In this document: positions 1-64,000 of the stretch, piece after piece
How positions within the stretch are numbered: position 1 is the stretch's first letter
Layout: each line of letters begins with the position of its first letter
Origin: Candidatus Bathyarchaeota archaeon
Lineage (GTDB): Archaea > Thermoproteota > Bathyarchaeia > Bathyarchaeales > Bathycorpusculaceae
Direction of reading: 5' to 3'
Assembly (NCBI GenBank): GCA_963702095.1
Contig: OY969706.1
Span: 768,001 to 832,000, forward strand
Length of the DNA stretch: 64,000 nucleotides
Translations under genes and position numbers: made by a program
The notes under the pieces: model-generated
Told to the model about the DNA's origin: nothing
The model's input: the letters and a program-made list of their open reading frames with translations, nothing else
Database searches by the model: none

Positions 1-552
1 ATCGGGTATATCGAGTACAAAATGAAAAACCGTAACATTACCTGTCAAACCGTTCAAAACCACGGTATTATCCGGTTGAATGGTCCAGCCGTTTCCTTCG
101 CTGAGGAAAATGGCTGGGGAAAGAATCACCATCCACTCGCTGCCTTGAGTGGATTTTGTCTGGTTGAGATTCAGGTTTACTCTTTGGACACCTTGACCCT
201 GGGTGTCGTATCCGAGCACTTGGCTTCGACCTATAATGCCCGAAGGACGGTAATCGGTGATGGTTATGTTAGAGTTTTCGGTAGAAACGGTAAGGGCACC
301 CCTGTATTGAGAGTCGTTGAGGGATAAGCCAGTGAAGGTCCATGAATTGTCTTGTAGGGTTGCGGTGTTGTAGGAGCCGTTGACTGCGAAGTTGATGGAG
401 CCGTTGAGTGCTGGGATGCCGAATTCGTCGGTGGGAGTGAAGGTTGTGGCGGTTTGGGCTTTGGCGTTTTCTGTAAATGGGGCAAAAGCTAAGGATAGGA
501 AAACAATCGTTACCAGCCCGATCTGGACTGGTTTATGTTTGATAGATGTCAA
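1..552 (-). CDS. Secreted hypothetical protein, 3' end outside window
   Basis: Manually translated from TTG at 552: MTSIKHKPVQIGLVTIVFLSLAFAPFTENAKAQ (signal peptide-like), N/T/S-rich, open to position 1; absent from ORF track because it runs off the edge. Confidence 0.75.
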   Translation of the reverse strand, partial: MTSIKHKPVQIGLVTIVFLSLAFAPFTENAKAQTATTFTPTDEFGIPALNGSINFAVNGSYNTATLQDNSWTFTGLSLNDSQYRGALTVSTENSNITITDYRPSGIIGRSQVLGYDTQGQGVQRVNLNLNQTKSTQGSEWMVILSPAIFLSEGNGWTIQPDNTVVLNGLTGNVTVFHFVLDIPD

Positions 553-640
553 AGCCTGCCCCTTTAAAGAGGATGTTATGGTAGTTCAGGCTATAAGGCT
601 TTTCAAAAACCGCTTTTGCTGAGCCAAAGTGGTTTTTAGG

Positions 641-1318
641 TTAGATGTTGAAGTCTTTTCCTGAATCTGGTTGTTCCTCTGGCTGTGGCGTCTCAGATTT
701 TTGGGTTGGTTGCACTGTTTGCTTTGGCGCAGACCGCTTTCTACGCATCATCAACACAACTATCAACAGGATAACAAGGACAACGACTGCAGCGCTGACT
801 ACCCCATAGAGCAGCCAATTGGAGCCTGCTGGGGTTTGTGTGTCGCCGCCACTGGGATTCACTGTTGGGGTGGCTGTGTTTGAACCGGGCGGTAAAAACG
901 TTATTGTAGCTTGGTCCGACGTCCATATAACTTCTGCGCCAGTTGAATCTACACCATTGACGCCGACGAAGTATGTGTGTGTGCCTATATCCCCTGTGAT
1001 TGGGATTTGGATGTCACCGGTCATGTATGATCCTGAACTAGGAACAGTAACTGGGTTCTCGGGCGAGAAACTTGGACCGTAATAGCGGTCTGTTGGCATC
1101 CAATCTCCGTGGACGCCGATATTGGTGATTTGAATTTGGTTTTGGCTGCTGCTTTGGAAGTTGATTTTAACAGTGACTAGATCACCTACGCTTGGCGTGT
1201 GGTTTGACCAGAAAACATCAGCTGTTGCCTCGTTTTGTTCTAGGGCAGATACGAGGGTTATGGAAACAGAAATTAAAGCGATAACTGCGATAGCAGTTGC
1301 GATTTTTAGTGCCTTCAC
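641..1318 (-). CDS. Secreted protein with C-terminal membrane anchor
   Basis: N-terminal signal peptide, Ig-like beta-rich body, PT-rich linker, TM helix followed by RRKR. Confidence 0.8.
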   Translation of the reverse strand: MKALKIATAIAVIALISVSITLVSALEQNEATADVFWSNHTPSVGDLVTVKINFQSSSQNQIQITNIGVHGDWMPTDRYYGPSFSPENPVTVPSSGSYMTGDIQIPITGDIGTHTYFVGVNGVDSTGAEVIWTSDQATITFLPPGSNTATPTVNPSGGDTQTPAGSNWLLYGVVSAAVVVLVILLIVVLMMRRKRSAPKQTVQPTQKSETPQPEEQPDSGKDFNI

Positions 1319-1480
1319 ACTTGGTTCCTCAGGGTTATGGATTCATCTTGCTCTTAGTATATATTATTTTTCCAAGATTTCGCCTCAATACGGTTAAGCG
1401 TCCATGGAGCAGAAGCCTAAACAGGCTTAATCCATGCAGAAAGCAAAAATTCTGTTGCTCTAGCCACCTTCCCCTCCCGA

Positions 1481-1612
1481 TTTGAAGTGTTAAATCGGTT
1501 TCTATTTTTGTGTGGGTGTGGCGGTTTGTGGGGTGCCACAAGAAGGTTTGAGGGGGGGTTGCCTGCATGGCTCCATGTTGAAGCCGCCAGGGTGTGGGTG
1601 TGAAAGCATGTT
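1481..1612 (-). repeat. Dispersed non-coding element family A, copy 1 (internally shortened)
   Basis: Reverse complement contains cttgtggcaccccacaaaccgccacacccacacaaa and catgctttcacacccacac, matching copies at ~12.0k, 21.0k, 40.1k, 51.1k; central hairpin segment missing. Confidence 0.85.
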
Positions 1613-1684
1613 GAATAAACATGCCCTGCACCAAGAAACACTCAGAAAAAAAGAGGCATACCTGCCAAGTTTTAGCCTCTAAAA

Positions 1685-2383
1685 TCAGTAACCAGCTTCG
1701 GCTTGCGAAACAACCCTGCCCTCCTTAAGAAAAAGGGTACGATCTGCCTGATGATACGGAAACACTCCGTGGCTGACAACAACCACCGCAACTTTGGATT
1801 TACGGTTAAGCTCCACCAGTTTAGCCGTGATTTCCTTACCCGCCATCGGATCCATCTCGCCAGTGGGTTCATCCGCCAAAATCAAAACAGGATCCCTCAC
1901 AAGCGCCCTTGCAATGGCTACTTTTTGCTGTTGCCCCACGCTGAGTTCAAGCGGCAACATATTGGCTTTTTCTGCAAGCCCAAAAGACTCCAGCAGCGCC
2001 AAAGCTTTCTCAGCCATTTCTTTTTTGGAAAGCGATGAGTGAATCAGTGCTGACTCCACATTTTCAACAACTGTAAGCGAAGGCAGGAGGTTGAAGGTTT
2101 GGAAGATAAAACCGATTTTTTCTCGCCGCAAATCAGCTAATTCGCTGTTGGAGTAGTTTTTGAGGCTTTTTCCGTTGAAAAGAACTTCGCCGCAGGTGGG
2201 ATGGTCTAAAGCGCCGATGAGGTTGAGCAACGTGGTTTTTCCACTGCCCGAAGACCCCACGACCGCCAAAAATTCGCCTGAGCCAACTTCAAGGGTGACT
2301 GCGTTAAGAGCTTTTACTGAGGACCCGTTTTTTCTGGGGAAGGTTTTGGTTAGGTCAAGTGTTTGGATAAGCGGCGAGGACAT
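1685..2383 (-). CDS. ABC transporter ATPase, LolD/MacB type
   Basis: Walker A GSSGSGKT, LSVGQQQ signature, ILADEPTG; probable start MSSPLIQ at 2383. Confidence 0.9.
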   Translation of the reverse strand: MSSPLIQTLDLTKTFPRKNGSSVKALNAVTLEVGSGEFLAVVGSSGSGKTTLLNLIGALDHPTCGEVLFNGKSLKNYSNSELADLRREKIGFIFQTFNLLPSLTVVENVESALIHSSLSKKEMAEKALALLESFGLAEKANMLPLELSVGQQQKVAIARALVRDPVLILADEPTGEMDPMAGKEITAKLVELNRKSKVAVVVVSHGVFPYHQADRTLFLKEGRVVSQAEAGY

Positions 2384-2384
2384 T

Positions 2385-3596
2385 TTAGAACCTCCTAAGT
2401 GCTTCGGCAGGCTGTAGTTTAGCTGCGCGCCAAGCGGGAAACACCCCTGCAACTACTCCAGCACAGATTGAAGCTGCAAATCCGAGAAGTAGCACCCAAG
2501 GAGAAATCGCGAGCACCAAATTCGTCAAAGGCAGCAGACCCAACAGGGGAATCAACAGAATAATTACTAGTCCAGCGACTATGCCTATGGCTCCTCCTAC
2601 AGTACCCTGTAGCAAGGATTCGACGAAGACTTGTTTGGTGACGTCGGAGTCTTTCCAGCCTATGGCTTTGAGGACGCCGATTTCTTTGGTGCGCTCAACC
2701 ACGGAGCCAAACTGGGACCTCAAAGAGAACAATGTAATGCAGACAATCAAAATGATCGATATTGCCCATGCACTCTGCTCGTTAATCGCGACGACGCCTC
2801 GGGCGATGAAGCCGCATTGGTAACCGACCAAAGCGCCTGTTTGCCCAGCAAACGATTGCAAAGCATCCAAAGCTGAATTCTGAACAGTGGCGATGTATTG
2901 GGCGTCTCCTGTGGCGGCGATTTCCACGAGCACAACGTTGATGTCGCGGACGGCGAAGTTGTAGAGTTGCCCATAGTGACGTGCAATATCCTGCACAGTT
3001 GGCAGCGGAGCGTAGATGTTGGCTGTGCCCGCGGGTCTGCTGTGTAGCGCTGGGTTTACGATGCCGATTACAGTGAAGTCGTGGTTGAAGGCTGATAAGT
3101 GGTCTTCGACTTTAATGTCAGCTATTTGCGCGTAAATTGAGTCGACCATAACTGAGTCCGAATCATTTTCTGTTAGGTAACGGCCTTCTACCACCTCATT
3201 GGGTGCGACGACGTTGGTGCGGGTGGCTTGGGCGGTGGCGTTTATTCCGCAGATAGTTAGGTTTTCGAGCCTAAACATGAGGCATGGAGCAGCATCTGCA
3301 ACGCCGGGCAACCCGCGGATTGTTTCCACGATGGTGGTGTTGTAGGTGGGTGTGTAGGTGTTTTTGAAGACGGGTCCGACTTCGCCGAATTGGCAGGGGC
3401 AAGTCTGTGAAACGGGAATGTATACTGCGAAGTGTGTGCCTATGCCGTTTAGGGTGCCTTCTGCTACCCAGTTGTAGGCGCCTGCAAGCGTGACCGCCAC
3501 CACCAGAAAAGCTATCGCTATACTGTAGCCAACTATGTTGGCTGCACTGCGCAGTTTTCGGCGTCTAATCTCTTTTAGAGCGTACTGCCTAATCAT
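2385..3596 (-). CDS. ABC transporter permease, FtsX/MacB type
   Basis: ERTKEIGVLKAIGW motif, C-terminal PAWRAAKLQPAEALR, 1+3 TM layout. Confidence 0.9.
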   Translation of the reverse strand: MIRQYALKEIRRRKLRSAANIVGYSIAIAFLVVAVTLAGAYNWVAEGTLNGIGTHFAVYIPVSQTCPCQFGEVGPVFKNTYTPTYNTTIVETIRGLPGVADAAPCLMFRLENLTICGINATAQATRTNVVAPNEVVEGRYLTENDSDSVMVDSIYAQIADIKVEDHLSAFNHDFTVIGIVNPALHSRPAGTANIYAPLPTVQDIARHYGQLYNFAVRDINVVLVEIAATGDAQYIATVQNSALDALQSFAGQTGALVGYQCGFIARGVVAINEQSAWAISIILIVCITLFSLRSQFGSVVERTKEIGVLKAIGWKDSDVTKQVFVESLLQGTVGGAIGIVAGLVIILLIPLLGLLPLTNLVLAISPWVLLLGFAASICAGVVAGVFPAWRAAKLQPAEALRRF

Positions 3597-3624
3597 CGGT
3601 CACCCATCCCCTCATGCATGCAAA

Positions 3625-5100
3625 TTATCGCCGTTTTCTCAGCAGCAAAACCGCAGCCGCCACCGCAACCACCGCTACAGCCCCCGTGCCAGCAGCCACC
3701 AACGGCAAAAACCCAAACGCCCCCGCAGTTGACGGCAAATTCCAAAGTCTTAGGTCAGGGTCGCATAAGGTGCCGTTTTCTATGCAGCCAATCGTAACTA
3801 TGTCCATGGTTCCGTCTTCGTTGAGGTCACTTGTGCCAACTACCCAAGCCATCGCCGCGTCGCCGAAAATCCAATCTTTCGACTGCAAAAGCGTTATCGT
3901 GTTTCCCTCGTAGCCGAAGACTTTGAGTTCTGCCCTCGATTTTCCAGGGGCGTTTGGAGCCCAGCTGCCATAGCCGGAGGTGCCTCCGCCCACAATGATT
4001 TCCTGTTTACCGTCGCCGTTAACGTCGCCGATGGCTATGGACGTGGGCTGTGTGATGTCTAGATTAGTCCACTCTTGGCTAGCCTCCAAGTTTAGCGCGT
4101 CAGAGGTCCAATTGTAGATTCTTAGTTGCCCCTGCGCTTGGTTGCCGTTGTAGGTGAATCCGCTGGTTACGATTTCGGGGGTTCCGTCGCCGTCTACGTC
4201 AGCGACTTTCACGTTGTTGGCTAAAGTGTTGCCCATTACGTTGCCGGCAACATCGGGCGAGTAGGCGCCGTCCACAGTGTACCATTCAGTGTTAGACTTC
4301 AGGTTGATGGTGGCACCGTCGAATTGCCAGACCCTCAGTTGTCCATGGCTGTTGTTGAGGAAATTCGTGTACCCAGCCGATATGATCTCGGCTTTACCAT
4401 CGTTGTTCAAGTCATAAGCATACACTGCGTTTGCACGGGCATAATCGCCTGAATCCCAGTTCACAGTTGCGATTTTAGTTAAGCTGCCCTCAGTCATTCG
4501 GAATATTGAAAGCTGCGCAACCGCATTCTGATTGTTGAATAAGGAGGAGCTTGTTGCAACTATTTCGGGTTTTCCATCGCCATCCACATCCCCAACCGAC
4601 ACGGTCCCCATGTAGGTGCCTTCATAGCTTGCTTTAAGCGTCAAATCATGTCCATCCCAACTCCAAACCCTGAGAGAATAAAACGTGCCTGAATCGTTTC
4701 TGACGGGACCCGTGGTGAGGATTTCGGTTTTGCCGTCTCCATCAGCATCCGCCGCGTAGGTGCAGCTGATACTTCCTGTCCAAGTGAGGTTTGCTTCAAG
4801 GTTAAGGTTGGTTCCATCCCAATTCCAAATTTTAAAAGGCGCCCAAAAGGAATTTTGGTTGTATTCAGTGTATGCAAAGCCGCCCGTCGCTATCTCTGGG
4901 ACATCGTCGCCGTCGAAATCGGCTATGGCCATATTGTTGCCTCCGGGGATGCAGGTGCCGCCGACACCATAGGTGTCCCAATGCGTTTCACTTTTTAGGA
5001 TGAAATCGTCGGATTGAGCGTTAACTGGGTTGAGGATTAAAGTGAGTGATAAACAGAGTAGAAAAGCCGCTAAACTGGCTATAGGGTACTTATTTTTCAA
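3625..5100 (-). CDS. Membrane-anchored FG-GAP/VCBS repeat protein
   Basis: Seven repeats of DxxxDGxxEI type (ADFDGDDVPEI, DADGDGKTEI, GDVDGDGKPEI...), signal peptide, C-terminal TM + RKRR. Confidence 0.85.
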   Translation of the reverse strand: MKNKYPIASLAAFLLCLSLTLILNPVNAQSDDFILKSETHWDTYGVGGTCIPGGNNMAIADFDGDDVPEIATGGFAYTEYNQNSFWAPFKIWNWDGTNLNLEANLTWTGSISCTYAADADGDGKTEILTTGPVRNDSGTFYSLRVWSWDGHDLTLKASYEGTYMGTVSVGDVDGDGKPEIVATSSSLFNNQNAVAQLSIFRMTEGSLTKIATVNWDSGDYARANAVYAYDLNNDGKAEIISAGYTNFLNNSHGQLRVWQFDGATINLKSNTEWYTVDGAYSPDVAGNVMGNTLANNVKVADVDGDGTPEIVTSGFTYNGNQAQGQLRIYNWTSDALNLEASQEWTNLDITQPTSIAIGDVNGDGKQEIIVGGGTSGYGSWAPNAPGKSRAELKVFGYEGNTITLLQSKDWIFGDAAMAWVVGTSDLNEDGTMDIVTIGCIENGTLCDPDLRLWNLPSTAGAFGFLPLVAAGTGAVAVVAVAAAVLLLRKRR

Positions 5101-5204
5101 CGTTATTTCCCTATACTAGTATTTGCGGGGCGCATGGACTTATAAGCTTTTTTAAAATCTAGAAAACCCTATATTTTTTAGTGAAAAGAAAAAAATGTGG
5201 GCGT

Positions 5205-5759
5205 TTAAGTGATTATCAGCTTCTTTGTTTCCTTAGGCGTCTTCTTGGGTAAAGTAACCTCAAGCAGCCCGTCTTTCAACGCTGCATTCGCCTCGTCGGA
5301 ACGCACCATCTCAGGCAACTGGATCTTGCGGAAATAGGTCTGTGCTGCCCGTTCATGTCGTACATAGTTTTTGCGCTGTTCATCTTCTGCTTGGGAACGC
5401 TTCGCATTTATGGTAACAGCGTCATCGGTTACTTCTACTTGGACATCCTCTTTTTTGAATCCGGGCAAATCAACGGTTAAGCGGTAGTTTTTGCCTTGGT
5501 CTTCAATGTCAACTGAGGGCATTCCCGTAAACGGAGCCATGGATGCCCGTGCCCGGGAAGACATGTCTTTGCCGAATCTACTTGATATTCCCCAGAAATC
5601 CTCAAAGTCACGTTGGAAACGATTAAGCAACTTATCAAAGTCACTCATGTCTCTTGAGGCGTAGGGAATGACTTCTTCGGAGCCGCCTTTTTTGACTTCT
5701 TCAGCGGATTTTTCTTTGCCGCCATAATAATAATTCATTTTCTTTTTTTCTTCTGACAA
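5205..5759 (-). CDS. hsp20: Small heat shock protein (Hsp20/alpha-crystallin)
   Basis: PSVDIED...VDLPGFKKEDV...DGLLEVTLPK. Confidence 0.92.
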   Translation of the reverse strand: MSEEKKKMNYYYGGKEKSAEEVKKGGSEEVIPYASRDMSDFDKLLNRFQRDFEDFWGISSRFGKDMSSRARASMAPFTGMPSVDIEDQGKNYRLTVDLPGFKKEDVQVEVTDDAVTINAKRSQAEDEQRKNYVRHERAAQTYFRKIQLPEMVRSDEANAALKDGLLEVTLPKKTPKETKKLIIT

Positions 5760-5834
5760 AACAAGTCACCTATGTTTTATGGCGAGTCTACCCTTCGTTA
5801 ATTAATCTATGTGGCTGTCGCGTGCTAGCTACTT

Positions 5835-6578
5835 TTATGGCAACGTGTATCCGCCGTCGGATACGATGGTTTGTCCCGTGATAAAATTGGATTCGTCGCT
5901 GACCAAAAAAACCACGAGGTTTGCTACATCGGCTGGTTTACCCATACCGCCCAGTGGAATAACTCTAATCATCTGTGCCATCATGGCTTCGTCCGTTTGC
6001 ATACCACTAACATCGATGGGGCCCGGTGCAACCGCGTTGATGTTGATGCCGAATTGTGCCATGTCCAGCGCCACCGCTTTAGTGAAGCCTGCTATGGCTG
6101 CTTTGCTTGCGGAATAATGAACTAAGTTGGGAAAGGCAACTACTGGACCAGAAATTGACGATAAACTCACGATTTTACCGTATTTGCGCTCTATCATGCC
6201 GGGCAGAAACGTTTTGGTGCAGTGAAAGACGCCATATTGGTTGATGCGAATTACTTTATCCCAGTCGGCTTCGGTCATTTCCAAAAAAGGCTTCTGGGGA
6301 TAGATGCCTGCGTTGTTTACGAGTATGTCGATTTTTCCAAACTTTTCCAGCGCTTGCTTTTTGGCGTCTTCGACCTGCTGCAAGTTAGATACATCGCATT
6401 TAACTGCTAAAGACTTCACTTTGAACGCTTCTATTTCCCTAGCTACATCAGAAACTGCGTCCACAACATCGCTGACAACCACATCTGCGCCTGCACGGGC
6501 AAGCGTTGTGGCAATTTCTTTTCCGATGCCATGAGCGGCACCGGTAACAAAAGCAGTTTTACCTTTCAAATCAAACAT
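5835..6578 (-). CDS. Short-chain dehydrogenase/reductase (FabG-like)
   Basis: TGAAHGIG, NNAG, YSASK catalytic motif; start MFDLKGK at 6578. Confidence 0.92.
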   Translation of the reverse strand: MFDLKGKTAFVTGAAHGIGKEIATTLARAGADVVVSDVVDAVSDVAREIEAFKVKSLAVKCDVSNLQQVEDAKKQALEKFGKIDILVNNAGIYPQKPFLEMTEADWDKVIRINQYGVFHCTKTFLPGMIERKYGKIVSLSSISGPVVAFPNLVHYSASKAAIAGFTKAVALDMAQFGININAVAPGPIDVSGMQTDEAMMAQMIRVIPLGGMGKPADVANLVVFLVSDESNFITGQTIVSDGGYTLP

Positions 6579-6642
6579 AAAAACCCTCAGATAATTTAAC
6601 AGATAAGTGAATATTTGAATTTTTCCCAACAACAAACCGCTG

Positions 6643-6876
6643 CTAAGTTAGGGTGCCGACTACTTTCATGCGTTCCATAACTTCTTCGCCGTGAGGCGCA
6701 AGCTCCATCTGGTCGGTTAAGTCTTTACCCGCCAAATGCCCCAAGTGTTCGCCATCGCCCCACTGATAGGACTCGGTTACCTCATAGACTTTGCCTTTGT
6801 AGCCGACGTATGCGGGTTTGCCGTTTTTTCCGTTGAATTCAGAAAGTTCGGCTGCTGTGAAGGTTTTTTCAGTCAT
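6643..6876 (-). CDS. Cytochrome b5-like heme/steroid-binding protein
   Basis: FTAAELSEFNGKNGKPAYVGYKGKVYEVT...GEH...AGKDLT...APHG. Confidence 0.88.
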   Translation of the reverse strand: MTEKTFTAAELSEFNGKNGKPAYVGYKGKVYEVTESYQWGDGEHLGHLAGKDLTDQMELAPHGEEVMERMKVVGTLT

Positions 6877-7043
6877 TTACTTTTCACCTGATTCTTTAAG
6901 TTAAGAGTCGTTTTTTAACCTTCTGTTACTGCCCAAAAGCTATCACAAACCAATTTAGAGCTTGCACCATCCAAAAATAGTTGCGAAGTGAAAACTCTTT
7001 TGTAGTTCATTAATGGATTGTTTATTGTGGAAGGTCAGGTTTT

Positions 7044-7745
7044 TTGACGGACAATAACCAAGCGGCATCGATTAGGGTTACCAAAAACGGTCCCTACCTC
7101 GTCATGGGAGGGGTGCCTCTTTTTGAGATGATAATTAAATGCGACGGCAAAGGGAACACGCCCTCAGAATGGTTAGTTGGCAAACGGTTTCCGCTCCTGC
7201 CAAACTATTTGCTCTGCCGATGCGGACACACAAAAAACAAACCATACTGCGACAGTTCGCACCTCGAAATACACTTCGACGGCACAGAAACCTACGGCAA
7301 CCTACTCTTTGAGCAGATGGCAAAAGTAATTGACGGACCACAACTCACCCTAAAAGACGCAGAGATCATCTGTGCTTCCGCCCGGTTCTGTCATCGGGGA
7401 GGCGACATCTGGGATGAAATCCCCAAATCATATAACCCCAAAACCAAACAAAACAGTATCCGAAACACCTGCGACTGCCCCTCAGGCAGACTCGTAGTCA
7501 CCGATAAGGATACGGGCGAAGTGGTTGAGCCATCGCTTGAGAAATCCATCGGTGTAGTGTTGGATCCCGCCATTGGCGTCGATGGTCCGCTTTGGATACG
7601 CGGCGGCGTCCCCGTTTTTTCCGTAGAGGGCAAACCGTATGAAGTGCGCAACCGCATGACGCTGTGCCGATGCGGGAAATCCGTGATTAAGCCTTTTTGT
7701 GATAGTAGTCATTATCCTGAAGAGTATCAAGAGGTGAAACATTGA
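7044..7745 (+). CDS. CDGSH iron-sulfur domain protein (two CDGSH-type domains flanking a Cys-containing ferredoxin-like domain)
   Basis: CRCGHTKNKPYCDSSH and CRCGKSVIKPFCDSSH; central CASARFC and CDCPSG. Confidence 0.88.
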   Translation: MTDNNQAASIRVTKNGPYLVMGGVPLFEMIIKCDGKGNTPSEWLVGKRFPLLPNYLLCRCGHTKNKPYCDSSHLEIHFDGTETYGNLLFEQMAKVIDGPQLTLKDAEIICASARFCHRGGDIWDEIPKSYNPKTKQNSIRNTCDCPSGRLVVTDKDTGEVVEPSLEKSIGVVLDPAIGVDGPLWIRGGVPVFSVEGKPYEVRNRMTLCRCGKSVIKPFCDSSHYPEEYQEVKH

Positions 7746-8050
7746 AAACAGACCAAGACGTTGAAAGCACCCTACAATCTAAAGAAAAAGCCTACGTGCT
7801 ATTCTACGCTTCATGGTGCCCTTTCTCACAGCGTTTCCTACCAGTCTTTGAGGAATACGCCAAAACCAACCCCGACCAGTGCATGAGTATAATGATTGAT
7901 TTTAAACAGGACTTATGCGACAAATACGAAATCGAATACTATCCAACCGTTTTGTTGTTCAAAAAAGGGAAAGTACAAAAAAGATTAGATGCCGCGCCAG
8001 GGAAGGGATTAACTAAAGAACAGCTGGGCGAACTCACGACAACCCCTTAA
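7742..8050 (+). CDS. Thioredoxin-fold protein, monothiol WCPFS site
   Basis: VLFYASWCPFS, cis-Pro YPT; overlaps the CDGSH gene by 4 nt. Confidence 0.85.
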   Translation: MKTDQDVESTLQSKEKAYVLFYASWCPFSQRFLPVFEEYAKTNPDQCMSIMIDFKQDLCDKYEIEYYPTVLLFKKGKVQKRLDAAPGKGLTKEQLGELTTTP

Positions 8051-8454
8051 GTCTGGATGGTTTCTTGCATCAGTTCCTCTTCCGATGCTCTGGTGTCAGT
8101 TTGATGACTGCTTAAAGCTGTGAGGTTTTTGTTTTCAGGCGTCGGCTCTTTACTGTAGGTGACGTTGCTTATTGCGACCGCTTGCTCTGAGTGCGTATAG
8201 CATGTGCAGGATTCGGGGTTTTCCTGTTCCTTCTTTAGGCGGCAAGCAAGAAGCAAATTAAACGTCATCAGTTTAATGTCGCCGCTTGAACGGAACCAGA
8301 TGGTGTAATGCCCCGATTTCTCTTTCACCACCGCTACTATGTCGGACTCGAAATTGCCAGTTTGATGCATATACTCCTTAATGGTGCGGTTATGGGGAAC
8401 CAAGACTTTGATTTTTAGGATGTTGTTCTTGCATTCCAAACATGAATTCAGCAT
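8047..8454 (-). CDS. Hypothetical protein
   Basis: 135-aa ORF with ATG and upstream AT-rich promoter-like tract; no recognisable family. Confidence 0.55.
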   Translation of the reverse strand: MLNSCLECKNNILKIKVLVPHNRTIKEYMHQTGNFESDIVAVVKEKSGHYTIWFRSSGDIKLMTFNLLLACRLKKEQENPESCTCYTHSEQAVAISNVTYSKEPTPENKNLTALSSHQTDTRASEEELMQETIQT

Positions 8455-8561
8455 TGTGTTCCTAACCCTCTGGCAACCGATTAAGAGTCAGGTTAAAATA
8501 ACGTTTTTTGAGAATACAGGTTAACCGTTCTTGTCAAAATGCCTAAGCAAACGGCGCTGAC

Positions 8562-8603
8562 TTGTCAAGTTTGCTTCGCAAAAACCCGTGCCTAACTTGA
8601 CAA
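8562..8603. promoter_or_regulatory. 10-bp inverted repeat just past the mgtA stop (terminator or operator)
   Basis: ttgtcaagtt (8562-8571) / aacttgacaa (8594-8603); extra ttgtcaa at 8531. Confidence 0.45.
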
Positions 8604-8612
8604 ACCACCCGA

Positions 8613-11600
8613 TCACTGTTTAGGCAAAAGTTCCTGGTACTCCGGGTTGACTGACTCATGTTTGCTTAGCAGTATATTGTTGATTTTCTTCCATTCATCG
8701 CTAACCGACGACCAGTTGGGGCCTCCAACAATGCTTTTCTCAACGTACTCGTGGAGAGCTACTTCTCGCTTTATGGTTCTTCGTCTCCAATCTACTGAGA
8801 TTAAGTTGGAGCGGCGTAGGTATTGGAGGTTGCGTGCCATCTGGTTGGAGTTTATGGGGTAGGATAAGGCGCTGTTTAAGTCGGCGGTTAAGGATTCTAT
8901 TGGGAATTCGTCTTCGAAGCGCAGGCAAATACCTGCTATCATATCCTGCATGAGCTTGGCTGTGCGTGTTACGTAGAATGTGCGTTTGGGCACAAGTACC
9001 TGTTCGATGCGGTAGGCGTTGCGTTTGTAGAACCAAACTTTTACCAACTCAGCCATCAACAGGTATGAAGTCAGCAGTATGGCTAAGGCGACAAAGAATA
9101 GTGGCGGAGGCGGAACAAAGAGGAACAACTCTCCAAGCGGTGTAAAGGGTACTATCAAAGCGAAGGCTATGATGGCTATGCTGCTAATGACAAGGTATTT
9201 GCTTGGTTTGCTCTTCCAGAAAGGTGTGCGTCTGGTTCTAATCACAAACACTACGAGTATCTGGGAGCAGAGGGATTCTATGAACCAAGCCGTCTGGAAT
9301 AGATGCTGCTGGGCAGGCGATATCAAAGCCAAAGGCACAATCGGGATGAACACAAACAGCATCATAAAGAACGTCAAGAAGTCAAACAGTGAACTAACTG
9401 GCCCCAAAGAAACCATGAATCGCCGAATAAAAGCGATATCCCACCGCTTCGGTCTCTCAACGTATTCATCATCCACTCTATCAGTAGTTATGGTTGACTG
9501 GGAGACGTCATAGAGCAGGTTGTTGAGTAAGATTTGGACGGGTAACATAGGCAAGAAACCTGGAGGCAGAAACACTGAGGCTCCGGCGACGCTGAACATG
9601 TTGCCGAAGTTTGAGCTAACGCCAAGCATAATGTACTTCATGGTGTTGCCAAATGTTTTGCGTCCCTCCAAGATACCTTCCGCGAGCACGGTGAGGTCGT
9701 TTCTGAGGAGGATAATGTCGGCGGATTCTTTGGCGACATCCACGGCGTTGTCAACTGAGACTCCAACATCGCTGGTTTTAAGTGAGGGTGCATCGTTGAT
9801 GCCGTCGCCCATGTAGCCGACTACGTGGCCGTTGCGTTTGAGCAGGGCGATTATGCGGTCTTTCTGCACGGGGTTAACGCGGCAGAAAATGTTGGCTTCT
9901 TCAACTATTGCGGTGAGGGCTTCATCGGACATGTTAGCTATGTCGCTGCCAAGCGCTATGCCCTTGATTTCGAAGCCGAGGGTTTCGCAGACTTTGCGGG
10001 TGACGAGTTCGTTGTCGCCTGTGAGGATTTTAAGTTCGATTCCGGCTTTGGTTAGCAGTTGCAGGGATTGCTTTGCAGTTTCTTTCGGCGGGTCAAGAAA
10101 AGCAACAAAGCCCAAGAAAACCATGTCGTTTTCGTCGTTAATCGAGTAGACGGCTTTCTGTTCTTTGAGCCGTTTGTAAGCGATACCTAAAACGCGCAGA
10201 CCCTCAGCACTGTAATCCTGGTATTTCTGCTCGATTTTCTTGCGCGCCTCCTCGGTTAAGTCAGCTACGGTTCGGCGGAGTTCATAGTAAGAACAGGCTT
10301 TGAGGATTTCTTCAGGTGCCCCTTTAGCTATGAAAAATCTTTGGTGCCCCCTCTCCACCACCACGGAGACCCGTCGGCGAATAAAGTCGAAGGGCACCTC
10401 GTCGATTTTGAGCCATTTGGAGGTATCGACGTCTTTGTGTTTGAGTATGGCTTCGTCAAGTGGGCTTTTGAGTCCAGTTTGGAAGTTGCTGTTTAGGAAA
10501 GAGTACATGAAGACTTTCTCGTCTTCTTCGCCCTCCAAATCGACGTTAAGGATAAGTTTGATCTTGTTCTCAGTTAAAGTACCAGTTTTATCGGTGCATA
10601 ACACGTTCATGCTGCCGAAATTTTCTATGGCGGAGAGCCGCTTGACTATAACACCTTTCTTAGACATCGCCATGGCTCCACGGGAAAGGTTGATGGTTAT
10701 AATCATGGGCAACAGTTCAGGCGTCAACCCCACCGCCAAAGCCACCGCAAAAAGCAGCGCCGTCACTACGCCGTCAGTTGTGGGGTTACGAAGAGAAATG
10801 ATGAGGAAAACAAACATGACCAACAGGAAAGTCACTTGCATTATGAGAAAACCGAAGTTGCGAATACCCCGTTCGAACTCGGTTTCAGGAGCTTTTTCTA
10901 TGAGTTTCTTGGCGATTTTGCCGTACTCAGTGGCGCCGCCCGTCTTCACTACCACAGCAGTCGCGGAGCCGCTGACAACAGAGGTGCCCATGAAGCAGAA
11001 GTTGGTCCAGTCAACGATGCTGCTGACTTTTCCTTTAAGAGGTGCAATGGTTTTTTCAACTGGAAAAGACTCGCCGGTCAACGCCGACTGGTTGACGAAG
11101 AGGTCTTTGGCGTTGATTACCCGTGCATCAGCGGGAGTAATGTCTCCAGCAGAAAGAAAAACAATGTCACCGGGGACGATTTGTGATAACTTGATTTCTT
11201 GTTTAACATTATCCCGGATAACGGTCGCTGTGGTGGTGACTGCTTGTTTGAGCAGTTGAGCGGATTTCTCTGCTTTGTTTTCTTGGTAATAGTCCAAGAT
11301 GACGCTGACAAAAATGATCGTTAAGATTATGCCTGTGTTGGCGACTTCACCGAAGATGCCGGAAATTATGCCGGCAATTAGAAGTATGATGACAAGGGGG
11401 CTTTTGAAGTGTGCCAGAAACTCTTTAATTGCGGAGTGCTTGTGTTCTTTGGCTAATTCGTTTGTGCCATAAATTTCTATGCGTTCCGTTGCTTGGTCAG
11501 AGCTGAGTCCCTGAGGGGTAGAATTGAAGCGATTTATTACTTCTTCAACAGGCAGGGTTGCGAGTTCTTCATTTGTTAAAAGGGGCTTCATGTTGGCAAC

Positions 11601-11648
11601 TGGGGAAGCGTTTGAATAGGTGTTGCCGTTCTGAACTGTGTTGGCCAT
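8613..11648 (-). CDS. mgtA: Mg2+-translocating P-type ATPase with extra C-terminal domain
   Basis: TGES, PELLP, DKTGTLT, GDGINDAP, SSNFGNMFS, NNLLYD (type IIIB); probable start MANTVQ at 11648. Confidence 0.92.
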   Translation of the reverse strand: MANTVQNGNTYSNASPVANMKPLLTNEELATLPVEEVINRFNSTPQGLSSDQATERIEIYGTNELAKEHKHSAIKEFLAHFKSPLVIILLIAGIISGIFGEVANTGIILTIIFVSVILDYYQENKAEKSAQLLKQAVTTTATVIRDNVKQEIKLSQIVPGDIVFLSAGDITPADARVINAKDLFVNQSALTGESFPVEKTIAPLKGKVSSIVDWTNFCFMGTSVVSGSATAVVVKTGGATEYGKIAKKLIEKAPETEFERGIRNFGFLIMQVTFLLVMFVFLIISLRNPTTDGVVTALLFAVALAVGLTPELLPMIITINLSRGAMAMSKKGVIVKRLSAIENFGSMNVLCTDKTGTLTENKIKLILNVDLEGEEDEKVFMYSFLNSNFQTGLKSPLDEAILKHKDVDTSKWLKIDEVPFDFIRRRVSVVVERGHQRFFIAKGAPEEILKACSYYELRRTVADLTEEARKKIEQKYQDYSAEGLRVLGIAYKRLKEQKAVYSINDENDMVFLGFVAFLDPPKETAKQSLQLLTKAGIELKILTGDNELVTRKVCETLGFEIKGIALGSDIANMSDEALTAIVEEANIFCRVNPVQKDRIIALLKRNGHVVGYMGDGINDAPSLKTSDVGVSVDNAVDVAKESADIILLRNDLTVLAEGILEGRKTFGNTMKYIMLGVSSNFGNMFSVAGASVFLPPGFLPMLPVQILLNNLLYDVSQSTITTDRVDDEYVERPKRWDIAFIRRFMVSLGPVSSLFDFLTFFMMLFVFIPIVPLALISPAQQHLFQTAWFIESLCSQILVVFVIRTRRTPFWKSKPSKYLVISSIAIIAFALIVPFTPLGELFLFVPPPPLFFVALAILLTSYLLMAELVKVWFYKRNAYRIEQVLVPKRTFYVTRTAKLMQDMIAGICLRFEDEFPIESLTADLNSALSYPINSNQMARNLQYLRRSNLISVDWRRRTIKREVALHEYVEKSIVGGPNWSSVSDEWKKINNILLSKHESVNPEYQELLPKQ

Positions 11649-11949
11649 AAAGCCCACATCCTTGCGTACTGTTGTACGCGTTGTTTTTAGAGGGTTTTCC
11701 AAACATTGAGGCTCAGTAGTCCCTGAAACAAAAAAAGAAGCCGACACTGTGCGGTTTATTTGTTTCGGTAACAATCCATGCAGATAGCCACGACCTTGAC
11801 TTTTTTAAGTTGCTTGCATATTCGTTAAGCCATCCCTAAGAACGATTATGTAGCCGGCGGGTTTTCCCCGCTCATAGCATGAAACTCATTGCAAACCTGT
11901 TGAGGATAGGTAAGCGTTGGCGGAAGTCACTATAGACTGCTATTCAAGG

Positions 11950-12150
11950 GCTAAAAAAACAGTCGATACATGCGTTCACACACACATCCCGACCGCCCCT
12001 GCATAGAGCCATGTTGGGCGTGTGGAGAAAAAAGCCTCTGCCACACCGAAACAAGCGCCAAAAAACGTTTCAACCCCAAAAAGCAATTGCCATCCTTTGC
12101 AGTCTTGTGGCACCCCGCAAACCGCCACACCCACATAAAGACAAAAAAAT
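11950..12150 (+). repeat. Dispersed element family A, copy 2
   Basis: atacatgcgttcacacacacatcccgaccgcccctgcat...gtgtggagaaaaaagcctctgccacaccgaaaca...cttgtggcaccccgcaaaccgccacacccacataaag. Confidence 0.92.
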
Positions 12151-12182
12151 ATTTTACCCTAAAAAAGGTGGTATATTTGAAG

Positions 12183-12932
12183 CTATTTCCATTTTGTGAG
12201 GATTTCTTCGCGTTGAAAGACAGCTTTGCTCAAATAGAACAAACCTATGTCTGCTACTGCTAAGGCACCTGTCATAGCCAATGCTATCCAAAGCGACACC
12301 GCCGAGAACGTGGACCCAAGAATCACCACAAAAATCAGCGGCAACACCACTATTCCACCGAGTTGCTGAGCCGCCCGTATGTCGGTGACCTTGGAAGAGA
12401 CAATTACATTGGCTAATACGCTCATAATACAGCCTAACGGAGTTATGGCGAAAGTCAACAATGCCCAATACGGGTTGGGAATCAATGCGACGCCGATGAG
12501 GCTGGTGGACCAGATGTCGATTATGGGTACGTAGATAGCGGCGGCTATGTAGGTGACGACCATGCAGGGCAGAAATGAAGCTAGGCTTTTTCCTAGCAGT
12601 AATTCGCCGTCGGTGGTGGGAGTTGCGAGGAGTGGTTCGAGGCTTTTTTCGATTTTTTCGCCAACTATGCTATACGATGCGATTATGGAGGGCAGGACAG
12701 CGGGTATCAGCACAAAGTACATGGCGCCCAAGTTTGCAATTTGCACAACGATTTGATATAGTTCTTCTTGTGTCATTTGGTTGGCGCCTGCTGAGATGCC
12801 GAAAGTTAAGCCTAACGGAATAACTACGCCCAGTAAAACGGGCATGGCAATCAGCGAGTAGAACACATATTTGTTGCGTCTGATGATGCTTAGGTCTTTT
12901 TTAGTTACTATCCAAGCCTTTGAAAATCTCAT
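12183..12932 (-). CDS. ABC-2 type permease
   Basis: SIVGEKIEKSLEPLLATP motif, six TM segments. Confidence 0.88.
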   Translation of the reverse strand: MRFSKAWIVTKKDLSIIRRNKYVFYSLIAMPVLLGVVIPLGLTFGISAGANQMTQEELYQIVVQIANLGAMYFVLIPAVLPSIIASYSIVGEKIEKSLEPLLATPTTDGELLLGKSLASFLPCMVVTYIAAAIYVPIIDIWSTSLIGVALIPNPYWALLTFAITPLGCIMSVLANVIVSSKVTDIRAAQQLGGIVVLPLIFVVILGSTFSAVSLWIALAMTGALAVADIGLFYLSKAVFQREEILTKWK

Positions 12933-13858
12933 TGTGTTGGAACCTCCCGAATCAGTTTTAAGTAGACATCTTCAAGCGTTGACCGCAACTCCGTCACGTA
13001 CTGCACGTTGCCGCCTGCCAAAACAATCGCCCGAACCACCACAGGGTTATCAACCTCAGGATCATCCATGTCCAAAATCAACTTGTTGTCTTGGGTGCGG
13101 ACAGCTTTAACAGAGCCAATATTTTTCACGGCCTCCAAAACCGGGTCTGAAACCTCCTTTAGATGCACGATGGTTTTGCGGCTGTAGAGGCTGCGTTCCA
13201 GATTCTTAGGTGAATCAACCGCGATGAGTTTGCCTTTGAGGATGGCGATGCGGTCGCAGAGCCGTTCAGCCTCGTTTAAGTTGTGGGTGTTTAGGAATAT
13301 GGTGCGTTTCTCTTTTTTGAGCTGTATAATGAAGTCTCGAACGGTTTTAGAGGCTTCAGGATCAAGGTTCGCCGTGGGTTCGTCGAGGAATACCACTTGG
13401 GGGTCATGGATGAGTGCGCGTGCTATGGCGATTTTCTGTTTCATGCCTTTGCTGAACCCTGCGACTGCATCTTCTCGGCGATCCCAAATCCCCAGAGCCT
13501 TAAGCAGACGCTCGATGTTCTCCCTGCGGGTGGCTTCTGGGACGTCATAGAGTTGACCATAGAAATCGAGGTTGCGATATGCACTTAAGCTTTCGTATAA
13601 GCCTACGTTTTCTGGGAGGAAACCAATGATTTTTCTGATTTTGAGGCAGTCGTCGGGGTTGCTTATGCTGTAGCCGCCAATGGATGCGTCTCCGCTGGTT
13701 TTGCCTATGAGGCAGCAGAGCATGCGTATGGTTGTGGTTTTGCCTGCGCCGTTTGGACCCAGGAAACCGAAGACTTCTCCTTTTTCAACGTGGAAGGATA
13801 CGTTGTCTACGGCTGTTAGGTTGCCGAAGGTTCTGGTGAGGTTGTTTGTGTCTATCAT
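12929..13858 (-). CDS. ABC-2 type ATPase
   Basis: GPNGAGKTT, FSKGMKQ, LDEPT, C-terminal TLEDVYL. Confidence 0.92.
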   Translation of the reverse strand: MIDTNNLTRTFGNLTAVDNVSFHVEKGEVFGFLGPNGAGKTTTIRMLCCLIGKTSGDASIGGYSISNPDDCLKIRKIIGFLPENVGLYESLSAYRNLDFYGQLYDVPEATRRENIERLLKALGIWDRREDAVAGFSKGMKQKIAIARALIHDPQVVFLDEPTANLDPEASKTVRDFIIQLKKEKRTIFLNTHNLNEAERLCDRIAILKGKLIAVDSPKNLERSLYSRKTIVHLKEVSDPVLEAVKNIGSVKAVRTQDNKLILDMDDPEVDNPVVVRAIVLAGGNVQYVTELRSTLEDVYLKLIREVPTQ

Positions 13859-13937
13859 GGTTTAGCCTCCTGTGTGAGTGATGGATTATTGGAATCTGCA
13901 AATAACTATTTAAGCTAGGCGAAACCGTTTTCAATTT

Positions 13938-14459
13938 ATGAAATTGGTAAAATTGTTAGATAAAGAAAGCGAAAAACTCGTCGCCGACCCCACCAACCAA
14001 ATCATCCTAAAAGAACTCGTAACCGCCCAACACTCCATCTCCGAACTCTCAGCCCAAATAAACATCCCCACCCTCAAACTCTGGCGCAGAATACAAAAGC
14101 TCCAAAAAGCCAACCTCGTCGAAGTCACCTCAACCCAAAAAGTCGGCAACCTCGAGAAAAAATTCTACCGCTCAACCGCCACATGGTATGCACCCCAACA
14201 ATACTTCAACTTCAAACCCAAAAACCCCAACCTAAAAGAAGCCTACGAAATCTACACAAACATACAAAACAACATGATGGCACGGCTATCCACCTTCAAC
14301 GATGTACCCAAAGACGCTGACCCAGTCGATTTTTCACTGTTCGCCAACATGCTTGTATTCGCCGAAGTCTGCAGTAAACCTGAAGTGCAAGAAAAAATCG
14401 TTAACCTAAAAGAAATACTGGCAAAATTCAATCTGGAACGGGCTAAGCAAGTTTTTTAG
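13938..14459 (+). CDS. Winged-helix (ArsR-like) transcriptional regulator
   Basis: DPTNQIILKEL...SISELSAQI...LWRRIQKLQKANLV...EKKFY; divergent from ABC operon. Confidence 0.82.
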   Translation: MKLVKLLDKESEKLVADPTNQIILKELVTAQHSISELSAQINIPTLKLWRRIQKLQKANLVEVTSTQKVGNLEKKFYRSTATWYAPQQYFNFKPKNPNLKEAYEIYTNIQNNMMARLSTFNDVPKDADPVDFSLFANMLVFAEVCSKPEVQEKIVNLKEILAKFNLERAKQVF

Positions 14460-14824
14460 GTTTTCTCGTACTTTGAGTCTTCAATCCGCTTCTGCTCCAG
14501 CTCTGCCTCCGCCATTTGGGGCTCGGGCGGTTTCTGCGGTTGTTCTTGGAGCGGCGAGTTGAGGGGCGCTTTTGAGTAGGCGTTCATGAAGCTTGTTTTA
14601 CCACATGCGGGGCACGTTAGTTGCTTGTAGGGGCCGATGTGGATGCCGCTGAACATGCGGGAGGCGTCAAAGACTGCGCTGCATTTTGGGCATTTGGCAC
14701 GCATAAACCCGGGGTTTCGTATTGTGTAAATGCGGAAAATAACTACGATAACAACTACTATAGCGACTATGACTAACCCAACATAGGGGTTGTTGAGTGC
14801 ATCACTGAGGGGGTGAGCAGCCAT
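14456..14824 (-). CDS. Membrane-anchored zinc-ribbon protein
   Basis: TM helix, CPKC...CPACG, C-terminal ELEQKRIEDSKYEK. Confidence 0.75.
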   Translation of the reverse strand: MAAHPLSDALNNPYVGLVIVAIVVVIVVIFRIYTIRNPGFMRAKCPKCSAVFDASRMFSGIHIGPYKQLTCPACGKTSFMNAYSKAPLNSPLQEQPQKPPEPQMAEAELEQKRIEDSKYEKT

Positions 14825-14831
14825 CTTGATC

Positions 14832-15095
14832 TCAGGGCTTCTCGTACTTTGATTCTTCGATGCGTTTGGCTTCGAGTTCTTCCTCAGTTAACTGCGTCGG
14901 CTCAGCCTGCTGCTTTGCTTCTTCGGGAGGCCACGTGATGGGGTCTTTGACTGAACTGTAAATGTTTAGCCAGCTTCTTTTTCCGCAGGCGGGGCATTTA
15001 ACGTAATGTAGCGGTCCCACATGGGGCGCTATTGCTGCCGAGCCCAGTCCCTGTTCGAAGACGGCTCCGCATTTTTTGCATTTTACCCTTGTCAT
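14832..15095 (-). CDS. Soluble zinc-ribbon protein, paralog of 14456-14824
   Basis: CKKC...CPACG, C-terminal ELEAKRIEESKYEK. Confidence 0.75.
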   Translation of the reverse strand: MTRVKCKKCGAVFEQGLGSAAIAPHVGPLHYVKCPACGKRSWLNIYSSVKDPITWPPEEAKQQAEPTQLTEEELEAKRIEESKYEKP

Positions 15096-15209
15096 TTTGA
15101 ATCGCTATGTACCTTCAATCCTTAACTTTTAAACTCTTCCAAAACAAAACTGAAAAACAGAGGCGGCGTTGCAGTACAGTTTTTTTAGCTGCACACACAT
15201 TGGTTGGTT

Positions 15210-16460
15210 ATGTCGCCCAATCTAGTTTGGCAACGCCAACTACTCCCAAACGGCTTAACAGTAATAGTTTACCCACGTCCATCAGCGAACACCACTCAGA
15301 TGTCTCTTAGCGTCCGGTATGGGTCGAATCAGGAGCCCAAAGAAGCCGCTGGAACCGCACATTTCCTTGAACACATGCTTGCAGGCGGCTCAACACATCG
15401 AATATACCTGTCAAGAGGCATAGAAGATTGGGGCGGCATACTGGACTTCTACACTGACCGCGAACAAGTAACTGCTTCACTCGATGTGTTGCCAGACAAA
15501 GCAGCCGACGCAGCAGAGGTAATTGCAGAGTTGTTCTTCGGCGAAAGCTTTGAAGAGGACAAATTTGAGTTGGAACGCAAAATCATCCAAAACGAGCTGG
15601 CAGAAGTAGCTGATGACCCAGCGGTTAAAGTTGAAGAGTTGCTGCTTGAGAACCTCTTTAGGCATCACCCGATTCGGCGTCCAGTCGGCGGCTACAGCAG
15701 AACCGTTAAAAAACTATCCCTAACCCAGTTGACAGCCGAGTACAAGGGCAATTATGTCCCAGAAAACATGGCGCTGGTACTGTCAGGCAACATAAGCCAA
15801 GAGAACCAAAAAAAGGTTTTAGCCCACTTCGAAAAAGTAGCGGATACAGATTTTGCACCTAAAAAACTGATGTCGATTGAAGGGGGCAAGCCCAAATCAG
15901 TTGCGGTGGAAGAAAAATCAGGCATAACCCAAACCTACCTGAGCATCGGCGCAAAAACCGTGCCCTCAACGCATAAAGATGCTCCAGCATTGGATTTGAT
16001 CAGTAACTTGCTAGGCGGAGGCACCAGTTCCAGACTCTTCATTGAGTTGCGGGAGAAAAACGCGGTTACATACGATGTTTCAGCTGCGCATTGCAAGGGT
16101 TCCGACTTCGGCTATTTGAGTGTGAGTTGTGCGGTTGGCAGGGGTAAAGCTGAGAAGGCGAGGGCGCTCATACACAAAGAATTCGTCGGTTTGGGGGCGA
16201 TTTTGGTTTCTGCGGTGGAGTTGGAGAAGGCTAAGCAGATTATGTTGGGCGGCGTACTCAGGGGTATGGATAACCCGCATGACGCCACAGAAATCATCGA
16301 GTACATGGAGATGCAGTTCCAAAATGAGCATGCCCTCAAAAGCTACCTCGAAAAGGTCAGAGCGGTCACCGCTTCGGACATAAAAAACGCTGCAAACCAA
16401 TACTTGAGCCAAGAATGCCTCTGTACAGCCATATTAAACCCCATAAAGCAGACAGGCTAA
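15210..16460 (+). CDS. M16 family (pitrilysin-like) zinc peptidase
   Basis: GTAHFLEH (HxxEH), SSRLFIELREK. Confidence 0.9.
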   Translation: MSPNLVWQRQLLPNGLTVIVYPRPSANTTQMSLSVRYGSNQEPKEAAGTAHFLEHMLAGGSTHRIYLSRGIEDWGGILDFYTDREQVTASLDVLPDKAADAAEVIAELFFGESFEEDKFELERKIIQNELAEVADDPAVKVEELLLENLFRHHPIRRPVGGYSRTVKKLSLTQLTAEYKGNYVPENMALVLSGNISQENQKKVLAHFEKVADTDFAPKKLMSIEGGKPKSVAVEEKSGITQTYLSIGAKTVPSTHKDAPALDLISNLLGGGTSSRLFIELREKNAVTYDVSAAHCKGSDFGYLSVSCAVGRGKAEKARALIHKEFVGLGAILVSAVELEKAKQIMLGGVLRGMDNPHDATEIIEYMEMQFQNEHALKSYLEKVRAVTASDIKNAANQYLSQECLCTAILNPIKQTG

Positions 16461-16511
16461 AGTCGCCATAAAAAAGGGGAGAGACGCCAAGCCGTTTTTT
16501 TATATGCAAAA

Positions 16512-17285
16512 TTAGTGTTTCTTCATGAGGGTAAATATTGCAACGATCATGGCGACTATGCTTATCCCAAGTGCAAGGACTACCGTTGTGTTATCTGCTG
16601 GTTCACCGTCTGCTCCGACTGCACCGGTTGCTCCGGTTGCGCCTGTTATTCCTGTGGGGCCAGTGAAGTCTGGGACGGCGATTGTTGCGTTGGCTGTTGT
16701 GGTGGAGGTTGAAGCGACAAGAGTATAGGAACCGCTTATGCTTGTGGGGATGATGACTGTGCTGGTAAAGTTGCCTTCCGAGTCAGTTGTGATGTTGTCT
16801 AGGAACGTGTAGGCAGTGGTTGTGGAGGTGTCGTTTAATTGTAAGGTTAGGGTTTGGTTGGCGTTGAATCCGCTTCCGCTGACTGCCATGATGTTGCTGT
16901 CGTCTGGAGTGGCTGATAACGTTGCTGCGCCTGAGATGGTGTATTCGGTGAATGCATCGACGTTTGTTGTCTGCGCGGTTACGTTGTAGGTTCCGTAGAA
17001 TCCTGATGGCAAAGTAACGTTGGCTGTGAATGCGCCTGCATCATCGGTGGTTATGGTCTCGGTGAAGTTGTACAGGTTTGAGTTGTCGGTTTCATTTAGC
17101 ATAAAGAGGGTCAGGTTTTCTGTGGGGTCAAATCCGCTGCCGCTTAAGGTGATGGCGTTGCTGGTGGAGGTTGCGGTTGCCGTCAGGGTTCCTGTTGTGG
17201 CTGCGTTGGCGACTGAGAGGTATGCGATTACTAATACACTGCATAGCATCAGTACGGTGAATGCTGTTTTGTTTTGGTGGATCAT
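16512..17285 (-). CDS. Secreted T/S-rich surface protein with two internal repeats and short collagen-like stalk
   Basis: Repeated SGSGF...ITTD.G.FT; GPTGITGATGATGAVGADGEP; C-terminal TM + KKH. Confidence 0.8.
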   Translation of the reverse strand: MIHQNKTAFTVLMLCSVLVIAYLSVANAATTGTLTATATSTSNAITLSGSGFDPTENLTLFMLNETDNSNLYNFTETITTDDAGAFTANVTLPSGFYGTYNVTAQTTNVDAFTEYTISGAATLSATPDDSNIMAVSGSGFNANQTLTLQLNDTSTTTAYTFLDNITTDSEGNFTSTVIIPTSISGSYTLVASTSTTTANATIAVPDFTGPTGITGATGATGAVGADGEPADNTTVVLALGISIVAMIVAIFTLMKKH

Positions 17286-17680
17286 TGGGTTTGCTCCTTG
17301 ATTTTAAGGGTGCCCAAAGAACGGTAATAAGAATTTTTCAAAATATCCTCCCAATAACGACTAAATGCTGCCCAAATTCAGCCCTAATTCCATAGGAGGA
17401 TTTAGTCTAGAAATAGTTGATGAATGATAAACAGGTTAAGTTGAGGTGCCGTTTGGCAAACTGCCCAGCAAACATGAAAGGATGCCCAAAAACGCACATT
17501 TGGGAGCCTAAGCCCCATAGTGCAATAGTCGGAACAGAGCCTTAGCACATCAGCAGGCCCATCTGCCAAACGACTCGTTTCTTTCGGCAAATACTCTACT
17601 TGTTTTTTAGAAAATAAGAATATGTGATTGCAACACAACAATCACACAAGCAGAGGGCAAGGTCACGTATGGTTTTCTCT

Positions 17681-17840
17681 ATTTCCCTTATTTATGGGCG
17701 AACAACATTTTTTTTATTGTTAGATGAAAATCGAGTGCTCTCTGCTCATCTTCTTCTTGCGGGCTTGGTTGGCGGCTGCTTTTTTTGTTCTGCAACGGGT
17801 TTGTGTTGCTTGCTGGTTGTGTAGCAAACCTCGGCAGGAC
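17681..17840. repeat. Dispersed element family B, copy 1
   Basis: tattgttagatgaaaa...tgctcatcttcttcttgcgggcttggttggcggctg...gctggttgtgtagcaaacctc aligns with 59056-59228. Confidence 0.8.
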
Positions 17841-18014
17841 CTTTGGTTCTACTGGTTAGGCTCAATGGATGCAGACGCGAAACAGGCAGAGCAGGCGTTT
17901 GCTGGCGCCCAAACAAACAGGCGCACCGCCACCAACCCCAACAAGCAACCTTCACCTACAAAGAAACGTCACAAACAAAAAGGACAAACAACCAACTTTC
18001 TATAGTTAACGCCT

Positions 18015-18452
18015 TTATTTGGTGGTGCTGCATTTGTGGCAAATTCCATATATATCCATGCGTTGCCCAGTGGGCTTGAATTTTGTGGATGCAGTAACTT
18101 TTCTTGTTATTTCTTTTATCGTCATATCGTCTAAGTCTGTGATGCTGCCGCAGTTCAGGCAAACCAAATTTATGTGGGGACTCATGTATGAATCAAACCT
18201 TGCCTGTCCTTTGGGAAAATTTATTTCCTGAACCAAATCTAAATCCCTAAGGACTTCCAAAGTCTTGTAGACAGTGGCCAAGCTTACAGTAGGATGGATT
18301 TTCTTGACTTTGTCGTAGACTTGTTGGGCTGAGGGGTGGGCTCGGCTGTTGAGTGCAATTCGGCAGATGGCTATTCTCTGTGGAGTTGCCTTGTACCCTT
18401 TACTTCGTAGGGCTTCAATCGCGGAGGCGTCTGATTTAAGAGAGTCAGTCAT
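18015..18452 (-). CDS. perR: Fur family regulator, PerR-like
   Basis: TPQR, HPSA, SLATVYKTL, HINLVCLNC, C-terminal CHKC; divergent from katG. Confidence 0.85.
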   Translation of the reverse strand: MTDSLKSDASAIEALRSKGYKATPQRIAICRIALNSRAHPSAQQVYDKVKKIHPTVSLATVYKTLEVLRDLDLVQEINFPKGQARFDSYMSPHINLVCLNCGSITDLDDMTIKEITRKVTASTKFKPTGQRMDIYGICHKCSTTK

Positions 18453-18457
18453 ACAAA

Positions 18458-18471
18458 TTATTAGTTAATAA
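18458..18471. promoter_or_regulatory. Candidate Fur/PerR operator
   Basis: ttatta-gt-taataa inverted repeat in the perR-katG divergent intergenic region. Confidence 0.4.
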
Positions 18472-18558
18472 AAATTCTTAAATAAACCTTTTGCGTCATC
18501 CTATTGCAGATTAAGAGGAGCTTTTCGAAGATGATAGAAAACCCTTTTTTCACAATAA

Positions 18559-20754
<2,196 letters not shown>

Positions 20755-20904
20755 CAACCTCCCTTCTCACCTCTTTTTTCTTTTAGAGGTATGTCCGAAA
20801 ATCATGCAGGGCTGATTTGAGGGACACGGAATAGCGCCCTTTTGCAGCAAGCTCTTGCCGCTGCTTCCTTTTTTTGGCAGCGCTGTGTTTTTCAATTCCT
20901 TTTT

Positions 20905-21262
20905 TTGAACGGTTAATCGGTTTTTTCTCTTTATGTGGGTGTGGCGTTTTGCGGGGTGCCACAGGACTGTTGTGGGCTGCGTTGTGTTTGGGGGGTGCAA
21001 CAGTTTTTAGCGTCTGTTTCGGTGTGGCGAGATTGTTTTTCTCCACACCCAGTGCATGCTTCCATGCAGGGGCGGTCGGGATGTGTGTGTGAATGCATGT
21101 ATTGTTTGTCTTTTAGGCGTGGCAGTGAACGGCAATGAACAGCGCAATGCAAACGACACCAGCATAGCCCATCCAACAGCAACTTAGCCACCTCTCACAT
21201 CCAAAAAACCAGCCCACGCCCTAGACACTTGCATGTCAAATATTTCAAAGCCAAAAAACAAC
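20905..21262 (-). repeat. Dispersed element family A, copy 3 (long form)
   Basis: 20925-21100 near-identical to reverse complement of 40088-40265; 21100-21262 aligns with 51225-51395. Confidence 0.92.
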
Positions 21263-21275
21263 ACTAAAAAAAGGA

Positions 21276-21593
21276 TTAGGGCGTAAGCGCTTCATTCACC
21301 GCAAAGCTTCCCACAAAAACGTTGCTTCCTTCACCAAAGCCTCGCCCTCCAGACACATCCTGACCGCCAACAATCAGAAGCGTCAGTGAATTCGCCACAC
21401 CAGACACCTTCCTAATACCCAACTGCGTAATATCTCTAATATCATTGATTGAGTCGCCCCTAACTCTTACCAAAATATCATACGCACCATACAAGGGATG
21501 CACTTCTTCAACGCCGTCAAGCTGTTTTAGGCCTTGAAGAACAGTTTTGGGGGTTTGAACATCTGTGTTTACTAAAACTATTGCTGAGACCAT
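21276..21593 (-). CDS. Lrp/AsnC ligand-binding domain protein
   Basis: AIVLVN...GVEEVHPLYGAYDILVRV...IRKVSGV..SLTL; start MVSAIV at 21593. Confidence 0.85.
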   Translation of the reverse strand: MVSAIVLVNTDVQTPKTVLQGLKQLDGVEEVHPLYGAYDILVRVRGDSINDIRDITQLGIRKVSGVANSLTLLIVGGQDVSGGRGFGEGSNVFVGSFAVNEALTP

Positions 21594-21694
21594 ATTCAAA
21601 TTCTCCTTTTCCGCATCTATCCCCCTCCGTATAGTTAAGCCTGTGTTGTTACACACCTGTGCCTACAACCACAAGCACTTGGTAAACGGGTTTT

Positions 21695-22022
21695 CTATAG
21701 GAAGACGATTTGGTTTAGCATTTCCTGTGTTGACTTGGTTTCAGCGATAAGTTTTAGTTTCCTTATACATTCGCTGACTGTGTACTTGGCGATGGACAAA
21801 AACAATGCCGCAATGTCTTCGGTTTAGGGCTAATTTGAGAAAATCAGAATCATGCGTAAAAATAACCGCGCCCTTCTCTGCAGCTACTTCAAGCTGCTCA
21901 TCATCAGTCATACCCAACCTGTGGAGGTCTCTAGCCGAAAAAGCATCCACCCCACGCCTCTTCAACCCCTCAACGATTGCAACGTTAACGCTTTCATCAG
22001 CGTATATCTTGAGCGATTTGAT
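21695..22022 (-). pseudogene. DUF5615 PIN-like toxin, frameshifted and lacking a canonical start
   Basis: IKSLKIYADESV...LKRRGVDA...IFTHDSDFL...HCGIVFV, then KYTVSECIRKLKLIAETKSTQEMLNQIVFL* in another frame from ~21786; begins with ATC. Confidence 0.75.
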
Positions 22023-22028
22023 ACAGAA

Positions 22029-22313
22029 TCATCTGCCTTTCGGGGGTTCGACGAGTTTTTCGATGAACTCTTTATCTTCCTTGATTTTCTTATCCAACTC
22101 AGCTCTGTTCTCGTAGTAGTAGGAAAGTGCATCGTGGACTTGCTCCAACTTCAAATGGGGAAACATAGAGATTATTTCATCTGGAGAGCGATTAAGATAC
22201 TCATACTCAATAACTATGTCTACGATCCTTATTCGAGTTCCAGCTACCACTGGACTACCATTACATATTTTGGGGTTAACTGAAACATAAGGATGCACTA
22301 TCTTGCTTTGCAA
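22029..22313 (-). CDS. DUF433 antitoxin-like protein
   Basis: NPKICNGSPVVAGTRIRI...SPDEI...FPHLKLEQVHDALSYY. Confidence 0.88.
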   Translation of the reverse strand: MQSKIVHPYVSVNPKICNGSPVVAGTRIRIVDIVIEYEYLNRSPDEIISMFPHLKLEQVHDALSYYYENRAELDKKIKEDKEFIEKLVEPPKGR

Positions 22314-22628
22314 ATTATGACACTTACAATTAGAGATGACTCTAGAAACTCTTAACTTTTGTTATAAATAGCAAGTTGCCGTCACACCTCTCATTTCCAA
22401 CCAATGCCACCTATCCCTCTATAGGTTATGCAACGAAATTCTTATATGCTCCAAATATGTTGGCGGCAGCCTCATCCCTCTATAAGAAACAACATAGAAC
22501 CACTAATAGAACCAAATATGTTGGTATATTCTTTATTTGAGCAGCTATCGACGCAACTTGAACAACCTATAATAGAAAAAATAAATTTTGCAAAAAATAT
22601 TATGCGCTTGGTTGTATAATTAACAAGC

Positions 22629-23122
22629 ATGGATATCTCACCTATAGTTATTGTAATCCTGCTTTGCCCTCTATTTTGGGTTGTCTTAGTATACATAATC
22701 TCAAAATTGTTTGGGCAAAAATCGCGCGCTCCTTCTCCCTCCTATGGTATTCAATCCCTCACAGAAAAAGGTGAGGTAGTTAGAAGCTTTTCAGAGAAAA
22801 AATAGCCGACTATTTCAGAGCAAACAACATCAGGTACTGGTACGAACAATCTGACGACCCCTCCATTTACCGTCCTGATTTTTACTTGCCCGATTATGAT
22901 GTTTACGTTGAATTCTGGGGACTGCTAGATGCCGACGATCCGTGGACGAGGCAAAACTATGAGCGGAATATGAGGAGAAAAATGGCTATCTACCATAAAA
23001 AACACAAGCGACTGGTGTCCATTTACCCAAGCAATTTAGAGAATCTCGACTGGATTTTCCGTACTAAGTTTAGGTCTTCAACCGGCTTTGATTTGCCAAA
23101 CCAAGGCTTCTTTAGTGGCTAA
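22629..23122 (+). pseudogene. Membrane-anchored PD-(D/E)xK-like nuclease, split at an A6 run
   Basis: MDISPIVIVILLCPLFWVVLVYII...GEVVRSFSEKK* continues in -1 frame IADYFRANNIRYWYE...YRPDFYLPDYDVYVEFWG. Confidence 0.7.
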
Positions 23123-23124
23123 CG

Positions 23125-23892
23125 CTAGAGAAATTCATATTTCTTGCTTACAAACCACATAAAGCCATCAACGGTTGTAAGGTCGCTCTTTGTTTCTTTG
23201 ACTATATCCTGAAATGTTTGATTGACTCGCTTGTAACTTTCTCCGAAGTTATCACTTGGAAAAGTTGCCCTGTGTAATTTTTTGAGCGTATCGACTGTTC
23301 TGCTATTCCAAACGCCATACTTTTCATTATTGAACGTATGGAGCAACGCTGTAACTATTCCTTCGCCAATTCCCGCAACTTTAGCACAACCCTGTAGTGC
23401 ACTTCTAACCCTAACACCAATTTCGATGTTTTCATTCTGCAGAGTAGCAAGCAATTTAGCTATATTTTGAGGGTGTTCTATTGCATTTGTTGCCGTCCGT
23501 TCTAGCATCGTCCAAGAGAAGTTATTCCTGAAGTGAAGCCAGCTTTCAAAATTGCGTTGAAGCGTCTTAAGGTCATTTAATCGTTCGGGCGCAAATTTAT
23601 AGCGATATTCTATGTAGACTTCCTTGCGTTTTTTAACCCATAGATCGACATTTGAAAAAGTTCTTCCAGCACTAATCTCTATTGGGCTAGAAATGTAAAT
23701 TGGCCAAAGTTTTCCAATGAAGGCGTCTGCGGGGGATATTAGCTCCCGAGTACCCTCTTCATCGACCTCTAGGGTATCAATATAGACTTTTTCTAAAAAG
23801 CCTCCGCAGTTGGGGTCAGAGCAGAACATCAACGGTTTAATAACTGTTAACGGGAATTCTTGTGAACATTTAGAGCATCTATACTTTATCAT
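23125..23892 (-). CDS. Hypothetical protein, N-terminal zinc ribbon plus HhH-like domain
   Basis: CSKC...CSDPNC; KVAGIGEGIVTALL hairpin-like motif; C-terminal VDGFMW. Confidence 0.7.
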   Translation of the reverse strand: MIKYRCSKCSQEFPLTVIKPLMFCSDPNCGGFLEKVYIDTLEVDEEGTRELISPADAFIGKLWPIYISSPIEISAGRTFSNVDLWVKKRKEVYIEYRYKFAPERLNDLKTLQRNFESWLHFRNNFSWTMLERTATNAIEHPQNIAKLLATLQNENIEIGVRVRSALQGCAKVAGIGEGIVTALLHTFNNEKYGVWNSRTVDTLKKLHRATFPSDNFGESYKRVNQTFQDIVKETKSDLTTVDGFMWFVSKKYEFL

Positions 23893-23913
23893 ACGAGACT
23901 ACTGTTGTTTACT

Positions 23914-24081
23914 TTATATTAGCTCGGATTCTAACTGCTTCACTTGTTTCTTTAGTCCTTCATTTTCTAATTCTAACTCCTTAATCCGAGTGTTCAATCG
24001 GTAAATCTCGTCATTGCAAGCATTTACCTGTGCTTGCATTCGATTTTTAACCACCCAAGACGGGGCTCCACCGTATCCCAT
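23914..24081 (-). CDS. 55-aa coiled-coil microprotein
   Basis: Manual translation MGYGGAPSWVVKNRMQAQVNACNDEIYRLNTRIKELELENEGLKKQVKQLESELI; TATA-like tttaaa ~20 nt upstream. Confidence 0.6.
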   Translation of the reverse strand: MGYGGAPSWVVKNRMQAQVNACNDEIYRLNTRIKELELENEGLKKQVKQLESELI

Positions 24082-24193
24082 AACTTAGCCTCGCCTGTAC
24101 CTTTAAAATAAGTTGGTTAAGAGTTTTTGGTTCGTTTCCTTTAAATATTAGAACTTTGACTATGCATGTGCAAAAAGAAGGAATATCTTAGAT

Positions 24194-24634
24194 ATGGGTT
24201 CCAAGTCTCCAAGGGGCGAATTCGCCGCAAGGCAGTTAGCTAAGAAACGGAAGAATTTCCGTTGGCACGATCGTTACTTTAACCGACGCATGTTAATGCT
24301 TGACGAAAAAGTTGACCCTATGCAGGGTGCACCCCAAGCCCGGGGCATTGTCCTCGAAAAGGTGGGTGTGGAGTCTAAGCAGCCTAACAGCGCCATCCGC
24401 AAATGCGTCAGAACACAACTCATCAAGAACGGCAGAACCATCAGCGCTTTCCTCCCAGGCGACGGCGCCCTAAACGTCGTTGACGAACACGACGAAGTCG
24501 TGGTTGAGGGCATCGGTGGAACCCGAGGCGGCGCCATGGGCGACATTCCCGGTGTCAGATGGAAAGTCGTCATGGTCAACGGCGTCAGCTTAAACGAACT
24601 CGTTTACGGACGAAAACAGAAACCGGCAAGGTAA
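24194..24634 (+). CDS. rps12: 30S ribosomal protein S12 (uS12, archaeal)
   Basis: [22 protein letters not shown]. Confidence 0.98.
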
Positions 24635-25243
24635 ATGGTTATGTCACAAACAACAACTTCACCCAGTCCAGCTGAACCACAGGAAATTAAGCTCTTCCAA
24701 AAATGGACTTTCAAAGACATCTCAGTCAAAGACATCGGACTCCAGCGCTACCTCAGCCTCACACCGATGGTGGCTCCACACAGCATGGGCCGCCATGAGC
24801 ACCAGAGGTTCCGCAAAGCCAAAGTCAACATCGTCGAACGCTTAATCAACGGCTTGATGCGCGGCGGCAAAAACGCAGGCAAAAAAGCCAAAGCAACCAA
24901 CATCGTCAAAGAAGCCTTCGAAATCGTCTATTTACGCACAAACAAAAACCCCATCGATGTTTTGGTGCAGGCAGTTGAAAACGCAGCGCCCTGCGAAGAC
25001 ACCACACGTGTCAGTTACGGTGGAGTCGTCTATCACCTCTCCGTCGACGTAGCGCCACAACGCAGAATCGACTTAGCCATCCGCCACATCACTGAAGGCG
25101 CACGGGCATCAAGCATCAACAACCCACGCAGCATCCAAGAAACCCTCGCAGACGAACTTGTACTCGCAGCAGCCAAAGACATCAAATCCGCAGGCATCGC
25201 CAAACGCAACGAAATCGAACGCGTCGCACAAAGCAGCAGATAA
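24635..25243 (+). CDS. rps7: 30S ribosomal protein S7 (uS7, archaeal)
   Basis: IVERLIN, VDVAPQRRID, EIERVAQSSR. Confidence 0.98.
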   Translation: MVMSQTTTSPSPAEPQEIKLFQKWTFKDISVKDIGLQRYLSLTPMVAPHSMGRHEHQRFRKAKVNIVERLINGLMRGGKNAGKKAKATNIVKEAFEIVYLRTNKNPIDVLVQAVENAAPCEDTTRVSYGGVVYHLSVDVAPQRRIDLAIRHITEGARASSINNPRSIQETLADELVLAAAKDIKSAGIAKRNEIERVAQSSR

Positions 25244-25250
25244 ACCAACC

Positions 25251-25276
25251 ATTTTTTCTTTTTCAATTTTATTTTG
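25251..25276 (+). terminator. Oligo-T terminator after rps7
   Basis: attttttctttttcaattttatttt immediately downstream of stop. Confidence 0.5.
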
Positions 25277-25358
25277 CTAACACAGTTTCCTATGCGATGT
25301 CTTTTTGGGCACCGGCTGTTTTGATGTTTTATTCCAAATTTTGCCCTTTAATGCAGGG

Positions 25359-26546
25359 TTAGGTTCGGGCATGAATCTCAATGATATCTCCATCGTCTAA
25401 AATAAAATTCAACCCCACCTTCTTGGGGCTAAACGGCAGCCGCTTTGCCCAAACCATCGCAAACATGAAGTTCGACAGCAACTCTTTATGGATGTTTTTG
25501 GCTAACTCGTTAACTGTGGCGCCCTTTCGCAGTGCAAAGGGGTGGTCGCTGTGCACTTTGTTCCCTGGTTCTTTGGTGTAAATCCGAATCATCCCCAAGG
25601 ACTCGAAAATCGCTTTTCCCAGTTCCGGTATGCCCAGTTTGCGTTCACAGGACATGGGCACGATGGGTAATTTGTCGGCTACATACGTCTTGAGCCGCCG
25701 CAGATTAGCAGCGGTGCCAGGCAAATCCAGCTTGTTAGCCACAATCACCGCGGGCTTGTAGATGGTGTTTTCGTAGATGGCGTCCTCCACGTCTCCGAGT
25801 GATACTTCGCCGCTTATGCGGACGATGGCATCGTTGATTCGGTAGTTCCGCAGCAGATCCTCAACATCATGCAAACTGCAGTTTAGCAGTCTACCCACCA
25901 CAATAACACGGAGCCTAGACCCAGCGGGGCGCCTATCAATCTCTACGCGTCCACCAGTGGGTTTACTAACCAAAACACGGCTCTTCTCCAACTCCGCCAA
26001 AATCAACTTCAACTGCTCCACGGGGTCACGGCTTAAATCAAGCATCAGAATTAAGCCGTCAGCGTTACGCGCCAACCCCAACGTGACGTTGCCGCCAGCT
26101 TTACCCTCCGCCGCTCCCTCCATAACAGCGGGCGCCTCCACAATTTGGAACTGCACATCCATAAAATTCATGATACCCGGCACCGGTTCATGGGTGCTAA
26201 ACGGCGTAGGAGTGACAACCACTTTGGAGTTTGTTGTCGTAGACATCAAGCAGCTTTTACCCACATTAGTCATACCAACCAACGCGACCTGCGCCGCCGC
26301 AGCTTTCTCAATGAAAAGTTTCGGTCCGCCGCTGCTTTTGCCGGTGCCCATCCGCTTCTTTTTGTCCAAGTCGTCGCGGATCAACGCGATTTTGCGGTTC
26401 ATTTCGCCCCGAAGCTTCATGGTGCCTTTATGATGCGGAACATACTTCAGGAACTCTATCATGGCATCCATTTTTTCTTTAGGAGTACGGGCAGCTTCTA
26501 CTAGCTCCCACTTATCCATCGCTTCAGGCGGCAGATTCGTCGGCAT
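25359..26546 (-). CDS. DRG/OBG family GTPase with TGS domain
   Basis: MPTNLPPE N-terminus, GMTNVGKS, ANKLD, IRIYTK, DGDIIEIH. Confidence 0.9.
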   Translation of the reverse strand: MPTNLPPEAMDKWELVEAARTPKEKMDAMIEFLKYVPHHKGTMKLRGEMNRKIALIRDDLDKKKRMGTGKSSGGPKLFIEKAAAAQVALVGMTNVGKSCLMSTTTNSKVVVTPTPFSTHEPVPGIMNFMDVQFQIVEAPAVMEGAAEGKAGGNVTLGLARNADGLILMLDLSRDPVEQLKLILAELEKSRVLVSKPTGGRVEIDRRPAGSRLRVIVVGRLLNCSLHDVEDLLRNYRINDAIVRISGEVSLGDVEDAIYENTIYKPAVIVANKLDLPGTAANLRRLKTYVADKLPIVPMSCERKLGIPELGKAIFESLGMIRIYTKEPGNKVHSDHPFALRKGATVNELAKNIHKELLSNFMFAMVWAKRLPFSPKKVGLNFILDDGDIIEIHART

Positions 26547-26731
26547 ATAAACTTCGCTGATACATACGCATTTTCGAGTTTAAGTCTATTTCTAAATCAC
26601 ACACCTTAAAACGTGGGGAAATATGAACCGACCGCTAGGACTAAGTGTTAGGGGTTGAAGCAAACGCATAAAAGCTACGCTAACTAGACTGGAACATGGC
26701 TTTCTACCCAATCTAGCGGCGTGTGAATTGT

Positions 26732-27973
26732 ATGAAGGTTTTTTCGAAAATCGCTTTAGGGTTAATCGTGAGTCTGCTTTGTTCATGTTTCCTTGTACTT
26801 TTTGAACCGACAGACGCAGCAACCTCAGCCCTGCATGTTTCAGGAAACAGAATCTTGGATTACCGTAACAATCAAGTGGTGTTCAGAGGCATCGGCCGCA
26901 CAGGCGATATGGAATCCGCTTCTGGCATGTGGTCAGGCGCCGGCGATGTCAACGTGGTTGCATGGGGACAGAAATGGTTTCCCATATCTGCCAACATAGC
27001 CGATATGGATGCCACTTTTAGATGTTACCAGCAGGTCTGGCACGTTAACATGATACGTATGTTTGTCTTGCCCAGTTGGTACTGGCAAAACAATATTGTC
27101 CCAGCCCAGCAGGACCCCCAGAACTACCCCACCTGGACAACACCGATTAGCTACAGAACATACGTCAAAACCGTGGTGGCGGAAGCCCAAAAATACGGAA
27201 TATACGTTGACCTCGTACCCTTCCAGTTGCTAAGCGGCTACCAAGATGGCAACCAAGGCGGCGCACAGGGACTGCCCCTCTCCGGTTGGGACTCCACCTG
27301 TCAAAGCTTCCTTAAAAGCACGCATTTAAGCGAGAGTAGTTTTTGGCAGCAGTTCTGGAAGCTAATGGCAAGCAACCTGCGGGGCTACTCAAACGTTATC
27401 TTCGAGGCTTGGAATGAACCTGAACACTATGGTAACGACCCAATCACACCAAGCTACCTGAACTATCTCAAAACAATGTATAATGCAGTCCGGGGTGCAG
27501 GTGCCTCTAACCTGATTTTTATGCAGTGGAACACTGGCCACGTCCCAACTTGGAATGACTTAAGCTGGTGTGCACAGATAAAGAACGCGATACCTCGGGC
27601 GACGAATCTGGCGTTCACAACTCACGTCTACCGGCATGCTCCATACTTCAATACTCAGTGGGGAACAACTTACTCAGTGGTTCTGTCGCAGATGCAGACT
27701 GCAGTAAAAAGCATGGGCGTAACAGCGCCGCTTGTGATTAACGAAGCGGGCTCCTGCATGTCATACGTAGCACCTGACGATGTCCAAAATGAACTTGGCT
27801 GGTGGGACGCCATCAACCACGCAGCATACACTCTCAAAACAGGCTTAACCGCCTATTATTGGATGTCAGACACAGACCTTGGACCCGTTTATAGTGGTGA
27901 AGCGTTGTTGTCGGGGCCTGGCCAGCCGGAGCAACTTCGCCTCCAGCGAACAGTTTGGGGCAAATCTTTCTAA
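26732..27973 (+). CDS. Secreted glycoside hydrolase family 5 (cellulase-like); C-terminus probably frameshifted
   Basis: LHVSGNRILD, FEAWNEP acid/base, H-x-Y, VINEAG nucleophile; one extra G at ~27913 gives SGAWPAGATSPPANSLGQIF. Confidence 0.85.
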   Translation: MKVFSKIALGLIVSLLCSCFLVLFEPTDAATSALHVSGNRILDYRNNQVVFRGIGRTGDMESASGMWSGAGDVNVVAWGQKWFPISANIADMDATFRCYQQVWHVNMIRMFVLPSWYWQNNIVPAQQDPQNYPTWTTPISYRTYVKTVVAEAQKYGIYVDLVPFQLLSGYQDGNQGGAQGLPLSGWDSTCQSFLKSTHLSESSFWQQFWKLMASNLRGYSNVIFEAWNEPEHYGNDPITPSYLNYLKTMYNAVRGAGASNLIFMQWNTGHVPTWNDLSWCAQIKNAIPRATNLAFTTHVYRHAPYFNTQWGTTYSVVLSQMQTAVKSMGVTAPLVINEAGSCMSYVAPDDVQNELGWWDAINHAAYTLKTGLTAYYWMSDTDLGPVYSGEALLSGPGQPEQLRLQRTVWGKSF

Positions 27974-28203
27974 GCTATACAAATGGTGTGCCAACCTCTA
28001 TTCACAGGTTTGTGGCAACTCTACCATCCCCACCGCCAACTTCACCCCGTATGCCGTTTTTCCCATTCAATCCATGGCCGATAGAAGATGCCCCTAAACA
28101 ATCAGGGCATTTTCCACTGTTATTGTGCTTGTGCCCTTGCAGTCACAAGTGTTTAAACAGGTTCTTGAGTGTTTGTCTGTATGTTATTTTGGAGGTGAAA
28201 CAG

Positions 28204-28488
28204 GTGGTTGAAATAGACGTCCGCAAAGCAGAGCCAGGAACCGACGAAACAACTAACACCAACCTTGACATCAACGAAATCATCGGCAAAGTCCGCAACT
28301 TTGTCGACGGCATCCGAGACATGTCAAGCGGCAACGAACCTATGTCGGTTAGCGTGGAAGGCTTCAACGTAGCGGTGAGCAAGGAACACGGCGAATACGA
28401 GTTTGCCTTAAAATTGAATTTAGTGCTTAAGCCCAAAACAATCGTGGCAGAACCAGAATCTGAAGCCTCTTGTTCCTGTTCTCCTTAG
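28204..28488 (+). CDS. Hypothetical protein (94 aa)
   Basis: GGAGGTGA Shine-Dalgarno at 28191 before GTG; MVEIDVRKAEPG... Confidence 0.7.
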   Translation: MVEIDVRKAEPGTDETTNTNLDINEIIGKVRNFVDGIRDMSSGNEPMSVSVEGFNVAVSKEHGEYEFALKLNLVLKPKTIVAEPESEASCSCSP

Positions 28489-28544
28489 GGTTTAGAAAAC
28501 TTTTTAGAGGGTGCCCTCTGCATAGTTGGGTAGGAGAGCTAAGT

Positions 28545-28646
28545 TTGGATAAGAAATGTCCAGTATGCAAAAAAACCTACACTACCTTTAACGCTAAATC
28601 CAAGTATTGCAGTGACGCCTGCGCCAGAAAAGCCGGACGCCCATAA
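28545..28646 (+). CDS. 33-aa zinc-finger microprotein
   Basis: TTG start after taggag; MDKKCPVCKKTYTTFNAKSKYCSDACARKAGRP (CxxC-x13-CxxxC). Confidence 0.7.
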   Translation: MDKKCPVCKKTYTTFNAKSKYCSDACARKAGRP

Positions 28647-28709
28647 CTCTGTGGCAATAGAGCTTAGGCTACAATTTGGGTACTCGCAACTTGGTATTCC
28701 AAGGGAAAA

Positions 28710-28883
28710 CTAGGCTGGGACCTTGGCTTTGCGAAGCGAGGCTTGTTCTATGTCTAAGCATTCGTCGCAGAGGTCAGAGGTCGGTCGATTAGTGCGTTTG
28801 GCTTTAACAACAGCGGGGTACTGTTTGCAGCTTTTCTGCCAATGCCACCTGTCAGGTTCAGCTCCCTTGACATATTCGTCCAT
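28710..28883 (-). CDS. Small His/Cys metal-binding protein
   Basis: MDEYVKG...WHWQKSCKQYP...RPTSDLCDEC; GGAGG upstream. Confidence 0.65.
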   Translation of the reverse strand: MDEYVKGAEPDRWHWQKSCKQYPAVVKAKRTNRPTSDLCDECLDIEQASLRKAKVPA

Positions 28884-28919
28884 TCCATCCTCCAAGATGC
28901 CTTATGAAACAAGATGTAT

Positions 28920-30662
28920 TTAAGATGCTACCCTCTTTGTGGGCAACTCCACTTTTACGGTTGTTCCCTTTTCAAGCACACTTTCTATGGATATTGTTCC
29001 ATCATGTGCTTCGACGTGACGCTTGCAAATCGCTAAGCCAAAACCCATACCCTTCGCTTTGGTGGTATAGAGTGGCGTCCAAAGCTTCCCAATAGTTTCC
29101 TCGGTCATGCCCATTCCGCTGTCCCGGAATGTAAACAACAGCTTATCGTCGGCTGTCTGGCATTTGATTTGCAGTTCACCTCCGTTGGGCATGGCGTCAA
29201 AAGCGTTTTTGATTATGTTGACGAAGACTCGGCAAACTTTGATTTCGTCCGCTTCAAAAGCCGGATTATCCGGGGTTTCATCAACCACTTTGATGTTTGG
29301 CGCCGGCTGGATGAGTGCCAAGGAATCCCTGATTAATCCTTTGGGGGTAACTGAGGCTAGTTGGAGTCGGATTTCGGTTGAGTAATCCAGTAAGTCGTTA
29401 ACTATTTTGTTGGAGTAATCGATGCTTTTGTCCATGCTGTCAAAAATCGCTGCGTCTTCGGCGTCGAGTTTTTTGGCAAACTTTTTCCTTAGATAGTAAG
29501 TGCCGCCTCGGATGCCTGAAAGCGGGTTACGTAAATCATGCCCCAACATGCCCGCTAATTCGCCGATGGATGCGAACCGCTCGGCTCGTAGAAGCTTCTG
29601 CTCCATTAGCTTACGCTCCGTTATGTCATGGAATACAAACGCGTCGCCTACATCTTGCCCTCTATTATCACTAACTACGGAACAGGATAGAAGACAATTC
29701 TTTGTTTGCCCAGCCTTCGTATAGAAAGCGAATTCGTAATCCCTGATTTCCCGCAGGGTTCGCAGTTGGCTTATGACTCGGGGGGTTTGGCTATTTTTAT
29801 CGGTGACATTGGCTTTATCCAGCATTTCCTTGATTGATTTCCCAATAATCTCTTGCTCCCTGTAACCGCTGAGGTCAAGCAAGGATTTGTTTACCTTTAG
29901 GATTTTGCCTTCAAGGTCAGCGATGACTAAGGAATCAGGCATAGTTGAAAAGACGTTTTCTGCAGCAACTTCAAGTCTGAAACTGAACAACTCATATCTG
30001 AACATAGCGTAAACCGTGAGAATGCTTGTTACTGTGCCTGAAATGTTGCCTATCACTGGGATTCTTGTGCCCGAAACAAAAAAGATGGTGTCGGAGGTTA
30101 ATGTGAGGATGACGGGGATGCCTAAGCCTAACACGATGAATTTGGTTTGCTGTTTGCGTTTTTTATCGATGACTTTGCTATGGTAACTTAATAGCACTAA
30201 TATTGCGAGCAACGAAACAACTGCCAACCAGATGCCGTCGAGCCTCGAAATAACTGAATTCGGCGGAAATGCAGGCGCGTAACCCCACGGCATCAAAACT
30301 GGGGTTGTGGAAATCAAATCTGTTGTTAAATCTATGAGGCCTAAAAGCAGGGCTGGAAAATACAGGGCTACATAAACGAGTTTGTTTTTTAATAATTCGC
30401 TTTCGGCGAATGCGAGCGAAAAATGTAGCATAAGCGCAATCAATACTGGCCAAAGAAAAAGGGCTTTATTCCAGAAAACTGCACCGACCAGCGTCGGTGA
30501 GGAGGACAACATGTAAGTGCAGAATGCCCAGTAAGAGTTTAAAAACATCATAAACATGAAAAGTTTATTGACTGTGGCTTTTCTGTTAATGGTGTAAACA
30601 ATTAACCCCAGTATTAGGGAGAGCGCGGTTGCGCAGAGTGAGATAAATTCATAGGGATTCAT
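28920..30662 (-). CDS. Sensor histidine kinase (7TM N-terminus, PAS, HisKA, HATPase)
   Basis: HDLRNPL, NIIKNAFDAM, DSGMGM, TTKAKGMGFGL; DITERK PAS end. Confidence 0.93.
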   Translation of the reverse strand: MNPYEFISLCATALSLILGLIVYTINRKATVNKLFMFMMFLNSYWAFCTYMLSSSPTLVGAVFWNKALFLWPVLIALMLHFSLAFAESELLKNKLVYVALYFPALLLGLIDLTTDLISTTPVLMPWGYAPAFPPNSVISRLDGIWLAVVSLLAILVLLSYHSKVIDKKRKQQTKFIVLGLGIPVILTLTSDTIFFVSGTRIPVIGNISGTVTSILTVYAMFRYELFSFRLEVAAENVFSTMPDSLVIADLEGKILKVNKSLLDLSGYREQEIIGKSIKEMLDKANVTDKNSQTPRVISQLRTLREIRDYEFAFYTKAGQTKNCLLSCSVVSDNRGQDVGDAFVFHDITERKLMEQKLLRAERFASIGELAGMLGHDLRNPLSGIRGGTYYLRKKFAKKLDAEDAAIFDSMDKSIDYSNKIVNDLLDYSTEIRLQLASVTPKGLIRDSLALIQPAPNIKVVDETPDNPAFEADEIKVCRVFVNIIKNAFDAMPNGGELQIKCQTADDKLLFTFRDSGMGMTEETIGKLWTPLYTTKAKGMGFGLAICKRHVEAHDGTISIESVLEKGTTVKVELPTKRVAS

Positions 30663-30919
30663 CTGTTTTCTCTTTCCGTTGGCGTATACTAGGGCTAAAT
30701 GCTGTTTGACAAAATCAACAACAGTTTTTGGATAAATTGGTGTGTGCGATTGGCTTGGAATGACAACTGCTCAGTTTCTGAATGCCTTCAGAGAAAAAAA
30801 CACTCCATGCAATGACTTCTCTGTTAATTGAGAGCGCTTTCTCTATCAGCATACTTTTATCTGTGGCAAAAGAACTACTCTACACGAAAACACGCTTTAC
30901 CAAACAAGGCGGCAAAGGT

Positions 30920-32449
30920 ATGGTTGAACTCAGAGCACAAGAACAACAACTCCTCTGTGCCATCGACAAACAAGGCGGAGACGCCTCAGTGGAGAAACTG
31001 GTTGAATGCTGCGGATTCACCGACGCCGCCGTCATGCGCTCCGCATTAACCCTGCAGGAAATGGGTCTCTTAACCATACAGGCAGCCACAAAAAACATCA
31101 TTAAACTCACCTCCGAAGGCAAAGGCTACTCCCAAAACGGCTTGCCCGAACGCAACCTAATCCGCGCCGTCGCCGAAATGGGAGGCAAAGCCAACCTCGC
31201 CGAAGCAGCCAAAAAAGCAGAGCTTATGCAGCAGTTTGTTCAAATCGCACAGGGCTGGGTAATCCGCAAGAAATGGGCAACCTACTCCTCAGCAGACAAC
31301 AGCTTACGAATCAACGAAACCCTGCTCCACAACATGAATATCCCTGAAGGCTGCGATGAAACCCTCCTCAAGTACTTGGGCGAAAAAGGCCAAGAGGCGC
31401 TTGACGACTTAAGCGGTGACCTCAAAGACGCGGCAGAACAACTCAAAAAACGCAAACTAGTAACTATTGAACCCAAAACCACCCGCATCCTCAAAATTAC
31501 CAGGGCGGGCAAAGAAGCCGCAGGTCAAGCCGCAACCGCAGTGCCCGAAGTCACCAAACTCACTCCTGAACTCATAATCACGGGCAAATGGCGAGAAATC
31601 AAACTTCAAAAATACAACATCGAAGCCCCCGTCGCCAAAACTTGGCCAGGCAAAAAACATCCCTACCTAAGCTTCCTCGACGAAGTCCGCGCTAAACTGG
31701 TGCAGTTGGGCTTCCAAGAAATGACTGGCACCGCTGTGGAAACCAGCTTCTTTAACTTCGATTCTCTCTACGTGCCACAGGATCACCCCGCACGTGAACC
31801 CTCAGACATTTACTACATCCAAGAACCCAAGTACGGCGACGTAGAAAGCCACAGATGCGCAGTTGAGCGGGTGAAGGAGACGCATGAGGACGGCGACGAA
31901 ACAGGCAGCACCGGCTGGGGTTACCGCTACTCTTTCGACGCTGCGAGGCGGTTGCTTCTGCGTGGACACGGCACATGCCTCAGCGCCCGAACCCTAGAAG
32001 CAGGCAAATATGTGGTGCCCAGTCGCCACTTCAGCATCGCCCGAGTGTACCGCCCTGAAATAACCGACCGCACGCATCTGAGCGAATTCAACCAGGTGGA
32101 AGGCATCATACTCGACGAAAAACTAACCTTAAAAGACCTCTTAGGCGTCTTGGGCAAGTTTGCGCTCGAGATTGCGGGCGCCGACAAAGTCCGCTTCAAA
32201 CCCGATTATTTCCCCTTCACCGAACCCAGCGTCGAACTCAGCGCCTACAAGGAGGGCTATGGCTGGATTGAATTCGGCGGTTCAGGCATATTCCGCCCTG
32301 AAGTCACCGTGCCACTCGGCGTCAAAGCGCCCGTCATCGCATGGGGCTTGGGTGTGGATCGGTTGTTTATGATGCGCTCGGGAATTAGTGATATCCGCAT
32401 GATTTTTAGTCAGGACCTTGATTGGCTGCGCAAAAAACAGGTGACCTAA
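30920..32449 (+). CDS. pheS: Phenylalanine-tRNA ligase alpha subunit (archaeal long form)
   Basis: NFDSLYVPQDHPAR, YFPFTEPS, AWGLGVDRL; start MVELRAQ at 30920. Confidence 0.96.
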   Translation: MVELRAQEQQLLCAIDKQGGDASVEKLVECCGFTDAAVMRSALTLQEMGLLTIQAATKNIIKLTSEGKGYSQNGLPERNLIRAVAEMGGKANLAEAAKKAELMQQFVQIAQGWVIRKKWATYSSADNSLRINETLLHNMNIPEGCDETLLKYLGEKGQEALDDLSGDLKDAAEQLKKRKLVTIEPKTTRILKITRAGKEAAGQAATAVPEVTKLTPELIITGKWREIKLQKYNIEAPVAKTWPGKKHPYLSFLDEVRAKLVQLGFQEMTGTAVETSFFNFDSLYVPQDHPAREPSDIYYIQEPKYGDVESHRCAVERVKETHEDGDETGSTGWGYRYSFDAARRLLLRGHGTCLSARTLEAGKYVVPSRHFSIARVYRPEITDRTHLSEFNQVEGIILDEKLTLKDLLGVLGKFALEIAGADKVRFKPDYFPFTEPSVELSAYKEGYGWIEFGGSGIFRPEVTVPLGVKAPVIAWGLGVDRLFMMRSGISDIRMIFSQDLDWLRKKQVT

Positions 32450-32450
32450 G

Positions 32451-34160
32451 ATGCCGACGATAGATGTTGACTACGCTGAACTGGAACGTTTACTCCATGT
32501 GTGCTTGAATGGTGACATGGAGAAACTCGACGATATTTTGGCTTATGTTAAAGCTGAAGTGAAAGGCTACGACCAAAAAGAAGGCTCCCTTAGCATTGAG
32601 ATGAAGGATACTGCGCGCTCTGACCTCTGGAGTGTGGAGGGCTTAGCAAGGGCGTTGCAAGGCTACCTCGGAGGGGAAATGGGCCTCAAAGCCTACTCCG
32701 CCGGCGAATCCGCGGTCGACGTCTACGTGGACGCCAACCTCTGCCCTATCCGACCCTACATCTGCTGCAGCGTCGTCAAAGACATCCGCCTCTGTGACGA
32801 AGTCATCAAAGGCATCATGCACCTACAAGACAAACTTGACCAGACACAGGGCAGGAGCCGCCAGAAAACCAGCATCGGCATCTACAGCCTCGACTTAATC
32901 AAGCCGCCCATCCAGTACAAAGCCGTCAAACCCCAAGATGTCGCCTTTGTGCCGTTGGGCTTCACAGAAAACATGGCGCTCGACGAAATCCTCGAAAAAC
33001 ACCCCAAAGGCCAAGAATACGGCCACATAGTCAAACGCAACACACTCTACCCGATGCTGTTTGACAGCGAAGGCAAAGTGCTCTCGTTCCCCCCCATCAT
33101 CAACAGCAGCGACTTGGGCAAAATCACCGAGGACAGCCGCAACCTTCTCGTCGAAGTCACAGGTACACTGCACAAAACCGTGCTCAACACCTTGAACTTG
33201 GTAACTTTGGCGTTGATTGACCGTGGAGGCAAAGCCTACAGCGCAACCATTCATTATCCCAAAGGCGCCGAATACACAGAGGACATGGTGGTGACGCCTG
33301 ATTTTAGTAATCGCCGCTGGGAACTCAGTGTGGAAGAGACTAATCGCCTGTTGGGCTTAAAGTTGACTGCGGAAGAGATCGCCGATTTACTGGGCGTCGC
33401 GGGGTTAGGCGTGGAGAAAGTCGCCGCTGACAAACTTACCGTGCTGGTGCCCTGCTACCGCATAGACGTCATGCACCAAGTGGACATCATCGAGGACGTC
33501 GCCATCGCTTACGGTTACAACAACATAACGCCGCTGTGGCGTGAGCTGCCCACCACTGGTAAAGCCAAAGCCGACGAGCATCTTATAGGCATCGCAAGGG
33601 ACCTAATGGTCGGGTTAGGCTACCAAGAAGTCCTCAACACCACCCTAACCAACCCCGAAACGCTCTTCAAAAAAATGAACATTCCATCGAACCCCGTTAT
33701 CGAGTTATCCAACCCCAAAGTCAACACCATGACATGCCTGCGCAACTGGCTCCTGCCCGGACTCATTGAGTTCCTTAGCATCAACCAATCGGTGGAGTTT
33801 CCCCAGAGAATCTTTGAACTCGGCAAAGTTACCTTACCCGACGACACAGCGGAGACCAAGACACGGGACGAAAACTGGCTCTCAGCCGTAACTGCGCACC
33901 CAAACGCCAACTTTAGCGAAATCAAATCTGCCCTGGACTCGTTTATGGCGAATTTCGGCGTCGAGTTCCAAATCCAAGAGGCGGCGCATCCGAGTTTTAT
34001 CGAGGGCAGAGTGGGCAAAATCATAGTTGACGGCAAAGAAGTCGGCGTGGTCGGTGAAATCACTCCATTGGTGCTTGAAGCGTGGAAGCTTGAGAATCCA
34101 GCGGCGGCGTTTGAACTTAACTTTCAAACCTTAGCCAACCAAAAAACCTGTCCACAGTAA
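32451..34160 (+). CDS. pheT: Phenylalanine-tRNA ligase beta subunit
   Basis: MPTIDV, LQDKL, SFPPIINS, DIIEDVAIAYGY, SFIEGRVG. Confidence 0.96.
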   Translation: MPTIDVDYAELERLLHVCLNGDMEKLDDILAYVKAEVKGYDQKEGSLSIEMKDTARSDLWSVEGLARALQGYLGGEMGLKAYSAGESAVDVYVDANLCPIRPYICCSVVKDIRLCDEVIKGIMHLQDKLDQTQGRSRQKTSIGIYSLDLIKPPIQYKAVKPQDVAFVPLGFTENMALDEILEKHPKGQEYGHIVKRNTLYPMLFDSEGKVLSFPPIINSSDLGKITEDSRNLLVEVTGTLHKTVLNTLNLVTLALIDRGGKAYSATIHYPKGAEYTEDMVVTPDFSNRRWELSVEETNRLLGLKLTAEEIADLLGVAGLGVEKVAADKLTVLVPCYRIDVMHQVDIIEDVAIAYGYNNITPLWRELPTTGKAKADEHLIGIARDLMVGLGYQEVLNTTLTNPETLFKKMNIPSNPVIELSNPKVNTMTCLRNWLLPGLIEFLSINQSVEFPQRIFELGKVTLPDDTAETKTRDENWLSAVTAHPNANFSEIKSALDSFMANFGVEFQIQEAAHPSFIEGRVGKIIVDGKEVGVVGEITPLVLEAWKLENPAAAFELNFQTLANQKTCPQ

Positions 34161-34325
34161 ACCATAGGAATCAGTTTTTTTCTATAGTTGTTGTTGACGA
34201 AAACCGCCTATACACAACAACAACCAGCGGGCTTTGCAGCAAATTATGTTTTAGCATCAGCGTTAAATTTAAGCTCCAATCCAGTTGTGCAATTAGCCAC
34301 ATCAAAACAACAAAACCTGAGGAAG

Positions 34326-35123
34326 TTAAAACCATGACAGTGTCCCGTTTTTCCTCGCTTTTCTTAGGCACCAAGCGTACACGCCATACCCAAACGGCAC
34401 AATAATGGCGCACATCAACGCCAAAATCAGTATGTAGGGCAGCACCATCTGTATGGTCCAACCTGTTAGCATCAAGCGTATGCTGGTGAAGAAGTAGTAT
34501 TGGGGCAGCACGTAGCTTATGGCTTGAAGTATCGGCGGCATAACCGTTGGCGGAAACAAAACGTTGCCAAACAGTGTGGTGGCTATGGTTATTAGTGCGG
34601 TGACGGGGTCGCCCTGTTTGGTTAAGATGAGGATGCCTGCGCCGATCATGCTAAAACCCAAAAAGGTGCCGATGCCCAGCGCCAAAACAATCAGGGTGCC
34701 CAAGACGTTGATGCTTAAGTCTACGCCGAAAAATATCACGCCAATAAGCAAATACACCACGACGACGGCGGTGCTCCAGATGAACCCCCAAAGCGAACTG
34801 CCCACAATAAAGGTGCGTAGCCCAGTCGGCGAAACCAGCACTTCTTCTAGCGCCCAGGGGTTGATTGTTTTCTGCACCAGCGTCAACGCCTGCGTGAGGT
34901 AACTGTTGAACGCTAAGCCGATAATGAGGTAGGTGGTAAAGTTCATGTTATACATTTCTTGGACGCTTTGGCTAACAGCACTGTTACCTAAGAACGCGAA
35001 GGAGAGAGCGCCGAAAAGGGCGGTGGCGACCAAGATGACGATGTTGGTTTTGTAGGTGCTGAAGCTGATGATGTCGCGTTTCATGAAGTAAAAAATTTTT
35101 TCCAGTTCATCCCACGCCGTCAC
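34326..35123 (-). CDS. ABC-2 type permease
   Basis: LEEVLVSP, six TMs, RKARKNGTL tail. Confidence 0.85.
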   Translation of the reverse strand: MTAWDELEKIFYFMKRDIISFSTYKTNIVILVATALFGALSFAFLGNSAVSQSVQEMYNMNFTTYLIIGLAFNSYLTQALTLVQKTINPWALEEVLVSPTGLRTFIVGSSLWGFIWSTAVVVVYLLIGVIFFGVDLSINVLGTLIVLALGIGTFLGFSMIGAGILILTKQGDPVTALITIATTLFGNVLFPPTVMPPILQAISYVLPQYYFFTSIRLMLTGWTIQMVLPYILILALMCAIIVPFGYGVYAWCLRKARKNGTLSWF

Positions 35124-36142
35124 GCCTCAGTCCTCCCAGTCAACTCGATAAACGCATCTTCTAAGGTGGGTTCTTCTCGGCGGTAATTCACCAGTTTAAT
35201 GCCTTCCAAATAGAGGAAACTGAAGACAGAGGGCACCGCGTCTACGCCTTTGAGTTCCACACAGAACCCCCTCTGCCCCACGCCCGTGTTGTACTGGTCG
35301 TTTTCTGAGGCGTTGACGACCGCTGGCAAACCGTAGAGTTTTTCGATCTGCGCTGGACTGATGGATTCGACGACTATGTAGATGCGTTCTTTCTCTTTAA
35401 TCATGGCTCGGATCGCGTCGGGGGTGTCACAGGCGATAAGGCGGCACTTTCTTAAGATGCCGATTTGGTCGCATATCTGCGCTGCCTCCTCAATGTAGTG
35501 GGTGGTGTATAACACGGTTTTGCCTGTTTCCCGCACGGTTTGCTGCACGAAATCCCGGATGTTACGCGACGAGATCACGTCTAACCCAACCGTGGGTTCG
35601 TCTAAGAGCAGGATAGGCGGATCAGGAAGCAGCGTTCGCGCCAACGCTAACTTTCGTTTCATGCCGCCCGAGTAGCGTTGGTACAAGTCGTAGACGCTGT
35701 TTTCTAATCCGACGAGCCGCAGCACCTCTAAGATGCGTTCTGGGCGTTTCTGGCGGGGAACGTTGTAGATGGAGGCGTAGAATTCGAGGTTGCGGTAGCC
35801 GTTTAGCCTCCAAAAAAACCCGCGTTCCCCAACACTAAAAAGCGTGCCCAAGGACCGTTTAACCTGCATCGGCTCTTTGAGGATGTCATAGCCGTTGATT
35901 AATGCGGTGCCGCTGTCGGGGGGCAGCAGGGTGCAGAGCATCTTGACGAGGGTGGTTTTGCCTGCTCCGTTGGGTCCTAGGAGCCCAAAAAGCTGCCCTT
36001 TTTTGATGGTTAAGGTGAGGTTGTTTACGGCGTTGAGGGTGACAGTTTTTCGGCGGCTAAGCAGTTTGCTGTGTTCGGCGGGCATTTTGGTTTTGAATGT
36101 TTTTGTTAGGTTGATTGTTTTGATGGCATGTTCGTTCTGCAA
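35120..36142 (-). CDS. ABC-2 type ATPase
   Basis: GPNGAGKTT, YSGGMKR, LDEPT, PTLEDAF. Confidence 0.92.
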   Translation of the reverse strand: MQNEHAIKTINLTKTFKTKMPAEHSKLLSRRKTVTLNAVNNLTLTIKKGQLFGLLGPNGAGKTTLVKMLCTLLPPDSGTALINGYDILKEPMQVKRSLGTLFSVGERGFFWRLNGYRNLEFYASIYNVPRQKRPERILEVLRLVGLENSVYDLYQRYSGGMKRKLALARTLLPDPPILLLDEPTVGLDVISSRNIRDFVQQTVRETGKTVLYTTHYIEEAAQICDQIGILRKCRLIACDTPDAIRAMIKEKERIYIVVESISPAQIEKLYGLPAVVNASENDQYNTGVGQRGFCVELKGVDAVPSVFSFLYLEGIKLVNYRREEPTLEDAFIELTGRTEA

Positions 36143-36266
36143 CCGCTAAACCTCTGATTTTTAAGGGAAAGAATGCACAACAACCATATTTTGCTGTGCT
36201 GAATGAGCATTTTAGGCGTTTTTTTGCAAAAAAAGCCTCAAATACGCAGCCGTACAACCACAGGGT

Positions 36267-36935
36267 ATGCTGCCAAAAGTGGTCGTGTATAATTCAGTTA
36301 GCGTTGACGGCGCAATTAAGGATTTCGACGTAGACATCGCATTGCACTACGAGGTGTTAGGCAGGTTAGGCGCTGACGCGTTGCTTGTGGGTTCCCAAAC
36401 CGCCAAATCCGGCATCGAGTTGTTCCTCAAGGAGGTGCCGCCTGAAGAAGAAAGCGACTATCAAAAACCCTCAACCAGAGCCGGTGACGGACGACCAATA
36501 TGGGTTATTCCCGACAGTCGAGGCATCCTCCAAGGTCTGCTGCATGTTCACCGCAAATCAGGCTACGCCAAAGACATAGTTGTTTTAGTTTCCAAGTCCA
36601 CATCCAAACAGTATCTCGATTACCTAGCTAAGAGGCACTATGATTACATAGTTGCTGGAAACGACCACGTCGATTACCGAGTGGCGCTTGAAGAACTACA
36701 TAGGCGCTTCGGCATAGAAAAAGTGGTAACCGACAGCGGCGGCGTCTTGGTCGGCGTGTTGCTTGAGCAGGGTTTGGTGGATGAGTTGCAGCTGCTTGTT
36801 GCCCCTGAATTGGTAGGCAAAAAAGCGGAGAACCTATTTCGAGGCTTAGGGCGCAGTGTGAAGCTGGAGTTTGTCAGTTGTGACGTCATCAAGGGGCATG
36901 TGCTGTTGAGCTATCGCGTTTCTAAGCGGATGTAG
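36267..36935 (+). CDS. RibD C-terminal/dihydrofolate reductase-fold reductase
   Basis: SVSVDG, DALLVGSQT, DSRG, SGGVL, LVDELQLLVAP. Confidence 0.85.
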   Translation: MLPKVVVYNSVSVDGAIKDFDVDIALHYEVLGRLGADALLVGSQTAKSGIELFLKEVPPEEESDYQKPSTRAGDGRPIWVIPDSRGILQGLLHVHRKSGYAKDIVVLVSKSTSKQYLDYLAKRHYDYIVAGNDHVDYRVALEELHRRFGIEKVVTDSGGVLVGVLLEQGLVDELQLLVAPELVGKKAENLFRGLGRSVKLEFVSCDVIKGHVLLSYRVSKRM

Positions 36936-36970
36936 CTAAGAGTAATGGTATGTGCTGATTGGTCTCTGCG

Positions 36971-37849
36971 TTATTGAACTGGGAGCTTGGCGGAGTCTAT
37001 TTCTGTCATGATTGAGGCGCCATTCCTCCTGACAAGTCGCATCGAAGCAAACACGTTTATGCCTAAAGACACCCAAACCGCCAACAACGTAGGCATTATG
37101 ACATCAGTAATTTGTATACCATAAACAATGCGGTAGGGTGAACTAAAAAGCACACTGAACAGTATCAGCGTAAGCAACATGGTGACTACAAAATGTGCAA
37201 GCACAACAACACGGTACTTCTTCATAACGCTCACGAGACTAAGCAAAGCGTGGTGGGTTTGGCTGTCGCCGACTGGTTGGCGCTGGAGTTTCTTGTAGAA
37301 TCCATGAGAGTAGCCCATATAACTCCAAAGTGAGGTTGTGTCTTTTGAGGCGACCGCCTGCATAAAATAGCGGAATTGGTCGTCTGAGCTGGGGTTTGGC
37401 TGCACCCAATACTTGTAGCCGTAAACAAACCCATAAACCAACACCTCATTTGCCCTCTCGTACCTGCTGAAACAGATACCGCTTACCGCCAAATCAGCAA
37501 TCATAAACGGAAAGAACATGAATAACCCAAACGGCGCATACTCTGCAGAACCCAAAAACGCCAAAACCAAAAGAAACGGCACCATAAACAAAGCCAAACC
37601 CGCCAAAGGCACCTCCCAAACAAACGCTTCAGACTGCTTGGAAAGTTTTGAGAGAACCACTCTGAGTTCTAACACCGCCAACAAGGCTCCTGCGGCGACT
37701 CCGAAAAGTAAGTAGCCAAAGCGGGTTAGGTTTAGCCAGTCCAAGTTGACAGTTGCTAAGTACATGAAAACTGCAATGGGAATGGACACTATGATGGCGT
37801 AGACTAGGCGGGTTTGCCCTATGGGAACGCCTAACTTACCAAGCGACAA
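36971..37849 (-). CDS. Multi-pass membrane protein
   Basis: ~6 hydrophobic segments; no family recognised. Confidence 0.7.
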   Translation of the reverse strand: MSLGKLGVPIGQTRLVYAIIVSIPIAVFMYLATVNLDWLNLTRFGYLLFGVAAGALLAVLELRVVLSKLSKQSEAFVWEVPLAGLALFMVPFLLVLAFLGSAEYAPFGLFMFFPFMIADLAVSGICFSRYERANEVLVYGFVYGYKYWVQPNPSSDDQFRYFMQAVASKDTTSLWSYMGYSHGFYKKLQRQPVGDSQTHHALLSLVSVMKKYRVVVLAHFVVTMLLTLILFSVLFSSPYRIVYGIQITDVIMPTLLAVWVSLGINVFASMRLVRRNGASIMTEIDSAKLPVQ

Positions 37850-37906
37850 TTACTCTTTCAACCAACCAATTACAACGTTGGTTTAAATTAAAAAAAGTTA
37901 TGTATG

Positions 37907-39163
37907 TTAGGCGATTACGATTTTCTTGTCTAAAGCAGCGGCGATGTTGCGTTCGATGGTGTGTTTGAGGTTGCCTATTTTATCCACGGTTTCTTTGTAG
38001 CTGTTGGCCTTGACGGTTTCGTGGGTTTCCACGCTGGTCTTACGAATCTTTAACTGGTCAAGCTGCTCTTGGTGCTGGGTCAAATTCTGCTTTATCTCAT
38101 CCATCTTCGAGGAAGCCAGCAACTGATTGCGGTTAGTAGCCATCTCGGTGCACCGGATCTGCAGGTTAGCAAGCGAATTGTTACGTAGTATTTCGTTCAC
38201 TGTCTGTTCAGCTTTGCGTTGCTTATCGGGCTTGAGTTTAAGCGTGTCCTTAGCCATCATGCCCTCGAGCTTCTCCAAAATCCCCCTCAGTTCAGGGTAA
38301 CCCGGCTGCTCAGACACCAACGCGTCAAAGGGCTGGTCTAGGTACTGGTTGATTTTTTTGAGTTCGTCGGGTGTGATGCCGCCTCCGCCGCCTGAAGTGG
38401 CAAGTGCCTGCATCTTGATGAAGGGTTTCTGGAGGTGCCGCAATGTGTTTTTGAGTTCGTTGCTTAGGTTTTCTATTTCGGCGTTGATGAGGTTGAGTTT
38501 GTCTATGGGTCCTTTGCTTTTTAAGTCGCTGATTTTCTGTTCTAAATCAGAGATTTCCTGCTCAAGCGGTATGCGCTCGTTTTGTATGTTGGTTTTATCC
38601 TGTTCGATGATGGAGAGTTGCTGCTCTATACCTTGCAACTCATTTAGTTGCAAAAGCGCTTCTTCAAGCGTTTTTGTTTTAACATACTCTTTTGTGACGT
38701 AATCGTTTAGGGCGTTGTAGGCTTGTCTGGCTTTTTCGTAGGTCTGCAAGAATCTTCGCCGGTCCATAATGAAGAAGGGGGAGATGCGGGGGAACCAGTT
38801 TTTGATGTCTATGTCGGTTACGTAGAGGACTTTTTGGATTTCTTGCACATAACGGTTCATGCTGTCATATGAGACTTGTTCGGGCGAAGTAAGTTTTCTG
38901 AATCGGTCGAGGAATAACCGAGTGAGTTTGTTGAGGGCTCGGGCGCGGTTGTAGAGTTTCATGTTTCTTTTTTCGATTTCTTTGCCGCTTAAATCGAAGA
39001 GTTGTTTGCTGATGTCTGTTAGGGCTTGGATTTGGAGGTTCATGTTGTCGCGGAGTGTTTTGGCTTGGGCATGGACTGGGGTGAGGACTGTGCTGGTTTG
39101 TGTTTCTAGCCAATGTTTTGCTTCTTCTGAGGATGAGAATTGGGTGGTTGCTTCAGTCAACAA
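37907..39163 (-). CDS. Long coiled-coil hypothetical protein
   Basis: 418 aa, heptad-rich E/K/Q/L composition. Confidence 0.75.
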   Translation of the reverse strand: MLTEATTQFSSSEEAKHWLETQTSTVLTPVHAQAKTLRDNMNLQIQALTDISKQLFDLSGKEIEKRNMKLYNRARALNKLTRLFLDRFRKLTSPEQVSYDSMNRYVQEIQKVLYVTDIDIKNWFPRISPFFIMDRRRFLQTYEKARQAYNALNDYVTKEYVKTKTLEEALLQLNELQGIEQQLSIIEQDKTNIQNERIPLEQEISDLEQKISDLKSKGPIDKLNLINAEIENLSNELKNTLRHLQKPFIKMQALATSGGGGGITPDELKKINQYLDQPFDALVSEQPGYPELRGILEKLEGMMAKDTLKLKPDKQRKAEQTVNEILRNNSLANLQIRCTEMATNRNQLLASSKMDEIKQNLTQHQEQLDQLKIRKTSVETHETVKANSYKETVDKIGNLKHTIERNIAAALDKKIVIA

Positions 39164-39297
39164 GGTTCACGCATCTTAATGTTAGTGTTTGGTTGTTTAT
39201 CAATTTTAGCCATAATTCAATCCAAATTGGCACTCTTTTTTAGGTAGCTACTCTTAAATAGCTAACCGTGCCCATAGAAAACAAGCAGGCAACAGAA

Positions 39298-39894
39298 ATG
39301 AACACAAAAACAAGCACACGAACACTCGCCCTTATCATAATCTTCGTCGCACTAGCAGTCGCGCTAAACGTCTATGGACCGAAAATTCCTTTCCCGCTCG
39401 CCCCCTTCCTCTTCTTTCAGCTGTGGGAAATTCCCATAGTCATAGCATTCCTCGCCATAGGCGTAAAACCTGGTGTCGCCGTAGCAGTCATTAACTCAAT
39501 AGTTCTAGTGTTTGTTTTCCAGGGGGAACTGCCAACTGGTCCCTTTTATAATCTCATAGCAGTCCTATCGATGTTCTTAGGCATATACATCCCATATAAA
39601 ATAGCAACCCTACGCTGTAGAACTGAAAGTCTAACCGAATATCTTAGACACCACAAAGTAATAATCACTATAGCAGCAACAGCCTCAGGCATGGCTACAC
39701 GCATACTCATAACAACGGTCGTTAACTACTTCGCCCTACAGCAGCCCTATCCAATCGGCTTTGGGCTACCCCAAATCGATGCGTTACTCTTCCTACCCGC
39801 AGGCGCAGTCTTTAATGCCATAGTTGCACTATACACTATTCCCTTAGCATTCGCTATAACGGTCGCTGTCACTTCAAGAGTAAAAATACAGTAA
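39298..39894 (+). CDS. ECF transporter S-component-like membrane protein
   Basis: ALAVAL...KIPFPLAPFLFFQLWEIP, six TMs, C-terminal FNAIVALYTIP. Confidence 0.75.
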   Translation: MNTKTSTRTLALIIIFVALAVALNVYGPKIPFPLAPFLFFQLWEIPIVIAFLAIGVKPGVAVAVINSIVLVFVFQGELPTGPFYNLIAVLSMFLGIYIPYKIATLRCRTESLTEYLRHHKVIITIAATASGMATRILITTVVNYFALQQPYPIGFGLPQIDALLFLPAGAVFNAIVALYTIPLAFAITVAVTSRVKIQ

Positions 39895-40026
39895 CAAGAA
39901 ATACTCAGCTACTATATGCCCATCACATGCGTGTTCAACGCTACACTTGCGCTTTACACTATTCCTCTGGGTTACATTATTGCTGTGGTGATAAAGCGGA
40001 ACCTAAGACACGCCAACATGGTATAA
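39895..40026 (+). pseudogene. Orphan C-terminal fragment of an ECF S-component paralog
   Basis: QEILSYYMPITCVFNATLALYTIPLGYIIAVVIKRNL vs preceding gene's LFLPAGAVFNAIVALYTIPLAFAITVAVTSRV. Confidence 0.75.
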
Positions 40027-40087
40027 CGGCAGATCAATTTTCTGTTGACCGCAATCTTTGTTGGAGCATATGGAATATTTCCAATTC

Positions 40088-40270
40088 ATGCATGCATTCA
40101 CACGCACATCGCGCCTGCCTCTGCATGGAAGCATGCACTGGGTGTGGAGAAAAACAATCTCGCCACACCGAAACAGACGCTAAAACTGTTGCACCCCCAA
40201 AACACAACGCAGCCCACAACAGTCCTGTGGCACCCCGCAAACCGCCACACCCACATAAAGAGACAAAAAT
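40088..40270 (+). repeat. Dispersed element family A, copy 4
   Basis: Near-identical to reverse complement of 20925-21100; hairpins tgcatg/catgca, ggtgtgg/ccacacc, tgtggc/gccaca. Confidence 0.95.
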
Positions 40271-40310
40271 CTTTCAACACAAATTGAACTCAAAATAAAA
40301 AAAGAAAAAA

Positions 40311-41270
40311 TTAGAAGCCCAAGGCTTGCGCAAGCACCTTAGGATTAATCTGCCCTGCCTTGAAGGTTCTGCCCGTCTTAGCATTGTTAATCATGAGCAG
40401 CGCTGGAGCAAATAGGCCACCGTCTATCTTGTAGAAGTCTTTGCCTGCGTCGAGGAAGATTTGCAAAAACGGTTTGCCGTAGTCTTTCGAGTTAACCGAA
40501 GGAGCATCCTTGACTAATTGTTGCAGTTTAGCTTCATCATCGTAGTCAACAGTCAGATACACGGTTCCACCGTAGAGGATAACGTCGTTGGTTCTTGCCA
40601 TCGCCACCTCGAAATCTGGACCCACAGGCGGAATCGGCGCATAACCCATCGCGTAACGGATAACTTTAGGGTCCAATCCCAAAGTGTGCAGTTTGTGAAT
40701 GCCGACTTCGACAACGCGGCCTGCAACCTGCGTTAACCCTGCAACACTGGCGGTTGGAGCCACAACCACAATCAAGTTTGAAGCGGCGACGTTGCTGTTT
40801 TTGCAGACTTTCTCAACTAAGACGTCCGTGGGCAGCACGTTGCTCTCAAGAGTGATTACGGCTTTGTCAGATTGGTCGGTGTAACCGATTTCCTCGTAGA
40901 TTTCTTTGGGTTTTAACGCGATTGCTCGCACTGGGCCTGAGCCGATGGCGATGTTGTCGCCGTCTTTTATGCGCCAACCCGCAAACTGGCTGCCCAGCAT
41001 TGCGATGGCGGGGTAATCGGATGTGATGGTTACTGAGGGGAAAGTGAGGTCGCCGTAGTTTTTGAAGCCTAATTCTGCTTTGCCTGCGCCGCCTAAACAG
41101 AGTTCAGTTAAGATTTTGCCTGCTTCAAAGCCGCCTGATGCCTTGACGCCTGCATCGATGATGGTGGCTCCAGCAGACGATTTAGTGACCACTACACCGT
41201 AAGATTTAGGGTTCTCAAGTAATTTCTGAGCTTTTTCCCAAGCCAATTGGTTTACGCTTATGTTACCCAT
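40311..41270 (-). CDS. mch: Methenyltetrahydromethanopterin cyclohydrolase
   Basis: ISVN, CLGG, LGSQFAGW, GSGPVRA, TNDVILYGG, DFYKID..LFAPA. Confidence 0.96.
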   Translation of the reverse strand: MGNISVNQLAWEKAQKLLENPKSYGVVVTKSSAGATIIDAGVKASGGFEAGKILTELCLGGAGKAELGFKNYGDLTFPSVTITSDYPAIAMLGSQFAGWRIKDGDNIAIGSGPVRAIALKPKEIYEEIGYTDQSDKAVITLESNVLPTDVLVEKVCKNSNVAASNLIVVVAPTASVAGLTQVAGRVVEVGIHKLHTLGLDPKVIRYAMGYAPIPPVGPDFEVAMARTNDVILYGGTVYLTVDYDDEAKLQQLVKDAPSVNSKDYGKPFLQIFLDAGKDFYKIDGGLFAPALLMINNAKTGRTFKAGQINPKVLAQALGF

Positions 41271-41341
41271 ATGTTTTCACCTAAACAAGCATCCATAGTG
41301 GATGAGGCTTAAAATATTAAAGTTAACGCTACAGCAAAAGC

Positions 41342-42148
41342 TTATGGTACTTGCGAGATGCCTGAACCGCCCGTGGTATCTATGCTTCCCAAGGTGGGGT
41401 TGCCTTTGTAGTAGAGGTGGGCACCTCCGCTTAAGTCCCCACTTATGGTGCCACTGGCGTTAACGGTGCATTGGCTTCCCCCACTCAAATCCACATGGGC
41501 ATTGTTAACTTGGAAGTCTGCGAGGTTAAAGTTAGCTCCACCCGAACCCACCAATGTAACGTCCACGCCTTGCCCAGTCATGGTGAGGCGACTTCCCCCT
41601 GAGAGGTCAGCGCCAAAATTGGTTACCAAATTGAGGTTCTGCGCATTGACAACTGACCCGCCAGACGCCTGCACCTGCTCCAGGTTTGGCATGGTGACTT
41701 CAGCTTTTAACGCTGTAGGCTGGTAGCCTATGCCTGGTTTCATATGAATTTCTAAGGTGCTTCCCGACTTGTGAATATCAACGTACTGTTGGAGGTTGTC
41801 GTCAGTTGTAACTTTAATGCTGTAGATGCTTCCCTGCGTAACCTCGACGTTAAAGCCGCCGCTTGGAGAAACAGCGGTGAAACCGTCGATGTCGATCTGC
41901 TGGGTTGACAGTTGACCTGAGCCGACATGACCAAACAGTCCGCCGCCCCAAACGGATACCAAGACGATTGCGACTGCTGCAACCGCCAAAATAACAATGC
42001 CCACAATCACCAAAGGGTTTAGTGATCTGTTCTCGTTTCTACGCCTGTTTTCGTAAGGCTGCTGTTGGACGGCGACGGGGGTGCCGCATTTGGGGCAGTA
42101 CGTCATATCTGGCTCAAGTTTGGCTCCGCATTTTCGACAATAACTCAA
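41342..42148 (-). CDS. Zinc-ribbon + TM + DUF2807 (head GIN) protein
   Basis: CRKCG...CPKCG, TM, TDDNL, repeated DLSGGS, YYKGNP. Confidence 0.82.
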   Translation of the reverse strand: MSYCRKCGAKLEPDMTYCPKCGTPVAVQQQPYENRRRNENRSLNPLVIVGIVILAVAAVAIVLVSVWGGGLFGHVGSGQLSTQQIDIDGFTAVSPSGGFNVEVTQGSIYSIKVTTDDNLQQYVDIHKSGSTLEIHMKPGIGYQPTALKAEVTMPNLEQVQASGGSVVNAQNLNLVTNFGADLSGGSRLTMTGQGVDVTLVGSGGANFNLADFQVNNAHVDLSGGSQCTVNASGTISGDLSGGAHLYYKGNPTLGSIDTTGGSGISQVP

Positions 42149-42303
42149 CTACATCTCCATTTTGTACTTGTATGCCTATGCAAATAAGATTTTCCATCCG
42201 CAGGTGACCCCTTTGTTTCTCACGGAAGCCCTTGTTGTAGGCACAAAGCAGTCACAACTTCTAAAGAACCGCATCATAAACTCACTAACTTGAGGCGAAG
42301 ACC

Positions 42304-42885
42304 TTGAAAATTGCGATAATCGGAAAAGGCAACGTTGGAACTGCCCTCTCAAAAGGTTTAAGCAGAGTTGGCTACGAAATCAAATTCGGACACCGCGACC
42401 CCAAAGAGCCCGTGGCAGAAGCTGCAAAATGGGGAGAAGTCATCATTCTCGCCGTTCCACACAGCAACGCGAATGACGCCAGGGCAGCCGTCAAACCCTA
42501 CGCCGACGGAAAAACCATCATAGACGTCATGAACGCGATACCACCAAACATGGAATTGGGCATAAGCTGCGAAACCTCCTCTGCAGAGGAAACCCAGAAA
42601 AAACTTCCCCAAGCGCACGTCGTTAAAGCTTTCAACACCGTTTTCGCCCCTAACCAAAGCAGCGGCAGAATCGGCGACCAACAGTTAACAGCATTTATCG
42701 CCGGCGACGATGCAGAAGCCAAGCAAACGGTGATGCAGATGACCCGTGACATCGGCTTTGATCCCGTTGACTGTGGTCCGTTGAAGTCTGCTCGGTACTT
42801 AGAGGCGATGGGTATTTTGATAATTAATTTAGCGTTTACCTATGGCAGGGGGACGAAAACTGGTTACAGGCTAATCAGAGGCTAA
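42304..42885 (+). CDS. F420-dependent NADP oxidoreductase family dinucleotide-binding protein
   Basis: IIGKGNVG, ILAVP, VVKAFNT, GDDAEAK, GPLKSARYLE. Confidence 0.88.
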   Translation: MKIAIIGKGNVGTALSKGLSRVGYEIKFGHRDPKEPVAEAAKWGEVIILAVPHSNANDARAAVKPYADGKTIIDVMNAIPPNMELGISCETSSAEETQKKLPQAHVVKAFNTVFAPNQSSGRIGDQQLTAFIAGDDAEAKQTVMQMTRDIGFDPVDCGPLKSARYLEAMGILIINLAFTYGRGTKTGYRLIRG

Positions 42886-42896
42886 GTCAGGCAGTT

Positions 42897-43565
42897 CTAT
42901 GAGGAATCCATGGACATTATTGAATTGTAGACTTGTGACGCTATGATGTCTGCGCCTTCGTCGGTTGGGTGTACTCCGTCCGCTGTGTATTCGCTGTGGT
43001 TGCCGAAGGCATTATAAACATCCACAGTGGACAAGTTGAGGTTGCTTGCCACATTATCTATGTGTGGAATCACTGAATTAGAGAAAGTTGTTTCATTCAA
43101 ACTTAAACTGTTGTTGAAAATCGGCGGAGACCTCACCAATACGATTTCGGGTGTACTGTAGAGCTTTTGGAATGAGGAAATTAACACGCTGTATTCTTGC
43201 TCAAAACAAGTCTGGTACTTGGTGTAGTCGTTTCTGGCATCATTTGTTCCCAGCATTATCACGACAATTTCTGGCTGGAAAGATTCGGCGACATAAAACT
43301 TCGACTCCATCATGTACGGTGTTTCCGACTCAAGCGTAACCGTAGTTCCGCTTACACCAAAGTTCCCAACCGAATAGTTGGCGCCTAGCATAGTGGCAAG
43401 CTTCGCGGTGTACCCGCTTTTTTCTGTGATGCTGTCGCCGACGCAGGCTACGCGGATGGGGTATGTGATGTGTTGTTCTTGAGTGGAACCGACAATACAA
43501 AATAATCCTGTTGATACCGTCATGACCGCAATTGCCAAGGCAAGCAGCTTTAGTTTCGGATTCAT
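42897..43565 (-). CDS. Secreted SGNH/GDSL hydrolase
   Basis: VGDSIT, FGVSG, LGTND, DGVHP; N-terminal TM. Confidence 0.9.
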   Translation of the reverse strand: MNPKLKLLALAIAVMTVSTGLFCIVGSTQEQHITYPIRVACVGDSITEKSGYTAKLATMLGANYSVGNFGVSGTTVTLESETPYMMESKFYVAESFQPEIVVIMLGTNDARNDYTKYQTCFEQEYSVLISSFQKLYSTPEIVLVRSPPIFNNSLSLNETTFSNSVIPHIDNVASNLNLSTVDVYNAFGNHSEYTADGVHPTDEGADIIASQVYNSIMSMDSS

Positions 43566-43706
43566 CTCTGAGTCTAAACCTATACCTTGGACAATACTGT
43601 GTGTATTAAACTTGTTGACAAGCAAGTTCTATTCTTCAACAATGATACCGCTTATTGGTTTGATAGGTATAGGCGGAATCGTTCAGCGAATGTGCCATCA
43701 GGGATT

Positions 43707-44780
43707 TTATCCGAGTAGCTTCTTGAAGCCCGGTATCTGTTTCAGAGCCAAGATAACACCCAATGTAAGGAACAGTACAATCACCGTCATTATGGGCACA
43801 CCGATAACCGAGTTTATGACATTGCCGTTAATCGCTAATCCCAAATACCCGTTTTGAACCGACTCCAAAACAATCACGTGAAACAGGAATATCGGCAGCG
43901 AGTTTTGGCTTATTGATGCGATTAACTTTCTGGTCTTCGACGGCTTCTGTTTTTCCACAGTAGTCGTCGCTTGGGGGTTTTGTAGGGTGATTAGAAGCAG
44001 AAACAGGGGGGCTGCTGCGAGGATTAATGTTGGGCTTAGGTATTGCTGGAAAAAGAACATTTCTTTTCCACCCACTGTGGCGGCGATGGCGTAGGTGTTG
44101 ATTGCAGTTAAAGCCACGCCCAAACCGATTAAAAGCCACAGCAACCGCCGACGAGTAGTCTTTACCGTTAGCAAAAATGCCCCTAAAATAAAGTAGCCTG
44201 CATAACCCGTGAAGGTTAAGACGTTGTCATCTAAATAAAATGGGGTTACAAGATGGATAAGTGGCATTATGGAAGCGCTAGCAAACCACAGTATAAGCGC
44301 GTATTTTACGATGTTGAGGCTAGCATGCGCCATCAACACACGAATCAGGGGTGTTAGCAAGTACAGGCCGATGAGCAGGTAAATGTACCAGAACTGGTAG
44401 TATGGCCCTGTTAAGACACCCTGCACAACAGCGCCCGCTGTTAAGGGTTGTTGTTGTACGCCAAAAAACCAAACAAAATAGACAAGACCCGCGAAAATAA
44501 CTGGCAAGCCTATGCGGTCCCAACGTTTCTTAAAGAAAACCTTCAGCGACTCATTGAATTGACTGGGCTGCAAAAGCAAGACGCCTGTGAGCATTAGAAA
44601 CAGTGGAACGCCGATTCTTCCGATGCTCTGGTAAAAGTCTACGGTGACCCAGCGGATCTGTTCAAAAGAAGTCATCTGCTGAATGGTTAAGTCATTTTGG
44701 GAATGGAGAAGAATAACCAGTGTTATAGCTACGGCTCGAATGATGTCTACGCGGTAGGAGAACCCACTATTCTGCCCCAA
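43707..44780 (-). CDS. Acyltransferase-3 family membrane O-acyltransferase
   Basis: DIIRAVAITLVILLH, VPLFLMLTG, KKRWDRI, FWYI, IFLFH. Confidence 0.9.
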   Translation of the reverse strand: MGQNSGFSYRVDIIRAVAITLVILLHSQNDLTIQQMTSFEQIRWVTVDFYQSIGRIGVPLFLMLTGVLLLQPSQFNESLKVFFKKRWDRIGLPVIFAGLVYFVWFFGVQQQPLTAGAVVQGVLTGPYYQFWYIYLLIGLYLLTPLIRVLMAHASLNIVKYALILWFASASIMPLIHLVTPFYLDDNVLTFTGYAGYFILGAFLLTVKTTRRRLLWLLIGLGVALTAINTYAIAATVGGKEMFFFQQYLSPTLILAAAPLFLLLITLQNPQATTTVEKQKPSKTRKLIASISQNSLPIFLFHVIVLESVQNGYLGLAINGNVINSVIGVPIMTVIVLFLTLGVILALKQIPGFKKLLG

Positions 44781-44862
44781 CCATGCTCCCCCTGCCCCGC
44801 TATTCTTTTGATGCGTTTAGAATATAAATTTTAACCCAATCAAAGAATTTTAGTTTACTTTT

Positions 44863-45534
44863 TTACCTGCCAACATAGTTCAAAGCAGAATAAACTGTGT
44901 CAGCAATGATTTGGGCGCCCTCGTTAGTTGGGTGAACGCCATCAATGAACAACTCTTCGTGACCCGCCAGAGGCGTGTTTGCATCTATCAACCTGCAGCC
45001 AGTCTGGTTTGCTATAATTTTTATGTCTGGAATAATCTTTTGGAATAACAGTAATCCGCTCAGGTCTACGGTGTTTTGGTAGATGGGCGGCGGCTCAACA
45101 AGCCACACCTCTGGTTTGCTTGGAAGCGACTGGAACTGGGCAATCAACGCGGTGTAGTCGGAGATGAATTTGACGCTGGATTCGTTGAGGTTTGCGTCGG
45201 CATCGTTGGTTCCCAGCATGATAATAACGATGTTGGGCTGGAAGTCTTTTGCGACGGTACAGGCGGTTTCGTTGATGAATGCTTTGCATGATTCTATGTA
45301 GACTGCGACTCCGTCTACTCCGAAGTCGCCGACGATGTAGCTGGAGCCCAGCAAATGCCACAAATCAAGCGTGTACTGGGTTCCTCTGGTTAAGCTATCG
45401 CCGACACAGGCTACGCGTATGGGTTCGGTTTGGATTTCACCTTTTGAGTTGACGGTTATCATGTAGGCTTCTGCACCTGCTGAAACGAGTAAAATCGCAA
45501 CCGCAATCGCCAGCAGTTTCACGGTATGATTCAT
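44863..45534 (-). CDS. Secreted SGNH/GDSL hydrolase (paralog of 42897-43565)
   Basis: VGDSLT, FGVDG, LGTND, DGVHP; start MNHTVK. Confidence 0.9.
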   Translation of the reverse strand: MNHTVKLLAIAVAILLVSAGAEAYMITVNSKGEIQTEPIRVACVGDSLTRGTQYTLDLWHLLGSSYIVGDFGVDGVAVYIESCKAFINETACTVAKDFQPNIVIIMLGTNDADANLNESSVKFISDYTALIAQFQSLPSKPEVWLVEPPPIYQNTVDLSGLLLFQKIIPDIKIIANQTGCRLIDANTPLAGHEELFIDGVHPTNEGAQIIADTVYSALNYVGR

Positions 45535-45777
45535 AGCTCTGTGTTGTTTGGGTTTACTTTTAAGTTTTAAACAATTGCGTGGAAAATTATGTGCTTTGAA
45601 ATGGGTATATATGCAGTTTGCATGAACCGAGTTTAAATAAATAATCAATAAGTTAATATCCGCCGCCAAAGCTTTTGCGGTAAAACATAGGGCGCACCAA
45701 AAAATAAGCCCGCCTAAATTGGAGTTTAACCCCCAATTCTTGGAAAATTAAAATGAAAATAACTGGAGTTACAAATA

Positions 45778-47038
45778 TTGAAAATTGAAGTTTTGGGAGG
45801 AGCCAGAGAAGTCGGCGGCTCATGCATCTCCGTCGTAACAGACTCAGCTAAAATAGCGCTGGATTATGGCGCAAAAATCGACGATGTTATACCTAAAAAG
45901 TTGCCGAAGGATTTCGACGCCGTATTTATCAGTCACGCCCACCTGGACCACACTGGTAGCCTTCTGAGCTTATGCAAAAACAACAGCCCAACTATAGTTG
46001 GCTCAGAAATAACCCGTGATGTAACTGTTGACCTTCTCCACGACATGGTCAGTATTCAACAGGAAAAAGGCAACCTAGAATTCGACGACAGTCACGCAGA
46101 AAAAGTGAATAACTGTTGGTGGAGCCGGGACTCCGTTGCGTTGCCCGGTGTCAAGGTTATGCTTCAATCTGCCGGTCACGTTGCAGGCGCAAAAATGACC
46201 AGTTTCGAAGCAGAAAAGAAACGGGTCATTTACACAGGAGATTTCTGTCTTCACGACTCGGAGATACTTCATGGCGCTAAACTCGAAACGCTTCCTAAAA
46301 GCCCCGATCTGCTGATTATGGAATCGACTTATGGCGGAAAAGTTACGCCAGCCCCGTCATGAATTAGTTGACACGTTTATGCAGCAGATGCAGACGGTTA
46401 TGGATCGCAGAGGCAACATTTTGATTCCCACCTTCGCGTTCCACCGCAGCCAAGAAATGGCAAAGCGGATTGACACAGCCATAGAACGTGGAATATTGCC
46501 CCGCTACAACGTTTACACGATCTCTAACCTTGCCCACCGCATAAACAGTTACTTCAACCAAAACAAGCAGCTATTCACCAAAGAAATAAAGCAGCAGAAA
46601 CAGCCCTTCAACTACCGCCATGTCAAGCACCTGTACAGGACTAACCAGATTAAGGAACCAGCCATCGTTGTATGCACGTCAGGGTTTGGCCATGCAGGCG
46701 CAAGCCTACGTTTACTATCTGATTGGTCACAGGACAAAGACAACTGCGTCATCTTAACATCTGGGTATCTGCCTCCTGACAGCCCGCTTAAGCAGGCTAA
46801 GGAAGAGGGTTTCTTCAAAACTGAAGAGGAAGTGGTGACTATGCGTTCGGAGATATGCCAGATTGAACTTTCAGGCCACGCAGACCAAGTGGAGCTTGTA
46901 AAGTTCATCAGCAAGTTGAAGCCCAAACAGACCCTTCTTGTCCACGGCGACCTAGAACAGGCAGAGTTGCTGTCTGAACAAGTTTCAAGTTTGACCGATG
47001 TGGTTATTCCCAAGCAGAACGAGGTCTTCGACGTCTAA
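45778..47038 (+). pseudogene. MBL-fold beta-CASP ribonuclease split by a one-base frameshift
   Basis: GGAREVGGS, SHAHLDH, AGH, YTGD, MESTYG in frame 1; IPTFAFHRSQE, LSGHAD, LVHGD in frame 2; junction at 46335-46360. Confidence 0.85.
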
Positions 47039-48276
47039 CTCTGCTGGGTTGACCTAAACCTCAACAACGCCGCTAAGCCTCCCAAAGCGTTAAGTGACTT
47101 TTTCTCTTCTGAAGACGAAGAAATCACTTCAACACTCGCATTGCTCTGCACAGCCAAATCCTCCAACACATCCACTATGTCTTTTTCCCGCAACTCGTAT
47201 GAGGTTGCCCCGCATTTCTGGCAGGGAATCGCTATCATTTCTTGTGCAGCTTGAGTTTTATTTGCGGACAACTCCTTTTTGGGTGTCCCACATTTCTTGC
47301 ATACTGCATCGATTTCAGCTATGTCGGTGTTGTCGGCGACTATTGCCACTTGCACTTCAGCCTTGTTTAGGGCGTTTATCACTTGGTCCAATCCGTAGGT
47401 GGCTAAGCCGTCTGGTTTGCGTAGTTCCGAGAACAGGCGCTGCATGATTTTTTGCTCTTCGGGTCCACACATGTTCTTGAGGAGTTCTTCGGATTTGCAG
47501 ATGACTTCTTTGATGCCTGCTTTATCGACGGATTGGGTGTCCACAGTGTCCAGCAGCATGTTGGAGAGTTCATAGTGCAAAAAGTCGCCTTTCAAGAAAT
47601 CGTTTTTTGTTTGCCCCGGTCCGCCCGCCAATAAGACGTTGACTTGTTTTTTCAGGAAGTTCTTGACTGCGTGTTCTGCGACGCGGTGGAAGAACGCTGT
47701 CAACTCCATGTCGCGTTCTCTTTCGTATCGTCTCTGGCTCTGCCCGCCTTTCCTGGTTTTGCCCGGAACACCCGAGGAGATATTATCCACTACTTCGAGG
47801 TGTTCACCGGTGAGTATGCCGAAACTGGCGTCTTTCGCGTCTAGGGTGAGGATTCCAACGATTTTTGGGTCTCTTAGCATTTCCCGTAGAGGCTCTAAAT
47901 GGAAGTAGTCGTCAACATTGAATTGGTAGGTTGTCAGTGGTTCTGGGGGAATTATGGTTTCAACGGTTAAGGCTTCTTTCTCTCCCCCTGATACGTGTGT
48001 TCCAGCGAAAACCGCCAGCCCATTCTCAGAAGTCTCTTTCAGCTGCCTCAGATGTTGCATAGTGCCTTTAAGAGTGGCTTGAAACCTGTCGTTTAGCCGC
48101 TCCGACCCTAAGTTAATTGATTCCAATTCCTTCTTTAGAAAAGCAACCGACTGGTCCAGAGAGGCTACAAAAGGAACATAGAATGAGACGAATTCTCGCC
48201 CTTTCCCCTGCAAGTCGGATAGGCGTGCGATTTGTTTTCTGAGTTTATGCTGTTTCACTGAGTTAGTTGATGCCAA
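47035..48276 (-). CDS. aRF1/eRF1-family peptide chain release factor paralog with degenerate N-domain motifs
   Basis: VPGKTRKGGQSQRRYER, GGPGQTKNDF, ATYG, zinc ribbon, LGGLAALLRF; NIKS and YxCxxxF absent; probable TTG start at 48276. Confidence 0.88.
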   Translation of the reverse strand: MASTNSVKQHKLRKQIARLSDLQGKGREFVSFYVPFVASLDQSVAFLKKELESINLGSERLNDRFQATLKGTMQHLRQLKETSENGLAVFAGTHVSGGEKEALTVETIIPPEPLTTYQFNVDDYFHLEPLREMLRDPKIVGILTLDAKDASFGILTGEHLEVVDNISSGVPGKTRKGGQSQRRYERERDMELTAFFHRVAEHAVKNFLKKQVNVLLAGGPGQTKNDFLKGDFLHYELSNMLLDTVDTQSVDKAGIKEVICKSEELLKNMCGPEEQKIMQRLFSELRKPDGLATYGLDQVINALNKAEVQVAIVADNTDIAEIDAVCKKCGTPKKELSANKTQAAQEMIAIPCQKCGATSYELREKDIVDVLEDLAVQSNASVEVISSSSEEKKSLNALGGLAALLRFRSTQQS

Positions 48277-48372
48277 CTGGCAAGAGTAGAAATGGGTGTT
48301 TCTGTTGACGGACAAATCTGAAACCTTAACTATACTATGGCACCGCAAAATTCAAACCTATCGCATCAGAGC

Positions 48373-48588
48373 TTAATGTCTTAGCAGCTTGGGCAACAGG
48401 CAGAAACCGGCGAAAGTCCAAAGCAGCACCCAGCAGCCAAAGGTGAACGCGAAGTAGTCCAGTGTCCAGTCGCTGCATACAAACGCCAAGTAAAACCATG
48501 TTACAAACGCCAAAATGACCCCTAAAAGGAGCGCCCTTGGAAAAAAGAATTTGAAACCAGCGAATAACGCGTTGATTTTTTGGTTCAT
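48373..48588 (-). CDS. Small two-TM membrane protein
   Basis: MNQKINALFAGFKFFFPRALLLGVILAFVTWFYLAF... Confidence 0.55.
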   Translation of the reverse strand: MNQKINALFAGFKFFFPRALLLGVILAFVTWFYLAFVCSDWTLDYFAFTFGCWVLLWTFAGFCLLPKLLRH

Positions 48589-48856
48589 GCTTGCATGTTT
48601 CGGGGCTTGTTTTTTAAAGACTTCGGCGTTTTGCCCATAAATGGGTTCGACCGCTGAGTCGTAAAAGATGTGTAAAATTGGTGAGGGCGGGGGCCCCCAA
48701 ACGAACAACTATTGAAACCCATTACGCAAGGCAGCTTAAAAGAGGATACTCCGACTCTCGATATATCCAGAGACTGTTGAGCAATCAAACGACATTTTAT
48801 GGGAGACTTTAAAGCGCACCCTTTCGGGAAATAGTAACGTAACGGTGCCCAAAAAA

Positions 48857-49889
48857 ATGAGGACGCTCACCAAGTTGATCATAACTGTGTTGGCAGTAGT
48901 CCTTATAGTCAGCAGTACTTTGTTAGTGCTCGCCAACTACCACGTTGCAAGCGATGTTTTAACCCCGACTAAACAATATCCACAGGTTTATATCCGCTCC
49001 AACGGTGAAATCGAAACAAACGGCGCCAATTCCTCAGCGGTGCCAATCAGTCGCAACGGCAACATTTGCACATTAAATGCAGCCATGGAATTAGAAAACA
49101 TGACTATTGAAAAAAGCAAAATAGTGTTTGACGGCAACTATTTCCCAATTCAAATAGTGGGACCCGGCGGTTACAAACATGGACCGACTTTAGCGTATCT
49201 GAATGTCATACGCGCAGAAAACGTAACGGTTCGCAATCTAAATGTTCCCCTCTTTCAGTTGCTTTTCCATGATTGTTGGTCCTGCCAAGCGTTGAACAGC
49301 AAACTTTGTTTCAGTCATAATGAATAACAGTAGAGCCATCTCCGTTTCTGAGATCAGCATTGAGTATGGCGCAACCGTGGACTTGACGAATTCAAGCGAT
49401 TGCACCGTATCCAACAGCACGGTAGCGAACTTCGGACTAAGGAACGCTTATCATAACAAACTGCTCAACAACAACATGAGTGTTGTGAAAGAACTTGCCC
49501 TAAGCATAGTTGATTCAAGCAGCAACCTGTTTTACGGAAACAGGATCGAGCGGTCAATCAGATTGCTCGAAATCTCGGGCTCTTCAGGCAATAACCTGTT
49601 TGTAGGCCACTATGTTCAGGGCTCCTTCAACTACGACCCCACCATCAAAAGCTCGGGAACTAATACGTTTTACCATAACAACTTTGTTTACGTCTACTGG
49701 AACCAAACTTTAACCTCAACGCCTAACATGTGGGATGGCAATTACTGGAATGACTATCACGGGGTAGATGCTAACGGTGATGGCATAGGCGATTCTCCGC
49801 ATCTTATTGACGCCAACAATCAGGATAGGCACCCATTGATGAACCCAGTGGATTTAAGCTTAGAACCCCAACCACAAACATTACCTTGA
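48857..49889 (+). pseudogene. NosD-like parallel beta-helix surface protein, frameshifted
   Basis: VYIRSNG, IVFDGN, NTFYHNNF, GNYWNDY, DANGDGIGDSP, DRHPLMNP; removing one T at 49305-49307 joins both ORFs. Confidence 0.8.
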
Positions 49890-49965
49890 CAACCCTTTAA
49901 TCTTGAACTTTTCGAAGCAGATTCCAACAATAAAGACTCTTTTGTCAATGATTTCTCGTATGGTT

Positions 49966-49990
49966 TGCAGGGGGTGGGATTCGAGCTCGC
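49966..49990 (-). other. Degenerate tRNA 3' fragment (T-arm + acceptor strand, tRNA-Leu-like)
   Basis: Reverse complement GCGAGCTCGAATCCCACCCCCTGCA resembles archaeal tRNA-Leu ...GTGGGTTCGAATCCCACCCCCTGCA; no 5' half visible. Confidence 0.6.
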
Positions 49991-50340
49991 AACTCAGTGG
50001 GTATATCGCCCGCCTTACCCCCTTTTTAACAGTAAATCACGTTTTTGTTCTCTCTCTTTGAGTGGATTTGCCAGTATATACCGAAGCTGTCTTCAAAATA
50101 ATTCAGGAGAGTTCGGTTTTTCACAAAAAGTTTCAATTCTTATGCCAGTCAGAACCAAGCTAAGCCCCATAATCATGCTTTCGTTTGCTAAATTAGCCGT
50201 AACTTGTTACCATTAATGCTCAATTTTGCATTGTAATTCTATGTTTTACAAAGATTGATTTGAAACCTGTGACATATTCTTATCGTTGAAATATAGGTTA
50301 AAACACTGGTTGACAGTGGAACTTCAAAGAGTGAAACAGT

Positions 50341-50589
50341 ATGTCAAACGATTCTGCTCCAGAAGATTGGTCCAACCGCCGAACTGCAACACTAGACTTT
50401 ATAATTAAAAGTTTAAAGGAACACGAGCAAAATCTAGATAAGCTGATCGGTAAACTGATGGAACTCAAGCAACAGATAGATGATACAAAAGAGGTCTATA
50501 GTCGCTTCGAAGAAATAGAAGTCAGCATCGGCAATTTGGAAAGCGAAATTAAACGCTTAAGCGGCTACATCTCGGCTTCAAAAAAATAG
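50341..50589 (+). CDS. Small coiled-coil protein
   Basis: LDFIIKSLKEHEQNLDKLIGKL heptads. Confidence 0.7.
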   Translation: MSNDSAPEDWSNRRTATLDFIIKSLKEHEQNLDKLIGKLMELKQQIDDTKEVYSRFEEIEVSIGNLESEIKRLSGYISASKK

Positions 50590-50690
50590 CGCATTGTGGT
50601 GCACGCCTCTTAAGATGCATTTTTTGAGTGTGTTTGTTCTTGGGATATATTCATGCATATTACATATTTTTATAAATATGTTAGAGTATT

Positions 50691-51008
50691 TTGCTTTGTG
50701 AAATAACAGTTAAGATAAAAGAAAGGAAGTGGGATATCACGATAGACCTCAAAGAGAATAAGAAAATCAGTCAACTGTATGAACGGACAGGGTCTAGGCA
50801 TCCACAGAAAAACGGGTTTGCAATTTGCCCAGAATGTGGACAAGAACTTCTTATCACACCGACACTCTTAGAAATGAGTCAAGTGATCGAAAACCACGTT
50901 GACTTACATAAGACTGTTTACCAATCCGACTCTTCCCTCGAGGTCACTAAACATCTACGGATTCGGCTCTCTTTGATGTGGCAGGTTTTAGATCAAAAAG
51001 GAATATAG
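50691..51008 (+). CDS. Small C2H2-like zinc-binding protein (start uncertain)
   Basis: CPECG...IENHVDLH. Confidence 0.6.
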   Translation: MLCEITVKIKERKWDITIDLKENKKISQLYERTGSRHPQKNGFAICPECGQELLITPTLLEMSQVIENHVDLHKTVYQSDSSLEVTKHLRIRLSLMWQVLDQKGI

Positions 51009-51049
51009 TGATTGACCAGTTCTCGCGGGCCAAACGGTACTTTTCTGTT

Positions 51050-51395
51050 CTCTCTCTTTGTGTGGGTATGGCCGTTTACGGGGCACCACAAGAAAGGTTG
51101 TGTGAGTGATTGTTTTTTTGGGGAAGCATTGTTTTTTGGCGTCTGTTTTGGTGTGGGAAGTGCGTTTTCCACCACACAACCAACATCCCATGCAGAAACC
51201 ACTCCCGTGTGAATGTGAAACCACGTATCGTTTGCTTTCTTAGCGACCGACAGAGAACAGCAAAAAACAGCACAACACAGATCAGGCACCAACAACCCCC
51301 ACACAAACCCAGCCCCACCCACAAAACACAACCCCCATCCAGAAAACCCCACAAAACAAACACAAATGTAATTCTGATAAAAGTCAAAAAACAAA
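51050..51395 (-). repeat. Dispersed element family A, copy 5 (long, diverged)
   Basis: Reverse complement has gtgtgg...ccacaccaaaacagacgccaaaaa and cttgtggtgccccgtaaacggccatacccacacaaag; AC-rich flank aligns with copy 3 flank. Confidence 0.88.
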
Positions 51396-51405
51396 AAATC
51401 ATGTG

Positions 51406-51666
51406 TTAAATGTATGCTTCATCGTGGTGGGCATACTTTATTATTTGTACAGTTGAGGGGTTTTCTGTCACTCGGTATATGAGTACAAATGATCCTGTGT
51501 GGACTCTGCGGAGGCTTTCTATGGGGTGTTTTAGGGTTTTGAATTGGTAGGGGTCGGTTAGGACCTGGTTGATTTTCTTGTTTATAGCCTCTAGTTGTAC
51601 TCGGTCTTTTTTGAGGAGTTTGTGGAAGGTTTTTGAGACTTCTGCTTCGATTTCAAGGCTGTACAC
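51406..51666 (-). CDS. RelE/ParE family toxin
   Basis: MYSLEI...KTLKHP...LRRVHTGSFVLIY...HHDEAY. Confidence 0.85.
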   Translation of the reverse strand: MYSLEIEAEVSKTFHKLLKKDRVQLEAINKKINQVLTDPYQFKTLKHPIESLRRVHTGSFVLIYRVTENPSTVQIIKYAHHDEAYI

Positions 51667-51670
51667 GCAA

Positions 51671-51907
51671 TCACTTTAGCCCGTACTCTTCCGCGAAATC
51701 CTTAACTTTTATGAATTTGCCGTTTTTGGCGGTAGCTTCTATTTCCGCTGCAAACTCTGGTCGTAGTTGGGGTTCCAGTTCGCATTCTTCATAGCGTTTG
51801 ATGATTATGCTTAGGGCTTGGCTTTTGTCTTTGAGTCCGTATTTTGCTTTGACTATGTTGATTACTCGGTTCTCCCGATCATCTATGTCTATGACGTTTT
51901 TTACCAT
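51671..51907 (-). CDS. DUF2683-like antitoxin
   Basis: NRVINIVKAKYGLKDKSQAL...LRPEF; directly upstream of RelE. Confidence 0.8.
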   Translation of the reverse strand: MVKNVIDIDDRENRVINIVKAKYGLKDKSQALSIIIKRYEECELEPQLRPEFAAEIEATAKNGKFIKVKDFAEEYGLK

Positions 51908-52216
51908 TTGAACCGCCTTCAATTACGCCATGTAATTGCGTGTAACTAGAGATTATTTAATTATTGTCGATGTGCCCAAATTAAACGGGAAAAAGATAAG
52001 GTGGGCTTAGGTGTGTGGGATTGCTCTTTGTTGTTTTGTTGTAAGTGGGTTTGGTGTTAGAGGGTTTGGGCTTGTTTTGTTCTGGTGTTTTTCGCGGGTT
52101 TTTGGGTGTGTTTCTGGGAAAGTTTAATATGGTTTATAGTCGATTGGGGTTGTATTAGCAGGTTCAACTTGTAGTAAGTAAATACTTAACAAGTCTGCAT
52201 GGAGAAGGTGGGGTAA

Positions 52217-52525
52217 ATGAACTTAAAACTATACGCTGTCAAGAACAGCAACCAAAAAACCGAGCGCGTCCAACTAGTCGTCGTCGACCTCGACCGCAGC
52301 CATCGCTACCCACTCAACTTCGTCTGTGTCCTGCCACGTTACTTCCGCATCCTAGAGAAACGCAGTAGCAAGTTTGCAAAGCTCTTCGGAGACAGAAGCC
52401 TCCCAACCGCCAAGAAACTCTTAGAGGAAGCCAAGCACCGTGAAGGCGACCCCGAAATCCAAACTGTCATATCGCGGCGCATCAAAGACATCGACGCTAA
52501 AGACCTAAGTCCGCAGCAACTCTAA
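52217..52525 (+). CDS. Hypothetical protein
   Basis: 102 aa, AGGTGGGG SD-like site, host-like codon use. Confidence 0.7.
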   Translation: MNLKLYAVKNSNQKTERVQLVVVDLDRSHRYPLNFVCVLPRYFRILEKRSSKFAKLFGDRSLPTAKKLLEEAKHREGDPEIQTVISRRIKDIDAKDLSPQQL

Positions 52526-52542
52526 CTTCTCAGCTTTTTTAA

Positions 52543-53751
52543 TTACTTTTGGGCGAGAAGCAGCGTAAGCAAAAACTCGTTCTCCAACAAACCAAAACCG
52601 CCCCCCCTCGCGGAGACCTCGTCGAATTTTTCCACGCCGTCAGGCATCAGCGAAGGCGCAGCTATGGCGAAGGGCACGGGGTCGCGTGTGTGGGTGCGAA
52701 CGTTGACGGGGGTGGGGTGGTCGGGTAAGACGGCGATGGCGTAGGGTTCGTCGAGGGCGTCCATGATTCTGCCTATGCAGCGTCTGTCGAGGTCTTCGAT
52801 GCACTTGACTTTAAGCCTCCAGTCGCCTATGTGCCCCGCTTCGTCGGGCGCTTCCACATGCACAAAGACCAAGTCGTTGGTCTCCAGCGCTTTGATGGCG
52901 GCGTCGGCTTTACCCTCATAGTTGGTATCTGCCAAGCCAGTTGCGCCCGGCACAGAAATGATCTCCATCCCCGCGTAAGTGCCCAAACCCTTCACCAAGT
53001 CCACGGCGGAAATGACTGCAGAATGTACACCAAACTTCTCTTTAAGCGTGGGCATCGACGGTTTTTTGCCGCCGCCCCAAGGCCAAATCAAATTCCCCGG
53101 ACGCTTACCCGCCGCCACTCTGGCGAGGTTAACCGGATGCACCCGCAAAATTTCCCGCGACCCCAAAATCATGCCCCGCAGCAACCCCGCATCCGCCTCG
53201 GCTTCTGGCACCAGCGCTTTTGGCAACACGGCGGCGGTGGGAGCTCCGGCGACGTCGTGGGGTGGACTGCATTTTACCTGTTCAGGGTGGAGGAAGTTGC
53301 GTAGGATCAAGAAGTGGCGGTAGTCGAGTCCGGGGTAAAATTCGATTTGTCCTGGTTTGCCGAAGGCTTGCTGGACTGCGGCTATGAGTTGCGTGGCTTC
53401 GGGGGTGGTTATGTGTCCTGCGGAGTAATCGGCGATTTTGCCCTCTGCCTCGGTTATGATGTTGCAGCGGTAGGCGGTGTCCTCGGCGCTCAATGTGATG
53501 TTGCGTGACGGCGCTTCGAGGGGTCCTCTGCCGGTGCAGTAGACGCGGGGGTCGTAGCTTAGGATGGAGCAGATGGCTACTTCTGAGCCGGGGGTGCATT
53601 GGTCGGGGACGTTTTTGATGAGTCCGCTTCTGCCCTTTGCCGCTATCGCATCCATATATGGTTTGACTGCGGCTTGAAGGGGAGTTCTGTTATCCAATTC
53701 TGCAATGGGGTAATCTGCCATGCCGTCTCCGATGACAAGGACATACTTCAT
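52543..53751 (-). CDS. apgM: Cofactor-independent phosphoglycerate mutase (archaeal type)
   Basis: GDGMAD, PGSEVA, GRGPLEA, HVEAPDEAGH, DHPTP, HTRDPVP. Confidence 0.93.
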   Translation of the reverse strand: MKYVLVIGDGMADYPIAELDNRTPLQAAVKPYMDAIAAKGRSGLIKNVPDQCTPGSEVAICSILSYDPRVYCTGRGPLEAPSRNITLSAEDTAYRCNIITEAEGKIADYSAGHITTPEATQLIAAVQQAFGKPGQIEFYPGLDYRHFLILRNFLHPEQVKCSPPHDVAGAPTAAVLPKALVPEAEADAGLLRGMILGSREILRVHPVNLARVAAGKRPGNLIWPWGGGKKPSMPTLKEKFGVHSAVISAVDLVKGLGTYAGMEIISVPGATGLADTNYEGKADAAIKALETNDLVFVHVEAPDEAGHIGDWRLKVKCIEDLDRRCIGRIMDALDEPYAIAVLPDHPTPVNVRTHTRDPVPFAIAAPSLMPDGVEKFDEVSARGGGFGLLENEFLLTLLLAQK

Positions 53752-53933
53752 GCTCTATCCAACCAGGTTTGGCTCCTATATGCAGCCGCGTATTTAATTA
53801 CTTACTGCTAAGTGCGCTTTTTAATGGAGGGCACCGAATTCACTTTCACCCACCCCTCCCCACCGCAAAAACACCCTACACTCAATCGTTTTAAATACCG
53901 CCAAAGACAATTCAACCTAAAGCTGTGAAACCC

Positions 53934-55016
53934 ATGTCAGAAGACACCGACACCCAACCAGAAGAAAATATCGAAATTGAAAACACTGAACCTGTAGAAG
54001 AAAAAAGCGAACTGATGCAACGAATGGAAGAAAACAAGAAAAAATACGAGTTCATAGAAGACCTCCCGGGAGTCGGCCCCGCAACCGCCGCAAAACTCCG
54101 TGAACTAGGCTACCACACCGTCGAATCCTTAGCGATGGCTACAAGCCGCGAACTTGAACCAGTCGGTGTCAGCGAAAAAAAAGCCTTCCAAATCATCGAA
54201 GCCGCCCGATCATCCATCGGCATAGCCTTTATCCGCGCCGACGAACTCTTCAAAATGCGCAAAACCGTCGCCCGCATAACCACAGGCAGCAAAGCACTCG
54301 ACAAAATCCTCGACGGCGGATTAGAAACCCAAACCATAACCGAATTCTACGGCGAATACGGCAGCGGCAAAAGCCAAATGTGCCATCAACTCTGCATCAA
54401 CGTCCAGTTGCCCCGAGAGAGAGGCGGATTAAACGGCGGCGTCCTCTACGTGGACACAGAAAACACGTTCCGCTTAGAACGTATTGTGCAGATGGCAAAA
54501 TTCGCCGGGTTAGATCCAGAGCAAGCCGTCAAAAACATCATTTACGCCGAAGCCTACACAAGCGACCACCAAATGTTTCTGCTTGAGAACGCCGATGAAA
54601 TCATCAAAGCCAACAACATCAAACTCATCATCGTTGACTCCCTCACGGCGCACTTCCGCAGCGAATACATTGGCAGAGAAATGCTTGCGTCACGCCAGCA
54701 GAAACTTAACAAGCACATGCACAAACTCGTCGCCCTCGCACGTGCATTCAACGCTGTGGCAGTGGTCACCAACCAAGTTATGGCGAAGCCGGACCAGTTC
54801 TTCGGCGACGCAATCCACCCCATTGGCGGCAACATAGTGGGACACACAAGCCACACTCGCCTGTACCTACGCCGGGCCTCGCATGGTCCAATCCGCATCG
54901 CAAGGCTGGTTTCAAGTCCATATTTGCCTGAGGGAGAGGAAATCCTTAAAGTCACCGAGAACGGAATAGAAGATGTCTCCGAAGAGGAGAAAGCAACTAA
55001 ACCCCGTGGACGCTAA
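53934..55016 (+). CDS. radA: DNA repair and recombination protein RadA
   Basis: LPGVGP HhH, GEYGSGKSQ, DTENTFR, FRSEYIGR, VTNQV. Confidence 0.97.
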   Translation: MSEDTDTQPEENIEIENTEPVEEKSELMQRMEENKKKYEFIEDLPGVGPATAAKLRELGYHTVESLAMATSRELEPVGVSEKKAFQIIEAARSSIGIAFIRADELFKMRKTVARITTGSKALDKILDGGLETQTITEFYGEYGSGKSQMCHQLCINVQLPRERGGLNGGVLYVDTENTFRLERIVQMAKFAGLDPEQAVKNIIYAEAYTSDHQMFLLENADEIIKANNIKLIIVDSLTAHFRSEYIGREMLASRQQKLNKHMHKLVALARAFNAVAVVTNQVMAKPDQFFGDAIHPIGGNIVGHTSHTRLYLRRASHGPIRIARLVSSPYLPEGEEILKVTENGIEDVSEEEKATKPRGR

Positions 55017-55018
55017 AT

Positions 55019-55480
55019 ATGCCGATAGCCCAAGCCTTAGTTACCCGGTACTTTCAGCTCATAGTGAGCAGGCAGTTCGCTGAAGCTGAACGTGAATTAG
55101 AACGTGTTAAACAGAAGATGCAGAAAACCGAGTGGAACAGAGGGTACTTCCGTGCGCTCTACGGCATGTATCTCTCGCGTAAAAACGCCGCCGACGACTA
55201 CGCTTTCTTTTCTAAACTGGATTTAACCGATAAAGTTGCACTAAACACTTACCGCAAAGAATTCCTCGCACATATGGGTAACGGGTTGCATGGGGACTTT
55301 GACCGCGGCTACTTTTCAGCTTGGGCAGACTGCATGCGCATCCTTAGCCGCATGGAGTTACCCGCAGGTCAACCGGCGAAGGCGTCTAATGAAGAAGAAA
55401 AAATTGAGACCCTTCGAAGCGACAAAAGCCAAGCCACAATCGCTAATTTCTTAAAAGAAGCAAACGAAAACAAGGAATAA
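55019..55480 (+). CDS. Hypothetical protein coupled to radA
   Basis: Starts 2 nt after radA stop; repeated RGYF motif. Confidence 0.75.
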   Translation: MPIAQALVTRYFQLIVSRQFAEAERELERVKQKMQKTEWNRGYFRALYGMYLSRKNAADDYAFFSKLDLTDKVALNTYRKEFLAHMGNGLHGDFDRGYFSAWADCMRILSRMELPAGQPAKASNEEEKIETLRSDKSQATIANFLKEANENKE

Positions 55481-55485
55481 AAGGT

Positions 55486-55785
55486 CTATACCGCTCCGGT
55501 GAAGACCAAGATTATTGTGTAGAAGAGTACGAAGAAGGCCAGCCAAGAAAAGAAGTACATGCCTATGCCTGTGCTTAGTATCTTGGATTGTTTTTCGATT
55601 TTGGTTTTGTAGACTGATCGGAAGATGTAGTAGGTGACGAAGTAAACCAGCAACGCTACGGTTATGCTGTTTATGAGTGTTGTGTAGTCCATCATGGGCT
55701 GGAGTGTTGCGAAGATGGCTGTTATTACTGCTGCAACAATGCCCATAGCTACTCTTGTCCAGTAAAGTTGTTTGATGGGAGTCAT
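55486..55785 (-). CDS. Three-TM protein, EMC6/Rab5ip-like
   Basis: LYWTRVAMGIVAA...; C-terminal GIGMYFFSWLAFFVLFY. Confidence 0.6.
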   Translation of the reverse strand: MTPIKQLYWTRVAMGIVAAVITAIFATLQPMMDYTTLINSITVALLVYFVTYYIFRSVYKTKIEKQSKILSTGIGMYFFSWLAFFVLFYTIILVFTGAV

Positions 55786-55939
55786 GTGAACCTAATCCTT
55801 GGGGTTTAATATTTTGTTCTTACTTAAAAAAGATGCTCATATTAATCGTTATTGCCCCCCATAGAGTGGGTGTCTGGGCGGTTTTGAGTGAAAACGGTTA
55901 TTTTATAGGCAAACAACTATAGAAGCCACTGGTGCCTGT

Positions 55940-57994
55940 ATGCCAAAAAAAGACTTCACTAGCTTCGACCTCGCCGCCGCAATCAAAGAACTCCAGCCTA
56001 CAGTGGCTGATAGCCGAGTGAACAACATCTACCAATTCGGCGAAAAAACCCTCATATTCAAACTCCACAGAACCGACATGCCGCCCATACGCCTTGTTGT
56101 TGAAGCAGGCAGAAGACTCCACTTAACCAGTTACGCCGAGGAAAGCCCCGCTGAACCACCACCGTTCTGCATGACCCTGCGCAAGTACCTCCGCGACTCA
56201 TGGCTAAGAACAGTCGTCCAATATGAGTTTGAACGCATAGTCACCCTAACCTTCGAAACCAAAACAGGCTTGCTCCACTTGGTTGTGGAGTTGTTCGGCG
56301 ACGGCAACATGATATTAACTAACGAAAAAGGCACTATCATCCAAGCTATGTACTTCAAGCACATGCGTGACCGAGACATCCAACGCAACCAACCCCTGGT
56401 TTATCCGCCGGCAAGCGGCAGAAACCCCTTCAAAGTAACCGAGCAAGAACTCGAAGAAGGATTGCGCAAGGCGGATGATGCGGAGGTTGTGCGTGTGTTG
56501 GCGCGGTTTCTGGGTTTAGGCGGCGTTTACGCTGAAGAATTGCTGCTTCGGGCAACCGTTGAGAAAATAAAAAAATGTAACGCCCTAACGACTGAGGATG
56601 TTTCAGCGCTCTTTGGTGCCTTGCAAGGATTGCTTTTAGCTGTAGCTGAGACAAAGTTTGAGCCAAGCATCATCCTCGACAACGAAGATGGTTTCGTTGA
56701 TGCGGTGCCCTTCAAACTTAGGCGCTATGAAGGCTGCAAAACCCAGCCGTACCCGACCTTCAACGCCGCACTTGACGAGTTCTATCTGCGGGTAACTGCG
56801 GTGGAGAGGGCAGCGGGCACCGTAGAAGTTGACAAGTTAAAACAGGAAGCAGCGCGGCTCAAACGCATGGTCGCCGACCAAGAGAAATCGATCGCTGAAG
56901 AAGAAAAGAAAACGGCGCGGGACAAGCAAATCGGCGACACCATCTACGCCCATTTCAATGAACTCCAAACTTTTCTGGAGCAACTTCTCAAAGCCAACAC
57001 TCAGGGCTACGATTGGAAGGCGATTGTGGCGCAGGTTATGGCTGCTAAAAAAGCAGGCAAATCCCCCATGTGTTATGTGGAGTCGTTTGATAGTAAAAAC
57101 CTCGCTTTGAACCTAGGTGTGGACGGCTACAATTTCAGTTTGACTCTGCGCAAATCCCTCTTCGACAACGCTAACGAGTACTATGAGAGGGGGAAGCGGG
57201 CGAAAGAGAAATCCCAAGGGGCTTTGGTGGCTTTGGAGGATTCAAAGACGAAACTGGCGCGTGCAGAACGCGAACTCCGCGGGGCGGAAGAGCTCAAAAG
57301 CCTCAAGCCCGCCCAAATCATGGAAGCCCTCTCTAAACGCAAAGAAGAAATGGCCAACCGCGAGTGGTATGAGAAATATCGTTGGTTCACCACCTCCGAC
57401 GGTTTCTTGGTGGTGGCGGGCAAGGACACGGTAAGCAACGAAGTGCTCATCAAAAAAAACACTGCCCAAGAGGACATGGTATTCCACGCTGAAATTACGG
57501 GGTCGCCCTTCGTTGTGATAAAAGCTGAAGGCAGACCCATAAGCGAACAAGCCCTCAAAGAGGCGGCTGAGTACGCGGCGTCTTTTTCGCGTGCTTGGCG
57601 GGAGAACGCGGGTTCAGCGGACGTTTACTGGGTTAAGGTTGACCAACTTAGCAAGAGCGGCCCCAGCGGTGAATCCGTCCCGCACGGCGCCTTTTTTGTG
57701 GTGGGCAAACGTAACTGGTACCAGAATACGCCTTTGCGGGTTGCAATTGGCGTATGTGTGGGGGAGGAAACAGGGTTTGTCGGCGGCCCAATCGACGCAG
57801 TGAAAGCAAAAACCAAAACTTATGTTGTCCTTCAGCCAGGCGACTATCAGGGCAAAGAGTTGCTGCAGATGATTATGCGTACATTAACCGCGAAACTATC
57901 TAAGGAGCAGAGGGAGAAAGCAGGCAAAACCAGCATTGAACAGGTGCGGGAGTACGTGCCCTACACCAAAGGTGCCATAAGCCCCAAAACCTAG
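55940..57994 (+). CDS. rqcH: Ribosome quality-control factor RqcH/NEMF (NFACT)
   Basis: TSFDLAA, FCMTLRKYL, ELFGDGN, WYEKYRWF, GKDTVSNE, GAFFVVGKRN. Confidence 0.93.
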   Translation: MPKKDFTSFDLAAAIKELQPTVADSRVNNIYQFGEKTLIFKLHRTDMPPIRLVVEAGRRLHLTSYAEESPAEPPPFCMTLRKYLRDSWLRTVVQYEFERIVTLTFETKTGLLHLVVELFGDGNMILTNEKGTIIQAMYFKHMRDRDIQRNQPLVYPPASGRNPFKVTEQELEEGLRKADDAEVVRVLARFLGLGGVYAEELLLRATVEKIKKCNALTTEDVSALFGALQGLLLAVAETKFEPSIILDNEDGFVDAVPFKLRRYEGCKTQPYPTFNAALDEFYLRVTAVERAAGTVEVDKLKQEAARLKRMVADQEKSIAEEEKKTARDKQIGDTIYAHFNELQTFLEQLLKANTQGYDWKAIVAQVMAAKKAGKSPMCYVESFDSKNLALNLGVDGYNFSLTLRKSLFDNANEYYERGKRAKEKSQGALVALEDSKTKLARAERELRGAEELKSLKPAQIMEALSKRKEEMANREWYEKYRWFTTSDGFLVVAGKDTVSNEVLIKKNTAQEDMVFHAEITGSPFVVIKAEGRPISEQALKEAAEYAASFSRAWRENAGSADVYWVKVDQLSKSGPSGESVPHGAFFVVGKRNWYQNTPLRVAIGVCVGEETGFVGGPIDAVKAKTKTYVVLQPGDYQGKELLQMIMRTLTAKLSKEQREKAGKTSIEQVREYVPYTKGAISPKT

Positions 57995-58011
57995 TTTAAA
58001 AGTGCTTCTAG

Positions 58012-58945
58012 TTAGTTGTGAGGTTTAGCGTCTACTCGTTTCTGATGTATTACTATCAGGGCAATTACTATTAATGCGCTGACACCAACGCCTGTTAAAA
58101 CCGCTGGCAACTCAATTTTTTGAGCCTCTTGCTGTGATGTAGAGGGTGTAGCTACTGTGAAGTTTATGGTCTGTGCAGCGCCAATGTTTCCTACTTCATC
58201 AACCGCATAAACAATGATGCTGTGCGCTCCGTTCGATAAACCTGTCAGTGTTTGATTCTCTGTGGCAGATACGTTTGCTTGCCCGTCAAGACTGTAGGAA
58301 AACGTGCATCGCGGCTTGTTAGCTGAAAAGTTGAGGTTTTCGTCGGAGGTGTTGTATGTTGCCGTTGAGGGAGAAGATACTGTGATTGTAGGCGGTATAG
58401 AATCGATTTTGAAGTTGACCGTGGAGAAGGTGGCGCCTACGAAATTACCGTATGAAATGTAATTTTGTTCTTCCTGTATCCAAACCATGATGTAATGTAA
58501 CCCTTGGGTTTAGATTAGCGATTGATGCGCTACATACCCAGACACAATCCGCTTTCTGCGTTATAGTGATGTTTACGTTACTGCTTGCGATGAAGCCTGC
58601 CCTATTTGGGTTCCAATGTTCTAAATCAATATCTCTGCTAGACATTATGTCATAGTCTAGGTAGCAGCCGTACCTGAAGAAGGGCTGAAAAAGTGCTACA
58701 GGGGCAGCTTCAAGCGGCGGCACAGTACTGTTGATTTCAATTGTTACTTTGATGTCGTCAGCGTTGTAGACCTTGTTTTGAGGCGATATTATCGTGACTG
58801 TTTGTGAGGGTTTCCCTTCAACGGTTGTCTTGGCACCTGTGTTTTGGGCTTGAACTGCTAGGTTTTGTTCGTTTTGGGCAAGCAGAATCCAAAGGGAGAG
58901 TAGTAGCGCTACTGTTAAGGTGAGATGTTTGACCGTTTTGTGCAT
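58012..58945 (-). pseudogene. Secreted Ig-like surface protein with TM anchor, frameshifted
   Basis: Signal peptide and ISPQNKVY in ORF1; LTGLSNGAHSIIVYAVD and TM in ORF2; removing one base at 58509-58511 gives ANLTQGLHYIMVW. Confidence 0.78.
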
Positions 58946-59055
58946 GGTTACTTTGGGTTTGTTTTTGCAATTTAATGCTTCTCGTCAAGGTTTCTTGACT
59001 AAACAACTTTTTGATAGTAAGTGTTCTTGGCGCTTTGCTTTGCCGTAGCCTCCCA

Positions 59056-59228
59056 ATCCCCCTATTTACTAGTCGATTAAATTTTGGGTTTTTCGTTTTT
59101 CTATTGTTAGAAGAAGAGCGCTTCGCCCTTGCTCATCATCTTCTTGGGGGCTTGGCAGGCGGCTGTGTTTTGTGTTCTACAGTGGATATGGGTTGCTGGC
59201 TGGTTGTGGAATAAACCTCAAGCAGAAC
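59056..59228. repeat. Dispersed element family B, copy 2
   Basis: tattgttagaagaaga...tgctcatcatcttcttgggggcttggcaggcggctg...gctggttgtggaataaacctc. Confidence 0.8.
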
Positions 59229-59379
59229 AGAAGAACCCTTTGCTCTATTAAAGTGGCAAACTGTGCAAATTTATGGCATATGTACTGAAATAGAAATATT
59301 TCCGTGGGGGAACAAGCCATTAAATAACTTCCACAGTATAGGTTGACTTGAGAAAGGATAGGAAAGGAGAAGGCTAGCC

Positions 59380-59955
59380 GTGCAACCTGCAATCGAGTAC
59401 ATAGAGGAACAAATCCGACAGTACGCTCAGGACTTTCTGCGAAGCGAATATGGAGAACAGGCTATAGAAAAAATCGCTCCAATCCGAATATGTGCCGTCG
59501 ACGCCTATGACACCGGCGGAGTATCCGAAGCATCGGAAACAGATGTTAAAGTCGCTGTAAAACGAGATGTCAACGCAGGCAAACTAACCCCTACTACAAA
59601 GCTGATTCTCCGCCATGAATTGGGGCACATCCTAGAAAATTCGATGTCTTATGGCGAGTTCGACGAAGAAATCGAACATGAAAAGCAAGCGTGGGATAAA
59701 GCTAAACCGAAAAACGCCGCCGAAAAATGGTACAGAAACATCTCTATTAGAACGCATCTTGACCCTTTGAAGATGAAGGCAATAGGGTTCCCTACACCTG
59801 AGACGAAACTGTCGCCTCAGCAGCTTCGGATGGGCACGGTTTTGGAGGTTGAGCGGATGAAGAAGGGCAGCGTCTGGGTGGATGAATTGTTGGCGATGCG
59901 GTATGCGATGGCAAACCTCGTCGAAAACCCCCATTACTACGACGGCACCCCCTAA
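59380..59955 (+). CDS. Hypothetical protein with HExxH zincin motif
   Basis: LRHELGHIL followed by EHEKQAW. Confidence 0.7.
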   Translation: MQPAIEYIEEQIRQYAQDFLRSEYGEQAIEKIAPIRICAVDAYDTGGVSEASETDVKVAVKRDVNAGKLTPTTKLILRHELGHILENSMSYGEFDEEIEHEKQAWDKAKPKNAAEKWYRNISIRTHLDPLKMKAIGFPTPETKLSPQQLRMGTVLEVERMKKGSVWVDELLAMRYAMANLVENPHYYDGTP

Positions 59956-60021
59956 TCAGGCGTTTTATGCTGGTTTTTGGCTAAAGGGTTAAAGCATCCC
60001 TGCATCGGATAAATAGAGCAG

Positions 60022-62919
60022 ATGCAAACTCCATCTGTTTCCTGCTTCAACTTACTCGCCCAACCCGTCCAAAAAGCCTTGGCTGAACTGGGTTTTGTAG
60101 AGCCTACGCTGCCCCAAACCAGAGCCCTCCAGCCGATTCTAGCTGGTGAAAACGTGCTTTTGATTGCGCCGACTGGCAGCGGCAAAACCGAAGCCGTCCT
60201 CCTCCCCATCCTCTCCAAACTGGTCGAAGAAAAAACACAGACCCTCAATCAGAATGGCATCAAAGTCATCTACATCACGCCCCTGCGAGCCCTCAACCGC
60301 GACATGCTCAAGCGACTCATGCACTGGGGCCAACGCTTAGGCATCAGCGTGGAGGTGCGGCATGGCGACACCGAACAAAAAACCCGGCGTATGCAAGCCA
60401 AAAAACCACCCCAAATCCTCGTCACCACCCCTGAAACCCTGCAGGCGATTCTCCCCGGTTCACAGATGCGGCGGCACCTCCGAAACGTCAAGTACGTGGT
60501 GGTGGATGAAGTGCACGATTTAGCCGGCAGCAAAAGGGGGGCACAGCTTTCGGTTGCACTGGAGCGGCTGCGGCTGGTTACAACGGGAGAGTTCCAAAGA
60601 ATCGGGTTATCAGCCACCGTCGGCAACCCAGAGGAAATCTCACACTACCTAGCGGGAACCAGAAGAAAAATCAGCGTCATCACGGCATCGCCGCAGAAGA
60701 GCTACCGCTACAGCGTCGAAAATCCCTCGCCCACCGAAGCGGACTATGAGTTGGCGGGGAAACTGGAGACTTCTCCTGAGGCAGCATCGCGGATTAGGCG
60801 TATCTTGGAGTTAGTGGATAGCCACCAGTCCACGCTCATCTTTGTTAACAGCCGCACCGTCGCCGAGGTTTTGGGGCATAAGCTGGCGCAGTTGGGCAGA
60901 GAAGACGTCGCCGTCCACCATGGTTCCATCAGTAAAGAGGAACGCATCGCAATCGAGGATGCCTTCAAAATGGGGCAGCTCAGAGCCATTATCTGCACCA
61001 GCACCTTGGAGTTGGGGATTGATGTGGGGCAGGTGGATTTGGTTGTGCAGTACATGTCGCCAAGGCAAGTCAACAGCCTCATCCAGAGGGTGGGCAGAAG
61101 CGGCCACAGTCTGGGCAGGGAATCCGAGGGCACCATAATCACTGTTTACCCCGACGACATGTTGGAGGCTTTGGCGTCGATTAAAAACGCAAAGGCGCAC
61201 CTTCTTGAACCCGTGGTAATGCATGTGGTAGCGCTGGATGTTTTGGCGCATCAAGTCGCGGGGGTACTCATGGATACCCAGCAGCCAGTCGCCACCGTCG
61301 ACCTATCACGGCTAATCCATCGAAGTTACCTGTATCGAAACCTCCAGAAAACCGAACTTGCGGACCTGCTACGCTTTTTAGACAGCCTCAACCAAATAAG
61401 ACTAAACCAAGACGAAACCACCTTGACCAAAACCAGAAAAACCCGCCCCTACTACTACGAAAACCTATCCATGATACCCGACGAACGCCGCTACCCCGTC
61501 GTCAACATCATCAGCGACCGCAAAATCGGCACCTTAGGCGACGAATTCATGGCTCTCCACGCAAGGGTCGGCTTAAACTTCATCATGAAAGGCAAAGTCT
61601 GGCGTATCGTGCAGATAGAGGAGGAAGCGGGCACGGTGCATGTTGTGCCTTCCGAGGATCCGATGGCGTCGGTTCCGGGTTGGGACGGAGAGATTTTGCC
61701 TGTGCCCTACGAGTTGGCGCAGCAGACAGGGCAGAACCGCACGCGAATCGCCCAAGTGCTCAAAGAAACAGGCGACCCCACGGTGGCTGCGGAAGTGCTG
61801 GCGAAGGAGTTGGGCTCCGACAAAGCCAGCATGACACAGGCAATCAGCGAAATCTATGAGCACTTACAAGTTGGGGCGCCATTGCCCACGCAGAACCACG
61901 TCGTCTTAGAGGTGTATGACCGCTATATTGTGGTACATGCGTGCTTCGGCGAACTCGTTAACAAGACGTTGGGCGGCATCTTTGACAGTGTCCTCTCCGA
62001 GCGAGAGGTCATTAGCGGCTGGTGGACAGACGGTTACCGCATCCTGATCGAGGCGCCACGGAAGCTAAACAAGTTGGAGCTCGCGGAGTTGCCGCAGACC
62101 CTATTCGGTTTAAGCGACGAAGCTGTGGATTATGCGTTTAAGAAGTATTTGGACGCCAAATTCCCCTTCGGCTACAAAATGAAGTCCGTCGCCGAACGCT
62201 TCGGCGTGTTGCCACGCGGCAAAACCATGAGTTACCAGCGTCAAGCTGAACTTAAAGCCCACTTCGACAACACCCCCATCTACCGCGAAACCATCCGCGA
62301 AGCCATGATGGAAAAAGTCGATTTAGACCGCTCCAAACAAATCATGCATGAAGTCAAAGATGGCAAAATCAAAGTCACCACTTATCAGAGCTACGAGAAA
62401 CCTACGCCGCTCGCCTACCATATCCTCTCCAAATACGGCGACGTCACAGAGTTGATGGCACCCGAAAAAGTCTTAGTCAACAACATTGACAAGCTAAAGA
62501 TGGCTATCGACGCCCGCGAAACAACACTGTTGTGCATGAAATGCGGACAGTGGACCACTCACCAGAAAATCAAGGATTTGCCAGAGGAGCCCCAATGCGG
62601 CAACTGCGGCTCTGGCTTGCTGGCGCCTTTGTACCGCAGCCAAGACGTAAATCACTTGCAGGATGCGTTGAGACGGCGGCGGGAGGGCAAAGAGTTGCCG
62701 CCTGAGGAACTAAAAGAACTCAGCCAAGCCAGACGCAAAGCCGACTTGATCTTGAGCTATGGCAAAGAAGCCGTCCGAGCCTTGCAGGTGAAGGGTGTGG
62801 GTCCCGAGACGGCATCGCGAATCTTGGGCAAGATGCATCCCCAAAAAGACGATTTCTACATGGATTTGCTTAAGGCGAAGATTCAATTCTTGCGGACAAG
62901 AGAATACTGGGACAAATAG
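60022..62919 (+). CDS. lhr: Lhr-family DEAD/DEAH helicase
   Basis: APTGSGKT, TTPETL, DEVH, GLSAT, QRVGRSGH, LDVLAHQ, C-terminal zinc ribbon and HhH. Confidence 0.93.
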   Translation: MQTPSVSCFNLLAQPVQKALAELGFVEPTLPQTRALQPILAGENVLLIAPTGSGKTEAVLLPILSKLVEEKTQTLNQNGIKVIYITPLRALNRDMLKRLMHWGQRLGISVEVRHGDTEQKTRRMQAKKPPQILVTTPETLQAILPGSQMRRHLRNVKYVVVDEVHDLAGSKRGAQLSVALERLRLVTTGEFQRIGLSATVGNPEEISHYLAGTRRKISVITASPQKSYRYSVENPSPTEADYELAGKLETSPEAASRIRRILELVDSHQSTLIFVNSRTVAEVLGHKLAQLGREDVAVHHGSISKEERIAIEDAFKMGQLRAIICTSTLELGIDVGQVDLVVQYMSPRQVNSLIQRVGRSGHSLGRESEGTIITVYPDDMLEALASIKNAKAHLLEPVVMHVVALDVLAHQVAGVLMDTQQPVATVDLSRLIHRSYLYRNLQKTELADLLRFLDSLNQIRLNQDETTLTKTRKTRPYYYENLSMIPDERRYPVVNIISDRKIGTLGDEFMALHARVGLNFIMKGKVWRIVQIEEEAGTVHVVPSEDPMASVPGWDGEILPVPYELAQQTGQNRTRIAQVLKETGDPTVAAEVLAKELGSDKASMTQAISEIYEHLQVGAPLPTQNHVVLEVYDRYIVVHACFGELVNKTLGGIFDSVLSEREVISGWWTDGYRILIEAPRKLNKLELAELPQTLFGLSDEAVDYAFKKYLDAKFPFGYKMKSVAERFGVLPRGKTMSYQRQAELKAHFDNTPIYRETIREAMMEKVDLDRSKQIMHEVKDGKIKVTTYQSYEKPTPLAYHILSKYGDVTELMAPEKVLVNNIDKLKMAIDARETTLLCMKCGQWTTHQKIKDLPEEPQCGNCGSGLLAPLYRSQDVNHLQDALRRRREGKELPPEELKELSQARRKADLILSYGKEAVRALQVKGVGPETASRILGKMHPQKDDFYMDLLKAKIQFLRTREYWDK

Positions 62920-62946
62920 ATGGTTAAATGTGGCTTCTGCGATGAC

Positions 62947-63369
62947 TTAACCAAGTGGAACACGGGTTACTTCTTTTACCTTATCAAAATCTTTGTCGTC
63001 ACTGATAATGGTCTTCAATCTACGGTTAATCGCTGAAGCAATATGGATTGAGTCTCGTGGTTTTAAGTTGTAATTGTTCATCAATCCTTGCGCTTGACTG
63101 AGAATATTTTCATCGACCTCTATGAACTGCAAATTAATGAATCCGAGCAGCTTTTGCCCTTGATTTAGCGCCTCGTCCTTACCCATAAATTTTCTTACCG
63201 CCCAGACAATCTCATCCCATGTTAAAGTTGAGGTGAAAGCTAACAACTCGCCTTTCGCTATACTTATTAGAATTTCGTTAGCCTTCTTTACCCGTGGGTT
63301 TATCTCTTGGGAGTACAATATTGGGTAAACAAAAACATTAGAGTCAACGTATGCCAACTCTTTCCTCAA
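62947..63369 (-). CDS. vapC: VapC PIN-domain toxin
   Basis: YVDSNVF, LTWDEI, LKPRDSIHIASA, ISDDKDFD. Confidence 0.9.
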   Translation of the reverse strand: MRKELAYVDSNVFVYPILYSQEINPRVKKANEILISIAKGELLAFTSTLTWDEIVWAVRKFMGKDEALNQGQKLLGFINLQFIEVDENILSQAQGLMNNYNLKPRDSIHIASAINRRLKTIISDDKDFDKVKEVTRVPLG

Positions 63370-63607
63370 CTTCCTCTTCTAATAGCTCCTTAATGTTAAC
63401 CCATTTTTTTAGTTTCGGAGCAGCAGTAGTCACAAAATATTCAGCGTAGCTGCCGCTAACTTCAGGTTTTTTTATAACTATTTCCTTCTCTCGCAATTCA
63501 AGGACTACCTCCACTCCAGGTTTTAATCCTAGAGCGTCCCGCATTGGTTTTGGAATTACTACTTGTCCCTTAGGTCCAACATTTCTTGTAGGCATTCTCT
63601 TGACCAA
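63344..63607 (-). CDS. AbrB/MazE/SpoVT antitoxin
   Basis: VGPKGQVVIPKPMRDALGLKPG. Confidence 0.9.
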   Translation of the reverse strand: MVKRMPTRNVGPKGQVVIPKPMRDALGLKPGVEVVLELREKEIVIKKPEVSGSYAEYFVTTAAPKLKKWVNIKELLEEEVEERVGIR

Positions 63608-63782
63608 ATAGCCAATGGTTCAACCGAATATTTATACTTTCCAACAAATCGGTATAACTTTTCGAACCGACTATGACCCCCAAAAAACGACATTCGAGTG
63701 AATGCGGAAAGCTAATTGGGTAGCAAAGAGTTTTAGCTAAGAACACCAATTCTTCCTCAACAAATCACCGTAGGTTTAGTTG

Positions 63783-64000
63783 ATGCCTCTAAAAGCTGTT
63801 CTCTTCGACATGTTCGATACTTTGATGCTTATTGAGAAAGACCATGAATTCTATGCGCCGTCTCTGCAGCGGATGTATCGGTATCTAAAGGGGCAAGGCG
63901 TCGATGTGCCGTTTGAAAAGTTCGAGGAAACCTACATTCGCGAACGGGACCGATTATACGCCGAAGCAGACCTAAACTTGGAGGAACCCCACTTCAACGT
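63783..64000 (+). CDS. HAD-family hydrolase, 3' end outside window
   Basis: MPLKAVLFDMFDTL (HAD motif I-like), open to window end. Confidence 0.8.
   Translation, partial: MPLKAVLFDMFDTLMLIEKDHEFYAPSLQRMYRYLKGQGVDVPFEKFEETYIRERDRLYAEADLNLEEPHFN

Follow-up and report, generated by a model that had tools for sequence, protein, structure and literature searches.

Intergenic repeats of a Bathyarchaeia genome as candidate DNA-level box arrays renewed by recombination between copies

The repeats that we call family A belong to one larger system of modules (C, A, B, D and E) that makes up 2.1% of this archaeal genome (G000, 90% complete), and we tentatively regard them as arrays of short boxes, acting at the level of DNA, that are renewed and spread by ectopic recombination. 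The evidence comes from tracts shared between copies, from the loss of gene order at the sites where modules lie, and from a related species (G007) used as the main comparison.

Five family A copies had been claimed in the window, that is, the whole stretch of 64,000 nucleotides under analysis, and their places and strands are all borne out. The copies and the modules around them are as follows.

1423..1505, minus strand: A-rich tail and module D behind c1; D is a purine-rich 3' extension common to A and B copies
1506..1611, minus strand: c1, family A core of 106 nt; internal deletion, with H2 and linker lost
11968..12140, plus strand: c2, complete A core; ragged junctions, no duplication; site empty in G007, G005 and G014
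17707..17832, minus strand: family B copy; sister module with a ~130-nt core and an A-rich linker in common with A
20929..21100, minus strand: c3, complete A core between a katG-type peroxidase and an Lrp/AsnC-domain gene
21101..21311, minus strand: module C before c3; G+T-rich 5' extension
22381..22519, minus strand: module E copy; E has 22 matches in the genome and elsewhere joins C, D, A and B head-to-tail
34172..34301, minus strand: family B copy, same family as 17707..17832
40090..40260, plus strand: c4, complete A core ahead of the mch 3' end
51056..51226, minus strand: c5, complete A core, more diverged; synteny break relative to G007
51227..51381, minus strand: module C before c5, behind a ParE-family toxin-antitoxin pair
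59050..59253, minus strand: family B copy with flanking extensions

The surplus length of c3 and c5 is the separate, G+T-rich module C, and the ORF to the left of c5 (50691-51008) is a weak call with no Pfam match. A reverse-complement piece was spotted by eye before some B copies. Three hairpins had been described as common to all five copies; as written, H1 (tgcatg-gaag-catgca) and H2 (ggtgtgg-N15-ccacacc) are exact in c3 and c4 only, and H3 (tgtggc-N12-gccaca) is exact in c1 to c4 and varies in c5. The near-identity of c3 and c4 holds overall (95%) but is uneven, at 83% over core columns 1-35 and 99% in the rest. Because c3 resembles c2 in columns 1-35 (97% alike) and c4 in the remainder, it is, judged by its sequence, a mosaic of the two types. 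The likeness of c3 and c4 had been taken to mean that copies spread at different times, which we consider a misreading; it is better explained if gene conversion has recently passed between these two inverted copies, which lie 19 kb from each other, an explanation preferred because G007 also holds an A copy behind the left flank of c4.

Beyond the window, a profile built on the five copies finds 114 matches in the genome, and the family A profile finds 119 against none on the reversed genome. Complete cores of ~175 bp number 96, so the predicted abundance is real, with ~100 non-coding copies in G000. Among 101 sampled genomes of one Bathyarchaeia genus, family A is present in 51, and over the genus as a whole the number of copies per genome runs between 0 and about 100. 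The core consists of seven pentamer boxes, five CCACA/TCACA and two TGTGG, plus A-tracts; spacers between boxes are fixed in length with free filler sequence, and species and subfamilies agree in which columns are conserved and in how these are spaced. Paralogues have a median pairwise identity of ~72%, a low figure for homologous recombination of the ordinary kind. Subfamilies that differ in their boxes occur side by side, several to a genome, and a 25-copy subfamily carries direct and inverted CCCAT/ATGGG in place of CCACA/TGTGG. This switch, which may have been a single historical event, includes boxes outside any stem, so that unpaired and paired boxes change together. GC/TA skews reach +0.6/+0.5 in module C, stand at -0.27/-0.36 in the A core and flip abruptly between them, and adjacent modules lie on the same strand, head-to-tail, in 31 of 31 cases. 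We dismissed D as a terminal inverted repeat around B, since D-profile matches run forward in all but one cluster. Helical phasing of conservation was likewise unconvincing (the strongest period was 20.5 nt in A and in B lay at the 30-nt limit of the scan, under a null that ignores autocorrelation).

As first stated, family A has no conserved ORF. A candidate His/Cys micro-protein family was rejected on equal conservation at the three codon positions (1.28/1.29/1.24 bits); the synonymous share was 0.30 versus 0.25 expected, and an ATG with an open frame occurs in 33 of 90 G000 copies and 8 of 18 G007 rows. The siting at gene 3' ends is true of all five window copies, three of which do lie between convergent ORFs, but amounts to only a twofold bias genome-wide. 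Of 109 family A placements in G000, 31 are convergent, 50 tandem and 28 divergent; under stricter gene calls, 24 of 81 are convergent and 16 divergent, and among 2034 spacers free of modules 341 are convergent (odds 2.1 and p 0.006 for the convergent excess). A mutational footprint in flanking genes (G+T | A+C skew from recurring break) looked strong at first and was gone against element-free controls, where one of 20 bins gave p 0.03 in the wrong direction.

Modules coincide with places where gene order has changed. In a 380-kb sample of G007, synteny is broken at 15 of 22 A- or B-bearing junctions (those scorable for the 42 elements in that sample, with 20 kb pieces scored separately), against 8 of 75 element-free spacers of at least 100 nt (p 3e-7); the A-bearing junctions break synteny in six of six cases. 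The flanks of c1, itself a break, lie in G007 on different contigs beside other modules, and in front of the right flank of c4 that genome has an A>D>B array. At one break (L201) the polarity is opposite. Presence and absence at orthologous sites, which the preliminary description had proposed to compare, is confirmed by the empty c2 site in three genomes. Clean empty/filled sites are few (c2 and three B sites in G007) and their junctions ragged; a flanking duplication of ~38 nt at one of these B sites may be a long target duplication, and two cross-genome alignments (L045, L090) are too diverged or masked to define ends. A G000 module lies at the junction in 22 of 68 other-genome loci with a mapped 3' flank, over a background of 10.7%, and polarity is kept in 21 of these 22. 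What occupies a site is less constant, with single sites holding different subfamilies in different species. At 17 orthologous junctions, two of which (L087, L102) rest on doubtful flank mapping, G007 copies are no closer to the G000 copy, at variable columns, than paralogues drawn at random; 12 tail-side orthologue pairs score 0.47/0.48/0.51 versus 0.47/0.46/0.45 for random paralogues, with ranks of 3-97 of 100. Between the two genomes, flanking genes are 66% identical at four-fold sites (2866/4327) and element-free spacers 83% identical (median, n 57).

The copies within G000 bear marks of exchange as well. Exact shared runs of at least 50 nt occur in 15 of 4005 A pairs and in none after column permutation; shared tracts measure 50-176 bp, and their ends fall within cores and within flanking DNA. 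Across A, B1 and B2 there are 22 exact runs, 15 of them within 60 kb, a class that makes up about 4% of all pairs. Near tract-sharing pairs are inverted in 13 of 15 cases, although they are few and not independent, three copies forming one trio, and distant pairs are mostly direct (6/7). Consecutive copies more than 300 nt apart show a mild inverted bias (A 11/14 under 5 kb, p 0.057; B none). Linkage between 70 biallelic columns of family A falls from an r2 of 0.16 at 1-2 nt to 0.03 at 6-10 nt and 0.016 beyond 50 nt, the unlinked value being about 0.014, and is thus near baseline past ~10 bp. NucS is present in G000, and MutS was looked for and not found; in mycobacteria, NucS repairs patches of ~5-6 bp (PMC11551744). 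Three DNA runs of one sample over 20500-40499 gave short contigs of mixed relatives only, none of them with a usable joint.

According to the reading that we tentatively favour, family A would be a polar double-stranded DNA site with boxes and A-tracts at fixed spacing. A transposase would not copy it as a unit; copies would instead pair in register and recombine. Non-crossover events evidently replace 50-440 bp in one copy with the sequence of another. Crossovers between inverted copies would flip the intervening DNA and join new flanks, and inversion of this kind may be the cause of the observed association of modules with breakpoints. The arrays and swapped occupants that we observe may likewise arise by crossovers at linkers common to A, B, C, D and E, building head-to-tail arrays and exchanging what a site holds. 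New sites might form when break repair copies a template with core and ragged flanks, as the four usable empty/filled junctions suggest. RadA-type host recombination is a candidate for the activity, which together with NucS short-patch repair could yield the fine mosaic. Because boxes and spacing are kept and subfamily boxes have changed in concert, we suspect that a putative sequence-specific protein binds the boxes and brings copies together. No box-binding protein or recombinase was identified in this analysis, and no conversion or inversion in progress was seen. Tyrosine integrases (PF00589, 7 matches in G000) are found in 94 of the 101 genus genomes, whether these contain A or not, and are missing from two A-bearing genomes that are ~90% complete. 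Any dispersed repeat, an old transposon relic included, would convert and mark breakpoints, so the data are silent on the first origin of the copies. A bolder version, in which a putative protein with CCACA- or CCCAT-reading variants synapses hundreds of polar sites into a genome-wide recombination network, exchanging slot cassettes, inverting segments between neighbours and seeding new slots without any known transposon family, strikes us as unlikely in its entirety.

Alternatively, the copies may be an orphan non-autonomous element which some lost, extrachromosomal or unrecognised transposase, HUH enzyme or reverse transcriptase has spread as a unit; the boxes would then be the enzyme's binding sites, the subfamilies would mirror autonomous partners, and recombination would be a later by-product. 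We consider this rather doubtful, although it would suit the range of copy number across the genus, the coexistence of subfamilies, the existence of both filled and empty sites, the incompleteness of G000, and a twofold convergent-spacer bias like that reported for pneumococcal repeats (PMC3049150). RNA-derived copies cut short at the 5' end would also be consistent with the A-rich tail, the near-constant 3' end of the core and the gradation of 5' lengths. Against such an element, there is neither a terminal inverted repeat (longest match between 30-nt consensus ends, 4 nt) nor a target duplication (the longest flank match averages 5.8 nt, and 5.7 nt on permutation, n 89; none at c2), as had been noted from the start, and it is hard to square with ragged junctions and with sites that persist from species to species. 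Profile searches of G000 found no RVT_1, Y1_Tnp (PF01797), TnpB, IS110, DDE_Tnp_1 or resolvase, and with Y1_Tnp and TnpB absent, the mobilisation of HUH/IS200-IS605 or REP type once suggested is not supported. Among 11 high-copy genomes TnpA occurs in one, as a broken gene; 40 A-bearing genomes include five with resolvase and two with reverse transcriptase (RVT_1), and TnpB-domain matches in them are weak only (E 3e-5 or worse). A SINE-like element likewise meets the scarcity of RVT_1 (none in G000, two of the 40 genomes) and the lack of target duplication. A look for copies flanking tnpA or reverse transcriptase genes had been proposed; no A end was found in 30 TnpA loci of the genus and no A match in reverse transcriptase or resolvase loci; viral contigs held 0 exact family A motif matches. 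A link to other DDE-like transposases of G000 was dropped, no shared A ends being seen. A link to integrases in low-copy genomes was also set aside: four loci hold integrase pieces, which neighbouring tRNA genes explain best.

A host-beneficial site, such as a nucleoid element, a loop anchor or a transcription insulator, to which a host protein binds and which selection keeps at particular spacers, is in our judgement an unlikely account, under which conversion and inversion would follow from the bridging of bound copies. It would explain why columns, spacing and sites persist across species, and 12 of 36 loci in low-copy genomes have a tRNA gene no more than 400 nt away (default ARAGORN calls only, relaxed calls giving many false tRNAs), with one tRNA-Thr/tRNA-Leu spacer accounting for four of the 12. 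However, G000 has no element at that spacer or at the most persistent site, no polarity of family A to genes or genome position was found, clean 10.5-bp phasing is lacking, and 50 of the 101 genus genomes searched gave no match, a count that may include weak subfamilies escaping the search. Least probable, in our view, is a multi-copy structured RNA or a terminator/3'-UTR element acting through H1-H3. The c4 copy does fold better than shuffles (z -3.7 as DNA, -3.2 and -2.9 as RNA of the two strands), 92% of H1-H3 cells are paired, and the last stem of the CCCAT subfamily stays complementary. Of 500 shuffles, however, 124 do at least as well on the paired share and 45 on the covariation score, leaving no significant covariation. 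In H2 and H3 of 90 copies, 3 double changes stand against 70 single ones, and wobble pairs show no strand preference (30 versus 20 by strand, with 20 mismatches on both). Unpaired boxes switch along with paired ones, orientation to genes is near random, and the Rfam search, in keeping with the initial failure to recognise a named family, gave no match. One lncRNA entry appeared over an A copy at E 0.4, far below its gathering score.

About 2% of G000 is one interlocking repeat system, and most scored junctions bearing modules are synteny breaks relative to G007. If our recombination reading is correct, the system lies behind much of the change in gene order in this archaeal genus, which is widespread and largely uncultured and in whose high-copy members the insertion-sequence families looked for were lacking. 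It would be an archaeal case of the NIME/BIME puzzle of who spreads and keeps such repeats, and its natural subfamilies with switched boxes offer a handle for a binding-protein hunt that is absent from the bacterial cases. Short-read assemblies of these archaea may break at module sites.

Known systems share some of these features. REP/BIME-RAYT repeats (PMC2817692) also have more than 100 extragenic copies, palindromic parts and composite arrays. A REP, however, is a short GT(A/G)G-headed palindrome, whereas the family A unit is ~175 bp and the GTGG in its TGTGG boxes appears as part of a stem arm rather than as a head before it; BIME units alternate in orientation, in contrast to the uniform strand seen here, and the Y1 transposase is absent from G000 and not linked in relatives. 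Prokaryotic MITEs (PMC10969869) are similarly multicopy, non-coding, 50-500 bp long and variably present between relatives, but here ends are ragged, without terminal inverted repeat, target duplication or a cognate transposase in the families searched. Pneumococcal BOX and SPRITE (PMC3049150) are modular and enriched between convergent genes; their sequence is unrelated, and breakpoint association, occupant swapping and concerted box change set family A apart. GRINS (PMC8256042) combine gene conversion with correlated GC and TA skews above 0.15 that flip abruptly, as they do here, but are >500 bp, >80% alike and recode proteins, compared with ~175-400 bp, ~72% and intergenic. Inversion of DNA flanked by 104-bp homologies is within the reach of an archaeal tyrosine integrase (PMC5495485), and in Thermococcus Int-pTN3 scrambles chromosomes by inversion between short inverted homologies, with conversion, much as we envisage; its substrates are unrelated paralogous-gene pairs, whereas here one dedicated repeat system has no enzyme tied to it. 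The family A system is perhaps best read, by analogy, as working like the neisserial NIME arrays of dRS3 and RS (PMC1797815). Family A is archaeal, strictly head-to-tail and mostly of single cores, not long arrays, with a polar consensus, no 20-bp inverted dRS3-type units flanking spacers and, in G000, no IS110-family enzyme. Nevertheless, both are lineage-restricted, modular intergenic repeats of patterned base composition, both form syntenic arrays whose content turns over, and for NIME, as here, the repeats have been proposed to be binding sites for a recombinase.

Family A, a non-coding repeat of about 175 bp, is real. The five window copies (c1 to c5) in the preliminary description are all present and correctly placed, and a profile built from them found 114 matches in a whole-genome search of the source genome (G000; a single 2.94-Mb contig, C1, 90% complete, of which positions 768001-832000 form the window). 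A refined profile gave 119 matches versus none on the reversed genome, and a longer one gave 127 (96 complete cores, up to 40 of them carrying a 5' extension, 13 extension-only, 13 3'-part-only and 5 other); the genome-wide abundance expected earlier was borne out. Exact motif matches in sequence records (19 loci) carried titles of Bathyarchaeia or uncultured archaea. A sequence-only model matched 51 of 101 genus genomes, in 11 of which (the high-copy genomes) at least 22 of 25 scored candidates were positive; in an order-wide sample it matched 8 of 121 genomes, strongly in a single further genus of the taxonomic family and only at E ~1e-4 in two other families. The form carried by low-copy genomes is diverged, with length and plan unchanged.

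Of 90 copies, 79 have a core of 174-176 nt, and spacer lengths are fixed. Its A+C-rich strand carries conserved pentamers, or boxes (CCACA/TCACA at 9, 15, 74, 158 and 164; TGTGG at 54 and 139); an A-rich tail, A-tracts and CATG motifs are also present. Of 125 occurrences of TGTGG-N14/15-CCACA in G000, just 5 lie outside modules. Self-comparison of G000 identified sister modules of A.

Sister modules of family A in G000
Module B: 181 matches; two subfamilies; an A-rich linker common to A and B
Module C: G+T-rich; upstream of the core
Module D: purine-rich; mostly downstream
Module E: 22 matches

Modules A-E jointly occupy 61.5 kb (2.1% of G000) and form head-to-tail arrays: neighbouring pairs share a strand in 31 of 31 cases, in varying order (C>A>D, A>D>B, B>C>A, C>E>D>A). 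The boxes also change in concert, one further subfamily (25 copies aligned) having CCCAT/ATGGG at box positions whether paired or unpaired; it is found together with A in some genomes, and a pattern search found no copy in G000. Other non-coding repeats were seen on C1:

630805-630988 and 765877-766048, outside the window: examples of repeat F, a 29-member structured repeat 3' of genes from a 36-member surface-protein family; four members immediately precede long A copies and share their orientation
403225, 488668, 675408, 2347486, 2491463: a small five-copy family
1314315, 1315529, 1708233, 1842932: a small four-copy family

Copies of A convert one another. Their median pairwise identity is 72%, and exact identity over runs of 50-176 nt is seen in 15 of 4005 pairs, versus none after permutation. 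Among long-run pairs of A and B, 15 of 22 lie within 60 kb; 13 of these 15 are inverted (the pairs are not fully independent), and 6 of the 7 distant pairs are direct. Shared tracts are up to ~440 bp long, with their ends falling within cores or in flanking DNA, and linkage between A columns is near baseline past ~10 nt. Turnover extends to orthologous copies: in G007, a relative with genes 80-90% alike to those of G000, 28 rows were examined and yielded 17 orthologous junctions (two pairs on doubtful mapping), whose copies are no closer than random paralogues. Four-fold sites are 66% alike between the two genomes, and element-free spacers 83% (lenient gaps).

The modules are also associated with breakpoints. 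A 380-kb sample of G007, made up of pieces from six long contigs and containing 42 A or B matches, gave 22 scorable module-bearing junctions. Synteny was broken at 15 of them, versus 8 of 75 element-free spacers of at least 100 nt; a G000 module stood on a facing flank at 14 of the 15, with the same polarity in 13. In the window, c1, c3, c4 and c5 are synteny breaks relative to G007, which lacks the element at c3. Comparison with orthologous sites, proposed earlier, showed c2 to be empty in three relatives. Empty/filled junctions are ragged, or have target DNA replaced, or in one case show a ~38-nt duplication: at 6958-7290 of a G007 locus, a B copy sits between two overlapping genes, and a diverged duplication of their overlap, single in G000, borders it on both sides. 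Occupants are exchanged as well. Loci examined from other genomes numbered 92, counting related genomes and at least one duplicate. The 3' flank could be mapped for 68 of them, and for 22 of these G000 carries a module at the corresponding junction (background 10.7%), with matching polarity in 21. At one site, the genome G048 has one subfamily, several further genomes have another, and G000 has no element. Two window neighbours deserve mention:

51406-51907, minus strand: a toxin of the ParE family and its DUF2683 partner, lying upstream of c5
39268-40090, plus strand: ORF stopping at 39894, with similarity to G007 continuing up to the element, possibly a frameshift or assembly error; many surface-protein genes elsewhere in G000 are likewise split

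We tentatively favour, at slightly under an even chance, the reading that A consists of DNA-level box arrays renewed and spread by ectopic recombination. Crossover between copies would produce inversions, repair-templated insertion may give rise to new sites, and NucS patching and a putative box-binding protein could contribute; NucS is present in G000, and a search there for MutS gave no match. That A acts instead as an RNA appears improbable: the hairpins of the preliminary description are indeed complementary (92% of cells), but covariation did not exceed shuffled controls, single stem changes are tolerated on either strand, and Rfam, whose search had been suggested, returned no match. A host-beneficial site is unlikely. 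In four species (L125, L127, L129, L134), the spacer that separates tRNA-Thr from tRNA-Leu retains an A-type element, which ends 63-82 nt before tRNA-Leu; G000 has none in that spacer; A or B lies within 400 nt of 17 of 50 G000 tRNA calls, versus 19% of protein genes, and the diverged form of low-copy genomes lies at most 400 nt from a tRNA gene at 12 of 36 loci. The proposed placement at gene 3' ends survives as a twofold enrichment in convergent spacers genome-wide, and orientation to genes is near random (gene calls from a simple script rather than a standard caller).

An orphan non-autonomous element is a possible reading to which we give about one chance in four. As described earlier, G000 copies show no terminal inverted repeat or target site duplication, nor any protein-coding signal in the core. 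The suggested link to tnpA, tnpB or reverse transcriptase found no support: RVT_1, Y1_Tnp, TnpB, IS110, DDE_Tnp_1 and resolvase had no match in G000 (90% complete); TnpA occurs in 33 of 101 genus genomes and in 1 of 11 high-copy ones, where it is broken; and resolvase (5) and reverse transcriptase (2) loci among 40 A-bearing genomes lack A ends. G000 does carry DDE-like genes, putatively IS6-like, as well as tyrosine integrases located next to tRNA genes; A flanks none of these:

C1 1195022-1195930, 1161825-1162658, 1962832-1963668: DDE-like transposase genes, 34-36% alike, with no repeat modules at their ends; remnants also occur
C1 213073-234388, 560022-561272, 2936168-2937346: zinc-ribbon and tyrosine-integrase genes by tRNA genes or the contig end

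A ~21-kb island is bounded by a tRNA-Leu 3' repeat. Four-fold sites in G000 are strongly C-over-G on the sense strand (skew ~-0.4 to -0.5 near gene 5' ends, fading to ~-0.1 over the last 100 nt). Along C1, GC skew varies very little, not exceeding 0.023 per 150 kb and dipping slightly below zero over the initial 750 kb; a chromosome that is much inverted or has several origins would be expected to look like this. An apparent flank skew, considered as a sign of recurring breaks, failed its control.

A listing-level literature search (few subscription papers) found no description of family A, and the word "repeat" is absent from the main text of PMC11697101; supplements of Bathyarchaeia genome papers could affect its novelty. 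For the box-array reading, sources of comparison are Thermococcus inversion by Int-pTN3 (PMC5495485) and NucS patch repair (PMC11551744). The A system departs from MITEs (PMC10969869) in a defining test, and shares some features with BIMEs (PMC2817692) and GRINS (PMC8256042), yet departs from each in a defining test; it also has features in common with BOX elements (PMC3049150). NIME arrays (PMC1797815), despite failure of a defining test, are closest to it in working.

Follow-up and report, generated by a model that had tools for sequence, protein, structure and literature searches.

In archaea, translation termination and ribosome rescue are thought to be handled by a single aRF1 and a single Pelota, each brought in by aEF1alpha. 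What might be the work of a further aRF1 homologue from which the residues that read stop codons have gone? The best reading of the evidence is that the 413-residue protein encoded at this locus is a functional aRF1 homologue in a new role, one that does not include the reading of stop codons.

An aRF1 paralog

The gene lies in a stretch of 64,000 nucleotides that was analysed as a whole (the window; Table 1). Its product matches the NCBIfam aRF1 model TIGR03676 over model positions 2-402 with 354.5 bits, above the cut-off of 234.7. The first residues read from the TTG start, MASTNSVKQHKLRK, agree with the consensus amino terminus of the paralog family; a longer frame, to an upstream TTG at 48348, is possible, and relatives give that extension no support. 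An earlier note on this DNA had described a release-factor paralog with an intact GGQ, within GGQSQRRYER, and no stop-codon recognition motifs. That description was borne out: the gene encodes an intact aRF1 homologue that lacks NIKS, the YxCxxxF Cys and the GTS-loop Thr, and the motif strings quoted for the former NIKS loop, the YQFNVDDYF strand and the GGQ loop all lie where the note had placed them.

Table 1. Coordinates of the paralog gene, its parts, and two other genes in the window
Feature	Position	Strand	Remarks
Whole gene, 413-aa aRF1 paralog	47035..48276	-	TTG start 48274-48276, TAG stop
N domain, residues 1-138	47863..48276	-	predicted eRF1-type fold; decoding residues gone
Former NIKS loop, helical-hairpin tip, KKELESINLGSERLN	48091..48135	-	one residue shorter than in canonical aRF1
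Former YxCxxxF strand, YQFNVDDYF	47902..47928	-	Cys replaced by Val
M domain, residues 139-270	47467..47862	-	Pfam eRF1_2, 115 bits
Loop reaching the peptidyl-transferase centre, TRKGGQSQRRYER	47719..47757	-	GGQ at 47740-47748
C domain, residues 271-413	47035..47466	-	Pfam eRF1_3
NFACT/RqcH gene	55940-57994	+	in the window, about 8 kb from the paralog
DRG-like GTPase gene	25359-26546	-	in the window, about 21 kb from the paralog

All three eRF1 domains, as the note had claimed, can be recognized. Pfam eRF1_2 and eRF1_3 are detected; eRF1_1 is undetected at E<=0.01, and here the AF2 model points to an eRF1-type N domain (TM 0.84 and rmsd 2.5 A against the human eRF1 N domain, 2llx). The best Foldseek match of the model is the aRF1 structure 4af1 (E 1.4e-32), and the modelled fold is eRF1-like, not Pelota-like. 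The C domain carries a CxxC...CxxC zinc-ribbon insert and a carboxyl-terminal GGLAALLRF motif, with residues C326, C329, C352, C355, G400, L405 and R406 invariant in both paralog and canonical aRF1. Models for other families score below their cut-offs: Pelota (TIGR00111), 69.7 bits against 177.65; Rv2629/Balon (NCBIfam NF052289), 30.7 against 320; and NCBIfam acVLRF1, 38 against 125. Pfam acVLRF1 also matches, with 43 bits, but over a region where eRF1_2 scores higher. The structural matches include a precedent for eRF1-fold factors on idle ribosomes, in the form of Balon complexes and the CCDC124-80S-eRF1 entry 6zme. Source annotation of the family members reads just "peptide chain release factor subunit 1" or "aRF-1".

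Loss of the stop-codon-reading elements

The earlier note had proposed looking for a canonical aRF1 elsewhere in the genome. One is present (G000:C1:274127-275353; 512.9 bits), complete with GTASNIKS, YRCDSRF and GGQSARRYE; the paralog is 39% identical to it. A Pelota of 364 amino acids is encoded as well. The same pairing of canonical aRF1 and paralog holds in 11/11 carrier genomes examined (5/5 nearest carriers, 5/5 basal-clade carriers). The genome uses the standard code, all three stops terminating long frames, and a search of it returned neither PylS nor PylB above cut-off and no suppressor, Sec or Pyl tRNA. Pyrrolysine or selenocysteine recoding was rejected on these grounds as the reason for a second factor.

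Columns were compared between 165 distinct paralog sequences and 55 canonical aRF1 sequences. The N, I and K of NIKS are invariant in the canonical set. Among the states listed for the Asn column in paralogs (Met 48, Arg 17, Val 16, Ser 15, Ala 13, Ile 13), Asn is absent; the Ile column is a gap in 164/165, and this copy reads NLGS. Judged by the alignment, the paralog loop is a NIKS loop in degraded form, shortened by one residue. The YxCxxxF Cys, found in 55/55 canonical sequences, never occurs in paralogs, which have Val (127), Ile (24), Ala (7), Thr (3), Leu (2) or Met (2). Most relatives carry a new family motif here, Y-x-V-D-D-H-F, with the Phe retained in 164 of the 165 and the new His present in 151; this copy reads F-N-V-D-D-Y-F. 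The GTS-loop Thr, present in 54/55 canonical sequences, is kept by three paralogs; Lys (69), Met (62) and Arg (21) are the common replacements, and this copy has Arg.

Overall, the family has lost ten positions that are invariant in canonical aRF1, and seven of these fall within the decoding elements: T27, N56, I57, T62, R63, V66, and C125. Another 32 invariants are common to both groups, including the Gly-Gly pair, the zinc-ribbon cysteines and the carboxyl-terminal motif. Residues 41-70, which contain the former NIKS loop, vary more than any other stretch in the family, with 26-34 Fitch changes in each column. Because the losses concentrate in the elements that read stop codons, canonical stop decoding by the paralog is very unlikely.

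Distribution and selection

The paralogs, of which 165 distinct sequences were collected, occur in 74 of the 301 genomes sampled from one Bathyarchaeia-type family: 54 of the 89 genomes of the genus, and 20 of the 212 in the family's other genera. Seven genomes have two copies, and non-carriers within the same genus include G374 and G406, both single-contig genomes. Carriage is patchy and accessory and, in the sampled genomes, is limited to this one family plus a few basal lineages. A phylogeny, also proposed in the earlier note, places the paralogs in a monophyletic family (100% SH-aLRT in both trees) that is not nested in the Bathyarchaeia canonical clade; its weakly supported sister (support 20) is a NIKS-bearing aRF1, P0125. 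Identity within the family reaches down to 47%.

Measured against genome G413, dN/dS is 0.128 for the paralog and 0.059 for the canonical copy. The paralog median is 0.19 over 142 pairs; pooled over 11 independent pairs the value is 0.18, with N-domain sub-regions at 0.19 to 0.33 and the maximum, 0.33, at the hairpin tip where the NIKS loop used to be. Against four more distant genomes, dN is 0.255-0.263 for the paralog and 0.098-0.109 for the canonical copy, protein evolution about 2.5 times faster. The frame is intact in every extracted paralog CDS. About ten matches were flagged for stops inside them; these have open frames of at least 422 amino acids and reach the query's longer carboxyl-terminal tail, and the flagged codons are read as probable natural stops. 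Twenty-five family-specific residues are at least 90% conserved, and a 52-sequence alignment has 68 invariant columns.

The Gly-Gly loop

The Gly-Gly loop of release factors extends to the peptidyl-transferase centre. Within the paralog family the two glycines occur in 165/165 sequences, as does the frame K-GG-x-SQRRYE around the Gln column. The Gln column itself reads Gln in 116, Ser in 33, Glu in 6, Trp in 6, Met in 3 and Ala in 1. Fitch counting assigns it at least 15 changes, the median value over the 411 columns, and assigns none to columns 176-178, 180-185 and 188. Pooled dN/dS over the loop (residues 168-190) is 0.059, the lowest in the protein. Lineages without the Gln are still under strong purifying selection: a sister pair with Ser in both members has an M-domain dN/dS of 0.037. 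In one tight cluster the Gln codon has accumulated four amino-acid and eight nucleotide changes, where the per-codon averages are 0.73 and 1.76.

The earlier note had argued from an intact GGQ to peptidyl-tRNA hydrolysis. The GGQ is indeed present in this copy, but that step is weakened by the replacement of the Gln in 49 of the 165 family sequences amid unvarying flanks. Judged from its motif, this GGQ-bearing copy may hydrolyse peptidyl-tRNA, and rescue-type release may likewise be possible.

Neighbours and partners

Context had also been invoked: a tail-to-tail overlap with a beta-CASP nuclease gene, and rqcH and a DRG GTPase in the window. The overlap is real (the TAG of the paralog on the minus strand and the TAA of the beta-CASP gene on the plus strand share CTAA at 47035-47038), and both other genes were found. 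The argument drawn from them does not hold, since the neighbours are not conserved: beta-CASP adjoins the paralog at only 3/49 related loci, no neighbour family occurs at more than 6/49, and the other two genes lie well away (Table 1). Operon or context logic was set aside on the same ground. The beta-CASP gene is frameshifted in the window.

PADLOC returned no match for the paralog; around it, a single small ORF gave a pair of weak LmuB matches (18.3 and 15.9 bits) and nothing else. A defence system was dismissed on that result. Viral contigs gave three distant matches, at 31-34% identity, and a virus-borne gene was likewise dismissed. As for partners, aEF1alpha is single-copy in the genome, and a predicted complex of the paralog with it scored 0.00 in a run without controls, a value that speaks neither for nor against binding. 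A 319-amino-acid EF-Tu-like protein, its G1 motif degenerate, is encoded in 93/101 genus genomes, with or without the paralog; on this independence it was rejected as a dedicated GTPase partner. The genome also encodes a HibA-like protein in which four CBS domains and a weak HPF domain are recognized, and the idea that the paralog replaces an absent hibernation factor was set aside. An acVLRF1 model search of the genome gave no VLRF1-like gene apart from the two aRF1 copies.

A model for paralog function

Our leading proposal, held tentatively and with not quite even confidence, is that the paralog docks, independently of the codon, on ribosomes that are stalled or idle, occupying their A site and peptidyl-transferase centre. 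It keeps all that an aRF1 requires for A-site seating: a three-domain tRNA-like architecture, the C domain, and the invariant Gly-Gly loop with its basic helix. By homology with aRF1 and Pelota, the C domain would bind aEF1alpha and later ABCE1. The parts lost are the readers of U1 and of the stop-codon purines: the GTS-loop Thr, the NIKS Asn and Ile, the helix residues behind NIKS, and the YxCxxxF Cys. Because these residues are gone, the protein would most likely bind the ribosome whatever codon occupies the A site. Its targets would be stalled or idle ribosomes rather than terminating ones, and it would plug both the A site and the peptidyl-transferase centre. Since Ser, Glu, Trp, Met, and Ala are tolerated at the Gln position and the surroundings are unrelaxed, the conserved, selected activity would be docking; Gln-dependent peptide release would not be what selection maintains. 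The outcome might be protection or silencing of the ribosome, or subunit splitting with ABCE1. Homology, loss pattern, selection, distribution and co-occurrence are matters of observation; ribosome binding, delivery by aEF1alpha and the state of the target ribosome we infer.

Several points weigh against docking. Gln is still the majority state (116/165), and this copy has it; the glycine pair never varies, which fits the needs of a catalytic loop; and the non-catalytic relatives, Pelota and Balon, have lost the whole loop. Gln-mutated release factors reportedly keep partial hydrolysis in vitro, so that loss of the Gln is no proof of lost catalysis. Moreover, the genome already has a HibA-like protein and a Pelota, which leaves no obvious vacancy for a further factor in hibernation or in subunit splitting.

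The strongest competitor, which we consider less likely than docking, is the reading of the earlier note: a codon-independent peptidyl-tRNA hydrolase, an archaeal functional counterpart of bacterial ArfB or mitochondrial ICT1. Such a factor would enter a stalled A site codon-free, and its GG(Q) loop would free the nascent chain, the Gln being helpful and yet dispensable because catalysis proceeds via the backbone. The unvarying glycines and flanks, the low dN/dS of the loop, the Gln of this copy and most relatives, and the missing stop-decoding residues all agree with it, as does the absence by the acVLRF1 model of a separate VLRF1-like gene in a genome that has NFACT/RqcH. Gln mutants of RF1, RF2, and eRF1 do retain partial release activity in vitro; however, we know of no characterised catalytic release or rescue factor that has given up the Gln, and in this family the position turns over as fast as an average column does; its independent replacements, at least 15 in number, include bulky Trp and acidic Glu. 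Non-carriers of the same genus, G374 and G406 among them, would have to manage without the activity, and no linkage of the paralog with genes of RQC or rescue is conserved.

The remaining explanations are less probable. Patchy accessory carriage, with two copies in some genomes, and the rapid change of the Gln codon in one cluster would suit a conflict-related or regulatory factor whose competitors for the A site would be aRF1, tRNA or a toxin, and which might, for instance, counter a ribosome-jamming effector or modulate termination; release-factor paralogs have been argued to be recruited in such conflicts (Burroughs and Aravind, PMC6514570). The lack of a PADLOC match for the paralog, of conserved neighbours, of more than three distant viral matches, and of any region with dN/dS near 1 makes this improbable. 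Still less probable is a terminator of altered specificity that reads one stop, or a stop in a special context, via new residues. It draws on the equivalents of Glu55, Tyr125 and Phe131, mostly kept (Glu in 125, Tyr in 112 plus Phe in 41, and Phe in 164 of the 165), and on the new His and Asp-Asp in the former YxCxxxF strand; yet the U1-reading loop is one residue shorter and sits inside the most variable stretch, and the genome shows no sign of recoding and keeps its canonical aRF1 intact and conserved. Decay of a redundant duplicate under relaxed selection, named in the earlier note as what would refute it, is barely credible. The faster protein evolution and the absence from many close relatives would fit, but selection data already contradict it: dN/dS is 0.13 against the nearest species and up to 0.19 elsewhere, 0.18 when pooled, and above 0.33 in no region; frames are intact; and conserved family-specific residues and invariant columns persist in a family spread down to 47% identity.

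A more speculative extension, which we regard as rather doubtful, is that the paralogs form a third class of archaeal eRF1-fold A-site factor. The GG loop would sit in the peptidyl-transferase centre with the "catalytic" position freed, and perhaps diversifying in some lineages, so that Gln, Ser, Glu, Ala, Met or Trp would tune the fate of peptidyl-tRNA (hydrolysis, transfer to another nucleophile, or plain blockade) on stalled or dormant ribosomes of soil archaea.

Comparison with known factors

With canonical aRF1 and eRF1 the paralog shares the three domains, the predicted eRF1-type N fold, the GG(Q) loop and basic helix, the zinc-ribbon insert and a carboxyl-terminal GGxAAxLR; it differs in lacking the NIKS Asn and Ile, the YxCxxxF Cys and the GTS-loop Thr, and in a Gln that is not conserved family-wide. 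Like Pelota/Dom34, it would be an aRF1 paralog acting on non-terminating ribosomes without reading stops (a prediction on the paralog side), with C-domain motifs in common. The N domain of Pelota, however, is Sm-like and its GGQ loop is absent; that of the paralog is of the eRF1 type, and its GG loop is invariant. ArfB and ICT1 resemble it in combining a GGQ loop with no reading of stop codons, a possible functional analogy without family membership; their fold is unrelated, being that of the bacterial release-factor hydrolase domain, and their Gln is, to our knowledge, conserved, unlike that of the paralog family.

The bacterial hibernation factor Balon and the "potential archaeal Balon" proteins reported from Methanosarcinia, Syntropharchaeia and Thermoplasmatota, as described in the relevant passages of PMC10901736 and PMC13324472, are eRF1-fold A-site factors without NIKS that coexist with aeRF1; A-site binding by the paralog is predicted. 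Those factors entirely lack the GGQ and belong to other lineages, whereas the paralog keeps its GG, and the passages on potential archaeal Balon do not name Bathyarchaeia. Methanosarcina aRF1-2, according to the passages of PMC12626013 that cite it, is a second aRF1 reported inactive in vitro and attributed to lineage-specific genome expansion. It too stands beside an active omnipotent aRF1, a likeness of description; the paralog family, for its part, is confined in our samples to one Bathyarchaeia-type family and a few basal lineages.

Implications

Our literature searches turned up no description of the paralog family; these genomes may be listed in SI Table S9 of PMC12626013, which tabulates archaea that have two aRF1 copies, or in the supplements to PMC13324472. 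Counts of "two aRF1 copies" that are based on annotation conceal functionally divergent proteins. The family supplies, too, a ready-made mutational series from nature at the Gln of GGQ, a universally conserved residue (Gln, Ser, Glu, Ala, Met and Trp in otherwise near-identical proteins), which makes testable a long-standing question, the purpose of the Gln side chain. A conserved third family member, in which stop-codon reading appears lost and the loop reaching the peptidyl-transferase centre is kept, would add a new player in archaeal ribosome quality control or dormancy.

Loss of stop-codon-reading residues

Comparison of 165 distinct paralogs with 55 canonical aRF1 sequences (21 from Bathyarchaeia and 34 diverse) identified ten positions that are at least 90% conserved in the canonical set yet retained in half of the paralogs or fewer. 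Seven of these belong to the parts that read stop codons. They are the YxCxxxF Cys, Thr in the GTS loop, Asn and Ile in NIKS, and three positions on the helix behind that motif. Of the 165 paralogs, 164 have a NIKS loop shortened by one residue, and none has Cys in the YxCxxxF column. This confirms the loss of stop-codon recognition motifs claimed in an earlier note, whose quoted motif strings are all found exactly where it placed them. Residues 41–70, which include the old NIKS loop, form the most variable stretch (26–34 Fitch changes per column); conservation peaks in the block SQRRYERERD, at 1.1 changes per column. Paralogs and canonical aRF1 have 32 invariants in common, among them the GG pair, all four cysteines of the zinc ribbon, and G...LR at the C-terminus. 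Another 25 residues are a family-specific signature, 10 of them in the C domain.

The start codon was placed where it is because the family consensus N-terminus aligns there, in agreement with the earlier ORF coordinate; in the open-frame listing the same frame reaches a further upstream TTG at 48348. The NCBIfam aRF1 model matches over its whole length (354.5 bits; cut-off 234.7). A Pfam scan of the protein matched eRF1_2 and eRF1_3 and did not report eRF1_1. An AlphaFold2 model, made from an alignment of 52 family members (mean pLDDT 73.2), finds its best structural matches in aRF1 and eRF1 structures (4af1, E 1.4e-32). The N domain of the model aligns with that of human eRF1 (TM 0.84, rmsd 2.5 Å), and is therefore predicted to be a degraded domain of the eRF1 type rather than the Pelota type.

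Features of the window and of the canonical gene elsewhere on the contig (C1)
Feature	Position	Strand	Remarks
aRF1 paralog ORF	47035-48276	-	start TTG 48274-48276, supported by family consensus N-terminus MATTNSVKQHKLRK
Former NIKS loop	48091-48135	-	KKELESINLGSERLN
Former YxCxxxF strand	47902-47928	-	YQFNVDDYF
GGQ	47740-47748	-	within TRKGGQSQRRYER
beta-CASP/MBL nuclease gene	45778-47038	+	two overlapping frames, 45778-46362 and 46331-47038
NFACT/RqcH gene	55940-57994		distant from paralog
DRG-like GTPase gene	25359-26546		distant from paralog
Canonical aRF1	C1:274127-275353		512.9 bits; GTASNIKS, YRCDSRF, GGQSARRYE

The GGQ loop and selection

The gene under study has an intact GGQ, from which the earlier note reasoned to a hydrolase. 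The motif stands; the reasoning is weakened, as Gln occupies its column in only 116 of the 165 paralogs (Ser in 33, Glu in 6, Trp in 6, Met in 3, Ala in 1) between unchanging flanks. The column shows 15 changes on the tree, the median across all 411 columns; columns 176–178, 180–185, and 188 show none. Among 12 closely clustered relatives at species level, compared codon by codon, the Gln codon has 4 amino-acid changes (per-codon mean 0.73) and 8 nucleotide changes (mean 1.76). Every member of the single-step codon chain CAG-GAG-GCG-TCG is found in living sequences. Lineages without Gln remain constrained, with an M-domain dN/dS of 0.037 in a Ser-Ser sister pair. Together, the invariant flanks, the replacements, and the constrained non-Gln lineages indicate that across the family the loop's shape is highly important and its Gln side chain is not. 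In the pooled set of sister pairs, dN/dS is highest at the former NIKS hairpin tip (0.33) and lowest in the GGQ loop region (0.059).

dN/dS of the paralog and of canonical aRF1 (G413 is the nearest species)
Comparison	Paralog	Canonical
G413 pair, whole gene	0.128	0.059
G413 pair, N domain	0.224	0.070
G413 pair, M domain	0.069	inestimable, dS saturated
G413 pair, C domain	0.116	0.037
Median of 142 pairs with dS 0.05-1.2	0.19	
Pooled, 11 phylogenetically independent sister pairs	0.18	

Distribution and phylogeny

At E ≤ 1e-3, a word-indexed protein search matched 930 proteins. The best 120 of the 930 are 58–98% identical to the paralog, contain neither NI[KR]S nor Y.C...F, and are named 'peptide chain release factor subunit 1' or 'aRF-1'; one of these 120 bears a Bathyarchaeia label. 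Species-representative genomes yielded 49 loci with relatives (47–84% identity), nearly all labelled as Bathyarchaeia or Bathyarchaeota MAGs, with a few under other labels.

Distribution figures describe sampled genomes rather than a full census. Among 151 genomes of the window's class, a second full-length, low-scoring copy occurs only in the window's genome (G000), G038, and G141. G067 has a shorter, lower-scoring second copy (263.8 bits, query 5–316, with one internal TGA). These four genomes are all members of the window's family, f1; the 130 genomes from 29 other families have no second copy at E ≤ 1e-40. Within 301 f1 genomes, matches are bimodal (52–100% versus 37–40% identity). Among the matches listed, 74 of the 301 carry paralog-type matches: 54 of the 89 genomes sampled from the window's genus, plus 20 of the 212 from nine further genera; 7 f1 genomes have two copies. 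Non-carriers include the single-contig genomes G374 and G406. Genus assemblies have a median size of about 2.7 Mb in carriers versus 2.1 Mb in non-carriers (rounded sizes, confounded by completeness). Canonical aRF1 accompanies the paralog in 5 of 5 nearest carriers and in 5 of 5 basal-clade carriers examined.

The paralogs form one clade (SH-aLRT 100%) in both a 108-row LG+G4 tree and an 83-row C20 mixture tree, outside the canonical Bathyarchaeia clade and not nested in it. Their sister, at a weak support of 20, is P0125, a NIKS-bearing aRF1 that is 42–48% identical to paralogs and canonical Bathyarchaeia alike. The clade may have arisen by old duplication with acceleration, or by transfer.

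Other homologues diverge differently. P0138, P0146, P0174, and P0178 have NIKS and YxCxxxF, with GGW or GGF replacing GGQ; P0250, P0252, P0254, and P0256 form a separate clade that keeps GGQ and lacks NIKS (and, in three of four, the YxCxxxF Cys). From these sequences, aRF1 paralog diversification seems to have been repeated in several lineages. Many homologues of 500–1450 aa (P0124, P0126-P0128, P0130, and others) align to the query as two or three segments, broken at about residue 179/180, the GGQ motif. In another genome a canonical aRF1 lies inside a 929-aa frame (G457:C1:1611616-1614348), broken near residue 113. These breaks are suggestive of inteins inserted at functional sites.

Genome and neighbourhood

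The window's genome, one 2.94-Mb contig rated 90% complete, encodes three aRF1/Pelota superfamily genes: the paralog, a Pelota of 364 aa, and the canonical aRF1 sought by the earlier note, which has all its motifs. Identity between paralog and canonical copy is 39%. The genetic code is standard: frames of at least 300 codons end at TAA (607), TAG (303), and TGA (227); neither PylS nor PylB exceeded its cut-off in a profile search; and the 41 tRNAs called by aragorn include no suppressor, Sec, or Pyl tRNA. One call (G000:C1:1235811-1235888), of undefined identity with a four-base anticodon 'ttcg', may be intron-containing or mis-called.

The earlier note also drew on gene context. The paralog and the beta-CASP gene do overlap tail to tail (shared CTAA), and RqcH and DRG genes are present; however, the latter two are distant, beta-CASP adjacency recurs at only 3 of 49 loci, and no neighbour family is conserved in more than 6 of the 49. 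The beta-CASP frame breaks near a GGAAAAG run, and its halves lie in a single frame at three related loci (L007, L008, L010). The split reflects a genuine pseudogene or else an indel in the assembly; the window's assembly has at least one likely frameshift.

Low-GC blocks occur at 50001-52000 (0.40) and 22001-24000 (0.39), versus about 0.48 elsewhere. The former contains several small ORFs, including an adjacent minus-strand pair (51406-51666 and 51671-51922) that by size and arrangement could be a toxin-antitoxin pair (PADLOC without match). Elsewhere, G000:C1:1817390-1818346 (L106:1066-2025, +) encodes an EF-Tu/EF1alpha-like protein of 319 aa, whose G1 motif is degenerate and which includes EF-Tu domains 2-3; it occurs in 93 of 101 genus genomes. 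At G000:C1:903386-904567 (L103:682-1863, +), a protein of 393 aa combines four CBS domains with a weak C-terminal HPF/RaiA-like match (18.9–22.3 bits, under cut-off), and it is similar to archaeal hibernation factors of the HibA type, as described in PMC13324472.

Possible functions

Gln-mutant release factors retain partial activity in vitro, so hydrolysis is still compatible with a variable Gln. A codon-independent hydrolase with a dispensable Gln is the main rival reading, though an unlikely one. A competitor factor, conflict-related or regulatory, is improbable; PADLOC had no match for the protein, and no close viral relative was found. A terminator of altered specificity, in a genome of standard code, is more doubtful still. 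The decaying copy that the earlier note set against its own reading is rejected as highly improbable, contradicted by dN/dS values of 0.128–0.19 and by the lack of any region near 1 in the 11 pooled pairs.

Duplicate aRF1 genes have precedents. According to PMC12626013, 4.3% of the archaeal genomes it sampled (n = 81) have two copies, independent of pyrrolysine use, and a study cited there found only one of the two active in Methanosarcina barkeri. PMC13324472 describes 'potential archaeal Balon' proteins, which have neither NIKS nor GGQ and come from Methanosarcinia, Syntropharchaeia, and Thermoplasmatota; its main text nowhere uses the word Bathyarchae. The available text of PMC6514570 mentions none of NIKS, aRF1, and Bathyarchaeota, and that of PMC2613156 states NIKS, YxCxxxF, and GGQ to be universal in a/eRF1. 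A full-text literature search, covering main articles, found no description of the paralog family.

Because the decoding residues are lost, the tip is variable, the loop, which in release factors reaches the peptidyl-transferase centre, is invariant with a free Gln position, and the C domain is conserved, we tentatively favour a docking factor. Delivered perhaps by aEF1alpha, of which the genome encodes one, the paralog would occupy the A site and peptidyl-transferase centre whatever the codon, and its candidate targets would be ribosomes that are stalled or idle.
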